Assembly: GCA_030390025.1 (NCBI GenBank) | Contig: CM059432.1 | Coordinates: 54,252,001 to 54,316,000, forward strand | Reading direction: 5' to 3' | Length of the DNA: 64,000 bases | From: Squalus acanthias | Lineage: Eukaryota | Shown here: positions 1 through 64,000 of the stretch, piece by piece | How positions within the stretch are numbered: position 1 is the first letter of the stretch | How the letters are laid out: every line of letters begins with the position of its first letter | Program-made: the position numbers and the translations under genes | Notes under the pieces: model-generated | Seen by the model: the letters and a program-made list of their open reading frames with translations, nothing else | Told to the model about the DNA's origin: nothing | Databases searched by the model: none

Positions 1-408
1 CCGCATAATGGATCACTCAGACTATTGTGAGTAGCTTGCAAAGTTTGTTTATTTGAACAGGACTTAAATTCTGGTGGATTTTCGAACAAAAATGGGAAGA
101 TATCAAATGGTGAGCAGGTTAGACAGACTGGAATATTTGAGGGCTTAGTGAGCTGTGTGAAATGAAACCTTAAAGAGTTCCAGCTGGATTCCACTCATCA
201 CTACTGCATCTCAAAATCTCTCAGCATCACTGCAATGGTGAGCATTTTCCAACGGCTTACTGATGGGGGTTAAATGAATTGAGACTGATTAAAAATGCAT
301 CTTGAGATCACCCTCTGGTTGGGTACTTCCTGTGTATGGTTCCCAATTCCGCTATGCTACATTTTGCATGTTTACTATTTAACAAAGGCTTGGCTTCACA
401 ATGATGGA

Positions 409-772
409 GCTACCATCTACAAGATGCACTGTAGCAACTTGCCAAGGCTTCTTCTGGCAGCACCTCCCAAACCTGCGACCTCAACCACCTAGAAGGACAA
501 GGGCAGCTGGGCGCATGGGAACACCACCACCTCCAAGTTCCCCTCCAAGTCACACACCATCCTGATTTGGAAGTATATCGCCGATCCTTCATCGTCGCTG
601 GGTCAAAATCCTGGAGATCCCTCCCTAGCAGCACTGTGGGAGTACCTTCACCACATGGACTGCAGTGATTCAAGAAGGTGGCTCACCACTACTTTCTCAA
701 GGGCAACTAGGGATGGGCAATAAATGCTGGCCTTGCCAGTGAAGCCCACATCCCTTCAACGAATTTTTAAAA
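409..772 (+). mobile_element. 3' fragment of L2/CR1-group LINE (family B)
   Basis: Encodes TIYKMHCSNLPRLL and matches the reverse complement of the 3' ends of the copies at 27290 and 33353 (gggatgggcaataaatgctggcc...cccacatc). Confidence 0.8.
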
Positions 773-829
773 ACCCCTGACAAAATGTGAGTATGATTGG
801 TAGCCCTGTTTTGTTTTTGCTCTTCAAGC

Positions 830-1428
830 TTTAATCGCGATCTTGTTGAGACCACCCCTGCTCCTCCCGGCCTGCGATCTTTTTGAAACCCCCTCCCCCG
901 GTCCTCCCGGCCTGCAATTTTGTTGGAACCCCTACCCCACCCCGGGCTGCTCCTGGCCCATGATCCTGTTGAGACCCCCGACCCCCCCCCAAACCCGTGC
1001 TCCTCCGGGCCCGCAATGTTGTTGGGACCCTCCCACCACCTGTGCTGCTCCCGGCCCATGATCCTGTTAAGACAACCCACCCCTCTATGCTCCCCCGGGC
1101 CCGCGATCTTGTTGCGACACCCCCACCACCCGTGCTGTTCCCGGCCCGTGACCTTGTTGAGACCACACCCACTACATGGGCCGGCTGACCCTGGCCCACA
1201 TGCAAACCCTCCCTCCCTTCTCTCTTTAGCCTAGTGCCGCAGGCCTGCCCTCCCGGAGCCAGCCAGCCTCTCAATCTGGCTGGCTGCGGGTGGGAAACAG
1301 AGGCTTCCCATGCAAATCAGGCTCTGCTGTTAAATTCAGCAGGGCCTGATTTCCCGGGCTTCCCGACCTCTTCGGAGTCCCCCCATCCCCTCACTCTCAA
1401 CCCGCCTTTCCCATTAAAATTCAGCCCT
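830..1428 (-). mobile_element. Harbinger-type non-autonomous element with internal minisatellite (left limit uncertain)
   Basis: Ends in CCATTAAAATTCAGCCC, the reverse complement of GGGCTGAATTTTAATGG. Shares the CAGCCAGCCAGATTGAGAGGCTGGCT block with the element at 32079-33147. Confidence 0.65.
838..1180. repeat. Degenerate C-rich minisatellite, about 8 units of ~40-50 bp
   Basis: Recurrent GATC(T/C)TGTTG(A/G)GAC-Cn-TGCT..CCCGGCC unit. Confidence 0.8.
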
Positions 1429-2474
1429 CTGTCACTGATTGAGTAGTGGTGGTAAGGGGAGGTATGGTGCATCGGAGGCCAGAATCGGAGGACCAAAGGG
1501 AGCAGGCTAGGATGTAGAGGTGGGGAAGGTTGGAGAAGGATGGTGGGTCAAAACAACTAATGGATTTGTAAGCAAGGAAAATTACATTTTATTCAGTGCT
1601 TTGGAGCAGAGTGAGCACACATCGATAGTGAGCTTAACACCACATTATATTAGAAAGACTACCAAATATGCTCCAGCGAGTTGTGTCCCCTCATTCTGAA
1701 GTTAGAATCCAGCTGAATTGTTCGGGCATAGTAAAGGGAGACTTGACTTGGAAGTGCTTGGTGCTGACTGGGTTTATTTTATTTTTATAGAGGTGAATCC
1801 TTACCTCAGAGTTACATAAAATATACTGCACAGAAACAAGCCATTCGGCCCAACTAGTCCATGCCAGTTGGTGTTCAATCAAGCTTAAGAGGTATTACAC
1901 AAGTGATATTGGAAACACTGCATAATTTCCCAGGCTGCAGAGAGACCTTCAGTCAGTCTATGCCAGTCTTGGGAATTCTTAGTGTGGAGTCTGTGATACC
2001 TTCTTCCCATTTGATAAAGTCTAGAGCCACAAAATTCCCCTTCTTAGCGTTGGCATTTAAGGCCGGTTTCGGCAGAAAAATGGCTGCCACCTCGCTTCCG
2101 GCTGCGGCGGTCGCCATTTTGGGCAGGTCAGTAGCGCGGCCGTTGCCTGCGTTCGGCAGAAGAATGCAACGCTGATTTGACCCACAACCTGCTATTTTGG
2201 ACGTTGCCACTCAACTGTACACACTCTCCAAAGCACACACAGAACATGTGTTCAGCTGCATGAGGGACCCCCAACGGTGATATTTAAAGGGATCATCAAC
2301 AACTTTCATGTAACTTGATTTTTTGATTTCTACTGGCTCTGTGTAAGTTTGTGGAACTGTTTGGAGCTTTCTAGAGTTATTTAAAGTTAATGAGGTGACA
2401 GGGAGCTGTGCTGCAAGTGGAGAAGGCCTTGCTTCTGAATTCAAGGGTTCTGGTCAGTCCACTTACTTCCATTC

Positions 2475-3692
2475 ATGGGGGCTCTACTTGCAGTTCCCCC
2501 TCGCTGCAGCATGATGAGGGATGGAGCAGAGGCAGCAAAGAAGAGAACAAGCTGCTCGCAGAGGGAGGAGGAGGGAGGGCAAGAGAGCTCTCAGCAGGAG
2601 GTCTTACCCACCGAGGGCCTTCAGGAAGCACATCTCCTAGCTGCACGTAAGCCAGGAGCAGTGTGTTCAGAAGCTTCACTTCACCAAGGAGGTGGTCACA
2701 GTGCTCTCCCACCTCTTGGAACCAAACCTACAGCCTCAGAGCAGGACAACGATGGCGCTGCCAGTGGCCCTCAAGGTGACCGTGACCTGAATTTTTTCAC
2801 TTCCGGATCCTTCCAGTCTGGAACAGGCGACATAGCTAACATCTCCCAGTTCGCCATCCTTCGCTGCATTCAGAAGATCACTGTGGATCTGTACTCCAGG
2901 AGAAGGAAAGGGAATTCATTGTCTTCTCTCTGAACAGAGAGAAGCAGGAGTAGTGTCATGTGGCCTTGCCAGGATATCGGGCTTCCCCATGGTGCAGGGC
3001 GCCATTGACTGCGCACACGTGGCTTTGCGAACGTTGTATATCAATCCTGAGATGTACCGCAGTTTCAAAGGCTACCACTCACTTAATGTGCAGTTGGTCT
3101 GCAACCATGCCCAGCACATCATGATGGTGGATGCCCGCTATCCTGGCAGCAGTCATGATGCCTTCATCCTGCACTAGCCCACTATGCCAGCAATCTTCCA
3201 GCCATGTCGAACCCGAGGGTGGCTGCTCGGAGACAACGGCTATCCACTCTACACCTGGCTGATGACTCTCTTCCGCAACCCCACCACTTGTGGTCAGCAC
3301 TCATATAATAACAACCATGCTGCCTCGAGGAACCTCATCGAGCAGACCATCGGGTGCTCAAGCAACGGTTCCACTGCCTTGACTGTTCGGGAGGATCCCT
3401 CCAGTACTCACCGGAGCGGGTATCCCATTGTGGTGGTCTGGTGCATCCTTCACAACTTGGCCATCAAGAGGGCACAGCCCTTGCCACCACGGGTTCCCCG
3501 TCCACCTCAGGAAAAGGAGGAGAAGGAGGAGGAGAGAGGGAAGAGGAGGAGGAGGAGGAAGAGAAGGAAGAGGAGGAGGAGGAGGAGGAAGAGAAGGAAG
3601 AGGAGGAGGAGGAGGAAGGGAGGAGGCAGGCAGCAAATCCCCATTCCGGACTGGCTTTCTGTGAGCGCCTCATCAGACTCCAGGTCCAATGA
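2475..3692 (+). pseudogene. Harbinger (HARBI1-like) DDE transposase, frameshifted
   Basis: Motifs [55 protein letters not shown] and a poly-Glu tail, spread over several frames. Confidence 0.92.
3510..3627 (+). repeat. (GAG/GAA)n purine tract encoding the transposase acidic tail
   Basis: Direct inspection. Contains a repeated ~27-30 bp higher-order unit. Confidence 0.85.
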
Positions 3693-3861
3693 ATGAAAAC
3701 CCAGATCCCCGTTGCTCAGCACTTCCCCACCTTACCATCCCTCTGTCATGGAACATCACAGCGTCCTCTTGGGCACAAAGCTGAAATGAAAGCCATCACA
3801 AAACAAACATCTCAAACATAATTCATAAATGATTATTTGAGAGCTTACATAACAAAGTCAA

Positions 3862-4260
3862 CTAATCACCCTTGTACATTCCCTTAGTGTCTGTCTGTTG
3901 TGTTCCTTTGCCTATTCTAGTGCTCCTACACAGTGCTGCCCCAGTGGCTGCATCATGGCTGTTGGAAAGCTGCTGACTTTCAGTGGGGGACACTGCTGAT
4001 GGCCTTGCAGGACAGCCTTGAGCAGCTCTGGGCCTAGAAGGCCCGGCTGTAGACTGCACCACCTCGGCATGGGCGGCAGCAGTTTGGGCTGGCTGGCTGA
4101 CAGGCAGCAACAAGGGCACTGATGGAGTGGCTGGGTGGGAGTACGAATGGTGTCATCCTGAGAGGACAGCAGGTTCTTGCTCCACAGAGCCACTGCCACT
4201 CCTCCGGGGTGGCACCTCAGCATTCCTAGCCATATGTTTGAGGACAGATTGCCGGACTGC
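3862..4260 (-). pseudogene. C-terminal exon fragment of Harbinger Myb/SANT partner protein
   Basis: AAAHAEVVQSTAGPSRPRA...AATGA is nearly the same as the C-terminus at 53232-53726. Confidence 0.8.
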
Positions 4261-4975
4261 TGTGAGACCCTGCAAGCCTCTTTCCACACTCATAAACCCA
4301 GCCACAAATTTTGCGTGCTGCCTACGGCACTTTCAACGGGAGCAGGCAGATCACGCATCGCGATCCCCGCGCCTGTTTTTGAGCCTAATCCAATTTCACC
4401 CCCTAGCAGTCTCCTGTTCCTGCAAAGGAGTATTTTTATTTGCAAGGTTTTTCTTCTGCTAATGCACCTTTCTAGTTTTTTAAAAATCCATAAGCAACAT
4501 ATATCCTGTGGGTATACGATGGCACACTAAACGAAATATTGAGTATCGCATACCAAGAACTACATTTTGGGATTCCCAGTATTGAACAAAGAATCAAATA
4601 AATACTGTTACTCAGCTAGAGGCAATGAGATGCAAAGTACAGTAATGAGATTCCGTATTGCAGACAATGGAATGGTCCAAATTAGCACTAATCTGGTAAC
4701 CTCACTCAGATAAACCATAAGGAATGACTGCACAGGAAAAATCAAATTGCTGTTGTAGGAGATACTCCTCTGAGGTGCAGAGTAAGGGAGTTTTTCCTTC
4801 CATCTTGCCATACCTGACCTCTTTTTTGCTGACACTAGGTGAGATAAATTGAAAATATTCAAATCCCCAGCACCTTATTTGAGCACCATTAAAACATTTT
4901 TAAAAAGTTATACATTTTAGAAATGGAAGCTACAGAATAATATTGTTAGTCTTTGGAAGCTATTCAAAAGACATA

Positions 4976-6359
4976 TTATAATGAAGGCACAAGTTACAGA
5001 AAAGCTTTTTTGTAGCATATCCACATTCAAGGTGAATAGTACTGTAGAGAAGTAATGTCAGAGTAAACTATGTACCCTTTCTGTATCCAATAACATTTCA
5101 TATTGAATAGGCACCTTTAAAGTATAGTCATTAGTTGAAACATTTCTCAGTGGAGCCTGGTAGACTGAAATTTAATTGAAGCAAATGTCCTTTGTTGACT
5201 TAAGGGAGATTTATCCTTGCTAAAAGCATCTGCTAGCCAAGGGTATAAAATGATATGGAGCCAAGGCAGGTGGATGGCGTTAAGATACAGATCAGCCATG
5301 ATCTCATTGAATTGCCGGACAGGCTTGAGGGGCTGAATGGCCTCCTCCCGTTCCTGCGTTTCCTATGTTTCCTATCAATATACAATGTTTTACTCATTTA
5401 CACAGGAATCAATTTGTCAAACTGCATGGAAGAGACATCAACGAATTGTTCTTCACTGACAAACTGACATTTTGTTGAAGGAAACACGCTAAGCTCAGAC
5501 CAAATAGATGGCTGATTATGAAGCACATCCACCAGCCATCACTGAGCTCCACATTGTTAGGCAATTTACAGACAGAGCTGTCGTTTTCTCTTCAGGACAG
5601 CTGCTATTGTCTTTGCTTATTGGTTAGCCAAGAACACAGCAAACGTCAGTAGGGTATGCATTAAAATGAATAAAATGACTCGCATTAGGTCTCACACAGG
5701 CAAGCTATGCTATGCTGCTCTTAATTGTGGCTACTGGATGCTTTTACTATGGATAAATCTGTCTGTAAATTGCCTAACAATGTGGAGCTCAGTGATGGCT
5801 GGTGGATGTGCTTCATAATCAGCCATCTATTTGGTCTGAGCTTAGCGTGTTTCCTTCAACAAAATGTCAGTTTGTCAGTGAAGAACAATTCGCTGATGTC
5901 TCTTCCATGCAGTTTGACAAATTGATTCCTGTGTAAATAAGTACAACATTGCATATTGATAGGAAACATAGGAAACGCAGGAACGGGAGGAGGCCATTCA
6001 GCCCCCTCAAGCCTGTCCGGCAATTCAATGAGATTATGGCTGATCTGTATCTTAACGCCATCCACCTGCCTTGGCTCCATATTATTTTATACCCTTGGCT
6101 AGCAGATGCTTTTAGCAAGGATAAATCTCCCTTAAGTCAACAAAGGACATTTGCTTCAATTAAATTTCAGTCTACCAGGCTCCACTGAGAAATGTTTCAA
6201 CTAATGACTATACTTTAAAGGTGCCTATTCAATATGAAATGTTATTGGATACAGAAAGGGTACATAGTTTACTCTGACATTACTTCTCTACAGTACTATT
6301 CGCCTTGAATGTGGATATGCTACAAAAAAGCTTTTCTGTAACTTGTGCCTTCATTATAA
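4976..6359. repeat. Long inverted duplication: arms 4976-5576 and 5758-6359, 181-bp spacer
   Basis: Arms are near-identical reverse complements. Each arm contains the same CR1 3' tail (~5240-5375 and ~5960-6095). Confidence 0.95.
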
Positions 6360-6949
6360 CATCTCTCTCTCTCTCTCTCCTGCTGTTCATTTTGCATCCA
6401 GGTCCTCTCACAGCAAAGGCCAATGATGACATCATCAGAGACGACTTTCAGACTGAAAACACTAATTGGTTCATGGGTTCCCACATGCTGGAACTCAATT
6501 GCCCAATTAGGTGAAAATTGCATCAATCTCCCACATCCAATTGCAGTCGGGTGGATAACACAAAAAGCGGATGACACAACCCCAACCCGCCCCAGTATCA
6601 AAATCCATGTCTCCTTGTCCTAGACTCCCCCACCAGCAGAAAAAGTTTCTCTCTATCTACTATATCAATTCCTTTCAAAATCCTAAAATCCTCAATCAAA
6701 TCACGCCTTAACCATCTATATTCCAGGGAATACAAGCCTAGTTGTAGGAAGTTCTGGCATAGGTTAGGACCCAGCATATCTCAGGCTTTTTCCATTCATC
6801 TCCACTAGATTCCTGTTGCAGATATGGCAGGAGTCTGCCAGAACACTGTATTCTTAGGATATGATGTGGAGATGCCGGCGTTGGACTGGGGTGGACAAAA
6901 ATGAGAAGTCGCACAACACCAGGTTATAGTCCAACAGATTTATTTAATT

Positions 6950-6988
6950 TTACAAGCTTTCGAAGCAGTTCGCTCCTTCGTCAGGTAA
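6950..6988 (-). ncRNA. Minimal type I hammerhead ribozyme motif
   Basis: Reverse complement reads UUAC-CUGACGA-A-GGAGC(gaacu)GCUUC-GAAA-GC-UU-GUAA. Confidence 0.75.
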
Positions 6989-7239
6989 GTTAGCAATGAG
7001 AGAATCTCCCAGAATTCACAATTTAAACCCAGACAAAATCTATTCACATTATTCCCTACAACAAAGAGCACAGCCAAGACAATGAGATGTGTCCCAGGGG
7101 GTCCAACGTGTCAAACCACCTGCTGGCTGCATATCCTGTCAATTTGTGTTCTTGTGTTAGTCTTTTTTTGTGTGAATAATGTGAATAGATTTTGTCTGGG
7201 TTTAAATTGTGAATTCTGGGAGATTCTCTCATTGCTAAC

Positions 7240-7278
7240 TTACCTGACGAAGGAGCGAACTGCTTCGAAAGCTTGTAA
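7240..7278 (+). ncRNA. Minimal type I hammerhead ribozyme motif
   Basis: TTAC CTGACGA A GGAGC gaact GCTTC GAAA GCTT GTAA: intact core, stem I, stem II and palindromic stem III. Confidence 0.75.
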
Positions 7279-7439
7279 AATTAAATAAATCTGTTGGACT
7301 ATAACCTGGTGTTGTGCGACTTCTCATTCTTAGGATATCTATAAGGCTTTCTTGTAATTATTTTTGTAATTTTATGCTAGCACTTAGGCATTCAGGAGCC
7401 AGTTATCATTCATCTTTTTCTGCCACTAGCCTCTTTTAC

Positions 7440-10005
7440 TGGTGAGTTTGCCGGCAGAGATCCGCTGAGTTGACTTGTTTGGGGGAAGAGGAGGACCAGC
7501 AGGGAATGCCAGGCTGCTCAGCTGCCGAAGAGGTGCTGTGTGCCACCTTACTGGCACCTGCACCTCTGCATCAGCAGAAAGAGGTGTTAAAGCAGTGCTA
7601 AACCATTTAGAACTGACTTACAAGAGAAGACGAAAGCCTAGAAATTCAGCTACATACCATACACTGGTAAGGCCCATTTCTTGAAAAAAAACGGCGGCCG
7701 CCTCACTTCCACCTGCCTCTGGCATGGGACTCGATGGCCACCATTTTGGAGAGGGCAATAGCACTGCCATTAGCAGCGCTGGCCCTAGAAATGCGAAGCA
7801 GCAGAGCGTGACATCAGTCGTCGACTTCACGCCACGCTCTTGAAATTTGGACCTTTGCGCTGACTTTAACGCTGGGTCCTAAGCTCGCACTGAAAAACGA
7901 GTGTGCAGCAGACTGACAGAGAAGCTGTCAGTGCTACTTAAAGGGATACACACATCTTTCAGGTAAGTTTGTATTTAAGCTTTTGGACTGGATTTTTTAT
8001 ATTTTATTGAAGTGGAGTCACTGTTGTAATGTGGGAAACGCGGCAGCCAATTTGCACACAGCAAGCTTCCACAAACAGCAATGTGAAAATGCCCAGATAA
8101 TCTGTTTTTGTTATGTTGGTTGAGGGATAAATATTGGTCAGGACATCGGGGATAACTCCCCTACTTTTCTTCGAAATAGTGCCATGGGATCATTTACGTC
8201 CACCTGAGAGAACAGACAGGGCCTCAATTTAACATCTCATCTGAAAGACGGCACCTCCGATAATGCAGCACTCCCTCAGCACTGCACTGGAGTGTCAGCC
8301 TAGCTTTATGTGCTCAAGTCTCTGGAGTGGGACTTGAACCCACAACCTTCTGACTCAGAGGTGAGTGTGCTACCAACTGAGCCACAGCTGACACTGTGAG
8401 GAAGAAACAGAAGAGGAGGAAGCAGAAGGAAAGATGCAACCCAGCCAGACCCTTTCTGGCCAGGATATCAGAGATGGAATCATCTGCCTGTGGTACCAGT
8501 GACCACAACCCCAATTCTCGTTTCAACATTAGTCCCACACCTTACCTTCCCTCTGTTACTGACCATCACAGCGTCCTCTTGGCCACAATGCTGAAATAAA
8601 AGCCACGACAAAGCAAACTTTCCAATCCAACTTTATACATATATGCATCCAATATGACATCCATAAATCAACTAATCACCCTTGTGCATTCGCTTAGTGA
8701 TTGGCTTGTGTGTGCCTTTGCCTTTCCTGCTGATGTCACGCAGTGCTACTCCAGTGGCTGCAGCATGACTGGTGGAAGGCTGCTGAATTTCAGTAGGGGA
8801 CACTGCAAATGGCCTTGCAGGATGACCTCGAGAAGCTGGTGGCTGGGAGTGTGAAATCGAGTGGCGGTGTTTCTTCTTCTTCTTCTTTACTCTCCTCTTC
8901 CATTCTTGATCAACCATTGGCTGGGCAGGCTGCATTTCTTGGGTGTCAGAAATGAGGAAGGCACAAGGGTGGAGTTGTGGTGAGGGGAGGGCGGGAAAGC
9001 AAGAGGTGCATGCGTATGGAGGATAACGTATGAGGATACCAGCATCTTGTATCCTTTCAGCCCCGCCGTTGGCCAAGGGCTCAGCCATGCCACTGCCAAG
9101 AATGGTCAGCACCATTTCCTCCAAGGGGATGAGGTGAAGCTAGGAATGGGAGGTGTGCCTTGTGTTTGGTCCAGATTGTTGGTAGGTGAGTGATGGGGGG
9201 GCGGTTGTGCTGAGCAGTGTGCGAGGCTAGTGGTGCAGTTGGTAGGAGACGGCTTTTGTAGGTGCATCACTGACCTCGACCACTGTCTGAGGTCACGAAG
9301 CTTCTTTGGGCACTGGAGCTAGGTCGTGGCATTGAGACTGCTGTCATTGATGGCCTCGGTGATCTGGTCCCACATCGTTCTTTCTGGAGGGCCTCCTGGC
9401 CCTCTGTGGTTTGAGGACCCCTCTTGCAGTGTTGACCCCTGCACAAAGCTGGAGTGCTGCGTGCGAGACCCAGGGTGACGCTTCCCTGGGAGACCCTTCC
9501 CTGGCTTGTTGAGCTATTTCTGTTAGTGCTGAAGGACTTTTACCATTTTTTTAGGTGTGCAAGGCAATTCAGCTTTAAGATCTGGATACTGCCATCTATG
9601 AATAATTTTAATTTTTTTTTTCAGACAGCAGTTGAGCTCCACGGGCTAAAAACTGCCTATTTTTTAAATGATTTTTATTTTTTTCATATTAGAAGGCAGT
9701 TCCCCTTTAAGGGATTGACACTGCTTTCTAAAATGACAGCCTTGCTTTAAGAGAAGGCTGCTCTTGCTCCAGGGACGCTACGGCCATGCTACATTGGGCC
9801 TCCTGTTGTGAGTAGCACCAAAAACCAGCCTTACACAGTGAGTTTAGCGCTGCGCTAATGTTAAACTGCAGGCAGCACCAAAATGCCGGTGCTGCCTGTG
9901 AGATTAATTTAAGAGGCTGTTAACAGTGGCCCGCAGTGGCACTGGCAGCTTTTCGGCGCACTCGAACTTTTAGCCTGAAAATCCATATTATGGTCACAAT
10001 TCTCC
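7440..10005. mobile_element. Internally deleted Harbinger element related to H1 (ends approximate)
   Basis: 7685-7970 resembles 2070-2310. 8395-8830 resembles the H1 transposase end, intergenic region and Myb C-terminus (...KRMHKGD). Myb exon-1 remnant at ~9270-9480 on the minus strand. Confidence 0.7.
8005..8393 (-). mobile_element. tRNA-derived SINE (SacSINE1/DeuSINE-like)
   Basis: Minus strand has A box TGGCTCAGTTGG and B box GGTTCAAGTCC. Body is homologous to 37307-37730. Confidence 0.8.
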
Positions 10006-10039
10006 AGTTGTTATTTCTCTTTAAGCTGCGTCCATTGTT

Positions 10040-10620
10040 GGGATGAAATTTCTTTAGGCTCATTTTCGGGCCTGAGATGGGTGCCACAGACAGAGAACAG
10101 GCCCCAAACAGGTGGTCCAAGTTCGGCTCGTAACTGGGCTTCGGGCCTCATTAACATTATTTGTGTGAACTGCCGGCACCTGTTGCGCCGCCACAGGCCC
10201 AAAGATAAGTCCTGGGAAGGGGGGTGGTGGGGGCGGGTAGTGGAGCTGCAATGTTGGGGGTGGGGTGAGGGGCTCACAAGTACTGTGGAGTCTGGGGCGC
10301 ACTCCTGTTCCTCCTGGCTCCACAGAAACGTATTATTTTATATTTTTAAAAGAAAACTAATCATTTGGTGGCACCCTCTGAAGAATCTGGATTGGAGCAG
10401 ACTCGACTCCTGCAATGTCCAATTTCAGCAAGGGATGAGGCCCTTCATTTACATATGTTTTAGATGGCCGCCAGGAATGCCTAAAAAATGGCCTGACCCA
10501 ATATTGTGTCAGATGTATTTCAGGCGTCCTTTGGGCCCGGGATGTTGGCCCCTGAAATTGACCTTTGTTGTGCCCATTTTACGCCCCTAAAACATGCACA
10601 ACAAGGTTCAATTTGTACCC
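10040..10620. mobile_element. Harbinger-type MITE
   Basis: Termini GGGATGAAATT and AATTTGTACCC. Right half is homologous to 48889-49354 (gttgtgcccattttacgccc). Confidence 0.65.
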
Positions 10621-10914
10621 TGATAGATCACGAATTAACAAATGGCGCTTAACAGTTTGTGAGTTTAGAATTTCTTACCGCAGATGCACAAACTCAGGTA
10701 ATCTATATGAACACAGGCCAATGAACTGGAGTTTCCTTTCTCGTAGCAATCAAGTGTTAGTCTTCATCACTAATGTTAAACACTAAATTAAAATAAGCAA
10801 ATATCCTCTTGCTTTTGTTCTGCTGGTGCTTTTAGGCCAGGAATGTAACCACCACCAGCAGAAGCAATTGGGCGAGAAGTCTGCCCAACCAGACTGTGAC
10901 AAGGTAAAGTTAAT

Positions 10915-11657
10915 GGCCCAGAAATTGATCTCGCTCTGTTCCCGCGGGGGTAAGCCTTCCCCGCGATCTCTCACTCCGCTTGTGCTTTTTCAGATCCAGC
11001 TCGCACGAACTTGATGTTCCAGACATCAGCTGGGCTGTGCTTGCGTATCCCACCGGCGTAGTGAATTCGTGCGAGCTGTGGGATCACGTGACTCAGTTAG
11101 AGCCAATGGCAGCACACCATCTTCCATTCATAAGTTTCACATACGTGCTGTGAAATCTATGAATCTTACACCCCCCCAAAATAACAGCTAAACCTCAATT
11201 AAATTTTTTTAAAAAGCCATCACATTAATAAAATAAGTATAGTTAAATAAATTAACCATTTTAAATAAAAAATTAAATTTTTGAAAAAATTTAAAATCTT
11301 TTAAAAAGTTATAAAAATAAACTTACCTGTCTTTAAAGTCTCTAAAAAAATATACCTGTTAAAAAAAAATCAAAAAAATACTTAATTCACTACTTACCTT
11401 GTTAAAAGTGGGTCTTACTCCTCCTTTTTCCATTTCTAAAGTCTACAGTACTTACCTGTGCGTCCAAAGCATGAAGTGCACAGCGTGCGCGCAGCCTGTA
11501 GCGCGCACGCGATGCACCGAGGAACCGCCCCCTTTTCAAAAGAGCAATTGCCGGTTTTCAGCGCATGCGCAGGGCATGCAGAAAACCGGCAATTGGAGTG
11601 GGAATACGCGAGAGTATGCAGTGCGTACTCTCGCGCACCGGGATGAATTTTTGGCCC
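10915..11657. mobile_element. Harbinger-type MITE with AT-rich core
   Basis: Termini GGCCCAGAAATT and AATTTTTGGCCC. Inverted homologue of 60965-61727. Confidence 0.85.
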
Positions 11658-13069
11658 ATTCATTGTAACCTCTCTGCCTGAGTTGATATTTGAACACACC
11701 GCTGCCGTTCTGGCCTTTTAAGTGCAGCAGAGAGGAGTTTATAAAGAATAGAGTTGAAACTGGGAAAAAAATACAAAAATCAGGAGAAGGTAGTTCTGTT
11801 GCCCCATCCACAATTACTCCATTCCAATCCTTTAATTAGTAAGGAATTAGCACCAGCATCAAAATGTTTTTACCTATTACCCTCAATTTCCACCAGATAA
11901 GAAATATTCAAAAATTGGATGATGTATTGAATGATGAAAGGAACATCTTGGCTCATGTGCTTTGGGGAATCCCCTGATTTGCTCTGAAATTTTTGCTTTC
12001 TTTATATGATGTTTATGTTACTGGGCTCTGAATCAGTATGACAGTGCTGCAAAAAATGTCATTTTGCTGCAATCTCGGAATTAGTTTAAAGTAGTGCACC
12101 ATGCTGTTATAGCACACACAGCATGACTAACAATAAGCTATGATCCTAGCTGTTTGCATGTGAAAACAAATGTTAAAGCTGCTTGTTAAGTCAACACGAT
12201 AATAAATGTCATGGAGCACATCAACATAATAAGCATCATTGTTACATCTGGTTATGGCTGGCTTCTTCATATGTTAAATACTCTTGAGCACATCTACTTG
12301 AAAATAAAACATTTGTAAATTTGATAGATTTAATTAGCTTAAAAAAATCTTTGTGATCTTAGCAGTAAACTTTAAAAATTGGTATATAATTAGCCAACTT
12401 GGACTTATCATTAAGGTTCATGAAGTTGTTTTGTTGTGATTAACTTAGCTGTACATCCTCTGCGTAGGAAAGCATTTTGAAAAGCAAACGATTTCTTATG
12501 TGTATTGCAAGATTACACTCATTATCTAGAGTCTCATCTGGCTTGCGTAGTTAGCTTGAGCAGACTGACTACAGTCGGGTGTTGTTAGCAGTCCTTTTCA
12601 TGATCCTTACAAACACCTTTGTGTGGGTTGTAATTACATATTTTAAGATAATTGTGACTGAAGCTTATGCGTCCTGCTGGGGCAACGGATATAAATCAAC
12701 AGACTCCACTCGGGGACTCTGCTAACTGACCTTTCTGGTATCATGCTGCGTTTTGAATTATCTGTCATGTTTTGTCCAACCTTCCCCCATGAAATTAGCT
12801 TGAGGTAGGCATTCCAGTTCAGGAAGTCACATTGAATAATATTTGCTGGCCAGAGAAAATTTTCTAGCTCTGTGCTGATGAAGGTCTGCAGATAATGGGA
12901 AAATCTCTCGTATCATTAGCAACAATAGTACTGGCAGAGTAAATATGTAAATTTGTTCCACATTTCTCAGCCACTTACCATTAAGATTATGCTGAACAAA
13001 CATTTGACTTAGCAAAGTTCTTATCATATAGCCTAAAGGCTCAATGTCAGGACTTGATTTTTCTTTCTG

Positions 13070-13170
13070 TAATAATGCTTGCATTTATACAGTGCCTTAT
13101 CACTTCAAAATAGCTCAAAGTGCTTCACACAATGAATTAACTTTTGAAGTGCAGTGCCTGTTGTTATGTA
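13070..13170 (-). mobile_element. SINE 3' fragment
   Basis: ttgcatttatacagtgcctt...tgaagtgcagtgcctgttgttatgta matches the reverse complement of the SINE tail at 37615-37720. Confidence 0.5.
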
Positions 13171-13914
13171 TGAAAATCTATCTATTATGCTCATTTTAGG
13201 AAACAGGTGGGACCAATGTTAGTCTTGGCTGTTGAAACCGAGATAAGTACAACAACAATATTGGTCGCCCAAGTCCACAGATGCTGAACTCAGCCTGTGG
13301 CCAAGGTGGAGATGTAAATTATAGATAGGATTGGCAGCTCACTCACTAGCAGTGGGATAAATTAATGCTGCTACAGATCTTAAAGGACACAGTAGCTTAA
13401 AGGGGCATTGGTGTTGTTCTGGCAAAAAGGGCAAAGAGACTTGTAGCTATTTTGCTGACAAGTCTTCAAGTATTCATGAGTGACAGGGTGCCTTGCTTTT
13501 CCAATAGGAAATTCACCCCACAGATACATTAGCCTAGATTTTCCAGTATAATGTCAGTTTAGCCTAGGTTGGCTAGAAACAAGTACCAAACTCACCTTGA
13601 GTGCAGTGTGTTGATTGGACACAATTTTCTGTGGTCAGCTGATTATCATTATTATTTACAGCTTCAGTTGCAGCTTTGCAGATGTTTAGGGAGGTGGCCT
13701 AGTAGTGGAGGCCAGAAAATTCCAATTCAGTTGAAATTTAAAAGTATGGGGACACTTAAAGGGAAGTGGCAGAATACATGACCAAAACTTATCTTTGAAA
13801 AGGCATAAAAGGCATTTGGACCCCTTGACAGCCTTTGCCAAGGCTAAAGTGTGAGAGGAGGAAGAAATGGCAGGCAAAAATAAAGTGAAAGGAATTCCAA
13901 TAGGAAGACATGAA

Positions 13915-14065
13915 ACAAAGTCTTAGGTGAGCGATGGACAGCTCAGCACTCCTCTGTGTGATGGCTGCTGAGGTGGGAGTGGTACTGCATAAGGTGGTTG
14001 TGTTTGTCACTCCAGTGCAACCTCCTCATAGGGCAACATTGCAACGTGCCTGGAAGGAGGTGTTG
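13915..14065 (+). pseudogene. Decayed Harbinger Myb exon-1 remnant
   Basis: ...PPHRATLQRAWKEV resembles the Myb/SANT helix region of the other copies. Confidence 0.4.
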
Positions 14066-14129
14066 ATCTCCAAAGGGAGTGATTTCTCTTCGATTTCATT
14101 AAACCCACCTCTACACATAAAACACTGAC

Positions 14130-16178
14130 AATAAGGATTGGCGAAAGCAGCTGAAATACATGAGGAGGAAAAAAAACTGTTTGAAAGAAAAGACACTTAA
14201 ATTCTGCTTGAGTGTACAGCTATCAAAAATGGCTTCAGCAAATCCACTGTGATTCACAGTGCAGAACTGGCTAAAGAGGAATGAAGAGGCAATGACTAGA
14301 TTGAATTTACTGCACTCAAGCGGAAAAGGGCTCTATTCCTAAATTACAATTGGGAGGGGTTAAGAAATTCTGTAAACTCTGACTAATTTGTGGTGTGGTC
14401 ATGATTATGACAGTGTAAAAGTAACACTTACCAATCTCTTTAAACCCAAGAAAAATGTTCCGGCCTGGAAATTGCGGTCAGAGGTTTGCCGCCCGCTTAC
14501 ACCTCCAAACCGCAAGAAAACTCCGTACTTACCTGCTGCCTCCGGAGCTTTGGACTCTTGCGGTCCTGGGTTTGCAGGCGTATGCCTGCGTAAAGGCCCA
14601 CGCATCCCAAGGGCGCAGGCAGTTCGCAAATGTCCCTGGGATCACGTGGGCCAGGCCAACCAATGACAAAGGGGGATTCCTATGATGCTTATGGGGATTC
14701 CATCTCCGTATGGAATCCCCATAAGCTGAATAGAAATCACCTAATAAATAAAATTTCACAACACCAAAATAAAAATAAATAATCACAGGTTCAAAATTAA
14801 TTAAAATACCCTTTAATTAAACATTTAAAATAAAAATTAAATTTTTTGAAAAATAAATTTAAACATTTTTAAATGGGACAAAAATAACCTAAACTAATTT
14901 TAAATGTAAGTGAATGTTTAAATCATTTTAAAAATGTTATTTTAACATTTATTTTAACCCTTACACTGGTAAAAGAAGGCCTTATGCCCGTTTTTACCAG
15001 GCATAAGTGTTTGGTGGGTATTCACTGGGCAGCAGTTGAGCAAATAGCCCAACTCTGCGCCAGCGAAAGCGAATTTACAGCGGATGGGTACGATCTGTCA
15101 AGGAGAAACTTGACAGATCACAAGTTCCGGGTTTTCGCGGATTCTCATCGCATGCGGAAACTCAGAATTTCCAGGGCACTTACGATGGTGTATGTGCGTC
15201 ATAAAATCCGGGCTGTTATAAACGGAGCAAATCTCTTTCTTAAGGCTCAACAAAATGTAAAATCGACAGTGGATTGTTGTGTACAAGACTAAGGCAGTTA
15301 GCCTTAGGTGAAGTTTTAAATTCAAGAATATAGATGGTGAGCTCCAAACACAGGTTATCAAAGCTTCTGCTTCAAAGTTCCGTCAACTTGGATTGGAGAA
15401 AGACCGTGATTTGAATGACATGTTAAAGTTTGAGCCAGCATTTGAGCTATCAAAAAACAGGATGGAAAATGTGGAAAATAAACCAGTCAAGAAGTTAAAT
15501 ATTAAGCAGTGGAATCCAAAACAAACACCACAAAAGCTCAAGAATATTATATGTGTGACGTGCGTATTCAAATGAATGTGAGTGTCCAGCAAAAAGAAAA
15601 CCATGCTGATCTCATGGGAATCAGAGCCATTTTTTACGCTCCTGTTGTTTGCTAAGTAAAAATGTAATAAAGAATCCAATAGCTAAGCTGAAACCACAAA
15701 TCTAGGGCCGTGAACGAAAGAGAAAAACTCAACATATCTGAAACATATCATGGGACATAGCCAATAGTAGCTCAAGAGAAGAAATAGGGAAACAAGGAGA
15801 AAAGATGAGCATTGTGTCAAGTAAAGAATTGATAATGGTGCTACAGACTGAAGGTGTACCAGTGAAAGTAGTGGTTATTTCTGGGTGTCCATGATACATT
15901 ATTAAGGAGTTTGGCTTCAAGGAAATTAAGTGGAATGTTTGCTCAAGACTGAGACTACAGAAAATCTTAGCAAAACTGTTTTCATATGGCTCTGACACAT
16001 CTGCCAGAGCTTGATACATTATAGCAAGGATAAATGCAGAAAAGAGAGTCACAACTGGTGAAGGGAAGTGTTAGATCTCTTCTAAGCCCAAGGACAGCAC
16101 GAGAGTTACAGTTGCTGAGTATAAGTGATAGAATTTAAAAATGAAAGAAAGCAAGAAATTTCCAAATTCTTCAAAGAC
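14130..16178 (+). mobile_element. Highly decayed Gypsy (Mag-like) LTR retrotransposon gag-protease remnant, probably continuing at ~21155-21270
   Basis: DYDSVKVTLTNLFKPKKNV before the MITE, then F.KAQQ..RLRQLA and TQVIKASASKFRQLGLEK after it. Degenerate double zinc knuckle (C..C...ECPAKRKPC*SHGNQSHFLRSC) at ~15550-15650. IDNGA at ~15828-15842 resembles the protease D(T/S)GA motif. Confidence 0.55.
14462..15214. mobile_element. Harbinger-type MITE with AT-rich core, inserted in Gypsy gag
   Basis: Termini GGCCTGGAAATT and AAAATCCGGGCT. Architecture like 10915-11657 (GGGATCACGTG block, AT core). TSD not resolved. Confidence 0.7.
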
Positions 16179-16708
16179 ACAGGCCACGAATTTGCCGGCG
16201 CTCAGAGGGCGGGTTCGGAGGCAGGTCAGGTGTTAAATCCAAAATGATTGAACCCGCCCCTAACCTGCCTCCACGCCACTTTCCAAAGTGTCGGGTCGGC
16301 GCCTTCATAGCCGACCCGACACCAAGCGGCGGGAGAGATATTTAAGGTTGTTAACAGCTTGTTAACTCCTTGTTAAATGCTATTTTGCCAGGGTAATTCC
16401 TTTTTCACACATTTTCAACGTGTTTCAAGCCGTTCGGCAACCACGCCAGCTGAGTGTGTCGGGTTTTCCAATGAGCTGAACAGTTCGCAGCTGCAATTGC
16501 TGCATATAAACTTACCTATCACTTCAGTTCAATTTCAACTGTCTGATGTGGCTGAATTCATAATTTTGAGGAGACCTTTGAGCTGTATTGAGGTTGTGAG
16601 TGTGTGCTGTGAACTCTATATGCACTATCACCTCCTCGGAATAAGGTCTCTCCCCATTGACTTACTCCTGATAGCATCTCATCCTAAACTGACAGATATA
16701 CCAGCAGA

Positions 16709-17955
16709 ATGGGAACCATTTATACCCTCTCATCCTGGTCCTCAGATTGAGAAGAGGATCATCCGTGGCAGCAGCAGAACCAGGCACAGCAGCAGCACCA
16801 ACAACAGGAGCTCCAACCTTCTCCTCAGCCTCCTGATGCTGCACAGGGCAAAGGCCATCAGGGCTTGGCTGCCCTGCGCCGCAGGAGAAACCCCCAACAC
16901 AGGGTTTACAGGCAGAGGATGAGCTTCCTCAACATGAGTGAGCAGCACTGCCAAAGGAAGCTGAGACTATCGCGAGAGGTAGTCGCTGACATCTGCACAA
17001 TGCTGCACCAATACCTGCAGCCTAGAGGAGCGGGTGGACACTCCTTACCAGTGACTGTCAAAGTCACCACCTGCACTCAACTTCTTTGCGTCTGGGTCCT
17101 TCCAGGGATCAGCAGCAGACATTAGCGGCATCTCCCAGTCGGCCGCCCACAGATGCATCACGCAGGTCACCGATGCCCTCTTTGCAAAGTCCGCCAATTA
17201 CATCCACTTTTCAACTGATGAAGCAAGTGTTACCACGCGGGCACTAGGCTTTGTCAATCTGCCTGGCTTTCCATGGATGCAGGGCATCATTGACTGCACC
17301 CATGTGGCCATCAGGGCACCCCATTGCAACCCAGCAGTATTTGTGAACTGCAAGGGCTTCCACTCCCTTAACGCGCAGCTGGTGTGTAACCACAGGAAGA
17401 GCATCATGCATGTGTGCGCAAAGTACCCTGGCAGCTGCCATGACTCCTACATCCTGCACCAGTCCACTGCGCCTCAGCTCTCCTCTCCTCTAAACGACCT
17501 TTTAGGATGGCTCCTTGGAGACAAGGGCTATCCCCTGAAGATGTGGCTTATGACGCCGATGAGGAGGCCATCAAACAGGTCTGAGGAGCGCTACAGTCAG
17601 AGCCACATCTCCACCAGAAGTGTCATTGAGCAGACAATAGGGTTGCTCAAAATGCACTTCAGATGCCTGGACAGATCAGGGTGGAGCACTGCAGTACTCA
17701 CCAGCCAGGGTCTCGAGAATCATCGTGATCTGCTGTGCCCTGCACAACATCGCACTACAACGTGGATTAGCGCTGCCTGAGGAACACGTTGCACAGCGCA
17801 CAGCCTCTTCAGAGGAGGAGGAGGAGGAGGAAGAGCTGAATGAGGTTGCTGGTGAGGAACACCTGGCGGAGGCGGCTGACCCAGTGCGACCAGCATGCGA
17901 GCACATTGCTGCCCGTCAGGCAAGGGATGGCCTAATCCATGCCAGTATCAACTAA
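16709..17955 (+). pseudogene. Harbinger DDE transposase (few frameshifts)
   Basis: Motifs [48 protein letters not shown] and an acidic tail. Confidence 0.93.
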
Positions 17956-18239
17956 CTTTAGGCATCACAGACATGTGGCTGCCACATGCACGTGAGGGTT
18001 CGGATGACCCAACTTCCACACCATAGAGTATCCCTTCAATGAACTGTGCATTCCTAGCCCTTTCACCACCATTGCTTCAGATGAAAGGTGCCCTCACCCC
18101 TCGCTGTGCCACCTCCACCTGTGAGCACACACAGGGCAATGCTTTGAAACATTCACATGACATAACTTTAATACAATAAAATAAAAGAACACAAACTTTA
18201 CACTGATTTATATGAAAGCACCCAAGTGACTACCCTTGT

Positions 18240-20174
18240 GACTATTTGTGTGTTAGCTTTCTCTTATGTGTGCTTCTTCATGGTGCTTCCCCTGTGGCTT
18301 CAGTAGATGCAGAGGCAGCCTGCTCACTTCCCTGCTGCGCCTGCTTAGATGCCTTTGGCGGCTGTCCTCTGGGTCGTGGAGCCTGTGAGGGCCCCGCCAA
18401 AGTCTGCTCTTCCTGCGGCTGTGTAGGGACAGACTCGGCCATCTCTGTTGGGGGAGGCATCTGGGGCTCTGAACGAGGGGTTGGCAATGGGATGGCAGTG
18501 TGAGCGCTTGGAGAGGAGCCCCCACTTCCATTTCCCCTTCCACCACCATCCCTCTCATGGGCTACCCGCACTTCTCTGCCAGCAAGTAGCTGGCGAGCAC
18601 CTTGCTGCACATCAGTGGAGCTATGAGGACCCGTGTCTGTGCTGACATTCCTCATAACAAGGACATCCATGAACCTCTGGTTTCTCTCCTCGATAGATGC
18701 CCATCTATCCTCCATAGCTGACCATCTATTTAGAAGTGTTACCATGTTCTCCTGTGTCTGGTGATTTATGTCCTCCATGGAAGTTGCCATCCTTTCCATG
18801 GCGGGACCTACATTTGCCAGAGCCTGCACCATGGCGCTGCTCATACTTGAGATGGACTCCTCCATTCTCTGCATACTCGCAGTCACCATGGTTGCAAACC
18901 CTGTCAGAGCCTCCTGCACTTGTTCCTGAAGTTCCAGCACCGCTCTCTTTCTGGATGGCCCCAGAGGCTCAGCGTCTGCATGCAGCTCAACAAAGCTAGG
19001 AGAGTCCTGCGGCCTCCGACGAGGACTCTCCTCTGCTGTCCCTGTCTCCACCATCTGCTCTTGCTCACTTGTGAGTTGTGAAACACCAGGTGACAACACT
19101 AATCTATCTTGCGTTGGACCCACTGAGGTGTGCGTCTCTGCGCTGGTGCTGGGTGCGCTCATTTCTGCTGACGCTGCTCCCTCAGAGTCTGGAGGTTCCT
19201 CTGAGGAGTCCTTCTGCTCTTCCTCCTGGAGAGTGGGGAGGGGGCTCTTGATGGTCCTGTGGGAGAGTAAAGACATGATTTAGATATGTGATATGTAGGT
19301 TGCAAACACATTCCCTTGTGCAAGTCATTAGCACTCAATCTCTAGGAACATTAGATCCCATATCAGTCACTCCTGAATGCCAAATCAGATGTTTGGTAAA
19401 TATTTCTGTCGCCAGGTTGTTCGACTGAGCCCATCTCTCCATCCCCCACTTCAAGCTCCTCAGCTCCTCCAACAATGTCCAGAACTGACTCCTCAGCGTG
19501 GGTTAGCTGCACCACAGACTGTGGTCCTCCACCTGTTCTCTCCCTCACCCTCTTATTGTGGGATCTCTTTTCCTGCAATGAGGAACAGAAGTGCAGTCTT
19601 AGTGAGTGTCCTGGAATGAGTGTAAAGAATGGATAGGATAGATGTTTAGAGGGAGACTATGATGGAGTGAGGTGCCAATACCAATTTCCCTCCTTGTGAG
19701 TTGCTAGTTGTTGTCATGGCATAACATTGAGAGTGAGTGTGAGGGGTGCATAGAAAGATGGGGATGTGATTCTGTACATACGGAGAGAGGGATGGGTGAC
19801 AGTGCAATGGATGTTGGGGTGAGTTAATATGTGCAGGAGTAGGGCTGGCAATGCAGAGTGATGGGGATGTGAAGACAGGCACAGCAGAATGAAGGTAAGT
19901 GTGCTGTTATACTCACTTTTGCTGAACGCAGGAGATCACTGAACCTTTTCTTACACTGGGCCCAGGTGCGTGTACAGATGGACCTCGCACTTACCTCCTC
20001 AGCAATTTGCAGCCAGGCTGCCTTGGTTTGCTGAGGAGGCTTCCCCCGTCCATCCAAAGGGAACAGAACCTCCTTGCGCCCTCTTACTCCCTCCACAAGA
20101 ACATGGAGGAAGTCATCTTCAAAGCGGGGAGAAGCCTTTGGTCTAGGAGCAGTCACCTCGGCAAACGGCAGCAC
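18240..20174 (-). pseudogene. Harbinger Myb/SANT partner, 3 exons (~20174-19917, 19572-19413, 19256-18240)
   Basis: PRF...W..IAEEV...RTWAQCKKRFSDL followed by a GTGAGT donor. Exon 2 reads EKRSHNKRVRERTGGG. Exon 3 is a long coiled-coil-like ORF. Start codon and donor 2 are degenerate. Confidence 0.88.
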
Positions 20175-20404
20175 TCAGGAGCATCACAATGTCAATGAAA
20201 GCCAAAGGGTACATGGCCCCTTAAATGCAACTGCTTCAAAGACGTCATCAAAGGTGAGCTGCAGACAAGCACCCACTGATTGGGCCGGGTAGCGTGCACA
20301 GCGGGATTAATAAGCCCAATCTACTGAAAATCATTATCTCATTGCGGATCCAGCTGGCAGCGGGTCCAGAACCCGCCAGACAGCGAACCCGATGCCAACC
20401 CCAT

Positions 20405-21122
20405 TCAGAGAGATTTGGGTGTCCTCGTGCAAGAAACACAGAAAGCTAGCATGCAGGTACAGCAAGCAATAAGGAAGGCAAATGGCATGTTGACCTTTAT
20501 TGCAAGGGGGTTAGAGTATAAGAGTAAGGAAGTCTTGCTACAATTGTACAGGGCCTTGGTGAGACCACACCTGGAGTACTGTGCACAGTTTTGGTCTCCT
20601 TATCTAAGGAAGGATATACTTGCCTTGGAGGCGGTGCAACAAAAGTTCACTAGATTGATTCCTGGGATGAGAGGGCTGTCCTATGATGAGAGATTGTGTA
20701 GAATGGGCCTCTACTCTCTGAGGAATGAGAGGTGATCTCATTGAAATGTACAAGATTCTGAAGGGGATTGACAGGGTAGATGCTGAGAGGTTGTTTCCCC
20801 TGGCTGGAGTGTCTAGAACTAGGGGGCATAGTCTCAGAATAAGGGGTAGGCCATTTAAGACTGAGATGAGGAGGAATTTCTTCACTCAGAGGGTTGTGAA
20901 TCTTTGGAATTCTCTGCTCCAGAGGGCTGCGAATGCTGAGTCTTTGATTATATTCAAGGCTGAGATAGATAGATTTTTGGACTCTAGGGGAATCAAGGGA
21001 TATGGAGATCGGGCGGGAAAGTGGAGTTGAGGTCGATGATCAGCCATAATCTTATTGAATGGCGGAGCAGGCTCGAGGGGCCATATGGCCTACTCCTGCT
21101 CTTATTTCTTATGTTCTTATGT
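20405..21122 (+). mobile_element. 5'-truncated CR1 LINE in the H2 subterminal region
   Basis: LYRALVRPHLEYC and RRNFFTQRVVNLWNSL motifs, (TTCTTATG)n tail. Confidence 0.92.
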
Positions 21123-21789
21123 AACCCATCTCCGGACAGAAAATCCAGCCCACAATCTTAAAGTGTATGCAAGTGAAACTATCCAGAGATTAATTCATGC
21201 AGCCCATCACACAATGACTTAGAAAACGCTCATTCATATTCAAGAAGAAAATTGTAAAGGAACTAAAAAGTAAAAATTGTATTTATACACCAGTGGTGCA
21301 GCCACGAACTGGGCGCAAGGGAAAGAAGGACTTGTACCTGATATGTGCCGTGAACAATCTGCCCAGGATTTTCCGCCTACTGAGGGAACTGGAGACTCGC
21401 TCATTACAGGCCTTAATCTTATTTTTTGTGTGTAGGACTTTCCAGCCCTGCAAATTCTGCTCATTCATGCCAATCACCTCTGTGTGCCTGTATAAACAGC
21501 CAGCAGTAGGCAATTCCTGTTCTTCAAGCTGTGCTGGTAAATTATTCAAACCATTTTTTTTGGTATTTTGGGGGTTTACCTGGGTTATATCACTCTAGTT
21601 GTGTTTCTTTTTAATTGCACTTTAATTTATCCTTTTATTTTAGTTTCTTTGTCTCTTTTTACCAGTTGACATTCAAGGGAATTTTACTCATATTGCCAAC
21701 AGCCTCCTTTGCCTGGCATGGGCATTCCTTTAGAAATTTATCTTGCCCTTAGGAAGCTGTAGGATGAGGAGGATTTGTACAGCTATGAC

Positions 21790-22135
21790 CAGAAGCAGGT
21801 GGGACTGTATTGGAGGAGGGCTCATTGGACCCATGTCTATCTAATCAGCAATGTGTATAGACCCCACCATATTTACTTGGACACATCTAAGGAGCTGTCT
21901 TTGCCATTTATGATTCGCTGGAAAGGCAGTCACGGAACTTTGCTGTCTCCTGCAGCTAGACCACCAAACCACCTCTATGACTCACACAGATCTGCCCATG
22001 ACAGTGAGAACCACCACTGCTTTGAACTTCTTCGCTATTAGTTCCTTTCAGGCTGCCATGGGTGATATCTGTCAGATCAGCCAGTACACAGTGAACCGTA
22101 GACATCAGGTAAATGAAGAATTGTTTGGCAGAGCA
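21790..22135 (+). pseudogene. Old Harbinger transposase fragment
   Basis: TTALNFFAISSFQAAMGDICQISQ motif. Confidence 0.6.
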
Positions 22136-22324
22136 GCTATGAGGTTGCTGGAGGCCTGTGGTGGGTTACTGTCTAGATAATTTACCCAGAATGGTGAACA
22201 TTAAAGTAAGTGGCCAACAGAATCCACAAGCAGGTCCTCAAATGACCTCTTGGGAAACCATTCCAAAAGTACATCACTTAGAACACCAGTGGGTAGACTT
22301 CCCCCACCCACCACTTCTTTACCC

Positions 22325-22845
22325 AGGGGGCATAGTTTCAAGGTAAGGGGCAGGAGGTTTAGAGGGGATTTGAGGAAAAACTTCTTCACCCAGAGGGTGG
22401 TTGGAATCTGCAACTCACTGCCTGAAAGGGTGGTAGAGGCAGGAACCCTCACAACATTCAAGAAGCATTTAGATGAGCACTTGAAACGCCATAGCATACA
22501 AGGCTACGGACCAAGTGCTGGAAAATGGGATTAGAATAGACAGGGCTTGATGGCTAGCGCAGACACGATGGGCCGAAGGGCCTCTTTCTGTGCTGTATAA
22601 CTCTATGGCTCTATGAGTGGCAAGAACGTGGAATTTGCTACCACAAAGAGTAGTTGAGGCGAATAACATAGATGCATTTAAGGGGAAGCTAGGTAAGTAC
22701 ATGAGGGAGAAAGATATAGAAGGTTATTCAGATAGAGTTAGATGAAGTAGGGTGGGAGGAGGCCCATGTGGAGAATAAACACTGGCTCAGACTAGTTGGG
22801 CCGAATGGCCTGTTACTGTGCTGTAAATTCTGTGTAATTCTATGT
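22325..22845 (+). mobile_element. Two adjacent CR1 3' fragments (22325-22615 and ~22616-22845)
   Basis: RGHSFKV..RKNFFTQRVV motif and (CTCTATG)n tail. Second fragment ends ...ctgtaaattctgtgtaattctatg. First fragment closely matches 36105-36312. Confidence 0.85.
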
Positions 22846-24140
22846 GGTTTTCAGGCAGTCAGCTGGCTGACCATCCCAACCGACCACCCAATAGTGCCGG
22901 CGGAAGGCTCGGTCCACGGGGTCGATCTCCCTTTGGGCAGCCAGCCGGCGGAGTGCATATCAACAGCAAACACACTCACAAAATGGAAGGAGAATATTTT
23001 TTTATATTTCTTACATCAATTCTATGCACCCACCTGTAAAAGAGAGATTTTTAAATCAGAAAATAAATCTGAGGGTGAACTGTTATTGGAGAATAATAAA
23101 ACTTTGAATTTACTGGAGCAGCAGATAGAAAAGGATCTACTAAAGTTCCTTTTGCTCTCAAGCTAAACAGCATGGAGTGAGCACAAATCCAGACCAAAGC
23201 AGCAAGCATAGCTGAATTTGTTACATTGAATTGACAAGCTAGACTGTTTAAAAAAAAAAGTTTGCAACCTATATCTAATTTGTGGAGCAACAGTAATGGC
23301 ACATGACATTTTTCCTTGTCTCATGAAATTTCAGCAGTAATGGGATCATATCACTATATTATCCCTCCACAACAATAAACGTAGAAGGGAATGTTGAGCC
23401 GGTATGGGACGCTTGACAAAGCACCATCTGTAAATTAAACCTTAGAATATTCATTAGAAAGCAGGAAGCATTCATTTTTATTTTAAGCCTCAAATGTTAA
23501 TTTCAGAAAGGCTAGTATCAACTCCAAGTAAAGTTGTAGCTCTCAAACTCTGGATGGCCAATGTGTTTGTCAAGGAAATATGGTAGGGTCAGACTCAGAT
23601 TAACCTAAAGCTTCTGCTGTAGCTTTGGTTAAATGTATTAATTTGTTGAAGTGGGATTAAAGGTAGAGCTGATAGGATTTTTAGGGTTTGAGAATGTGAT
23701 ATCAAAAGAGATGGACTATTTTTTAATATTTTAACGTTGGTTAAAAGGGTGCAAATAAAATCAAATTGAGCTACCAAAGCACTTCAAGTTTCTTTATTTT
23801 CAGGAAGGCACTTTTAAACTAACTTTCTACTCAGCTTCCAGATTACATGGAGGCAACTTATTCTCTTGGCCTGATGTAGCATCACTTTTTGACTATTAAA
23901 GAAAACTTACAAACAGCTGTGTGAAAAATAAAATTTCCAATAAATACTGCTGTATATTAACAATTCTTTTAAATATTACATTTATAAAAACATAGAAGAG
24001 CCATAAATAACTTCAACTAAATATGCAAAAACACAGGGATTCAGAACGCTGTACAATATTAGTATTGAAATCTATGAATGCATTTGTCTGAAAATTCCCT
24101 TGTCTTTTAATTCATTTAAAAATTTTCATGAAGGCATTAA

Positions 24141-24846
24141 GGGCTAAAAATTGAGTAGCGCCCCCTTTGGGGCGCTAACTTCGCTGGGGCACTACTTTTA
24201 GCGCCCCGGAAAAATTAGCGCCCCCGCGACGGAAATTGAGTGGTAGCGCCCCAAGAGGGAAGTGGGGCGCTACTGGAAGCGCCCTGCCTCCCTCTTGGGG
24301 CACTGCGAGGGAATATCGCGGTGCTATGTGCCGCAGCGCACGCCATGGTACTGCAGGCCTTCCTCCCCTTCTTAAAGGGGCGGGGCCTTGCGCAGCGCAA
24401 CCTGGGTCCCAGCTGGGCCCCCGGGGATCGGGAGTGCCAGCAAAAGAGCCTGGCACTCAAGAGAAGTGCCGGGCTCATGGAGTGCAGCCGGCACTCTGCG
24501 GGGGGGCAGGTTAGGAGGCCGGGGACGGGAGCAGAGGCAGGTGCTGGCAGGCGGCCAGCAACAAAAATGGCTGCCCCGCACCTCGCCTTTAAATAACGCC
24601 TCCCCAGCCGCAGGTAGGCCCCCCTGACCCCGTCGCACATAGAGTAAGTCAGGGGGCACTCCCGAAGATCACGGCCGGGGCGCGAGCAGGGCGATACCGG
24701 TTACTGCCGCCGCTAACCTCCTGCTGAATTTCGCGGGAGGCGTTGGCGGCCCCGTGACCGGGCGCTAGTTGCTTTGCGCCCCATTAGCGCCCTCTTGCCC
24801 TCTTAGGGCGCTAACGGGAGACGCAAAGCAACCAAATTTTTCCCCC
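24141..24846. mobile_element. CpG-rich Harbinger MITE
   Basis: TAA TSD at 24138-24140 and 24847-24849. TIRs GGGCTAAAAATTG and CAAATTTTTCCCCC. Dense TAGCGCC/GGCGCTA repeats. Homologue at 41592-42355. Confidence 0.92.
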
Positions 24847-26689
24847 TAAATCCTTTCCTCCATTTAGGGCATGAAGGTTTGAAGTGGAAAAAATCGCCGC
24901 AACAGTTTCCAATGATGGACTGAATTAAGAAATAGAGTGAAAGCCTGTTTTTTTTAATAATATTTAATTCCAATTTATGGATTCTGGACCCCTCTTGCTG
25001 ACATGCAGTGCTTAACTGTGAAACATCAAAGGGTGAAGTTAATTGTCTTTGTAGCAGCTTACAGAGCACTCCAAAGTATAGTTCTAAACCTGCAGTCGGT
25101 CTTCAGTGTTCATCATCCAAACCGACAGTGAAATAGCAATGAACTATAATGTATCTGGCACACTGTACCTTCTGGGGCTGAAATTATTTCTGCAATGTGT
25201 TAAAGGGTTTTCCACACTGACACCAATTAGTTTTTGGACAGCGGGTGTATAAATGATGTGCTCAACAATCACAAAAAGGCAACTAAGGAGCTCTCAGCTC
25301 TGGTACTTCATGCCAGACAAAGTCCTAGACACTCTTTTCCCATAGCTTTAGTGGCATTACTGTATAACAAAGGATTTAAGTAATGAGAAGATGTAAAGAA
25401 GCCTTTCTGTAAAAGAGTTCCTGTTTATCTTCTGTTCATATTTAAATTATATTAATGCTAATAGCTCTCCATAGCAAATTATTTCCACCCATCTTGTGAT
25501 AATCATTTTGAACTGAAACTCTATTGATTATTCTGTTTTTAGAAGTAAATGATTATAATTAAAGAAATCTATTTAATATTGTTACCAATAACGTAATGGC
25601 TCCCCCCAAAAAATTGTACACATAAGTCTGAGGCCTGCAACATGCTTGAGGCCTCAGTGTGAGCACAAAGGGGGAGCCTGAGCACAAGCTGTGCACTAAG
25701 CTCGTTAGTGCTCCCGACTTCCATGTTAATTTGGCAGCTATCGCATAATGCATGTGGAGTGTCTGAGCAGCGCTCCAGCCACACAGTGCCCATCTGGAAC
25801 AGACACTGAAGGGAAGGCTGCCACCAAAATTTATTCAAAAATATCAGGCGCCTCTGCCCTTTAAACCCTTTGCAGGTGCCCCACTTTTGACCACCACCCA
25901 GGAAAGTGCCCCGTGCACAACAATTAGCCAGAAACACTTCACAGGCCTGATAATGCTGCCCCAGTACTCCTAATGCATCATGAGAGGAGCGCCTAAAGCA
26001 ACAATAAACTATTCATTTGGGCTGGCCCTGCATTTTCTGGTGAGTTCAGCCCATTTGTTAGCAGGTGCAGGCGCAGGTAGCATTTCCGATAAGTTGTCTG
26101 ATGAGTATCACCACTTTTACTTACACCGGGGATTGCCTGTTCTCAGACAACTCAGAAAACAATATTCTCGTGGTGAACCGAGATCAAAGGGGCTGATAAT
26201 GAGATGTTCGATGCCTGTGGCACTACTGTTCCATATTAGTGGGTGCTGAGGCCTGCTTAACATGTTCGCTGAGCTCATTAAGGCCCAAAAATAAGAAAAA
26301 AGAGGTTGCACTGCTTGAATGTGCAGCTGCTCTGCGAGCACAGGGACAGAATCATGAAGATTGATGCCCAAAACCCTGCCAAATAAACCATTGCCATCTT
26401 TACCCAATAGTGTACATCAGGACACATAAATATAACACCATTTATTCTCAGCTATCTTGTTCCTAAATGAAGGAACACAATGCAGTACAAGTTAAGCCAA
26501 AGGTTATTTATTTTAACAGTGTGTGGTACAAGTGGGTTAAGTATATTTTTCCCTTGTGCTCCTTTGTAACAGTGATTACATTTGATAAGATACACATAAG
26601 ATACTTATAGCAAAGATAATAACACCTGCAATTAAGGGGAATGTAGCCACATAAATAGAACAATATTAGAACGATATATTATATAAGCC

Positions 26690-26757
26690 TTTAGCTTAGT
26701 GGTAGCGTTCCCACCTCTGAATCAGAAAGTGCAGGGATCAAACCCAGCTCCAGACAG
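26690..26757 (+). mobile_element. SINE tRNA-like head fragment
   Basis: TAGCTTAGTGGTAGC...CTCTGAATCAGAA...GGATCAAACCC resembles the head of the SINE at 8005-8393. Confidence 0.5.
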
Positions 26758-27289
26758 TCTTAGCGAATGAAGGCGAAAGAGCTTTGGTTCTGAATTCTGA
26801 GTTGCCATCTAGTGGAGTACTTGCAGCTGCTGTGTAGTGGTGCCCCTACCCATCTCCAACCACCCCCCACTCTCTGGGCTGAATTTTCATAGAATCATAG
26901 AATGGTTACAGCACAGAAGGAGGCCATTCGCCTGTCAAGCCCGTGCCGGCTCTCTGCAAGAGCACTTCAGCTAGTCCCTCGCCTCCGCCCCTGCCCCGTA
27001 GCTCTGCAAATGTTTCTCCTTCAGGTACTTATCCAATTCCCTTTTGAAAGCCACGATTGAATCTGCCTCCACCACCCGTTCAGGCAGTGCATTCCAGATC
27101 TTAACCACTCGATGTGTAAAAAAGGTTCTTCCTCATGTCGCCTTTGGTTCACCTGCCAACTGCCTTAAATCTGTGTCCTCTGGTTCTCGACCCTTCCACA
27201 AATGGGAAGAGTTTCTCTCTATCTACTCTGTCTAGAGCCCTCATGATTTTGAATACATCTATCAAATCTCCTCTCAATGTTCTTTTTCA

Positions 27290-29012
27290 TTTTATTCATT
27301 CTGCGATGTGGGCGTTGCTGGCAAGGCCAGCATTTATTGCCCATCCCTAATTGCCCTTGAGAAGGTGGTGGTGAGCCATCTTCTTGAACCGCTGCAGTCC
27401 GTGTGGTGAAGGTACTCCCACAGTGCTGTTAGGGAGAGAGTTCCAGGAGTTTGACCAAGCAACGATGAAGGAACAGCGATATATTTCCAAGTCAGGATGG
27501 TGTGTAACTTGGAGGGGAACATGGAGGTGATTGTGTTCCCATGCACCTGCTGCCCTTGTCCTTCTAGGTGGAAGAGGTCACAGGTTTGGGAGGTGCTGCC
27601 GAAGAAGCTTTGGTGAGTTGCTGCAGTGCACCTTGTAGATGGTACACACTGCAGCCACGGTGTGCTGGTGGTGGACAGAGTGATGTTTAAAGTGCTGGAT
27701 GGGGTGCCAATCAAGCGGACTGCTTTGTCCTGGATGGTGTCGAGTTTCTTGAGTGTTGTTGGAGCTGCACTCATCCAGGCAAGTGGAGAGTATTCCATCA
27801 CACTCCTTACTTGTGCCTTGTAGATGGTGGAAAGGCTTTGGGGAGTCAGTAGGTGAGAAACTCGCCACAGAATACCCAGCCTCTGACCTGCTCTTGTTGC
27901 CACTGTATTTATGTGGCTGGTCCAGTTAAGTTTCTGGTCAATGGTGACCTCCAGGATGTTGATGGGGGATTCGATGATGGTAATGACATTGAATGTCAAG
28001 GGGAGGTGGCTAGACTCTCGCTTGTTGGAGATAGCCAATTGCCTGGCACTTCTGTGGCGCACATGTTACTTGCCACTTATCAGCCCAAGCCTTAATGTCG
28101 TCCAGGTCTTGCTGCATGCGGACTGCTTCATTTTCTGAAAAGTTGCAAATGGAACTGAAGACTGTGCAATCATCAGCAAACATCCCCACTTCTGACCTTA
28201 TGATGGAGGGAAGGTCATTGATGAAGCAGCTGAAGGTGATTGGGTCTAGGACACTGCCCTCAGAACTCCTGCAGTGATGACCTGGGGTTGAGATGATTGA
28301 CCTCCAAAAACCACAACCATTTTCCTTTGTGCTAGGTATGACTCCTGCCAGTGGAGAGTTTTCCCCATGATTCGTATTGACTTCAATTTTACTAGGGCTC
28401 CTTGGTGCCACAATCGGTCAGATGCTGCCTTGATGTCAAGGGCAGACACTCTCACCTCACCTCACCTGATATGATGGAGTAGGCTTGACAAGGCAGATTG
28501 AGGAGGGGTATGATGTGCACAGCAGGATGCAGGTGAATGTGCTACGGTGCTCAGCTCTTTTGTCCATGTTTGAACCAAGGCTGTAATGAGGTCTGGAGCC
28601 GATTGGTCCTGGCGGAACCCAAACTGAGCATTGGTGAACAGGTTACTGGTGAGTAAGTGCCGCTTGATAGCACTGTCGATGACACCTTCCATCACTTTGC
28701 TGATGATTGAGAATAAACTGATGGGGCGGTAATTGACTGGATTGGATTTGTCCTGCTTTTTGTGGACAGGACATACCTGGGCAGTTTTCCACATTGTCGG
28801 GTCGATGCCAGTGTTTTAGCTATACTGGAACAGCTTGGCTAGAGCCGTGGCTAGTCCTGGAACACAAGTTCTCAGCATGACAGCCGGGCTATTGTCAGGG
28901 CTCATAGCCTTTGCTGTATCCAGTGCGATCAGCCGTTTCTTGATATCACATGAGTGAATCGAACTAGATGAAGACTGGCTTCGGTGATGGTGAGGACCTC
29001 AGGAGGAGGCCG
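27290..29012 (-). mobile_element. L2/CR1-group LINE family B, RT and 3' end
   Basis: Motifs NYRPISL, QFGFRQ, ALDIKAA, MFADD and YKAQVRSVMEYSPLAW. ~85-bp foreign insert at 28464-28548. Confidence 0.9.
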
Positions 29013-30068
29013 ATAAGTAAATGGCTGTTTTTCAGACTGGAGGATGGTAGACAGTGGTGTTCCCCAAGGGTCAGTGCTGGGGCCATTGTTTTTTTTGATA
29101 TGTATAAATTACCTGGATATTGGAATACAGAGCAGAATTTCTAAATTTGCCGATGGCACCAAACTTGGGGGTGTGGCAAACAGTGATGATGATATCAATC
29201 GACTGTAACAGGACATAGAAAGGCTAGCAGAATGGGCAGACAAGTGGCAGATGGAATTTAATACAGCGAAGTATGAGGTGATGCATTTTGGCAGAAGGAA
29301 CAGGGAGAGGCAATATACACTTAATGGCACAGTTTTAAAGAGTGTGCAGGGACAGAGGGACCTTGGAGTTAATGTGCATAGGTCCCTGAAGGTGGCAGGA
29401 CATATTGAGAGAGTGGTTAGCAAAGCATATGGGATCTTGGGCTTCATAAATAGAGGTATTGAGTACAAAGGTAGAGAAGTTATGCTGAACCTTTATAAAG
29501 CGCTGGTTAGGCCACAACTGGATTATTGTGTCCAGTTCTGGTCACCACACTTTAGGAAGGATGTGAAGGCCCTTGAGAGGGTGCAGAGGAGATTTACCAG
29601 AATGGTTCTGGGGATGGGGGATCTTAGCTACAAGGACAGGTTGGAGAAGCTGGATTTGTTTTCATTAGAGCAAAGGAGGTTGAGGGGTGATTTGATAGAG
29701 GTGTAAAGATTATGACGGGTTGGGATAGGCTAGACGGGGAAAGGCTGTTCCCACTAGTTGATGGCACAAGGACTAGGGGACACAGATTTAAGGTTTTGGG
29801 CAAGAGATACAGGGGGGATGTGAGGAAAAACCTTTTTATGCAGCGAGTGGTGAGGACCTGGAACTCGCTGCCGACTGAAGTGTGGAAGCGGAGACACTCA
29901 ATGTTTTCAAGGGGAGACTGGATAGGCACTTGAGGGAAATAAACTTGCAGGTCTACGGGTATAGAGCGGGGGAATGGCACTGACTGGATTGCTCTTCAGA
30001 GAGCTGGCACAGACTCGATGGGCCGAATGGCCTCCTTCTGTGCTGTTATTACTCTATGACTCTATGAC
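29013..30068 (+). mobile_element. 5'-truncated CR1 LINE
   Basis: SGVPQGSVLGP, LYKALVRPQLDYC motifs and (ACTCTATG)n tail. Confidence 0.92.
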
Positions 30069-32078
30069 TTATCAATTTTTATCCCATCCAGTATCTCAAC
30101 TACCTCCTCTTCCTCTATGACTTTGGCAGCAGCTTCTTCCTTGGTAAAGACAGATTCAAAGTACTCATTTATTACCTTAAGCACGCCCTCTGCCTCTATG
30201 CGTAGGTCTCCTTTTTGGTCCCTAATTGGCCCCACCCCTCGTCTTACTACACGTTTAAAATTTATAGGCTTATAGTAGACTTTTGGATTCCTTTTTATGT
30301 TAGCTGCCAATCTATTCTCATACTCTTTCTTTGCCCCTCTTATTTCCTTTTCAGTTTCCCTCTGAACTTTCTATATTCAGCCTGGTTTCATTTGTATTCT
30401 CAACCTGACATCTGTCATACACCCCCTTTTTCTGCTTCATCTTACTCTCTACCTCTTTTATCATCCAGGGAGCTCTGGCTTTGGTTGCCCTACCTTTCCC
30501 CTGTGGGAATGTACCTTGACTGTACCTGAACCATCTCCTCTTTAAAGGCAGCCCATTGTTTGATTATAGTTTTACCTGCCAATCTTTGATTCCTATTTAC
30601 CTGGGCCAAATCTATTCTCAACCCACTGAAATTGGCCTTCCTCCAATTAAGTATTTTTACTCTAGATTGCTTCTTTTCCTTTTCCATAGCTAATCTAAAC
30701 CTTATGATACTATGATCACTGTTCCCTAAGTGTTCCCCTACTGACACTTGTTCCACTTGATCCATCTTTCTACAGAACCAGATCCAGCAATGCCTCCTTC
30801 CTCATTGAGCCAGAAATGTACTGATGAAGAAAGTTCTCTTCAAAACACTTCAGAAATTCTTCCCCCTCTCTGTCCTTTACACTATTACAATCCCAGTCTA
30901 TATTAGGATAGTTGAAGTCCCCCATTATCACTACTCTATAGTTCTTGCACCTCTCTGCAATTCCCTTGCAAATTTGCTCCTCTATATCCTTGCCACTAGT
31001 TGGTGGCCTATTGAATACACCTAGTAGTGTAATGGCACCTTTATTGTTTCTTAACTCTAACCAAATAGATTCTGTCCTTGACCCCTCCGGGACATCCTCT
31101 CTCTCCAGCACTGTAACATTCTCCTTAACCAATACAGCCACCCACCTCCTTTCTTTCCTTCCCTATCTTTCCTGAAGACCTTATATCCAGGAGTATTTAG
31201 TACCCAATCCTGCCCTTTTTTGAGCCAGGTCTCCGTTATTGCAACAACATCATATTCCCCTGTGGCTATTTGCACCTGCAGCTCACCAACCTTATTTACC
31301 ACGCTTCGTGCGTTTACATGCATGCACTGTAAACCTATCTTAGACCTTCTTGTATTCTCTCTTAGTCTGACCCCATCTAATACCGTACTATTTCTTACTC
31401 TAGTGCTATCTGTCTCTCCCAATCCTTTGTGCACTTTGTTTCTGCTTTCTAATACTACATCCTGATGCCCATCCCCCTGCCAAATTAGTTTAAACCCTCC
31501 CCAACAGCACTAGCAAACCCCTTCCATGAGGATATTGGTCTTGGCTCTGTTGAGGTGCAACCTATCCAGCTTGTACATGTACAGAACCAGTCCCAATGTC
31601 CCAGGAATCTAAAGCCCTCCCTCCTGCACCATCTCTCCAGCCATGCATTCATCTGCTCTATCCTCCTATTTCTATACTCACTAGCGCGTGGCACCGGGAG
31701 CTTGAGCTCCTCCAGCTGACGACACTTCCTGCACACGTGGTTGTCCAGTGTCCTGGAGTTCCCACATGGCACAAGATGTGCATTCCATGGGACTGAAGTG
31801 CCCTGTCATGCCTCTATTTAATAGGCTATTAACTAACTTAACAGAAATAAACTCAAGACTTAAAAAAAAGCACCAGCTACTCACCAATCAGCTCCTTCCC
31901 TTGTGCTGACATCACTTTAGTTTTTTTTACCTCGCTCCCTGACGCTCGCGCTCCCTCACGGCTCTCGGGCCTACTTTTATCTCTGGCCGCACCTCTCGCT
32001 CTACCGCAGGTCCACTCTCAGGACTATTAACCTAGAGTCCTTGGGTTTTGTGGCTCCACTCCTCCTTTTCAGTTCGAC

Positions 32079-33147
32079 AATTTTAATGGAGAAGGTGGGT
32101 TGGGGGGGGAGGGGGCTCCTAGGCGTTCGGGAAACGCGGGAGAACAGGATTCCCACAGGCCCAGTCGAATTTCCCACCAGCAGCCAGCCAGATTGAGAGG
32201 CTGGCTCTGGGCGGGTAGCCCTGCGGCTCTAGACAGCATAGAGGAGGGAGGAAGGGATCATTTGGGGGCCAGGGTCAGCCGGAGGTGCGGGGGGGTGGGG
32301 GGCGGGGGTCTGAAAAGTAGGAGAAGCAGGGGGGTAGTCTGAAAAGATCGGCGGCCTGGAGCAGCGGAGGTGGGGGTCTAAAGAGATCGCGGGGCAGCTG
32401 GAGGAGCGGGGTGGGGAGTCCAGAACAATACGATCATGGGCCAGGACCACCACGGGGAGCAGGGTCAGAAAAGATCCCGGGCCGGCAGGGGGAACGGGGG
32501 CGGTGAAGTCCACAACTTCGCAATCGCGGCCCGGGGCCAGCACAGGGAGGGGCTCCAGAGCATTGTGGGCCAGCCGGAGCAGCGGTGGGGGGAGCGGGTG
32601 AGGATCAGGTGCCGGGAGCAGCACGGGCGGTTGTCTGAAGGGATCGGAGGCCAGAGGAGCACCACAGGGTGGGCAGGAGCGGTGGGGGGAGGCCTCGTGG
32701 GGGGATCGGAGGCCTGGGGTGCGGGGGGGAAATTGGTAGGCCTGGGGCGGTGATCGGAGCCCTTGTGGTGGGATCTCCGATCAGGGGGTGTGGGTTAGGC
32801 AGGGACCCTGGATTCAGGAGGTAAGTGTAAAGACACTTATCTCCTGGATCTAGCAGTCCTCGCCTTGCTTTATCTGGTGCATTTCATGAGGTGTGCAAAA
32901 CCCAACCAGCTGAAATTTAATACAAAATGGAGGTTGAAGAAGAGGCTTCCAGCCTCATTATAATATTTAAATAGACAACCCGCTTCCTGGCAGCGGATTG
33001 GTTGCCCACCCCCGCCCCATCCCACCTCCGTTAAACACAGGAAGTGGGCACGTTGGAGGTGGGTTCAGGTCGGGATTCACATTTTTAACACTTTAACTAC
33101 CCACACACCCCCCAATCCACCATTTTTTTTAGGTTAAAATTCCTCCC
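32079..33147 (+). mobile_element. Harbinger-type non-autonomous element with G-rich degenerate repeats; left TIR split off to 26876-26887
   Basis: GGGCTGAATTTT at 26876 joined to AATGGAGAAGG at 32085 matches the reverse complement of the terminus at 1405-1428. Right end TTAAAATTCCTCCC. Confidence 0.7.
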
Positions 33148-33352
33148 ATTGTATAGGTTGTGGGAGCCCATAAAACCCTCCCGCCATGTAGAGCTAACCA
33201 CCCGATAAAAAGATGGTTACGGCCACGGAAAAACTATTCACGTTGTGGCCTATCAGACTTAATCAGCTTGTGAATCGAAGGGATGAGTGTGAAGATGTGA
33301 CAACAATAATAGGGAAATAGTTGGAGGGCAGAAATCTAAGGGTAAAGGAAGT

Positions 33353-34245
33353 TTTTTTAAATTCGTTTATGGGATGTGGGCGTCACTGGCCTGGCAGCAT
33401 TTATTGCCCATCCCTAATTGCCCTTGAGAAGGTGACGGTGAGCCGCCTTCTTGAACCGCTGCAATCCGTGTGGTGAAGGTACTCCCACAGTGCTGTTAGG
33501 GAGGGAGTTCCAGGATTTTGACCCAGCGATGATGAAGGATCGGTGATATACTTCTAAGTCAGGATGGTGTGTGACTTGGAGGTGGTGGTGTTCCCATGTG
33601 TATGCTACCCTTGTCCTTCTAGGTGGAAGAGGTTGCAGGTTTGGGAGATGCTGCTGCAGCCACAGTACGCCGGTGGTGGAGGGAGTGAATGTTTAAGGTG
33701 GTGGATGAGGTGCCAATCAAGCGGGCTGCTTTGTCCTGGATGGTGTCGAGCTTCTTGAGTGTTGTTGGAGCTGCACTCATCCAGGCAAGTGGAGAGTATT
33801 CCATCACACTCCTTACTTGTGCCTTGTAGATGGTGGAAAGGCTTTGGGGAGTCAGGAGGTGAGACACTCGCCGCAGAATACCTAGCCTCTGATCTGCTCT
33901 TGTTGCCACAGTATTTATGTGGCTGGTCAATGGTGACCCCCCCCAGGATGTTGATGGTGGGGGATTCGGCGATGGTAATGCCGTTGAATGTCAAGGGGCG
34001 GTGGTTAGACTCTCGTTTGTTGGAGATAGTCATTGCCTGGCACTTCTGTGGCGCACATGTTACCTGCCACTTATCAGCCCAAGCCTGAATGTCGTCCAGG
34101 TCTTGTTGCATGCGGGCATGGACTGCTTCATTATCTGAGGAGTTCTGAATGGTACTGAACACTGTTCAACCCCATTTCTGACCTTATTTTGGAGGGAAGG
34201 TCATTGATGAAGCAGCTGATGATGGTTGGGTCTAGGACACTGCCT
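33353..34245 (-). mobile_element. L2/CR1-group LINE family B, 3' part
   Basis: Close homologue of 27290-28260. Confidence 0.9.
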
Positions 34246-34339
34246 AGACTAGTTTCTTGGACGTGGATGATGTGGTGAGTTCTATTCCACTGGAGCCTAT
34301 GTTGATGCCATTCTTATTTACTGTAAGCACAATGATCAT

Positions 34340-34657
34340 GAGTTAGGAATTGAGAGAACAATATTGAACTTTGCTGATAATGCTGAATTGTGGAGTATGC
34401 AATTTTGAGAAAAACTGCAGAAGGACATAGGTAAAGGGTAGATAAGTGATAGGTACAGTTCAATGAAGAAAACATATAAAGTAATGCATTTTGGAAGTGA
34501 GAATAAGGAATCAAAAAGACCTTAATCCAGAGGATTTTAAATGCAGTAGAGGAGCAGAGAGACCTTGGTATACAGATACACCGGTCATTAAAGATGACAG
34601 TGCAAGTAGATAAGGAAAGTCATAAAAAAGGCAAATTAAACCCTTGGCTTTCTATTT
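34340..34657 (+). mobile_element. Old CR1 RT fragment
   Basis: Degenerate FAD, VMHFG and EQRDLG motifs. Confidence 0.5.
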
Positions 34658-34660
34658 ATA

Positions 34661-34800
34661 ATGCGGAGATGCCGGTGTTGGACTGGGGTGGACAAAATTG
34701 AGAGGTCGCACAACACCAGGTTATAGTCCAACAGTTTTATTTGAAATCACAAGCTTTCGGAGCTATCGATTGCCCCTTCCTCAGGTGAAGTAAATAGATA
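34661..34800 (-). mobile_element. Short Penelope-type insert, same family as 6863 (right limit uncertain)
   Basis: ggagatgccggtgttggactggggtggacaaaa...gttatagtccaacag block shared with 6863-6990. Confidence 0.75.
34747..34788 (-). ncRNA. Minimal type I hammerhead ribozyme motif
   Basis: Reverse complement reads UCAC-CUGAGGA-A-GGGGC(aaucgaua)GCUCC-GAAA-GCUU-GUGA. Confidence 0.75.
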
Positions 34801-35664
34801 CAGAATCGCCAAAGCATATATAGATAGAGAACAAAGCATGTGTAAGGTACATCAGTGAAACCATACCCCAGGTTAAGTCAGCACCATCAAACGAAGCAAT
34901 GAAAAAAGGGAGGAAATACGAAGATAAAGAAAAAAATTATTTCTTTATTGCAATCCAGTCCTTCTTTATATTCAGCCTCCTCCTCATTCTACCATCTTGC
35001 CCCATATAGCCAATCAGTTGGACTTCCCATCCTCTCCTTATCATGGGACAGTGACTATGTCCTTGGCCTGAATAATATCAGAACACTACTGACAAATACT
35101 TGGTTACTCTAAAGTGGCAGTTACCAATAGTTGTGAAAGGTGGATCAAACAGTGGGGTAGATTTCACGAATTAGCGCTCCTAGCACAGAGCTTTGCATGA
35201 TAGGAGTACATATTGGGAATTTCAGCATGGATATCAATGCACCCAGCATGATTTTCCATCTATTAAAATTAATGAATACAACTTACACACTAAAGGTAGC
35301 TCATTATTTGCTGCTGTTGGAGAAATCTAAGCACAGGGGCTTAGGTGATTTCTTTTCATTTTGCTTAGCATTATTATTCTTTCAACCTTTTTTTTGTGAA
35401 GGATGTTAGAACAGTTTCCATTTCTGGCATCTAGTATCAGCATAAGACATTCTCCATTCAGGTATAACCTCTGATCTGCTCTAATAATGTGCTTAAGCCC
35501 AACCTTACAAGAGCAGCCCCTCCTGCATTTTATCCATGTCCCACATCAGGCACCTTCTGGCCTCACTGATTGCCAACATATGTGATAATAATTAAGGGTA
35601 GTTTTGTACTCAGGGCTCAGGCTCACTCAGAAACAGATTGATATTGCCCAGTATGTTCCAGCGA

Positions 35665-35970
35665 TATCTCAGCTGGTTAAAGTGATGAATAACTAAGCCA
35701 TACAGAGCAGGTAGGTCTGTATTGAATTAGCTGATCTCAGTTGGAACAGCAGCAGAGGTATTACAATTGGCCTTAGTGCCCTTAAATTAAGGAGGGTAAA
35801 ATTGGCTGAGAGTTCACACTCCTAGTCACTCTCCTCACTGGAAGTACATGTATGCAAACATTTGGGTAGGTTGCCCCCTCTAAAGGACTGGTCAGCTAAC
35901 ATTAACTGTCTAGGCCCAAACATGAAGAATGGTAGTTAGGTGAGGCACCTAGCACTTGTGGAACATACCC
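35665..35970 (+). mobile_element. Old SINE-like repeat (tentative)
   Basis: ctcagctggtt...gaattagctgatctcag motif resembles ancient vertebrate SINE bodies. Recognised by recall only. Confidence 0.3.
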
Positions 35971-36104
35971 CAAAAATAAAGGTAGGTGGGAGAATGGATG
36001 GGGTCAAGAAGAGGGAAAAAAACACCTATTCTGCCCAAACCTATTCCACAAAGGACTCTTGCACAACACAAAAGGAGGCCATTGGAATCAATGGGTGGGA
36101 TATT

Positions 36105-36312
36105 ACTCACTGCCTGAAAGGGTGGTAGAGGCAGGAACCCTCACAACATTCAAGAAGCATTTAGATGAGCACTTGAAATGCCATAGCATACAAGGCTACG
36201 GACCAAGTGCTGGAAAATGGGATTAGAATAGACAGGGCTTGATGGCCGGTGCGGACACGATGGGCCTCTTTCTGTGCTGTATAACTCTATGACTCTATGA
36301 CTATGACTCTAT
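36105..36312 (+). mobile_element. CR1 3' end
   Basis: Near-identical to 22415-22615, with (ACTCTATG)n tail. Confidence 0.88.
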
Positions 36313-37194
36313 CCAGTGACAGCAGCCCAAGGGCTGCTTACCGCTGCATTTAAGCTATCCCAACCTTCGATGTGCCAGTAATTTTCATGTGTACCATCTA
36401 CCATGGCAGCAAGGAGGGAGAGGAGCAAGACAACCCTTTTTGAGGATGCTATTTAGAGACCTTTGTCCATGAGGTCCTGGCAAGTGGAATGGTCCTCCTT
36501 GGAGCTTAGGGACAGCCTCAAATTCTCACAAATATGCACAGACCACATGAATGCAGTATCACACATGCATAGAATGTGACAGGAAATAAGAACATTATTT
36601 TTAGGACTGGGGTAGGTTGCAAAGGTAAGTACATTGGTGCTTTGCCTACTTTTTGGTATATGACCTTAGGATGAATATCAATAACAGTGCACTCTCACTT
36701 TGGTGCTCCTTCACACAAACAAGTAGCATAGCACTCCAGCAGTTATTTACCTGGTTGGCAAATACACACACATACCTATGTTGCTGGGCACGTTTTCTTG
36801 GTGGCAGAGAAATATGCTTCGAATGCCACAGATAGATCCATCACCATGCTACCAGTATTAGCTACCTGCAAGCTGCATTTTGATGGATTTACATAATCTG
36901 GTTGTTAGGTTGAACATATGGGTGCCACTCTCTGCTATTGCAAATTCCAACATATGTTCCTTAGATGAGGACTAGACGGATACCTCCCAACTTGAAACTC
37001 TCTATGAGATGAGAGGCCTACAAAAGGCAACAGAGGGAATCTGTTGGCGGTGGGGCAGGGGTGGGGGGGGAGGGGTGGTGGCAGGGGCGGTAAGTTGGAA
37101 ACCTCTGCCAAAATTAATGCTATTACCATTCTTTGCGTTTTATTCTTTCACCCCATACTGAGTTTCTCATGTCATTTCCTTAAGGGTAGCTAGG

Positions 37195-37730
37195 GATATT
37201 GAGAAAATGCGGGTAAATGGAGTTAAGATACTGATCAGCCATGATCCAACTGAATGGCAGAACAGGCTCAATGAGCTGAATGGCTTACTTCTGTTCCTAT
37301 GCTGATGTCAGTTGTGGTTCTGAGTCAGAAGATTGTGGGTTCAAGTCTCACTCCAAAGACTTGAACACATAATCTAGGCTGACACTTCAGTGCAGTACTT
37401 AGGGGGTGTCTTTCAGAGAAGACATTAAACCCAAGGCTCATCTGCCCTCTCAGGTGGATGTAAAAGATCCAACGGCAATATTCGAAGAAGAGCAGGGGTG
37501 TTCTCCCTGGTGTCCTGGTCAATATCTATCCTTCAATCAACATCACAAACTGATTATCTGGTCAATATCTCATTGCTGTTTGTGGGACCTTGTCATGCAA
37601 ATTGACTGCCAAATTTCCTACATTACAACAGTGACTACCACTTCAAAAAGTACTTAATTGGCTATGAAGTGTTATGGGATGTCCTGAGGTTGTGAAAGGT
37701 GCTATATAAATGCAAGTTCTTTCTTTCTTT
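37195..37730 (+). mobile_element. CR1 3' UTR fragment (37195-37301) followed by a DeuSINE-like SINE (37307-37730)
   Basis: gatcagccatgat...cctatg tail, then B box GGTTCAAGTC and a body homologous to 8005-8393. Confidence 0.78.
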
Positions 37731-39898
37731 ATACATTGTATACATTGCATTGCAGCAACATAACACATAATACCTTGGCATTTAAGTTGTGTTTGATGGG
37801 GTACTTTTCTGTAGAATTATAAATTATATCTCCTTTTGATCCTCTAATTAGTCATATAGAGAAGCCTACCGATGGTTCATTGAGGTTGCATAAAGTAATA
37901 GTACAGAATGGAATGGTATCCATTGTACTTGATGTAAAGCTGAGGGAAATTATGGGAATATTTTTCTGTTCCACTTTATTGGGAGTGAATTAAGTTAATT
38001 TAGCCTAATTTTTAAAAATCTTAATTTAATCCGTTGTTCTGTATTTGCTTAATACATTGATTAAATAAAGAAAACTTGACGATATCGATTTATGTAAACT
38101 TTTCCTGAACAGAATATAGCTTTTACCGTATCATGCAAAATAAGAGCAAAACATTTCCAAACTATTTTCATTCTTACCGTATCTAAAGGATTTTAACACC
38201 TAAAACTAGAACAAACTCCTAGAAAAAATAGCAAGGAAAGGATTCCTAGAGAAGGTAGTTCATTTGGAGTTAACCAACGCCGTTAAAAGGAATTGGACTT
38301 CATATTCAGGAGAACCTTGGTGCTGATCAGTGCTCCAAACCACCTTCAATTGAGGACAGGGGGTTTGAGGAGACATGAGGCAGTCAGGCTGGGGGCCTAT
38401 CATTCTTTTAAACTTTACTTTCACTGCTGCAGGAAAAGGGATGCCAATGCTATCTCTCTCAATCCCACCTTTAAAAATCCATCAAAAGAGTGGCTTTCTT
38501 TTATGTTGGGTTCTGTGGAATCTTGTTAGAATTGTAAATGTGTTGTTTCATCTTCTTGCTGCTACAGCTGAATTAGCAGTCTATACATGCTCAGCCACAT
38601 CAATTTGAATTGCACAATAGGTCTGATCCAATTCATCCTGTATATTATGCTAATAGAAATTCTATTTGCTGTCACTCAGTGACGGAGTCCAGGGCTCAGA
38701 AAACCATTTGAAAGTTTAAAAACTGATATGTTTTAAATGTTCTATCACAGTTGAACTGGAATGAGTTACGGGCTGTAACACAGAATGTTTTGTGAACATG
38801 CACTGCATGTCATTAGCAGAACTGTTTGGTTATGTTACAGATTTGGAACACCAACTGTTATTCTATATATATATATATATGTGCATGTATATAGTGTCAC
38901 TGCTTCCAGTCTCCAAATCCTGCCAATTTCTTTTATAAGTATTCTTATGACACTGAGTGTAAAAAGACCCAATTCAGTCAAGCTGTTTTGCCACCCAGAT
39001 TGGCTTAAGAGCATCAAATTGCAAAATCAAATTCAGTGCTGTAAAGCAGGGCTATTTATGGCAAATCCTGCAGTTGTGATAAGAATAGTTTCCTAATGTT
39101 TTTATATTGTTTTCTTAGAACTTGAGCTATCAGCTGATTGAATGTAGCAGGATTGTATGAGAGACGCTGGGGAGAATTTTAACAGCAAAGAGTGAGTGGG
39201 TTTGGGAGTGGGTGGGTGGTTAAATGCGCTGAAATTGACAGCGCGTCGGGAAGCCGGCTACAACCCGCCGTCTTTCGCATTTCACTCAAGCACGTTTGGC
39301 TGCGTGCGAGAAACCCCCCTCGGAAGAGGCATGTTACCAATTTAAAGATATTATGAAGTAGTTAAGAGGTAATTAACACCTTTTTTAACAGGGGTTTTCA
39401 ACTTTCACTGTGGGTCCACGGGTTTCCCGAGCTTCATGGACCTCACCAGTGAAAGCAAGGTGAGAGCACAGCAGCAACTGAGGGCGCTGAACAAACGACA
39501 GGTATAAGTACTGAGACCTCACACCTGTTTCCTTGCCGAAGTGAAAGCTTACAGCACTTGTTCTGAGAGTTTGCTTTCAGTACTTTGCAGGTTATTTCTA
39601 CAACTGTGGAGATGATTTCTACTACTTTGGAGGTGACTTTCACTACATTGGAGGTCACTCTCGCTATTTGAAGATGTCTTTCACTACATTGGAAATCACT
39701 CATACCACTTTGGAGGTTTGTGCATCTGATCTCCACTTTACATGTCATATATCAGGTCAGCAAAGGTGCCACTTATGTTATTTCACCTTGGACCTCAGAT
39801 GAGAACCAAGATGAGCACCAGTAACAACACCAGCAACACCAGCAGGAGCACCAGCAGCCTTCTCCACACCGGCCTGCCGCTGCAAAGGAGAGAGGGGA

Positions 39899-40786
39899 TA
39901 AGCTCAGAGTGGTCTGAAACAGAGTGCTTCTAAACAGAGTGTTAAAGTTGGGAATTTGGAGAGAGTGGGAATTCAGAGCAGAGGGAATATTCCAAAATTC
40001 TCAACGAATATACATTCCATTGAGAAATAAAGGGCTAGAAATTCATTATAGCCCAGGAATGGGTGGTAAAATTAGAAAAGCTGGCCACATGTTCCAGTCT
40101 TTCTCGCTGCCTCCGCTCCCTCCACCATAGATCCTGGAGAGCCAGGCAGACTGCCCATACAGCCCCCATTATTGTAAGCCAAGTGTAGCACTTTTGATAT
40201 TTTTAAAGAATAAATGTAACTACTTTTTAGTTACCACAACACTCCTGATACAAAAGAACCTTTAAATTCCTGAATTAAACTGTTGTACAATATCAAACTG
40301 ACAAGAAAGCGCTGAAACTCCACCAACCTGACAGCTGAGACTCATTACTCATGATCCCTTTAAATTACATCCCTGGAGTCGGCTTCCGCCTGCTTGATGC
40401 CTCCTCTCCCAGTTGCTGTCTGGCCGAGGTGCTAAGGTAGGTGGCGAAAATCAATTTTGCAGATCGGGCACCACGCTCACTGACATCACGATCTGCCTGG
40501 CGTTGAAGTCCCCTTTTAAGACTGAGATTAGGAGGAATTTCTTCACGCAGAGGGTTGTGAATCTTTGGAATTCTCTACCTGAAAGGGCTGTGAATGCTGA
40601 GTCATTGAGTATATACAAAGCCGAGATAGATAGATTTTTGGACTCTAGGGGAATCAATGGATATGGGGTCGGGCGGGAAAGTGGAGTTTGAGGTCAAAAA
40701 TCAGCTATGATCTTATTGAATGGCAGAGCAGGTTTGAATGGCCATATGACCTACTCCTGCTCCTACTTCTTATGTTTTTATGTAGG
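39899..40786 (+). mobile_element. Composite insert: CR1-like pieces with a probable nested MITE (~40032-40513)
   Basis: CR1 3' end at 40514-40783 (RRNFFTQRVVNLWNSLP and tail). GGGCTAGAAATT terminus at 40032. Confidence 0.6.
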
Positions 40787-41273
40787 TACAGCTCACAGGA
40801 GGCAAAAGCCGCAACACAGGGTATATAGGCAGAGGATCAGCTTCCTTGACATGTCCAAAGACCAGTGCCTCAGGAGGCTCAGGGTATCGGGTCAGGTCAT
40901 GGGGGATATTTGCACCCTGTTGGACCAAGACCTGCTGCCAACTGGACCTAATGGCCATGCTTTACCAGTGGCTGTCAAAGTGACCACCGCCCTCAACATC
41001 TTCACATCAGGCTCCTTCTAGTGATTTCCAGGAGATATTTGAAGGAATTTGCAGTCGGTCGCCCACAAATGCATTACACAGTTGACCGTGCCTTGTTTGC
41101 CAGGGCAGACAGTTATGTACACTTTGCCCCCGATGAAGCCAGTCAGACTGAGCAGGTGCTCAGGTTTTTGGCTCTAGCTGGCTTCTCACAGGTGCAGGCG
41201 TCATTGACTACACACATGTGGCAATCAAGGCACCCCCAGATCACCCAGGAGTGTTTGTGAACCATAAGGTTCA

Positions 41274-42957
41274 CAAAGCTGGGTGAGAGTGTAAGTTGTG
41301 AGGAGGATGCAAAGAGGCTTCAAGGGGATATAAACAAGCTAAGTGAGTGGGCAAGAACATGGCAAATGGAATATAATGTGGAGAAATGTGAAGTTATCCA
41401 CTTTGGTAGGAAAAATAGAAAAGCAGAGTATTTTTTAAATGGTGAGAGATTGGGAAATGTTGGTGTTCAGAGGGACCTGGGTGTCCTTTTACACGAATCA
41501 CTGAAAGTTAACATGCAGGTACAGCAAGCAATTAGGAAAGCAAATGATATGTTGGCCTTTATTACAAGAGGATTTTAGTACAAGAGTAAAGGGGGGCAAA
41601 ATTGGGTCATGCCCCCTTTGGGGCGCTAACTTCGCAAGTAGCGCCCTGAAAAAGTTAGCGCCCCCACTCCTGGATGATCTGGGGGTGCCTTGATTGCCAC
41701 ATGTGTGTAGTCAATGCCCCGCACCCGAAATTCACTGGTAGCGCACCAAGAGGGAGGCGGGGCGCTACTGGAATCGTCCCGCCTCCCTCTTGGGGCGCTG
41801 CGAGTGAATATTGCGGCACTAAGTGCAGCAGCGCCACGCGCTGCGGCACATCACGCCGTGGTACTGCAGGCCTTCCTCCCCTTATTAAAGGGGAGGGTCC
41901 TAGCGCAGCACGACCCGGGGCCCAGCTGGGCCACCAGGGATCGGAGTGCCGGCAAAAGAGCCCAGCGCTCAAGAGAAGTGCCGGGCTCACGGAAGGCAGC
42001 CGGCACCCCGTTGGGGGGCTGCACAGGAGGCCAGGGACAGCAACGGGGGCAAGTGCTGGCAGGTGGCCAGCAACAAAAATGGCCACCCGGCACCTCCCCT
42101 TTAATTTGCGCCGCCCCGGCCACAGATAGGCCCCCTTCACACTGTCAGACATAGCGTCCGGCGGTAAATCATGGGGCGCTACCGAAGATCGCGAGCGGGG
42201 TGCTACACAAGGTGATGATGTCATCGCCAGAGGCTCAGCGCCGCGGGGCGCTAACGGTTACTACCGCCGCTAACCTCCAGCTGATTCCCTTAATATCCAA
42301 AAATCTATCGATCTCTGTCTTGATGGGAGGCGCAAATCAACCGAATTTTTCCCCCAAGATGTCTTACTGCGATTATATAGGGCCCTGTTGAGACCACACC
42401 TGGAGTATTGTGTACAGTTCTGGTCTCCTTACCTAAGGAAGGATATACTTGCCATAAATGGGAGTGCAACGAAGGTTCACTCGACTGATTCCTGGAATGG
42501 GGGGATTGTCCTATGAGGAGAGATTGAGTAGACTAGGCCTATATTCTCTAGATTTAGAAGAATGAGAGGTGATCTCATTGAAACATACAAAATTCTTACA
42601 GGGCTTGACAGGGTAGATGCAGGGAGGATGTTTCCCCTGGCTGGGGAGTTTAGAACCAGGGGTCACAGTCTCAGAATAAGGGGTCGGCCATTTAGAACTG
42701 AGATGAGGAGAAATTTCTTCACTCAGAGGGTGGTGAATCTTTGGAATTCTCTACCCCAGAGGGCTGTGGAGGCTCAGTCATTGAATATATTCAAGACAGA
42801 GATCGATAGATTTTTGGATATTAAGGGAATCAAGGGATATGTGGATAGTGCAGGAAAGTGGAGCTGAGGTAGAAGATCAGCCATGATCTTATTGAATGGT
42901 GGAGCAGGCTCGAATGGCCAAATGGCCTACTCCTCCTCCTATTTCTTATGTTCTTAT
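41274..42957 (+). mobile_element. 5'-truncated CR1 LINE
   Basis: KCEVIHFG through RRNFFTQRVV, with tail. Probable TSD GTTCA at 41269-41273 and 42958-42962. Confidence 0.9.
41592..42355. mobile_element. CpG-rich Harbinger MITE nested in CR1
   Basis: AAG TSD at 41589-41591 and 42356-42358. Removing it restores the CR1 sequence aagagtaaagatgtctta. Homologous to 24141-24846. Confidence 0.92.
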
Positions 42958-45499
42958 GTTCATCAATGTGAAGCTCATCTGCAACCACAAAAAGATCATT
43001 ATGCAAGTGTGTGCAAGATTCCCAGGGAGCTACCATGATGCATTTGTCCTGCACCACTCCACCCTCCCTGATCACTTCGCACCTCCAAACAGACTTACCG
43101 TCTAGCTGCTTGGAGACAAGGGCTGTCCACTTAAGACATGGTTGATGACACCCCTGAGGAGCCCAATCAATAAGGCCTAAGAGCGCTACAATCAAAGCCA
43201 TATGACGATGAGATGTGTCATTAAGCAAACAATCGGGATGCTGAAGATGCGCTTCAGGCTCCTCGACAGATCTGGAGGCGAACTTCAATATGCGGCAGCC
43301 AGGCTCTGAAGAATGATTGTGGCTTGCTGTGTTCTGCAGAACAGTGCAGCAGCAAGGATTGGAGCTGTAGGAGGAGCAAGGCACAGAGCACATTGCCTCT
43401 TCAGAGGAGAAAGATGACAAGGAGGAGGAGGAGGAAGAGGAATGTCAGGTGTCCATTGCACCAGCAGTGGTGCACATTGCTGCCCGGGATGCTTGGGATG
43501 GACTCATCATGGTAAGATTTAGTTAGGTTGCACCACTGTAGCCATCTGGCAGCCACATGCTGAACCCACTTGCCCCCTCCCCCAGCACAAAGCAGTCCCG
43601 CAATCAGCAAGGCATCCCTTTCACAGACACCCATTGCTCAGATTTAAGTCTTGTCTTACCAAGCATTAGAACTGAGAAGGCCAGTTGCCAGGTTGCAGGC
43701 AAAAATGGGCAAGACTGGAAAGTGGTGCAAAGCAATAATTTTATATGTGGCTCAAAACTTATACATTAACTTATCAGAGCAACATGTCTATCACACCCAT
43801 GTGCACAACCTTGTGCAACTACTAATCTTTCATTTTCCTTTTCCTACAGCTCCTATGCCGTGTAACTCCTGTGGCTCCAGCAGAGGTAGAGGCAGGCTGC
43901 TCACATCCCTGCCCTGACTGCTGAGATGCTCTTGGCTGACGTTCTCTGGGTTTTGGAGCCCATGAGGGCCCCGCCAAACCCTGCTCCACCTCCACCTGTG
44001 CAGGAGCAGGCTCGACAATCGGGACATGAGGCAGCAGGTGGAGTACTGACTGAGGTGGGGCAATGGGTGAGAAACATAGAAATATAGAAAAATAGGAGCA
44101 GGAGTAGGCCATTCGGCCCATCGAGCCTGCTCCGCCATTCAATATGATCATGGCTGATCCTCTATCTCGATACCATATTCCCGCTCTCTTCCCATACCCC
44201 TTGATGCCTTTTGTGTCTAGAAATCTATCTATCTCCTTCTTAAATATATTCAGTGACTTGGCCTCCACAGCCTTCTGTGGTAGAGAATTCCACAGGTTCA
44301 CCACCCTCTAAGTGAAGAAATTTCTCCTCATCTCAGTCCTAAATGTCCTACCCCGTATCCTGAGACTGTGACCCCTCGTTCTAGACCCCCCAGCCAGGGG
44401 AAACATCTTCCCTGCATCCAGTCTGTCTAGCCCTGTCAGAATTTTGTACGTTTCAATGAGATCCCCTCTCATTCTTCTAAACTCTAGTGAATACAGGCCT
44501 AGTCGACCCAATCTCTCCTCATACGACAGTCCTGCCATCCCAGGAATCAGTCTGGTGAATCTTCGCTGCACTCCCTCTATGGCAAGTATATCCTTTCTTA
44601 GGTAAGGAGACCAAAACTGCACACAGTACTCCAGGTGTGGTCTCACCAAGGCCTTGTATAACTGTAGTAAGACATCCTTGCTTCTGTACTCAAATCCTCT
44701 TGCAATGAAGTCCAACATACCATTTGCCTTCCTAACTGCTTGCTGCACCTGCATGTTTGCTTTCAGTGACTGATGTACAAGGACACCCAGGTCCCTTTGT
44801 ACATCACCATTTTCCAATCTATCACCATTTAAATGATACTCTGCCTTTCTGTTTTTCCTACCGAAGTGGATAACTTCACATTTATCACGTTGTACTGCAT
44901 CTGCCATGTATTTGCCCACTCACTCAACTTGTCTAAATTGCCTTAAAGCCTCTTTGCATCCTCCTCACAACTCACAATCCCACCTAGTTTTGTGTCATCA
45001 GCAAACTTGGAAATATTACATTTGGTTCCCTCATCCAAATCATTGATATATATTGTGACTAGCTGGGGCCCAAGCACTGATCCCTGTGGTACCCCACTAG
45101 TCACCGCCTGCCACCCCAAAAATGACCCATTTGTTCCTACTCTCTGTTTCCTGTCTGTTAACCAATTTTTAATCCATGCCAGTATATTACCCCCAATCCC
45201 ATGTGCTTTAATTTTGCACACTAACCTCATATGTGGGACTTTATCAAAGGCCTTCTGAAAATCCAAATGCACCACATCCACTGGTTCTCCCTTATCTATT
45301 CTACCAGTTACATCCTCAAAAAACTCCAGTAGGTTTGTCAAACATGATTTCCCTTTCATAAATCCATGTTGACTTTGTGTAATCCCGTTGATATTTTCTA
45401 AGTGTCCTGTTATCACATCCTTTATAATAGACTCTAGCATTTTCCCTGCTACTGATATTAGGCTGACCGGTCCGTAGTTCTGTGTTTTCTCTCTCTCTC

Positions 45500-45870
45500 T
45501 GCTGTGATTTCCAGCAAAAAAAGTTTAAAAAAAATTTGTTTTCCATACAGACTCCAGCATCTGCCATATCTGACCCCTTGTGACCCCACCTCATTGTCTT
45601 TGTTGTATTTTGCTATCGTCTTTGATGTAATGTCTTCCTGACTGACCTGGTTGGACACCATCCACACCTTTGATTGCCGTGATTGTCTCTCTGCCGAGGT
45701 GTGATAAAGGGCAGTTAGAAAGATTAACTGTAGTCGTCTGGCATTGTTCTCTGACTACATATGCTGTGCCCATATGTATTTCTTCACTTCACCTGATGAA
45801 GGAGCAGCGCTCCAAAAGCTTGTGATTTCAAATAAAGCTGTTGGACTATAACCTGGTGTTGTGTGACTTC
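45500..45870 (+). mobile_element. Short Penelope-type insert within CR1
   Basis: Interrupts the CR1 at ttttctctctc|tcctttttta. Ends with the aaataaa.ctgttggactataacctggtgttgtg block shared with 7280-7325. Confidence 0.75.
45789..45825 (+). ncRNA. Hammerhead motif with a G12->A core mutation (probably inactive)
   Basis: TCAC CTGATGA A GGAGC agc GCTCC AAAA GCTT GTGA. Confidence 0.65.
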
Positions 45871-48800
45871 TCCTTTTTTAAATAGTGGGGTTACATTTGG
45901 CACCCTCCAATCTGCAGGAACTGTTCCATAATCTATAGAATTTTGGAAGCTGACAACCAATGCATCCACTATTTCCATGGCTACCTCTTTTAGTATTAGA
46001 AGTGGAAGCGCTTTGAGCAGAGTACCCACTTCTATGCCCCGCTTTTCCATTTCCCTCTCATGGCCCACCCGCTAGCAATGAGCTGGAGAGCACTTTGTTG
46101 CACATCCATGGGGCGCTGAATGGCCAAGGCTTGGTTTTGATCCATCCTACTTTAGGTGGCATTCAGAGTGTGCAAGCCATTGGCGAGGGCAAGCATGCAC
46201 TCATTTGACTGCCGCCTTTGATGCTCCATGCTAGTGGCCACTCTTTCTATGGACGAACACATCATAGATAAGGTCTATGACATCATGCCACTCATGCATG
46301 AGATGGACTCCTCCATTCTCTCTGCAAGCATGCAGAGTGCGGCTGGAAATCCTGCCAATACCTCACACATTTTTTGCTGCTGTTCCAGAATCATCCTCTT
46401 TGTCAATGACTCCCGAGGTTCAGCATCTGCATCCAACTGAGGAGAGCATGGAGCATCCTGTGCCCTCCAACGAGGATTCTCTACTGCTGTCCCTGTCTCC
46501 ACCATCTGCTCTTGCTCACATGTGCTGTTTGGGACACCAGATGACAACACAACTATCTGTCTTGCTGCTCCCACTGACGTTGTGTATCTGCGCTGGTGCG
46601 AGGTGTGCATGAGTCCTGTGACGGTGCACCCTCAGAGTTAACGACTTCCTCTAAGGAGTCGTCTTCCTCCTCTGGCACCACCTCCTGTGGGACACTTGAT
46701 GGACCTGTGGGAGATTAAAGACATGAATTATAACTGTTATGATAAGAATGCTTAAAGTTACCATTATGCACATAATCATATTTCACTGGCTGCTGATATC
46801 AAGTCAACATGAGTGACTGTTGTATGCCATGTGGCGGTGTGATATTTAATTCTGCCACCAGGTAGCTGGGAGCTCCCCGTCTCTCCATCTCCGATCGCCA
46901 GGCACGCCGACACTCCGTTTATTCGAGAGCATCCTTCTCTGCAGTTGTCTCCGGTTTTCTGCCTCTCCCTGATGTTCTGTGCTCTCTTCTCCTGCAAGGA
47001 GGGAATCAAGGGACCTTTGAGTGAGAGTCATGGAATGAGTGGAACAGATGGATGGACAACATCTGTTGAGGGTGACTATGAGGGAGAGGCGTGACATTGC
47101 ATTAAGATGAGGGTGAGTGTCAGTGGTGGATGGTCAGATGGGGATGTGAGGAAGTGCATACATAGAGAGGGATGGGTGTACCTGCAAGGTAAGTTGGTGT
47201 GAGGAGTGATGTGCAGGAGAAGGCTTTGGAAGGTAGAGTGAGGGGGTTGGGGTGACTCACACATCAGGATGTAGTTGAATGTCCCATTGCACTCACTTCT
47301 CCTGCCCTCATGAGGTCATTAAAGTGCTTCTTGCTCCAAGAGCGTGGCACCACACTCCCGCTGCTCTCCTCCTCCGCTATCTTCAGCCACACCTTCTTTG
47401 TCATTGAGGCTGGCTTCTTCCTTCCATCAGCAGGGAATGAAATCTCCCTGCTAGCCCTTACACCGCGCAGTATGAAGTCTAGGGACGCATCACTGAAGCG
47501 AAGCGCAGCCTTTGTACGCTGAGACTCCATACTATAGTGCTTGATATGTTTCTCCCACCTCCACAATCCTTCAACTGTCATCTTTGCAGTGTTCCTTTAA
47601 ATACCTCAGCTGAAATAGACCCATGCGTGCCGTAATCATGCCCGCTCATGCTAATTGGTCGGGAAACCCGGAAGTCAGATGCAAATGCAGTGGCTGGGTT
47701 AAAACGCCACTGACAGAGGCACTGCAGCTAATTCCAGGTTTCCCGTGTGCTACCGGACCCCACCTCTTCCAATGCATCGGCAGGTAAATATTCTGGCACT
47801 GTATGTATCCATTACAAATTACTGTATTCGGTTACAATACATTATGATTGATATTGGATGAAACTTTTCGTAACACACATGGCCAAGGGTTTTACTGTTA
47901 AGAAAATAAATAAGTGTTTATTTTGAACTGTAGAAAGGAGAAACTTTGGTAATTTAGTGGATCACAATGTTACAATTCGGCCTTGTCTTTTAATTCTCTT
48001 TATTCGTGATCATTTCAAAATTCAGCTACCAGAGGCAAGGCCAATCTTCCTGTGAACTGAAGCATGGCCTTATGCAGAAAATGCTGAAAGTTGAACTATG
48101 AAGCCTTACACTTGGGGGTATGTAAAATACACTACTGATCCCTCCAATAAATTGAAAAGCATCATGTTGACAGATTGTGTAGCTCAGGCTAAAACAGCTG
48201 ATTTGTATTTATTAAGAGAACACAACATATACAGAGCAAAATGGGTCACTAGAGTAAAATAAAGTACAGTGCTTAATTCCCATCAGTACTATAAACCATT
48301 TTCTGCTACCAAAACAACTAAATTAGCTTTTTATGTAAGCACATACCTTTAATCTCAAAGAGTTCTTACAATGTATACTTGGTTGATTTGAGCAAACTAA
48401 CTCAATGATCATTAGCTATCACATTTATTCTCAGCCTGTAAGGGTTCTGGATACAGAATTATCAATCAGGCCAGATTTCAAGGACACAAGGAGCTGCCTC
48501 TCAAACATTTAGTTCAAGCAGACTCTCACTCCTCCGGGACAAAGCAAATCTGCCACAATAGGCAACACTCTTGTTATCAAACACTCCCTGGAGGAACAGC
48601 CCTTACAGTTAATGGCTCTATCTCTTTCTCAAGAGCCTGGTAAGCAATTTAATCATTTCTATCACTTGGATCGGTTTTGTACCTTCGAACACTGAATAAG
48701 GCATTACAAATCGCTTGCTCCTAAGTGATCGTTATATGTCTGATAGGAAAGTACAAAATATCACATCCCTAATAACATGTCTATTGTTTTACAGGAATCT

Positions 48801-48888
48801 AAAACTTGATGGGCTATTGTTCACAAATTACCAGGATGATCAAAAGTTTTTGTAACCAGGAGAGAATATCTGCTGCCATTAACATGTG

Positions 48889-49354
48889 GGGCTGGAGTCT
48901 TCTCTGTGATCCTGCCCAAAATCAAGTGGGATAGCGGCGGAGAAAATTCGGGCAGTGAGATCTACTTGCCCTGCCGGCAGTGGCCCAAAGGTAAGTCCTG
49001 AGAGTTGGGGAGTATTCCTGCTCCTCCTGGCTCCACAGGGATTTTTATTTTATTTTAAACTAACCTTTAGGTGGTGGCTGCTGCTTAGGCCACTGCTACC
49101 GCTGAAGAATTCTGGCTCTACGATGTCCAATTTGGTAGAGGGGGTCTAAAACACACATTCGGCCCCTCATTTACATATATAAGGAGCCTGTTTTACTAGG
49201 CTGCCAGGGACGCCTGAAAAATTGTCTGATCCAATTTCGAGTCGAATGTCTTTCAGGCATCCTTTGGGGACGAGACGTTGGTCACCAAAATTGGCCTTCG
49301 TTGTGCCCATTTTACGCCCGTAAAACAAGCATATCAAGGTCCAAATTTGACCCC
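48889..49354. mobile_element. Harbinger-type MITE related to 10040-10620
   Basis: Shared right half. Terminus CAAATTTGACCCC. Confidence 0.6.
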
Positions 49355-49814
49355 AATGTATATGTTTTCACAAACCCATTGAAGGTACAGACACTCCCAC
49401 ATCTTTAACCCCAACTGCCAGGCTAAAGTAGAAGTAAGTTGTGGTCATTGCTTCCTCTTCATATGGTGTCATATGCCAGACATCCTCCTGCAGTAGCCTG
49501 GCATTCCTTGGCATTGAGTACTGTCTTCTTCTGCAGGAGAAATGCACAGTGTTAAGTGGCTGCTGCTGTCCTCGGATCCAGCAGTCACAATCAGTCAAGA
49601 TTCATGAAATGGATGGTAGTAATGGTAGGCAACAAGGATCTAGATTATGAGACACTCCTAGTACCAGCAAGCATTACAGCATGAGATACTTAAAATAAGG
49701 GTTGCCAAGTGGCTTGGTGCCATGTGATGCCCTTGACTATTGTTCTGTAAAAGACACATGTGCTTCTTTCTGATTCAGTTATCTGCCCTAATATTCATCT
49801 GGAAATACTCTCAC

Positions 49815-50315
49815 CTTTGCTGACCTAGTGATAACATTAAACTCTTCAAACACTGCAAGGTCTTTGGGGTTATGGCAGTACCACTGACAGTCACAACCAA
49901 CTTCCTTCCCTATGGCCCATGCTGTTGCACGTGATGGCCTCACCCCTGGTTTTCCAAAAACGGAGTCCCTCTGCTCTAGAATGTGTGGCAGCAACACTTC
50001 CACGTCAGCCTCCGAAATATTAGAAGCTCACCTTTCCCTTCTTTATAACCAGCCATTTCAGTTCCTCCTGCTCAGCTCTTTAAATGCATGAAGCCCTTTA
50101 AATAGGGAAGTTGCACGTTTGCTCTGCTCCTTTCCAAATTTTCCAGGGTCCTATCTGGCCCTCTGCTGGCAGGACTTCTGCCATTCTACTAGCATTATTT
50201 AAGTTAGCTGATGCTGGGATTTCTGGCAGGATCAGCCTCCTCCTATCTGGCGGCATAAGTTCCACTCCACTCCACTTACGCCAGCGGAGCAGGGTCCCAG
50301 GAATTTTCAGGCCAT
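49815..50315 (-). pseudogene. Harbinger end with decayed Myb exon 1
   Basis: SEADVEVLL...RDSVFG...FNVITRSAK followed by a GTGAG donor. AATTTTCAGGCC terminus at ~50313. Confidence 0.55.
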
Positions 50316-50779
50316 CCTGCTAACAAAACAGATGGATTCCATTCTCGGAAGCAGTCAAGAAACCATGTTAAATTGTTACAATACTGGGCATAGCTACAAA
50401 TCCATATATAATTGTACAGTGTAAAAATTCCTCTGACTTAAAATGGTGCCAATCTTGTTCTGTCATAGAAGGTAATTTGATCTCTAGTAGTGCAGTGGGG
50501 CAGGGATATCTAATCCCTGGCAATTAGAATAAGGATCTAACCTTCAGGGTCAGCGTCACACCAACCTGTGTATGAGATCTGTAGAGCTGAATCTTAGTGA
50601 AAAAGTTAAATTATCGCAGTTGCACTATATAAGCTGTGATTTATTTTAGTGCAAAGAATTAAACAACAACACACAAGGATCTTGGAATTTGGAAGAGTTA
50701 AGACGTGAAGCCTGGAGTAGTGAGAGAAAAGTATTTTGCTGAGTGAAGTGGACAAATAGCAAATGTGGGAGGAGAAAAT

Positions 50780-51473
50780 GAAGAAAGACTTATCAGTTGA
50801 AAAGTATGTAGATCAGAAGAAGAGAGTCTAGCTATTATTGTTGTTTTTGTGGAGGATAAGAGAAAGAGAAATACGTTAACAGAATTTGAGAATGATATAT
50901 TACAAAGTGGGAAATCAAAGTTCTGAAAAGATTAAGAAATGAGCATGTGAGGCATAGAAACAGATCTAGTTAATTGACATTTTAATAAATTTATTTGATT
51001 CAGGAAAGATCCATGAGGATATAAAAATGGTAAACACAACTCTATTATTTTTTTTTAAATAGGATCAAAAGGGTGTACAAAACTATAGACCATAAAGCCT
51101 AACATCAAGTACAGAGAAAACCTTCAAGCAGTTTTCACAATTCTGAGGGAAGGGAAGGGCATTTGGCAAAGCACAGCTTGATAAAGGACAACCAGCATGA
51201 ATTCAAGAAAATGAGGTCATACTTAATTAACTTACTAGAGGTCTTTGAAGATATCACTGGCATGGTGCAAAAGCGAAAGGCAGTCTATGTTACATACTTA
51301 AAATGAAGTGACAAGGTTCCACAATGGAGATTAAGGTAAAGTAAGACAAAGGGAAAGCTGGTTAGAAAATTGCTTACAAAAACAAGAAACAGAGTAAACA
51401 TAAATTGTGACTTTTCATGCTAGATTGTGTACCCTAGGATTGGTCTTGGGGCCCATGCTATTTGTAAAACATA
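50780..51473 (+). mobile_element. Ancient CR1 RT fragment, continuing at 57658-57720
   Basis: Degenerate NYRP.SLTS, QHEF and VP.G.VLGP motifs. The reading continues as INDLD...SKF after the Harbinger insertion. Confidence 0.65.
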
Positions 51474-51830
51474 GGGTGAAAAATTCGGTATCGACCATTT
51501 TGGGGCGCTGACATCGCCTGGACGCTAACTTTAGCGCCCGGCGCTAATTAGCGCTGGCAAACGCGAAATTGAATTTTAGCGCCCCAAGAGGGAAGTGGAG
51601 CGCTAAATCAAATGCTACACACTTCTCTTAGGGCGCTAACATCGCAGAGCAGGGCGCTACCTTCAGAACACTAATCAAGTTCCAGCGCTGTCAATTAGAG
51701 AGTCCTCAGACAGACTGGTGCTTTCCAGTTCTTAAAGGGGAGGTTCAATCATGCTGCACAGCCTCACTCTGATCATTGCTGCTTGTGAGCTGGGCCTGCA
51801 AGGAGCTGAAAGCCTTCATTCAAGCAATTG

Positions 51831-53726
51831 ATGGCTGATCAGAGGCCCAGAGAGAGAGCTTGCCGGTTTAGCGACCACGCCTTAGAGGCTCTGGTCGCGG
51901 CTGTGGAATACCGATGGGCAGTGCTCTTCCCAGACACTGACAGGAGGCCATTGCCACAGGCCTTTAGGAGGATGTGGAGGGAGGTCGCCCAGCACGTGTC
52001 GGCCAGAAGTGTGGTTCCCAGAACTCCCACCCAGTGCCGGAAGAAATTCAACGACCTCACTCGGGTGGTCAGGGTGAGTAGATGCTTCAAAAACCTTTAT
52101 ATGCCACCATCTCAACCTCACTCTGTGCACACACTGTATAAACTGCCACATCCCCAACACTCACCCACCTACTATGCCTACCTACTAAAAGTGACATGCA
52201 CATCTCACGCCTTGCATACATTAACAGCCATTCAACTATGGTAGGCACATATGCCAAACACATAGCTGCACACTCACTCACACGCTTTCCTTTTTCTTGC
52301 AGGCCAAGCTTGCTCACAACAGGAGGGAGCAGCTATGAACGGGAGGAGGTGAGGTGGACCTGCACCCCCTTACAGACCTGGAGGAGTGAGTGGGCCACAT
52401 CATTGCCGCCCAGGTCGTGGGTGCTGTGGCCGTCTGAGACGTCGACCCCCTTGGGAATAACAACGGTATGTTCATCACCTCTCCCTCTTCTCTCATACCA
52501 CTTCCCCTCACACCACTAGCCTTATCCACTTTCCATCGAAGTATACTTTCTCCATTCCTTGCTCCCTTCCTGCCCCCCTCCCCTGACCTTAAACCCACTC
52601 TTGTGTCTTTATGCTTTCAGATAATCAGCCACCATATGACCAGCCTATCCCTCAGCCTCCCAGTGACGCGGGGGAGGAGGAGGAAGAACAAGCCAGAGCC
52701 TCACTGCCTGTGTCTCCCAAAGGCGCTAGGTCCGATAATGGGGTGACACGGTCGCTGGAGGGGAGCCTAGTACATGGGGCTGATGTGGGTGAAGCTCAGG
52801 GACAGAGCAGGCTGCAGCAACACCATGGGAAAAGGGAAGCTTGGGGGCCATCTCCCCGGAGGGTGAGTTCACACGCGAGTTCTAGCTGCACAGGACTCAG
52901 ATGCGGACCTCGATGTGGAGGCGATGACCACCTGGGCGATGGGCATACACACCGAACTCATGGGTGCAATGGCAAGGGTGCCCGAGAGCATGGATGCACT
53001 GGCTAGGAGCTTGAAGGAGTCCGCCTCCAGCATTGCTCTCATCTCTGCGCACACCATCGAGCCCATCCTTGGCAGTTGGTCGACTCGCAGAGAGACCGTG
53101 AGGACCCAGATCTCATGCCGCATGTCACAGGTGAGGTGGCAGCAGCTATTGCAGCACAGGCTGAGGCAACGCAACAGCTTAGTGCTGTAATGGAGTCAGT
53201 GGTTGCTGGCATGTAATCTCAGACTGGTCTCATGCAGTCTCAGATTGATGCCATGCAAACGCTGACTGCTGCCATCATCGCTGTGTCGCCCACTGTCCAC
53301 CGGGGATCTCATGGTGCCACAGCAGGCCAGCAATCTGTGCTCAAGCAGATTGCTCCAGATGCTGAGGTTCTGCCCCGGGGGAGTGGCAGTGTGTTGGTCA
53401 AGCAGGAAGGTGCTGTCCTCTCTCAGGATGACAGCATTCTTGCTCCCACCTCTGCCACTCCGCCATTGCACTTGCCGCAGCCTGTAACCCAGCTATCCAA
53501 GACTACTGCCGCCCATGCTGAGGTGGTGCAGTCTGCAGCCGGGCCTTCCAGGCCCAGAGCTGGTCGAGGGCGTCCTGCAAGGCCATCTGCAGTCTCTGGC
53601 TCCCAGACTCAGCAGCCTTCAACCAGCCTTGCTGCAGCCACTGGGGCCACATTATGGAGGAGCAGTAGGGTTGGGAGAGGGGGGGAGCTCAAAAGGGGAG
53701 GGAAATCATTGAAGAAGGGGGAATAA
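51831..53726 (+). pseudogene. Harbinger Myb/SANT partner, exons 51831-52073, 52303-52465 and 52621-53726
   Basis: Canonical GT-AG introns. RFSDHALEALV...W.EVA...RTPTQCRKKFNDL, then AKLAHNRREQL*TGGG. In-frame TGA stops and frameshifts. Confidence 0.9.
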
Positions 53727-54190
53727 AGAATACCTTAGTAGCAAATGGGGGTAGTGTGTGTTAATAAAGCGATGTGTTTGTAAATATATTGTGTTTCTTT
53801 ATGAATAGTTGTGTTTCATAACAGATAGTAAATTGTTCATTTGATGATCCACATTTTGTGATGTTTCTCATTTGACCTTTGCCTGGTGATAGGGACCACG
53901 AGCTGGATGTAATGATGTGGTTCTGCTCTGCAAACGCCATGTGATATATCATTTATTGGAAGTGCTGTCTAATGAGGCGCTCACGAACAGCCCTTGCAGA
54001 AGCAAGATTGAGTGGCTCCCTACTCCGTTCCTGCTGCTCCTCCTCCACCGCCTCCTCCTCCTCCGCCTTGTCCTCCTCCTCTCCCTCTTCCTCCTCCTGA
54101 GTTGGACCTGTAGTCCTGGTGGCAATGGCTGGGCCCTCAGAATGGCCAGGTTGTGTAGCATGCAGCACACAACAATGAAAATGGAGACTC

Positions 54191-56151
54191 CAGCAAGCCT
54201 GAGGATTGGGAGCAGTTTAGAGTTCAGCAAAAAAGGACCAAGAGATTGATTAAGCAGGGAAAAATAGAGTATGAGAGTAAACTTGCAAGGAACTTAAAAG
54301 TGGACTGTAAAAGCTTCTACAAGTAGGTAAAAAGAAAATTATTAGTGAAGACAAATGTAGGTCCCTTACAGTCAGAAATGGGAGAATTTATAATGTGGAG
54401 CAAGGAAATGGCAGGGCAATTAAACAAATACTTGGTTCTGTCTTCATGGAAGAGGACACAAATAACTTCCCAGAAATGCTAGAGAACCAAAGGTCTAGTG
54501 AGAAGGAGGAATTAAAGGAAATTAGTATTAGTAAAAAAATAGTGCTGGAAAAATTAATGGGACTGAAAGTTGATAAATCCCTGATCCAGGGCCTGATAAT
54601 CTGCATCCCAGAGTACTAAAAGAGGTAGCCATGGAAATAGTGGATGCATTGGTTGTCATCTTCCAAAATTCTATAGATTATGGAACAGTTCCTGCAGATT
54701 GGAGGGTGGTAAATGTAACCCCACTATTTAAAAAAGGAGGGAGAGAGATAACTGGGAACTATCATCAATAGTAGGGAAAATGCTAGAGTCTATTATAAAG
54801 GATGTGATAACAGGACACTTAGAAAATATCAACGGGATTAGACAAAGTCACATGGATTTATGAAAGGGAAATCGTGTTTGACAAACCTACTGGAGTTTTT
54901 TGAGGATGTAACTGGTAGAATAGATAAGGGAGAACCAGTGGATGTGGTGTATTTGGATTTTCAGAAGGCCTTTGATTAAAGTCCCACATAAGAGGTTAGT
55001 GTGCAAAATTAAAGCACATGGGATTGGAGGTAATATACTGGCATGGATTGAAAATTGGTTAACAGACAGGAAACAGAGAGTAGGAATAAACGGGTCTTTT
55101 TCGGGGTGGCAGGCGGTGACTAGAAAGGTACCGCAGGGATCAGTGCTTGGGCCCCAGCTATTCACAATATATATCAATGACTTGGATGAGGGAACCAAAT
55201 GTAATATTTCCAAGTTTGCTGACGACACAAAACTAGGTGGGATTGTGAGTTGTGAGGAGGATGCAAAGAGGCTTCAAGGCGATTTAGACAAGTTGAGTGA
55301 GTGGGCAAATACATGGCAGATGAAGTATAACGTGGATAAATGTGAAGTTATCCACTTCGGTAGGAAAAACAGAAAGGCAAAGTATCATTTAAATGGTGAT
55401 AGATTGGGAAATGCTGATGTATAAAGGGACCTGGGTGTCCTTGTACACCAGTCACTGAAAGCAAACATGCAGGTGCAGCAAGCAGTTAGGAAGGCAAATG
55501 GTATGTTGGTCTTCATTGCAAGAGGATTTGAGTACAGGAGCAAGGATGTCTTACTACAGTTGTACAGGGCCTTGGTGAGACCACACCTGGAGTACTGTGT
55601 GCATTTTTGGTCTCCTTACCTAAGAAAGGATATACTTGCCATAGAGGGAGTGCAGCGAAGGTTCACCAGACTAATTCCTGGGATGGCAGGACTGTCGTAT
55701 GAGGAGAGATTGGGTCGACTAGGCCTGTATTCACTAGAGTTTAGAAGAATGAGAGGGGATCTCATTGAAACATATAAAACTCTGACAGGGCTAGACAGAC
55801 TGGATGCAGGGAGGATGTTTCCCCTGGCTGGGGGGTCTAGAACGAGGGGTCACAGTCTCAGGATACGGGGTAGGACATTTAGGACTGACATGAGGAGAAA
55901 TTTCTTCACTCAGAGGGTGGTGTACCTGTGGAATTCTCTACCACAGAAGGCTTTGGAGGCCAAGTCACTGAATATATTTAAGAAGGAGATAGATAGATTT
56001 CTAGACACAAAAGGCATCAAGGGCTATGGGGAGAGAGCGGGAATATGGTATTGAGATAGAAGATCAGCCATGATCATATTGAATGGCGGAGCAGGCTCGA
56101 AGGGCCGAATGGCCTACTCCTGCTCCTATTTTTCTATGTTTTCTATGTTTC
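54191..56151 (+). mobile_element. Young 5'-truncated CR1 LINE
   Basis: RT motifs and (TTTCTATG)n tail. Small target deletion relative to the intact homologous transposase at 58912-58945. Confidence 0.93.
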
Positions 56152-56428
56152 TACTGCAGGGCTCCTCCAGAGCGGTCAAGGCAGCGGAACCGTTGCTTTA
56201 GCACCCTGATAGTATGTTTGATCAGGTTCCTGGTGGCGCTATGGCTGTCATTGTATGCGTGCCGAGCAGGAGTATTGGGGTTGCAGAGGGGTGTCATCAG
56301 CCAGGTGGCGAGTGGATAACCCTTGTCTCCGAACATCCAGCCGCGAGCTTCATGTGGTGGTTGCATTAGTGCTGGGACTCCAGTCTGTCGCAGGATGAAT
56401 GCATTGTGGCTGCTGCCAGGATAGTGGG

Positions 56429-56541
56429 ATAAAATAAAAACAGAAAATGCTGGAGATACTCAGCAGGTCAGGCAGCATCTGTGAAGAGAGAAGCAGAGTT
56501 AACGTTTCAGGTCGATGACCTTTCGTCAGACTGGGCGAAGG
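56429..56541 (-). mobile_element. 113-bp hammerhead-bearing retro-insert (second Penelope-type family)
   Basis: 14-bp TSD GCCAGGATAGTGGG at 56415-56428 and 56542-56555. Confidence 0.88.
56497..56533 (-). ncRNA. Minimal type I hammerhead ribozyme motif
   Basis: Reverse complement reads AGU-CUGACGA-A-AGGUC(auc)GACCU-GAAA-CGU-UA-ACU, with palindromic AACGUU at stem III. Confidence 0.8.
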
Positions 56542-57719
56542 GCCAGGATAGTGGGCATTGACAGCGAGGATGCGCTGTCTGTGGTTGCACACCAACTGAA
56601 CGTTCAGAGAGTGGTAGCCTTTGCAGTTACGGAACACCTCTGCATTGTGATGAGATGCCCGCAATGCCACGTGGGTGCAGTCAATGGCGCCCTGAACCAT
56701 GGGAAAGCCCGTTATCCTTGCAAAACCACATGAGCTTTCATCCTGTTTCTCTCTGGTCATGGGGAATGAGATGTACTCCCTTCTCCATCCGTAGAGAGCA
56801 TCTGTTACCTCTCGGATGCAGCAATGGACAGTGAAATTTTTGCAATATCCCCTGTTGAAGACTGGAAGGAGCCGGTTGCGTAGAAATTGAGAGTGACTGT
56901 GACCTTAATTGCCACTGAGAGAGACGTCCTGGTCCTGAGTTGAGGCTGGAGGTCTGCCTGCAGGATGTGGCAGAGCTCTGTGACCACATCCTTGCTGAAG
57001 CGGAGCCTTCTATGGCACTGCTCCTCTGAGAGATGAATGTAGGAGAAATGCTGCCGGAATACCCATGGAGGGTAAGACCTCCTGTTGAGAGCCCTGTTGG
57101 CCCTCCTCCCTCTGGCCACGTTTTGCAATCTTTTCCGCTGCCTCCGATGGTGACGCTGGAGGGCGAGGTCCAGTGCCAGTACAGCCCCCATTAAATGATG
57201 GAAATGTTGCACTATCAAATGTAACCCAAATGAAAGTGGTAAATTTTTCTCAGCCAGAATAGTCATTCAAGTTGAAAACGATCAAATGGGTAAAAGCGCC
57301 TGTCTGCTTGTGTCAAACTGACAAGGCAGCATTGTTTGCCAACAAAATAAAAACGAGAAGTTGCCCCCTTCAGAGCTCATCTGACTGCAAACCACCTCCT
57401 GAGCCTGTCGTTGCTAATGACAGGTGCTCAGGCAGGGGGCGAGAGCATATTTCTGAGCTGGGACGCTGCGCACCCGGATGCCGTCATGATCTCCGGGCGT
57501 AGGAGATCGTGGCACTAGTGGTTACCACCGCCGCAAACCTCCAGCTCAATCTCGCGGCCGTCGGTATGAGCGCCACGCCCGGTCGCAAATTGGTAGCGCC
57601 CCGTTATTGCCCCCGGAGCCACTAACAGGAGGCGCTACGGTACCGAATTTCTCCCCCATAATCTATAAATGATTTAGATGACTGTATTTAAAGAAGATTA
57701 TCCAAATTTACAAATTTTG

Positions 57720-58846
57720 CTAGAACAATGCAAGAGGCCGAGGACGGTGAGGTCTGAGTGGAGCGGTGAATTAAAGTGACAGGCGACTGGAAGCTCGGGG
57801 TCCCCCTTACGGACTGAACGGAGGTGTTCCGCAAAGCGGTCACCCAATCTGCGTTTCGTCTCCCCAATGTAGAGGAGACCACATCGTGAGCAGCGAATAC
57901 AGTATACTAAATTGCAAGAAGTACAAGTAAATCGCTGTTTCACTTGGAAGGGGTGTTTGGGGCCCTGGACAGTGGGAAGAGGGGAGGTATAAGGGCATGT
58001 GTTGCATCTCCTGCGCTTGCACGGGAAGGTGCCGGGCGAAGGGGAAGGGGTGCTGGGGGCGATAGAGGAGTGGACTAGGGTGTCTCGGAGGGAGCGGTCC
58101 CTACGGAATGCTGAAAGGGGAGGTGAGGGGAAGATGCGTTTCATGGTGGGATCACACTGGAGGTGGCGGAAATGGCGGAGGATGATCCATTGAATGTGGA
58201 GGCTGGTGGGGTGAAAGGTGAGGACAAGGGGAACTCTGTCGTGGTTCCGGGAGGGAGGGGCAGGGGTGAGGGCAGAAGTGCGGGAGATAGAACGGACACG
58301 GTCAAGGGCCATGTCAAACACTGTAGAGGGGAATCCTCGGTTGAGGAAAAAGGAAGACATGTCAGAAGCACTGGTATGGAAGGTGGCATCGTCAGAGCAG
58401 ATGCGGCGGAGACGGAGAAACTGAGAGAATGGAATAGAGTCCTTACAGGAGGCGGGGTGGGAGGAAGTGTAGTCCAGGTAGCTGTGGGAGTCAGTGGGCT
58501 TGTAGTGAATGTTTGTCAATAACCTATCTCCAGAGATGGAGACGGAGAAGTCGAGGAAGGGAAGGGAAGAGTCGGAGATGGACCATGTGAAGGTGAGGGA
58601 AGGGTGGAAATTGGAAGCAAAGTGAATGAAATTATCTAGTTCAGGGCAACAGCAGGAAACGGCACCGATACAGTCATCAATGTACCGGAAAAAGAGGTGA
58701 GGGAGGGGACCTGTGTAGGACTGGAACAAAGAATGTTCACATATCCCACGAAAAGGCAGACATAGCATTTCTGGTACATTGATGACTGTATCGGTGCCGT
58801 TTCCTGCTCTCACCCTGAACTAGATAATTTCATTCACTTTGCTTCC
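57720..58846 (-). mobile_element. Penelope-like retroelement fragment (RT C-terminal half plus GIY-YIG endonuclease), with a terminal inversion
   Basis: ORF 57698-58813 contains FFRYIDD, LPFLD, YKPTDSHSYL, KDSIPFSQFLRLRRICS and NLVYCIRCSRCGLLYIGETKR. Inverted arms 58613-58686 and 58773-58846. Confidence 0.93.
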
Positions 58847-60371
58847 CTGGTGGCATTGGCTGGGTCCTGAGGATTGCCAGGTTATGAAGAATGCAGCACA
58901 CAACTATGAAGAGGGAGACTCGCTCAGGCGAGTACTGCAGGGCTCCTCCTGAGTGGTCCAGACAGCGGAACCGTTGCTTGAGCACGCCCATCGTCTGCTC
59001 ACCGATGTTCCTGGTGGCGAGATGGCTCTCATTCTACCACAGCTCAGCAGGGGTGTTGGGGTTACGGAGCGGTGTAATCAGCCAAGTGTAGAGTGGATAA
59101 CCCTTCTCCCCGAGGAGCCAACCACTTGGCTGATGCGGTGCCTGGAAAAGGTCTGGCACACCAGTCTGGTGCAGGATGAAAGCATCGTGGCTGCTGCCAG
59201 GATAGCGGGCATTGACAGCGAGTATCAGCTGTCTGTGGTCACAGACCAACTGGACGTTTAAGGAGTGGAACCCCTTGCGGTTTCGGAAAACCTCTGTATT
59301 CTCATGCGGTGCCCGCAATGCCACATGCATGCAGTCAATGGCGCCCTACACCATGGGGAAGCCTGCTCTCCTCGCAAAGCCCAATGCGCGTTCATGCTGT
59401 TTGGCCCGGGTCAGCGGGAAAGAGATATACTGGCGTCTCCTTTTATAGAGGGCATTTGTGACCTGACAGATACAGCAATGGAACGCGAACTGGGAGATAT
59501 TGGCGATGTCCCCAGTAGCTGCTTGAAAGGAGCCGGTGGCATAAAAATTCACAGCCACTGTGACCTTCACTGCCACCGACAGAGACATCCTGGTCCTCAG
59601 TTGAGGCTGCAGATCTGGCTGCAGCAGGTGGCAGAGCTCAGTGACCACCTTCTTGCTGAAGCGCAGCCTGTGCAAACACTGCTCCTCAGACAAATTAATG
59701 TAGGAGAATTGTTGCCGAAATACCCTGGGAGGGTAAGGTCTCCTGTACAGAGGCCTGTTGGCCTTCCTCTGTCTGGCCATGATTGCCACTCTCTCTCTGC
59801 GTCTCTGTTGCCTCCGATTCTACAGGCACAGGACGACGCCCCGAATCAGTGCAGCCCCCAAAGTCTCTTGGTAATCGAAGTAATGACGGTCAAATCCAAA
59901 AGTACCTGCAAAGTGATGCTCAGTAGCCAAAACTACTTCACACAGCGTTGACTCTATGCAGAAGTCTCTCCTTCTCTCTCTCAGAATCTCTCTCTCTCTG
60001 TCAGAATGAGTGGTGCAAAAATGTCTACCACAGAAAAAGCCAGGAAGAGGCCACCTTTAAATAGCGCCGCCCCAGCCCCTCACCGACTGGGAAACATTCC
60101 AGTCTCCCTGTCGTTGCTTGCGCCAGGCGGAAAGGAGGGGGGCGCCACTTAATATCCGGTCCGGGGTGCCACAAGGGCGTTGCACGCTCGACTGACGTCA
60201 TGATCTGCGGGCGCAGGAGATCGGAGCGGTAGTGTTTAGCGCTGCCGCAAAATGTCTGGTCAATTTCGCGAGCGGCACAGACATCACCGTGCCCGGGCGC
60301 TAGTTGCTTTGCGCCCCATTAGCGCCCTCTTAAGGCGCTAACGGGAGGCGCAAACCTACCAAATTTTCCCC
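58847..60371 (-). mobile_element. Truncated Harbinger H5: transposase (~59860-58847) plus one terminus
   Basis: [28 protein letters not shown] motifs. Terminus 60290-60371 is nearly the same as the MITE end at 24758-24846. Confidence 0.88.
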
Positions 60372-60734
60372 TCAAAATATTTAGCACTGAGGAAAGGAAT
60401 CCAAATAGGAAGTGTGTGAATGGAAATTATTTTTTATACTGAGCAGGAAAGGGATTTGGGAGTCATTGTGTAAACATTGTCACACACTCCGCCCAGTGCA
60501 TAGATACAGTCATTGGTACAGCCTCACGCGATGAGAAGGCAGATCAGAAAGTTGGGCACAGAGGTCAGCACAGCCAATTCACACTGCTGATAATTTTCTG
60601 GTTATTTTAATGACTGGAAAACCAGGAACATCATAATCTGGGTGCATTAACCTTTGCGCGCGATTCTTTGACCTGCACTCCTGCTCAAGGTGGAATCTAC
60701 ACCAGGATCTTAAGTTCCAAATATTTACCCCACT

Positions 60735-60800
60735 GTTCCTGAATCTTACACTGAGCTTGGTTGGAACAGTGTAGGAAGCCAAAGATCAAGTCAGCATTCT
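60735..60800 (-). mobile_element. Tiny degraded Penelope-like GIY-YIG C-terminal fragment
   Basis: LIFGFLHCSNQAQCKIQEQ resembles LTVLGLLHCS at the end of the 57720 element. Confidence 0.35.
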
Positions 60801-60964
60801 TGACAATTGAGTACTTTCTGCTGTTCTTTCTCCCCTCCCCTTGTTTAGTCTTATTAGGGGCTTGTTTACATTTATATCTCATCAGTTGCTATGATTTAGA
60901 AACAGCAGAGGAAAGATCAAATATAACACCTGAAAAATAATGGGTGCAAATTATGAAACACATT

Positions 60965-61727
60965 GGCCCGAAAATTAGACCTAATACGCGAGAGTACGCA
61001 CTGTGTACTCTCGCGTATTAGGTCCCGAATTGCCGGTTTCCTGCATGCACTGCACATGCGTGGGAAACCGGCACTTCGTGTATTGCAAAGGGGGCGGTTC
61101 CTAAGTGAACCGCGTGTGCGCTACAGGTTGTGCGCACGCAGTGCACTTAGTTTTTTTTTCAGGTTTGAACGCGCAGGTAAGAGGTGAAGATTTTACACAT
61201 AAAGAAAGCAGGCGTAGGACCCCCTTTTAACAAGGTAAGTAGTTAATTAAGTGTTATTTTAAATTTTTTTCAACAGGTTTATCTTTTTTAGAGACTTTAA
61301 AGAAAGGTAAGTTTATTTTTATAACTTTTAAAAAGATTTAAAATTTTTTCAAAAATTTAATTTTTTGTTTAAAGTGGTTAATTTATTTAACTATACTTAT
61401 TTTATTAATGTGATGGCTTTTTTTAAATTTAATTGAGGTTTAGCTGTTCTTTTGGGGGCTTGTAGTATTCATAGCTTTGACAGCCCTTGCTGTCAAAACT
61501 ATGAATGAAAGATGGTGTGCTGCCATTGGCTCTAACTGAATCACGTGATCCCAGAGCTCGCACGAACTAATTGCGCCTCTGGGACACGCAAGCACTGCAT
61601 GGTTGCAACAGGAAGAGGCCCTGAAACTAAAGTTCGTGTTGGACCGGAGCAAAAAGGTAGGCGCGGAGTGTGATATCGCAGGGAATCCTTACCCCCGCGG
61701 GAACCATTGATGTTTAATTTCTGGGCC
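60965..61727. mobile_element. Harbinger-type MITE with AT-rich core
   Basis: ATT TSD at 60962-60964 and 61728-61730. TIRs GGCCCGAAAATTA and TAATTTCTGGGCC. Confidence 0.9.
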
Positions 61728-61896
61728 ATTACTTTGTTAATCTGATTACCAGAAATCAAAGAATATAGTAACAGAAACAATGGGAATATTTTATCTATGC
61801 ACCTGGTGGAAACTGGGTGGGTGGGCAGTTAAAATGTCGCAGGTAACTTATCCGCCAATTTACCACCTGTTTCGCGCTGATCCTGATTTTAACCTT

Positions 61897-63360
61897 AGAG
61901 GTGATGGTGTTTCCATGCAATTGCTGCCCAGGTCCTTATAGGCGGTGGAAGTCACGGATTTGGGAGGTGCTCCCGACGAGGCCTTGATGAGTTGCTGCAG
62001 TGCATCCTACAGTTAGTAGGCACTGCAGAAATGGTGTGCTGGTGATGGAGGGAGTGAATGTTTAAGGCAGTGGCTGGGGTGCCAATCAAATGGATTGCTT
62101 TGTCCTGGACAGTATTGAGCTTCTTGAGTCTTCTTGGAGCTGTACAAATCCAGGCAAGTGAGGATTATTCCATCACACTCCTGACTTGTTGGTGGTAGAG
62201 AGGCTTTGGGGAGTCAGGATGTGGTCACTCACCATAGAATACACAGCCTTTCATCTGCTCTAGTAGCCACAGTATTTATGTGGCTGGTCCAGTTCAGTTT
62301 CTGGTCAATGATGATCCCTGGGAGGTTGATGGTGAGGGACTTGGCAATGTTAATCCCATTGAATGTCAAGGGAAGGTGGTTATATGCTCTCTCTTGTGGA
62401 TATGTTCATTGCCTGACACTTGTGTGATGCAAATGTTACTTATCAGATGTTGTCTAGTTCTCGCTGCATGTGGCCATGGACAGCTTCATTATCTGAGGAA
62501 TTGCAAATGGATCTGAACACTGTGCAATCATCAGTGAATAGCTCTACTTCTGACCTTATGATGGAGCAAAGGTCATTGATGCGGTAGCTGAAGATAGTTG
62601 GGCCTAGGATGCTGCTCTGAGTAACTCCTGTGGCGATGTCCTGAGGCGGAGATGATTGGCCTCCAACAACTACAATCACCTTCCTTTGTGACAGGTATGA
62701 CTCCAGGTACTGGAGAATTTTCCCCCTGATCCCCAATGACTTCGGTTTTACTAGGGCTCCTTGGTGCCACACTCAGTCAAATTCTGCCTTCATGTCAAGG
62801 TCAGTCACTCTCACTTCACCTCTGGAATTCAGCTCTTGTGTCCATGTTTGTACCAAGGCTTTAATGAGGTCTGGAGCTAAGTAGTCCTGGCGGAACCCAA
62901 ACTGAGCATCAGTGAGCAGGTTACTGGTGAGTAATAGCGTTTGATAGCACTGTCGATACCTTCCTTAACTTTGCTGATCATTGGGTATAGGCCAATGGGG
63001 TAGTAATTGGCCGGGTCAGATTTGTCCTGCTTTTTACGGACAGGACATACCTGAGTAATTTTTCACCATTGTCGGGTAGATGGCAGTGGTGTAGTTGAAC
63101 TGGAACAGATTAGCTAAGGGCTAGTTCTGGAACACAGGTCTTCAGCACTACAGTCAGGATATTGTCGGGGCTTGTAGCCTTTGCTGTGTGCTGTGCACTC
63201 AGCCCTTTCTTGATGTCATCTGGAAGGAATCGAATTGGTTAAAGACTAGCATCTGTGATGGTGGGGACCTCAGGAGGAGGCCAAGAAGGATCATTTACTC
63301 AGCATTTCTGGCTGGCGATGGTTGCAAACGCTTCAGCCTTGTATTTTGCACTCACATGCT
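61897..63360 (-). mobile_element. L2/CR1-group LINE family B, older copy
   Basis: Diverged homologue of 27520-29012 (WHQGALVK, ELFTDDCTVF). Confidence 0.85.
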
Positions 63361-63848
63361 GAGTATGAATGGGAGTCATGGTGGGAGTGAATGGTGGGCA
63401 ATGGTGCTGCTGTAATTTCTACCCTTATGGATCCAAAAATTGTTACTTGCTTTAGATTCACTGCTTTAACACTTGTAACTTCATCTGTGTAAATACAAAA
63501 TATGCTCACCAGTACAGATTCATAGCCCAGGACAGCTCTAGCAGTATAGAAGTGCAGCTATTTCCTACTAGGTTCTCACTTTATAGAAGCACCTTGGCCA
63601 CTATCATTACAACAGCAGCATCACATCTTTTTAGAGGAAATGTGATTTGTTTGCTTGACTGTGGCTGCTCCTTTGCTTTTCAGAGACACATAAAATGCTT
63701 GTGATTGTTGGCGAAATCATCAGCTCACAGTGGCTGTTGATTCCTTAAATTAGAGGCTAACATCAGATCTCTACTGGACTGTTCATATTACAGATTGGTC
63801 ACATACTCTTTTGTTGTCTATGCTTGAAACCGTCCACTTAAACACTAA

Positions 63849-64000
63849 GGGGGAAAAATTCGTGTATGGCAAGAGAATTCCCAGTGTCACCGGCAAATCG
63901 AGTTAACAGCCGCTGAAAATGGCCGCAGCGCTACCGGGCAAAAGTTTACGTTGGGGGCTGGCGACGTGTAGCGCAGCGCTAACTTACGTACAACACTCTT
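63849..64000. mobile_element. Start of another Harbinger element or MITE, cut by the window edge
   Basis: TAA followed by GGGGGAAAAATTCG, then AGCGCTA motifs. Confidence 0.65.

Follow-up and report, generated by a model that had tools for sequence, protein, structure and literature searches.

Insertions of Penelope-like elements completed by an adjacent inverted pLTR, with a 31-bp tail at one end and target-site duplications (TSDs) of 8-10 bp, have been described, head-to-head being the most frequent arrangement, and self-priming was proposed for them (PMC3846280). The same scheme, with a tail of 30-40 bp, was presented in PMC8557442. Minimal hammerheads were defined in PMC4209133, which also reports motif pairs separated by 100-700 bp, with one motif on either strand. 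In vitro, a Penelope/Poseidon protein, predicted to be a dimer, was shown to cut and extend both target strands, with a preference for ATT; its reverse transcription starts at two sites bounding the tail, and among the RNA reads described in that work none ended at the hammerhead cut (PMC11167929). Non-LTR retrozymes were reported in one cartilaginous fish (bioRxiv 10.64898/2026.07.22.740005).

The insert analysed here lies in a window of 64 kb, by which we mean the whole stretch of DNA under study. Like Pen2a, Pen2 and Pen3a of Adineta (PMC3846280, PMC8557442), it consists of head-to-head, inverted, 5'-truncated pLTRs with a tail of 30-40 nt at one end, the whole unit is enclosed within one TSD, and the empty site holds one TSD copy; it differs from them in the length of the TSD (13 bp instead of 8-10 bp) and in having no ORF or cargo between the arms. 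This layout is not unusual and is the published default for Penelope-like elements. With the hammerheads of metazoan pLTRs (PMC4209133) it shares the CUGANGA core, the extra nucleotide before stem II, the G10.1-C11.1 pair, a 4-bp stem I, a palindrome replacing helix III and the occurrence as opposite-strand pairs, whereas stem II has 5 bp here and 7-8 bp in the Schistosoma families; no entry for a cartilaginous fish was found in one supplement file of that paper. PAc, the Poseidon element of Anolis carolinensis, likewise has two adjacent 3' ends bounding a tail, an ATT target and a hammerhead near the pLTR end; in PAc, reverse transcription begins within the ORF, at sites 111-118 nt from its start, and the start codon is overlapped by the hammerhead (PMC11167929). 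Non-LTR retrozymes are similarly short, non-coding and pLTR-related and carry a type I hammerhead, but they form direct tandem repeats which permit dimeric cleavage (bioRxiv 10.64898/2026.07.22.740005). An assignment to that class was rejected, as there is no tandem array at this locus and the inverted pair offers one sense motif per strand.

Layout of the insert and its target site

The insert occupies positions 6863-7325 (463 bp) of the window sequence, between two exact copies of a 13-mer which agree in 13 of 13 letters (Table 1). Some exact 13-mer repeat was found by chance in 10 of 500 resampled 1.6-kb stretches, which precludes reliance on odds alone, so that the assignment of these copies as a TSD depends on the empty site. 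Parts of the region 6400-7800 are present in 20 sequencing runs, four of which (X1, X5, X6 and X8, all as short-read contigs) were examined. Record 21 of X6, 265 letters long and free of differences, joins 6714-6849 straight to 7326-7454 and contains the 13-mer once. Since the empty site has a single copy, we regard the repeat as a true target-site duplication and the insertion as recent; a chance duplication is ruled out by the same record. The contig has a depth of 2.8, so a filled allele in the same sample is also possible, and the label of X6, organism B, could denote a sister species or the same species relabelled.

The filled site is represented in X1 and X5 (two samples of organism A, each from a different study) by an unbranched contig running from 7305 into the right flank, at a flank depth of 15.3 and 16.8, respectively; no more than 21 of its letters belong to the insert, whereas 31 are required for bridging, and X1 is possibly the source of the window itself. 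Neither the left nor the central junction occurs among the 31 records listed, beside which there are 33,947 further pieces. Repeat contigs cover the insert throughout, also at its centre, and they are very numerous in each of the four runs. Low cover at 6776-6822 in X1 and X5 is a hole of no evidential value, and X8, which is RNA by guess only, does not cover the unique flanks and is uninformative on transcription.

Table 1. Positions of the insert, its parts and its relatives within the window
Feature	Positions	Strand	Evidence
Left copy of the 13-bp target-site duplication	6850-6862	+	Identity with 7326-7338; single copy in X6 record 21
Tail, a 3' extension of 37-40 nt on one arm only	6863-6902	-	Left end on the long terminus of the family; shares 2 nt (AT) with the target
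Tailed copy, a 309-nt, 5'-truncated 3' end (pLTR) of the element	6863-7171	-	Repeat contigs across 6863-7198 in four of four runs
Minimal type I hammerhead motif, left arm	6950-6988	-	Mirror of 7240-7278; predicted cut between 6954 and 6953
Unpaired hairpin centre, element sequence present once	7057-7171	- (presumed)	Repeat contig cover
Tail-less inverted copy, 154 nt	7172-7325	+	Right end on the short terminus of the family; shares 3 nt (ATT) with the target
Minimal type I hammerhead motif, right arm	7240-7278	+	Motif and stems; predicted cut 7274/7275
Right copy of the 13-bp target-site duplication	7326-7338	+	Filled-site junction in record 7 of X1 and record 16 of X5
Older relative with one arm, a hammerhead and the tail (long terminus)	34661-34791	-	85% over 131 bp
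Older single-arm relative at the short terminus, inserted in a LINE copy	45786-45878	+	84% over 95 bp

One high-copy repeat end is present in the insert twice, 5'-truncated both times and arranged head-to-head, as a copy of 309 nt with the tail and one of 154 nt without it. Pairing of the arms extends over 155 bp with no mismatch (6900-7054 with 7174-7328), followed by a single mismatch at 7055 and then a ragged extension up to 171 bp. At 7029/7199 both arms carry C, a minority letter among the contigs, where A accounts for about two-thirds of the summed depth in X1, X5 and X6. The complementarity of 155 of 155 letters, together with this shared minority letter, argues for one template and a young insert. 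Only the left arm bears an extension, of 37 nt past the complementary part or of 40 nt when counted from the TSD. An earlier note, made from the letters only, had described a 463-bp insert with a 13-bp TSD and near-perfect inverted arms of about 150 bp, and had proposed to look for the 13-mer twice or once at the empty site; the layout was borne out and the 13-mer is there once. Of the extra terminal block it placed on the left arm, the position held but the exact length of 38 bp did not.

The 115-nt centre of the hairpin is repeat sequence and not a neutral spacer. Most likely the tailed copy extends through it in the 5' direction, as family variants at 7064, 7115 and 7147 continue across it, and we infer that the 5' limit of this copy falls at 7168-7171. 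At the base of the centre there is an imperfect complementarity of 7 of 8 letters, approximately between 7059-7066 and 7162-7169. The target and the element overlap by two letters on the left and three on the right, with ATT at the top-strand start and AT at the bottom-strand start of this TSD, and the tail-less copy matches the target in five of six letters over ATTCTT. Use of the 3-nt overlap despite 5-nt ones at 7213 and 7223 suggests that the right end is a fixed site and not the best microhomology. Six-frame translation of the insert gave no long frame of note, and the single 99-aa frame over it had no Pfam match.

A separate observation concerns the tail with its immediate surroundings (6863-6910, minus strand), where a pyrimidine tract followed by CAG resembles a 3' splice site, and the final CAT might form the beginning of an ATG. 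The arrangement may be akin to the intron end in the pLTR of Penelope.

Family termini, other copies and the surrounding window

Among the rows listed, beside which there are 868 further loose-end rows, contig ends with unlike flanks were found at 6861 (57 in X5, 20 in X6 and 20 in X8) and at 6902 (four in X8). Because 6902 mirrors 7326, and 6861 corresponds to the left end, both arms stop at ends which are used by other copies; the left end is the long family terminus and the right end the short one. The same two 3' ends as in the insert are displayed by two relatives in the window, of which 34661-34791 is tailed and 45786-45878 tail-less. A TSD was searched for at the former and not found, and the latter has a damaged hammerhead core, with GAAA changed to AAAA.

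Joints between the arms point to further copies of this kind. Fourteen of the 15 joints in the main listing (89 further rows) lead from the left arm into the right one at positions other than that of this insert, and a second listing (43 further rows) adds four left-to-right joints, so that 18 were considered in total. All of these 18 lie at differing places, none at the centre of this insert, and three of the head-to-head joints listed are common to X1 and X5. Their sides are short (20-29 letters), mostly with an undefined stretch between them, and they are thus best read as other head-to-head copies and not as mapped loci. A few stand at a contig depth of 160-320, compared with 15-17 for unique flank, including 6943 to 7281 in X1 and X5, summed contig depth not being equal to copy number.

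The arm starts of the listed joints, from 6878-7020 to 7191-7301, are concentrated to either side of the hammerhead core and spare the core itself. Out of 36 arm starts in the 18 joints listed, 19 fall in 7273-7304, at or no more than 30 nt after the predicted cut, and 13 in 7223-7243, at the 5' edge of stem I; four lie elsewhere and none in the core (7244-7272). The two arm starts of a joint are at most 10 nt apart in 14 of the 18 listed. This clustering may mark a cut or structured template, but the rows represent the best-supported few, the alignment of older subfamilies begins only at about 7283, and the stretch is AT-rich.

Exact-pattern scans for other loci returned none in viral_contigs, none in metagenome_contigs (scanned twice) and none in genome_contigs, and no ORF linked to this pLTR type was found in the window or in these four scans. 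A literature search by title or abstract start, confined to one library, retrieved nothing on this repeat family or this layout; for Penelope hammerheads of sharks, its sole match uses the word 'shark' for a shape only.

The window is rich in repeats. Among its 174 stop-to-stop frames of at least 85 aa, 146 were scanned and 12 were Pfam-positive, all of transposon type (DDE_Tnp_4, Myb/SANT, RVT_1, endonuclease and GIY-YIG domains); a scan at this length would miss short exons, and the region could be a host intron. One frame of 373 aa (57701-58819) matches 110 longer reverse transcriptase proteins, many of them with GIY-YIG; the highest identity is 65%, with 64% of the query aligned, and the protein concerned bears the name of a bamboo shark. 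This suggests a cartilaginous fish as the source and shows that Penelope-type RT/GIY-YIG elements exist in this genome. It has no sequence in common with the repeat of the insert. The Penelope-type fragment to which it belongs (57701-58846, minus strand) is cut at both ends; at its 5' end there is an inverted piece of 79 bp (58768-58846 versus 58613-58691, 95%), and an 11-bp direct repeat is present at 57677 and 58781.

Several neighbouring structures deserve mention in their own right. A single-arm insert of 113 bp (56429-56541, minus strand), with a second type of hammerhead-bearing end, lies inside a DDE_Tnp_4 transposase copy and is flanked by a 14-bp TSD (56415-56428 and 56542-56555); the paralogue at 59161-59252 is gapless and empty, with one TSD copy. 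A second, larger palindrome is situated 0.5 kb to the left of the insert (4969-5576 and 5758-6366, 599 of 608 aligned bp identical, with a 181-bp spacer). No TSD and no hammerhead were found in it; its right end runs into a (CT)n tract, and it contains a piece of LINE-like repeat together with apparently host sequence. Two young LINE reverse transcriptase copies (44070-45995 and 54614-56152), 96-98% alike, lie in opposite orientation about 9 kb apart, and the former is interrupted at about 45457-45869 by hammerhead-type end pieces, the left junction of which is messy and for which there is no clean TSD. Inverted pairs for which no TSD was found were also noted at 41202-41253 and 41665-41716 (52 bp, 98%, 411 bp apart) and at 42282-42323 and 42791-42832 (42 bp, 100%, 467 bp apart).

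Hammerhead motifs and the predicted hairpin

The core and stems of a hammerhead are located in both arms, precisely where the earlier note had placed them. In the right arm, a 4-bp stem I (7240-7243 with 7275-7278) encloses the core CUGACGA (7244-7250), an extra A, a 5-bp stem II (7252-7266), GAAA (7267-7270) and a palindromic AAGCUU instead of helix III. The G10.1-C11.1 pair and the palindromic positions 15.2-16.2 are likewise present in the hammerheads of the insert. Rfam gave no match at gathering in the 64-kb window and three weak, unrelated matches in 6700-7500, and as it finds no hammerhead here, the motif and the stems are the basis of this assignment. The stems are paired in 36 of 36 cells over four rows, with one two-sided change, a score equalled by 83 of 500 shuffles and to which the two identical arms contribute two rows. 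The isolated stretches fold no better than shuffles (z from -0.6 to -1.8), as expected for minimal motifs, and two free copies are predicted to co-fold through AAGCUU, as a dimer needs.

The RNA fold predicted for the insert is one long stem of -328.6 kcal/mol (z -37), and none of 100 shuffles was as stable. Enforcing the hammerhead fold within it costs +70.8 kcal/mol on both strands, the pair probability being lower than 1e-18. There is one sense hammerhead per strand, and because the arms are head-to-head, the antisense arm would be transcribed before it on both strands. Given this order and the cost of the hammerhead fold, a read-through RNA is predicted to be a plain duplex, and the hairpin is expected to keep the hammerheads of the insert trapped and inactive. 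Minimal hammerheads of such kind are described as inactive when single (PMC4209133), and the Penelope/Poseidon hammerhead needed the protein of the element and was dispensable for insertion in vitro (PMC11167929). Thus, the long RNA hairpin foreseen in the earlier note agrees with the fold, whereas its suggestion that read-through transcripts would contain a ribozyme fares poorly, a working one being disfavoured by the energy cost, by the precedence of the antisense arm and by the inactivity of minimal single motifs. A working double ribozyme was rejected, as the hairpin fold is predicted to win.

Origin of the insert and what it means

A Penelope-like origin of the insert is, in our opinion, very probable. 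It is supported by the RT/GIY-YIG fragment present in the window (57701-58819), and the tail, the TSD, the empty site and the published layout uphold the initial description of the locus as a Penelope insertion with inverted, partly duplicated pLTRs. The insert is real and young, and most likely an ordinary Penelope-like stub of a known kind. It seems moderately likely to us that such an origin and dual priming jointly account for it. According to this explanation, a Penelope-like RT/GIY-YIG protein would recently have written the insert in one aborted retrotransposition event, having nicked the two strands of the target at points 13 nt from each other. The end of the top strand would have primed cDNA synthesis at the tail end of the RNA, with 309 nt copied, and the bottom-strand end would have primed at a second start site 40 nt upstream, with 154 nt copied; the two cDNA ends would then have been joined in the middle, and fill-in would have yielded the TSD. 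The hammerheads, working as dimers or together with the protein, would be of use to the parent RNA and passengers at this locus, where the insert is probably neutral.

Dual priming is favoured because the outer ends both coincide with fixed ends of the family, better microhomologies having been left unused, and because the Penelope/Poseidon protein cuts and extends either target strand in vitro and prefers ATT (PMC11167929). L1 twin priming, in which both target ends prime reverse transcription and leave an inversion within one TSD, yields arms taken from different parts of the RNA. In the present insert, one stretch of 154 nt is represented in both arms, and these begin at two fixed sites. 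What speaks against dual priming is that the anole enzyme starts at places 'not homologous' to the cut DNA (PMC11167929), compared with overlaps of 2-3 nt at this locus, and that the left and central junctions are absent among the read records listed. Against the joint explanation it also counts that the sequences examined contain no ORF linked to this pLTR type.

A possible, though less probable, alternative assumes the same Penelope-like origin and a mirror arm formed by fold-back: a cDNA primed at the tail end would snap back with its 3' end near 7160-7171, copy itself up to the tail boundary and be resolved onto the other target end by endonuclease or end-joining. For the near-symmetric joints (14 of the 18 listed), this would be a simpler explanation than a pair of truncations independent of each other; the centre, unpaired and with 7/8 complementarity at its base, presumably belongs to the tailed arm, as fold-back requires. 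Self-priming is, moreover, the reading given in PMC3846280, and resolution of the tail by endonuclease that of PMC8557442. However, the second step would need to halt exactly at the short terminus, which is also used by single-arm copies (45786-45878) and is a start site of reverse transcription in vitro (PMC11167929), and the better overlaps at 7213 and 7223 would have been passed over.

Other explanations appear far less plausible than either dual priming or fold-back. It is very improbable that the palindrome itself is mobile, as a MITE-like or non-autonomous retro-unit copied whole: it does have long terminal inverted repeats with a TSD, and the joints of high contig depth, such as 6943 to 7281 in X1 and X5, may mean shared centres, but its ends are asymmetric, with the tail at one end only, single-arm copies exist, the 18 joints listed are at different places with none at this centre, and contig depth gives no copy number. 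A MITE or fold-back DNA transposon was rejected, as the termini at the two TSDs are not symmetric. One could also imagine a functional, selected locus, the read-through RNA of which cleaves itself or feeds Dicer or ADAR and silences the family, in keeping with the predicted perfect duplex of 155 bp and -328.6 kcal/mol, with the intact hammerhead cores and with the small RNAs to which Penelope copies give rise in rotifer and fly (PMC3846280). We find this hardly likely for an insert which is absent in X6, and so too young or variable to show selection, which disfavours the hammerhead fold by 70.8 kcal/mol, and around which no host gene was seen, the 12 Pfam-positive of 146 frames all carrying transposon domains in a scan that short exons escape. 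Barely credible is an assembly artefact (a fold-back chimera) or a pair of unrelated insertions at one site; it would fit with the missing left and central junctions and with X1 being perhaps the sample of the window, and it is contradicted by the clean TSD confirmed by the empty site, by the right junction in two samples of two studies, by the position of both ends on family termini and by the three other head-to-head joints shared by X1 and X5.

As a textbook Penelope-like stub, this single locus has little weight. Because it is clean and very young and an empty allele exists, it provides a presence/absence marker and shows the recent activity of the family. The making of inverted-plus-tail insertions and the role of the hammerheads are stated to be open in PMC8557442 and PMC11167929, and a genome with many young stubs makes it possible to separate dual priming from fold-back through counts and to put the clustering around the hammerhead to the test. 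It is conceivable, if rather unlikely, that a Penelope-like family active to this day has left many fresh palindromic stubs which record the transposition intermediate, in which cDNAs primed by both target ends, from the two sites that bound the tail on one RNA, both stop where the hammerhead cut or folded the template. If true genome-wide, the clustering of arm starts would constitute in-genome evidence for ribozyme-cleaved RNA as a template, unlike the result of the anole study (PMC11167929).

Follow-up and report, generated by a model that had tools for sequence, protein, structure and literature searches.

The four hammerhead-like motifs that an initial annotation had picked out in the window (the whole stretch of 64,000 nucleotides analysed) are, with a probability of roughly 0.88, minimal type I hammerheads residing in the terminal repeats of three 5′-truncated insertions, which likely derive from one lineage of Penelope-like retroelements (PLEs), represent three of its subfamilies and were inserted by the mechanism proposed below. 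Minimal PLE hammerheads are a kind of feature already described in 2014, and there is no new system here. The coordinates of all features are collected in Table 1.

Table 1. Hammerhead motifs, the insertions that carry them and neighbouring elements in the window
Feature	Positions	Strand	Details
Target-site duplication, left copy, 13 bp	6850-6862	+	only exact repeat of at least 7 nt between 6820-6880 and 7310-7370
Longer arm: 5′-truncated pseudo-LTR (pLTR), long tail	6861-7166	-	5′ limit approximate; junction class 6860/6861
Minimal type I hammerhead	6950-6988	-	stem I UUAC/GUAA, loop II 5 nt; predicted cleavage between 6954 and 6953
Shorter inverted arm, short tail	7161-7328	+	junction class 6902 mirrors 7326
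Minimal hammerhead, mirror of 6950-6988	7240-7278	+	stem I UUAC/GUAA, loop II 5 nt
Target-site duplication, right copy, 13 bp	7326-7338	+	
5′-truncated pLTR copy, long tail	34657-34837	-	5′ limit at least 34837
Minimal hammerhead, core intact	34747-34788	-	stem I UCAC/GUGA, loop II 8 nt
5′-truncated pLTR copy of ~375 bp, short tail	45496-45869	+	inserted in LINE; empty twin 54610-54970
Minimal hammerhead with G12A at CpG	45789-45825	+	stem I UCAC/GUGA, loop II 3 nt
GAAACGUU family, separate	56415-56555	-	113-bp insert 56429-56541, 14-bp duplication, hammerhead ~56497-56534
PLE reverse transcriptase/GIY-YIG fragment	57698-58846	-	short 5′ inversion 58775-58846, no terminal repeat

All four motifs lie where the annotation had placed them, each with CUGANGA and with C (6950 and 7240), G (34747) or U (45789) at N7. 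Stem II is paired in every copy, its loop has the lengths given there (5 nt twice, 8 and 3), and G12 is indeed lost at 45789, which has an A at position 12. The type I core, CUGANGA ... GAAA-N-N-U-H, is present at 6950, 7240 and 34747, and 45789 deviates from it by this G12A change, likely a product of CpG decay after insertion. A further A between A9 and G10.1, absent from the annotation, is conserved in these hammerheads. In place of helix III (15.2/16.2) all four copies have the palindrome AAGCUU, the self-duplex of which amounts to −4.3 kcal/mol. Judged by these sequence features, the motifs are genuine minimal hammerhead ribozyme sequences. A strict descriptor requiring 4 bp in stem I, at least 5 bp in stem II with G at its start, and a palindromic 15.2/16.2 identified three sites in the window and none in 200 block-shuffled windows, on which ground we rejected a chance motif. 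By design it excludes 45789 and 56497, because the former lacks G12 and the latter has a shorter stem I. An Rfam search returned no hammerhead among its 12 matches at E ≤ 5. Folds of the monomers are not better than those of shuffled sequences (z from −1.2 to +0.4), the z-scores for folding of the tail are non-significant, leaving an apparent tail hairpin unsupported, and the minimum-energy dimers obtained by cofolding differ from the full active dimer. Self-cleavage is predicted only for dimers or with the help of the element's protein.

The initial annotation also read the stems as a record of selection on RNA structure. Stem I does vary in a compensatory manner, with UUAC/GUAA in two copies and UCAC/GUGA in the other two, but the variation comes down to one event and lacks significance. 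Among the three independent copies, 1 of 11 pairs changed on both sides and 2 of 11 on one side only; since 165 of 500 shuffles equalled the observed covariation, the window alone gives no significant covariation. The broader claim that the fold was kept across several subfamilies has fared better. Pairing is intact in all 33 cells (stem pairs across independent copies), and contigs from four of 20 listed public runs (X5, X8, X13 and X16; 381 bases compared) establish the three hammerhead variants as real subfamilies. Both other types recur in a second organism (organism C): the loop type of 34747 in X16 record 15, and the 45789 ribozyme type in X16 record 14, a contig in which both sides of stem I have the C-G form, GAAA is intact and no change is listed at G12. 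Across the contigs of the four runs, listed variants affect 0 of 16 core positions versus 7 of 23 other ribozyme positions (p = 0.016), the variation being located at N7 and in loop II. Restraint of the core relative to the flanks is a different matter: within one subfamily, the comparison with the upstream flank (0/16 versus 6/79) is not significant (p = 0.32). For the variant at 6988/6990, no partner change is seen among the variants listed at a 3% limit, below which a partner may fall.

These results bear on the idea that the hammerhead look is vestigial or accidental, with an unselected fold and a tail that alone matters. It would agree with the non-significant covariation in the window, with the comparison to the upstream flank in one subfamily and with the tail stretch 6911-6937, which is likewise free of listed variants. 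Given the absence of matches in shuffled windows, the placement of variation outside the core and the fact that identity of the 6950 type to the other types begins just 5′ of stem I, we regard the chance of such an origin as close to nil.

The downstream part of ~45–90 bp that the annotation described as shared is indeed shared, and it reads as a PLE tail of two lengths, which reach ~52 and ~93 nt past the cleavage site, each seen in two of the window's copies (Table 1). In the contigs, unrelated flanks join at 6860/6861 and at 6902, two junction classes 41 nt apart, a spacing at or slightly above the published 30–40 bp. Among the junction contigs listed, X5 has at least 28 + 106 at 6860/6861 and at least 54 at 6902, X8 at least 20 and at least 17, respectively, and X13 at least 27 at 6861; the agreement of the flanks is 0.38–0.45. 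Beyond the long tail, three of the four runs share the last four letters of their loose-end consensus, at an overall agreement of ~0.4; this weakly hints at a start codon when read along the strand of the ribozyme. Contigs from viruses, metagenomes and prokaryote genomes contained no match to the tail pattern.

Upstream of the motif, the difference between copies noted by the annotation holds for 6950 and 34747, which display no similarity (999/1000 shuffles), but not for the other two pairs. About 40–50 nt are common to 34747 and 45789 and a 35-nt block to 6950 and 45789 (0/1000 shuffles in both cases). The 6950-type upstream region has a very high summed contig depth (which is not a copy number) as far as 7160, versus 10–27 in the flank, and in organism C the 45789-type upstream region adjoins a ribozyme of the same type. 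Being high-copy, recurrent in another organism and partly homologous, the upstream DNA therefore reads as the subfamily-specific terminal repeat of 5′-truncated retroelement copies. The annotation had instead proposed a constant ribozyme-plus-tail cassette moving unrelated cargo, for which one could cite the dissimilar upstream regions of 6950 and 34747 and the precedent of PLE capture of host DNA in a rotifer. With the depth of the 6950-type region, the linkage of the 45789-type region to its ribozyme type in organism C and homology in two of three pairs all speaking against it, we rejected variable cargo as very improbable.

That 6950 and 7240 belong to one insertion, leaving three independent examples, is borne out by the 13-bp target duplication on either side and by the identity of the two arms over 155 nt (7174-7328 with 7054-6900). 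Over 171 nt the arms have six differences, five in the first 13 nt and one past the junction, and both carry a stem II letter that is in the minority in all four runs, where the other letter accounts for 94%, 87%, 99.8% and 100% of depth. X16 record 13 spans 6908-7160 in one piece, and loose ends match to ~7166. The pair is one event, in which a 5-nt microhomology (7161-7165 with 7063-7067) likely let the cDNA fold back and serve as its own template; the alternative would be that each of the two nicks primed synthesis. For the insertion as a whole the folding energy is −320 kcal/mol, and any transcript through it would form a long hairpin masking the ribozyme. An adjacent inverted copy together with a target duplication is seen in one of the three insertions, the other two having neither; a search for target duplications at 34747 and 45789 gave short chance-level matches only. 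The LINE hosting the 45789 copy is presumably CR1-like.

We propose that the source element would carry the ribozyme in its pLTR, immediately upstream of the tail. Its GIY-YIG nuclease would nick AT-rich DNA and reverse transcription would start at one of two internal sites, located downstream of the cleavage site by ~52 or ~93 nt, so that each copy would begin with the tail and the ribozyme and end at a random upstream point. The constancy of the tail would reflect its role in start and recognition, and the differences upstream the divergence of the subfamilies. Selection would act on the fold in active source elements, with inserted copies left to decay, as likely exemplified by G12A at a CpG.

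Neither tblastn and HMM searches (queries: 120/651 PLE-like proteins) nor a peptide search found PLE coding sequence attached to GAAAGCUU copies in the window, and the link to an autonomous element therefore rests on architecture. Among the matches listed, PLE coding sequence occurs at ~57700-58850 only; this reverse transcriptase/GIY-YIG fragment has its best matches in sharks and rays and is unlinked to the GAAAGCUU copies. A 42-residue translation of the region upstream of 6950 retrieved no homologue, which is weak evidence. The GAAACGUU family at 56497 is distinct from the GAAAGCUU family, as the annotation maintained. Its insert has a duplication of its own; the element that hosts it is Harbinger-like, and an empty twin of this host lies near 59196. 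Lack of an attached ORF in the window would also be expected of a non-autonomous SINE- or retrozyme-like family with bodies of its own, a borrowed PLE tail and hammerhead, and an exact autonomous element that is gone. The 45789 insert, with ~290 nt upstream and no recognisable reading frame, fits such a family, and retrozymes have been reported as non-autonomous pLTR derivatives. Yet the 5′ ends vary as truncation predicts, the possible start codon past the long tail hints (weakly) at a coding element, and no tandem array is present at the GAAAGCUU sites within the window, for which reason a tandem retrozyme was rejected. We consider a non-autonomous family unlikely and favour truncated PLE copies.

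One further pattern concerns eight A-to-G differences on the ribozyme strand only, whose frequency is 1–25% in the two RNA-like runs and zero in both DNA-like ones; the RNA status of the former is a guess, and the comparison involves contigs only, with DNA not of the same individuals. All eight sites have a 5′ U or A neighbour, versus 7 of 19 (p = 0.003). On the opposite strand, from 6960 to 7067, no A-to-G difference occurs at 20 equally favourable sites (p = 3e-4), and the DNA run has no excess of the A-to-G type (2 such places versus 7 of the opposite type). A highly speculative and rather doubtful reading is that host editing of the element's RNA is confined to the ribozyme strand, where it hits A2.2 (stem I) and the bulged A before stem II, and that A-to-I changes damp self-cleavage and, once reverse-transcribed, feed the A-to-G changes from which subfamily differences arise, of which stem I A1.3 to G and stem II A to G are seen. 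Heavy editing of Penelope RNA has already been reported in a lizard (PMC5625713). If true, the editing reading would account for the great variability of PLE hammerheads inside a single genome, and this strand-biased hint is the sole part of our results that a specialist might not expect. Otherwise their value is mostly one of annotation, for a PLE end that is missed by Rfam and occurs in great numbers in a shark-like genome. The three natural ribozyme variants and the natural G12A copy would also lend themselves to comparing cleavage in dimers or with protein assistance, and the window supplies one more genomic case of a tail with two starts and of a fold-back insertion.

The consensus of minimal PLE hammerheads (Cervera & De la Peña 2014, PMC4209133) is CUGANGAH G...C GAAAN-palindrome-NUH, with a U-rich 5′ side and an AU-rich 3′ side; its turtle (Chrysemys) and Philodina entries are GAAAGCUU, and a lamprey entry has UCAC/GUGA (Fig. 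S3). Like these, the motifs studied here are of type I, with a 4-bp helix I, the extra nucleotide between A9 and G10.1, a G10.1-C11.1 pair and a palindromic 15.2/16.2 without loop 3. The same source describes many variable families per genome, mostly as solo copies, and opposite-strand pairs 100–700 bp apart, as observed here. In contrast, stem II here has 5 bp and the link to an ORF is drawn from architecture. No cartilaginous fish was found in the available parts of its alignment and Table S1. PLE hammerheads cleave weakly (PMC4209133), 8 of 9 Xenopus dimers tested showed no cleavage (10.64898/2026.07.22.740005), and cleavage is dispensable for insertion in vitro (PMC11167929).

Non-LTR retrozymes (10.64898/2026.07.22.740005) are likewise non-coding and pLTR-related with a type I hammerhead, one being reported from a chondrichthyan, but they form head-to-tail tandem units, whereas the copies here are solo or inverted and have variable 5′ ends. 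Beyond this preprint, the literature available to us yielded no shark-specific description of Penelope ribozymes, and Repbase or Dfam may already hold the GAAAGCUU family. The paired insertion resembles the inverted-pLTR insertions of EN+ PLEs (Arkhipova et al. 2013, PMC3846280; Craig et al. 2021, PMC8557442) in its head-to-head inverted truncated copy, one-end tail and short target duplication, with microhomology joins reported where the duplication is absent; it differs in being only ~465 bp long, in having no ORF and in a duplication of 13 bp, versus 8–10 bp in the rotifer examples. An optional 30–40 bp tail with a two-start pattern has been described (PMC11167929, PMC8557442), and the two junction classes seen here conform to it. 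In PAc, a Poseidon-type PLE of Anolis carolinensis (Frangieh et al. 2024, PMC11167929), the ORF begins within stem II and itself contains the starts, whereas here a possible start codon, a weak hint, would lie where the long tail ends. Points in common with PAc are two internal 3′ junction classes that define the tail, a hammerhead upstream of it, the usability of both target strands, and AT-rich targets starting with ATT or similar.

The part downstream of the four GAAAGCUU-type hammerhead copies (6950, 7240, 34747 and 45789) comes in two lengths rather than one. Unrelated flanks join at 6860/6861, 93 nt beyond the predicted cleavage site, and at 6902, 52 nt beyond it, and among the matches listed these joins are represented by 134 and 54 contigs of public sequencing run X5 and by 20 and 17 of run X8, with 27 contigs of run X13 at the 6861 join. 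The copies at 6950 and 34747 have the long tail, those at 7240 and 45789 the short one. With its two lengths, this downstream part is probably the optional tail of Penelope-like elements (PLEs), which the available part of PMC11167929 attributes to reverse transcription starting at two internal sites. Beyond the long tail, the loose-end consensus at 6861 closes with the same four letters in three of four runs, among the matches listed; it hints weakly at a start codon on the ribozyme strand directly at this junction. The initial annotation had proposed variable cargo on a constant cassette. However, the upstream DNA is no free cargo, because summed contig depth, which is not a copy number, is very high up to 7160 in the 6950-type upstream part versus 10-27 in the flank, and because upstream regions are homologous in two of the three copy pairs (0/1000 shuffles each). 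A 50-nt piece of the 6950-type upstream region (7065-7115), and nothing beyond it, is common to another repeat family, whose different flanks are consistent in three runs among the matches listed.

The motifs themselves are as the initial annotation described them, whereas its interpretation is only partly supported. On the ribozyme strand, each copy reads stem I, CUGANGA, A, a five-pair stem II, GAAA, GCUU and stem I, and the reported loss of G12 at 45789 is real (position 12 is A). A strict descriptor found three sites in the window versus none in 200 shuffled windows; an Rfam search of the window returned 12 weak matches, hammerhead not among them. Ribozyme type, two-class tail and insertion architecture together suggest that the GAAAGCUU family belongs to PLEs.

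A 13-bp duplication (copies at 6850 and 7326) bounds the 6950/7240 insertion, whose head-to-head arms, one long-tailed and one short-tailed, are identical over 155 nt, in agreement with a single insertion event. The cDNA may have folded back at a 5-nt microhomology and then copied itself, since the 93-nt centre spanned by the minus arm and the 5-nt microhomology at the turn fit such a course. Alternatively, the insertion could have been primed from both nicks, of which PAc, the Poseidon-type PLE of Anolis carolinensis, is capable in vitro (PMC11167929, available part). For the 34747 copy, no 5' limit was found in the window. Two LINE copies (44080-45995 and 54614-56141), 95-98% identical, oppositely oriented and ~9-10 kb apart, were also noted; one carries the 45789 insert.

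Features of the window and their insertion context
Feature	Position	Description	Associated sequence
45789 hammerhead copy	45789	roughly 375-bp insert in LINE	empty twin of LINE site in window
GAAACGUU hammerhead copy	56415-56555	113-bp insert with 14-bp duplication, inside another transposon	empty twin near 59196
PLE RT/GIY-YIG fragment	57698-58846	350-codon open frame, short 5' inversion, without terminal repeat	
Inverted repeat	4969-5576 and 5758-6366	98-99%, about 610 bp, 181-nt centre	LINE-like sequence
Hairpin	41738-41801	near-perfect, 64 nt, GC-rich, inside repeated GC-rich segment	sub-threshold microRNA model match
Tandem array	837-1172	GC-rich, 40-45 nt units	

The GAAACGUU motif at 56497 has no BLAST similarity to the four copies and a different tail, and is indeed distinct from them; its host transposon is presumably Harbinger-like, judging by translated frames. 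The RT/GIY-YIG fragment, best matched in whale shark, zebra shark, rays and bamboo shark (60-67% identity to shark/ray proteins), makes a cartilaginous fish the likely source of the window. It shows no link to the GAAAGCUU copies, and PLE protein and peptide searches of the window found no PLE coding sequence beside them.

As to the proposed stem covariation, all 33 cells pair across the three independent copies, but both sides change in only one of 11 pairs (stem I, U-A to C-G) and one side in two, a result equalled by 165 of 500 shuffles. Additional copies came from contigs of four of the 20 listed public runs, compared over 6780-7160 with differences listed from 3% upward. The 16 core or invariant positions have no such listed difference, versus 7 of 23 other ribozyme positions (p=0.016; two RNA-only rows left aside), mostly N7, stem I 1.3, stem II 11.2 and loop II. 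The core is thus quieter than the rest of the ribozyme, but not significantly quieter than the upstream flank (0/16 versus 6/79, p=0.32). The stem II G-U pair of 6950/7240 is a minority form: in every run, G-C accounts for 87-100% of depth.

In a second organism (run X16), one contig has the 45789 type, with C-G in stem I on both sides, a 3-nt loop and G12 without listed change, and runs on into 45789-like upstream DNA; a second has the 34747 loop. The three variants are therefore subfamilies. G12A at 45789 lies inside a CpG and, given the G12 of that contig, most plausibly reflects the decay of a single copy.

At 6977-7057, eight T-to-C rows (A-to-G when read on the ribozyme strand), two of them inside the ribozyme, occur in both RNA-like runs and neither DNA-like run (run types guessed), and the 5' neighbours of all eight fit ADAR. 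Comparable other-strand sites at 6960-7067 have no such differences, a one-strand bias; farther out on that other strand, an A-to-G row at 7114 shows enrichment in one of the RNA-like runs, and a C-to-T row has a single contig behind it. RNA editing has already been reported for Penelope in lizard and for repeats in elephant shark (PMC5625713, as far as available).

Self-cleavage of the window motifs is predicted only. In source elements, each of the two terminal repeats would contain the ribozyme, with helix III formed jointly by two copies through a palindrome; most genomic copies would be dead 3' stubs, retaining the ribozyme only because it adjoins the start sites. In the portions available, PAc cleavage occurred only with the protein of the element, and insertion did not depend on it (PMC11167929), published cleavage activity of PLE hammerheads is low (PMC4209133), and eight of nine Xenopus dimers did not cleave (10.64898/2026.07.22.740005).

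Beyond the retrozyme preprint, we found no shark-specific description in the literature listings searched. PMC4209133, in its accessible part, already contains GAAAGCUU examples in Fig. S3 and mentions families in which compensatory changes abound; the window motif fits the Fig. S3 consensus. EN+ PLEs (those with a GIY-YIG nuclease), as drawn in the available parts of PMC8557442 and PMC3846280, have head-to-head, long- and short-tailed arms like those of the 6950/7240 insertion.

Follow-up and report, generated by a model that had tools for sequence, protein, structure and literature searches.

Background

The described systems closest to the insert studied here are EN+ Penelope-like elements (PLEs) and the hammerhead ribozymes that they carry, and all statements on them refer to the available text of the sources cited. 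A Zn-finger-like CX2-5CxxC linker that joins RT to EN defines the Neptune PLEs and is shared with Nematis (PMC8557442). Dispersed single hammerheads of PLEs were already described in 2014 (PMC4209133), and a PLE origin of retrozymes is presented in a 2026 preprint (10.64898/2026.07.22.740005). In the case of the Anolis Poseidon RT, the tail is set by two internal sites at which reverse transcription begins; RNA downstream of these sites is required, while both target strands are extended and ribozyme cleavage is not needed (PMC11167929).

We have analyzed a 113-bp, hammerhead-bearing insert in a 64-kb stretch of genomic DNA, referred to throughout as the window. We consider it probable that this insert is a terminal pseudo-LTR (pLTR) of a Neptune-type PLE, flanked by a 14-bp target-site duplication (TSD), which would have arisen through internal priming about 100 nt inside the RNA and run-off at the RNA 5′ end before the hammerhead core.

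Methods

Positions within the element are counted in element sense from window position 56467, which places core C3 at -62 and the predicted cut between -34 and -33. Copies were sampled from the exact matches to a 35-mer of the insert, in position order on contig C1. Four of 101 anchors were dropped as duplicates of overlapping loci and three of the first 100 listed places were left out; the resulting sample of 97 copies is unbiased for the 5′ end, favors young copies and contig C1, and counts the arms of a head-to-head pair separately. The 95-copy set includes the window copy and omits three ORF-joined copies. The 30 best-match loci were excluded from the counts because the query biases them. 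The ORF-joined set comprises 90 of 94 ORF-start places. Among 90 loci in which the TTT of the element is replaced, 8 were dropped by a centering filter and 82 were examined.

Results

A 14-bp sequence, GCCAGGATAGTGGG, occurs at 56415-56428 and again, as an exact repeat, at 56542-56555. The repeat is not extendable on either side, and 113 bp lie in between. The same site is present once in two Harbinger paralogs inside the 64-kb window, including an empty site at 59196-59209, and one contig of the public run X19 skips 127 nt here, with 14 letters that fit both sides. The exact TSD, the single-site paralogs and the 127-nt skip together establish a true insertion with a 14-bp TSD, just as the original prediction had proposed. 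The host is a decayed Harbinger-type transposase copy on the minus strand (56152-57266) with paralogs of 71-78% identity; DDE_Tnp_4 matches on either side of the insert confirm that a transposase was split, which had also been claimed. Among 88 TSD calls, that of the window insert is unusual solely in its G+C content (64%, vs a mean of 33%). The surrounding region (window 51800-60000) consists of nested transposons, in which Harbinger Myb/SANT and DDE genes are broken by a LINE piece and two PLE pieces. The LINE-like RT piece measures 1.4 kb and is 96% identical to window 44070-45456.

The insert (56429-56541, minus strand) comprises 7 extra nt at its 5′ junction (56535-56541), 103 nt of PLE pLTR (56432-56534) and 3 nt at its 3′ junction. 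The pLTR segment begins at the hammerhead's 5′ edge, finishes at the first of the family's two 3′ ends and lacks the tail; the insert belongs to the short, tail-less class of stubs. This segment is 96% identical to both pLTRs of a full-length copy, L121. As judged from sequence identity, the insert is therefore a terminal 3′ pLTR segment of an autonomous PLE family and not a separate mini-element. The 7 extra nt may be untemplated or stem from a short template jump. A candidate origin of the latter kind was tried, in which the first 11 nt fit the ORF linker at 10 of 11 positions, but 24 of 300 shuffles match equally well and the match was rejected as evidence. The description of the insert as little more than a hammerhead was correct in that the motif is present but loosely worded, as the motif accounts for 36 of the 113 nt.

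The 35-mer from the insert has 3,363 exact matches in the 3.7-Gb genome, and a 21-mer in the core has 10,791. The repeat is reminiscent of repeats from sharks and rays. Upstream, copies continue into an RT/GIY-YIG ORF, over as much as 2 kb and beyond. In L121, hammerhead motifs are located at 1460 and 4667, 3.2 kb apart and one per end, and the pLTRs that carry them flank the ORF in partial tandem. The single ORF combines an RT with a C-terminal GIY-YIG domain (RVT_1, E=1.5e-5 in L114; GIY-YIG, E=6e-4 in L124; both matches lie below the curated cut-offs of Pfam), and every copy examined carries stops or frameshifts in it. In L121 (1512-1608) and at the 5′ end of L114, a short upstream frame spans the RT start sites and the tail and stops just short of the ATG of the long ORF, which is preceded in these copies by a second acceptor-like sequence.

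An RT/GIY-YIG ORF about 1.2 kb from the insert had been put forward as a candidate partner family. This internal RT/thumb/Zn-linker/GIY-YIG fragment (57723-58766, minus strand; GIY-YIG, E about 5.5e-4) is a separate broken copy with 94.5-95% nucleotide identity to L121 and L098. It is thus related to the insert as supposed, but as a member of the same family rather than as a separate partner. The prediction of a PLE pLTR-type hammerhead is likewise borne out. The insert matches the terminal segments of a full-length copy (L121) of this autonomous family. Both ends of the fragment and any pLTR are missing, which makes it a relative of the insert and not its donor; neither is it part of the same insertion, given that the insert has its own TSD. 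A 79-bp inverted piece of the same PLE ORF adjoins it (58768-58846, plus strand). The fragment contains a C-X4-C-X2-C RT-EN linker, which points to Neptune or Nematis and is the sole feature on which we chose between the two.

A minimal type I hammerhead motif, recognized from sequence and family alignment and with a predicted cleavage site, is located at 56497-56532 on the minus strand. It is made up of the 5′ strand of stem I (56532-56530, one U fewer than in the family), CUGACGA (56529-56523), an extra A, stem II (56521-56509), GAAA (56508-56505), CG, U16.1 (56502), the predicted position 17 (56501) and the 3′ strand of stem I (56500-56497). The CUGACGA, the AGGUC/GACCU stem II and the GAAA that had been reported for the minus strand are all there, and stem II has a pair probability of 0.98-1.0 in the window copy. 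The family reads AGUU ahead of the core and GAAAC-GUU-AACU after stem II, which gives a 4-bp stem I (AGUU/AACU) with no gap at the stem I positions in 56 of 56 long copies. Owing to its missing stem I U, the window copy keeps 1 bp of stem I in the family register and 3 bp in a shifted one. It is this loss that allowed the UA cleavage site and the 3-bp AGU/ACU stem I of the original prediction, both of which are artifacts. In two further hammerhead families of the window, unrelated to this one, the letters differ but the register is kept (UUAC/GUAA at 7244 and UCAC/GUGA at 34784), which supports the GUU register. The family hammerhead is accordingly predicted to cleave after GUU, position 17 being the second U of GAAAC-GUU, and its ACGU palindrome would serve a dimer helix III.

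Several features of the minimal PLE hammerhead are present in the family, namely the CUGANGA/GAAA/UH core, the extra base after A9, the palindromic 15.2-16.2 and a helix I of 4 bp, within the typical 4-5 bp; the window copy has 1 or 3 bp of helix I, depending on the register. Instead of the typical G10.1-C11.1, 73 of 80 copies have A-U at 10.1-11.1 and the other 7 have G-U. The Rfam scan that had been suggested in support of the motif returned no hammerhead match in the sequence at E<=1 or at E<=10. In predicted minimum-energy folds of both monomer and dimer, the core is sequestered by pairing. Cores are intact in 56 of 76 copies and G8, which is part of a CpG, is altered in 8 of 80; the cores decay at CpG like the flanking, neutral DNA. 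Going by its sequence, the hammerhead of the window copy is probably crippled. Elsewhere in the window, a near-perfect inverted pair of ends from another hammerhead-bearing PLE family (6908-7323) has its tails pointing outward and inverted non-element sequence between the cores, and the end of a third such family (34708-34792) has a stem I that is changed yet pairing and a longer stem II.

The 3′ ends of the 95-copy set are bimodal and about 35 nt apart, with 37 copies ending at the first site and 56 carrying the tail, which agrees with the optional 30-40 bp tail of EN+ PLEs. An inverted, 5′-truncated partner copy was found at 33 of 95 anchors. TSDs of 9-18 bp were called in 53 of 95 copies, in short and long copies alike, and 24 of these TSDs measure 13-14 bp.

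Other arrangements were observed among the copies. Among 35 copies whose ORF start is short (32-188 nt beyond the tail), 22 continue directly into a second 5′-truncated pLTR (for example L218, L225, L230, L243, L260, L262, L265 and L303). Such arrangements were likely left by template jumps that landed immediately behind the RT start sites, and their frequency suggests that jumps of this kind are common. The 5′ end lies at +25 to +42, around the first RT start site, in 16 of 90 ORF-joined copies (L217-L306), where 4.6 were expected; flanks and positions vary, so that these ends do not resemble a site-specific Tx1 insertion, and they may result from T-rich microhomology. Two unlinked loci, L021 and L132, carry same-strand hammerheads 267 nt apart and are partial pLTR tandems that would pass a two-unit retrozyme filter. 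Finally, L181 and L184 (G000:C1, ~195.37 and ~198.15 Mb) are head-to-head stubs with a private junction in common, which includes 5 extra bases, and with the same variant in one arm; their TSDs of 14-15 bp differ, they are the sole two such loci genome-wide, and one arm of L184 is 9 nt shorter. They possibly reflect trans re-mobilization of an ORF-less stub, or gene conversion.

The original prediction had proposed a genome-wide tabulation of copy number, boundaries and TSD lengths and had expected defined, non-random boundaries. Alongside the 3,363 matches and the TSD mode of 13-14 bp, such a boundary was indeed found: the 5′ ends of 24 of 97 copies, vs 1.4 expected, fall into a 9-nt stretch immediately 5′ of the core, which gives stubs of about 100 and 135 bp. 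Expressed as a rate, 24 of the 80 copies that reach -60 stop at -60 to -68 (0.038 per nt, vs a background of 0.0022; Poisson P 1e-21). Over the 23 nt that follow (-69 to -91), a stop is seen in 0 of 56. Elsewhere the 5′ ends are evenly distributed, at 0.002-0.003 per nt. The peak is composed of 12 simple inserts and 12 arms of head-to-head pairs. It sits 30 nt upstream of the predicted cut site, near which (-28 to -38) only 4 of 93 junctions fall, a number close to background.

Genome-wide, 1,410 core matches have three non-T bases in place of the element's TTT, and 81 of the 82 such sites examined are junctions (52 simple and 29 inverted). Stubs at the simple junctions measure 97-108 bp in 27 of 52 cases and 125-144 bp in 16. 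A TSD was callable in only 16 of these 52 copies, and in 12 of the 16 it abuts the element with 0-2 extra bases or microhomology. Correction for the three-base filter suggests, by our estimate, a few thousand such junctions in the genome. Of the simple junctions, 6 of 11 at -66 and 1 of 11 at -67 have a G in front of them, which is not a clear cap-G signature. Nested counts were also tried as evidence and rejected: 4,209 of the 10,791 core matches reach -71 and 1,779 reach -79, with the second drop equal to the first, and these drops probably stem from sister subfamilies that differ upstream. Comparison with four contig sets from other organisms, presumed to be RNA, likewise yielded no usable transcript start, end or splice joint.

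The boundary is a property of terminal copies. Among ORF-joined copies that extend to -60, a stop at -60 to -68 occurs in only 1 of 51, vs 24 of 77 terminal copies (Fisher p 1.8e-5), and in 1 of 41 when an ORF of 1150 nt or more is required (p 1.1e-4). An RT that has copied the ORF thus passes this region freely, and the sequence alone does not account for the stop. No description of the 5′ pile-up was found in the literature searched, a scope that most subscription papers and Repbase lie outside.

Discussion

We propose that the stubs would be produced by target-primed reverse transcription, carried out by the RT/GIY-YIG protein of the family on an uncleaved RNA. The 5′ end of this RNA would lie at about -66, the first base of hammerhead stem I, within the initiator-like sequence CCAGTTC. 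Priming would occur internally, at either of the two 3′ sites. RNA downstream of the RT start sites, as priming requires, is offered only by an ORF-joined pLTR. A cDNA of 100 or 135 nt would then run off the RNA 5′ end and be joined to the other target strand with slight trimming, microhomology or extra bases, and priming on both strands would give rise to head-to-head pairs. Internal priming of this kind has been shown in vitro for Anolis Poseidon (PMC11167929), a clade other than Neptune. Were full-length copies likewise templated by a linear RNA that begins at -66, they would be predicted to end there; they do not, and a second type of template must be assumed. Long copies would come from templates in which -66 is no end, whether by tandem read-through, template jump or a circle. 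The stub in the window is most likely a dead-end by-product.

A broader version of this proposal strikes us as rather unlikely. It holds that PLE transcription starts at stem I, that internal priming on the linear RNA yields strong-stop-like, ORF-less units of about 100 or 135 bp by the thousands, that ORF-containing copies derive from an end-less template (a ribozyme-closed circle, tandem read-through or a template jump), and that some stubs are re-copied in trans. If true, stubs re-copied in trans would be the raw material of animal retrozymes.

Other explanations of the pile-up dispense with a transcription start at this position and invoke a splice acceptor, RNA processing or a stop early in synthesis. 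Upstream of the core, a branch-like motif, a pyrimidine tract and CAG resemble a 3′ splice site; in D. virilis, the Penelope intron ends at the 5′ end of helix I (PMC4209133) and the start site lies further upstream (PMC2377424). An RT that has just started could also drop off more readily at -60 to -68. However, the junction flanks have no upstream exon in common, the TSD mostly abuts the element (12 of 16), and splicing gives no reason for the cDNA to stop at the joint, while a stop set by position only is contradicted by the ORF-joined copies (1 of 51). We therefore regard this group of explanations as unlikely. Truncation of a PLE at random 5′ positions, without a fixed boundary, is consistent with the even spread of 5′ ends outside the peak (0.002-0.003 per nt) and with the interpretation of single dispersed minimal hammerheads as probable truncated PLEs (PMC4209133). 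For the class it is refuted by the excess of junctions (24 vs 1.4 expected) and the sharp upstream edge; about 1 in 17 peak copies would be background, which makes this origin quite improbable for the window copy.

The original prediction had favored a retrozyme-like family in its own right, non-autonomous and propagated as a hammerhead unit by PLE enzymes in trans. The two discrete size classes and the thousands of ORF-less copies are in line with such a family, as are the unlinked stubs L181 and L184, with their shared private junction and variant and different TSDs, and a PLE ORF acting in trans on pLTR-flanked DNA has been reported (PMC3846280). Against this, the stubs have no sequence of their own, being 96% identical to the ends of an autonomous element, and no diagnostic variant distinguishes 24 short from 56 long copies at 70 positions (lowest p 0.023, uncorrected, with low power for small subfamilies). 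They do not form tandems (among 214 motif matches, 3 pairs lie on the same strand less than 700 nt apart), their ends lie off the cut site (4 of 93 junctions at -28 to -38), and the decay of their core matches that of neutral DNA (8 of 80 copies with an altered G8, 56 of 76 cores intact). With no sequence difference between short and long copies, rare tandems and a core that decays at CpG as the flanking DNA does, there is no evidence for a separate, selected family, and we consider its existence very improbable. The claim of a non-autonomous unit is accordingly abandoned for a terminal segment of an autonomous family, with a TSD length common to copies of all lengths and ends that do not coincide with the cut site.

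The insert itself is ordinary, one of thousands of PLE stubs, and the copy statistics matter more. The anatomy of the copies, with two 3′ ends, inverted partners and TSDs, is known PLE architecture (PMC8557442, PMC3846280), and our results are mostly known biology plus one testable mechanistic clue, the 5′ boundary. Its sharpness in terminal and not in ORF-joined copies points to two template types, and the pile-up names an exact candidate position for the RNA 5′ end. These observations touch on where PLE RNA starts, on the role of the hammerhead and on how partial tandems form. They also serve as a warning that short, TSD-flanked hammerhead inserts need a family-level test before they are labeled retrozymes.

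The family compares with described systems as follows. With EN+ PLEs and their 5′-truncated and solo-pLTR insertions (PMC8557442, PMC3846280), it shares an ORF with RT, C-terminal GIY-YIG and a Cys linker, pLTRs with a hammerhead in partial tandem, an optional tail of 30-40 bp, head-to-head copies and TSDs. The available text of these sources reports that 5′ truncation is heavy, but mentions neither a favored 5′ end at the hammerhead nor a difference between terminal and ORF-joined pLTRs; the TSDs in their Adineta cases measure 8-10 bp, whereas those of the present family are longer, with a mode of 13-14 bp. Metazoan PLE type I hammerheads (PMC4209133) have in common with the family the core, the extra base between 9 and 10.1, the short helix I, the palindromic 15.2-16.2 and an occurrence as thousands of dispersed single motifs. 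Their 10.1-11.1 pair is typically G-C, whereas it is A-U here, and the window copy is one stem I base short. In Poseidon PAc of Anolis carolinensis (PMC11167929), too, the tail is defined by two neighboring 3′ ends, insertions occur on both strands and copy ends show no trace of ribozyme cleavage; the Poseidon ORF starts in stem II, whereas in the present family a short upstream frame and the tail precede the start of the long ORF. Animal non-LTR retrozymes (10.64898/2026.07.22.740005, PMC7761336) are also non-coding, carry a type I hammerhead and are kin to PLE pLTRs. According to the same sources they are tandem, with a hammerhead in each unit and circles cut at the ribozyme site. The insert, in contrast, is a single TSD-flanked unit with ends off the cut site, and neither tandem units, ends set by cleavage nor a lineage of its own were found. 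The insert is a truncated EN+ PLE insertion and behaves as one.
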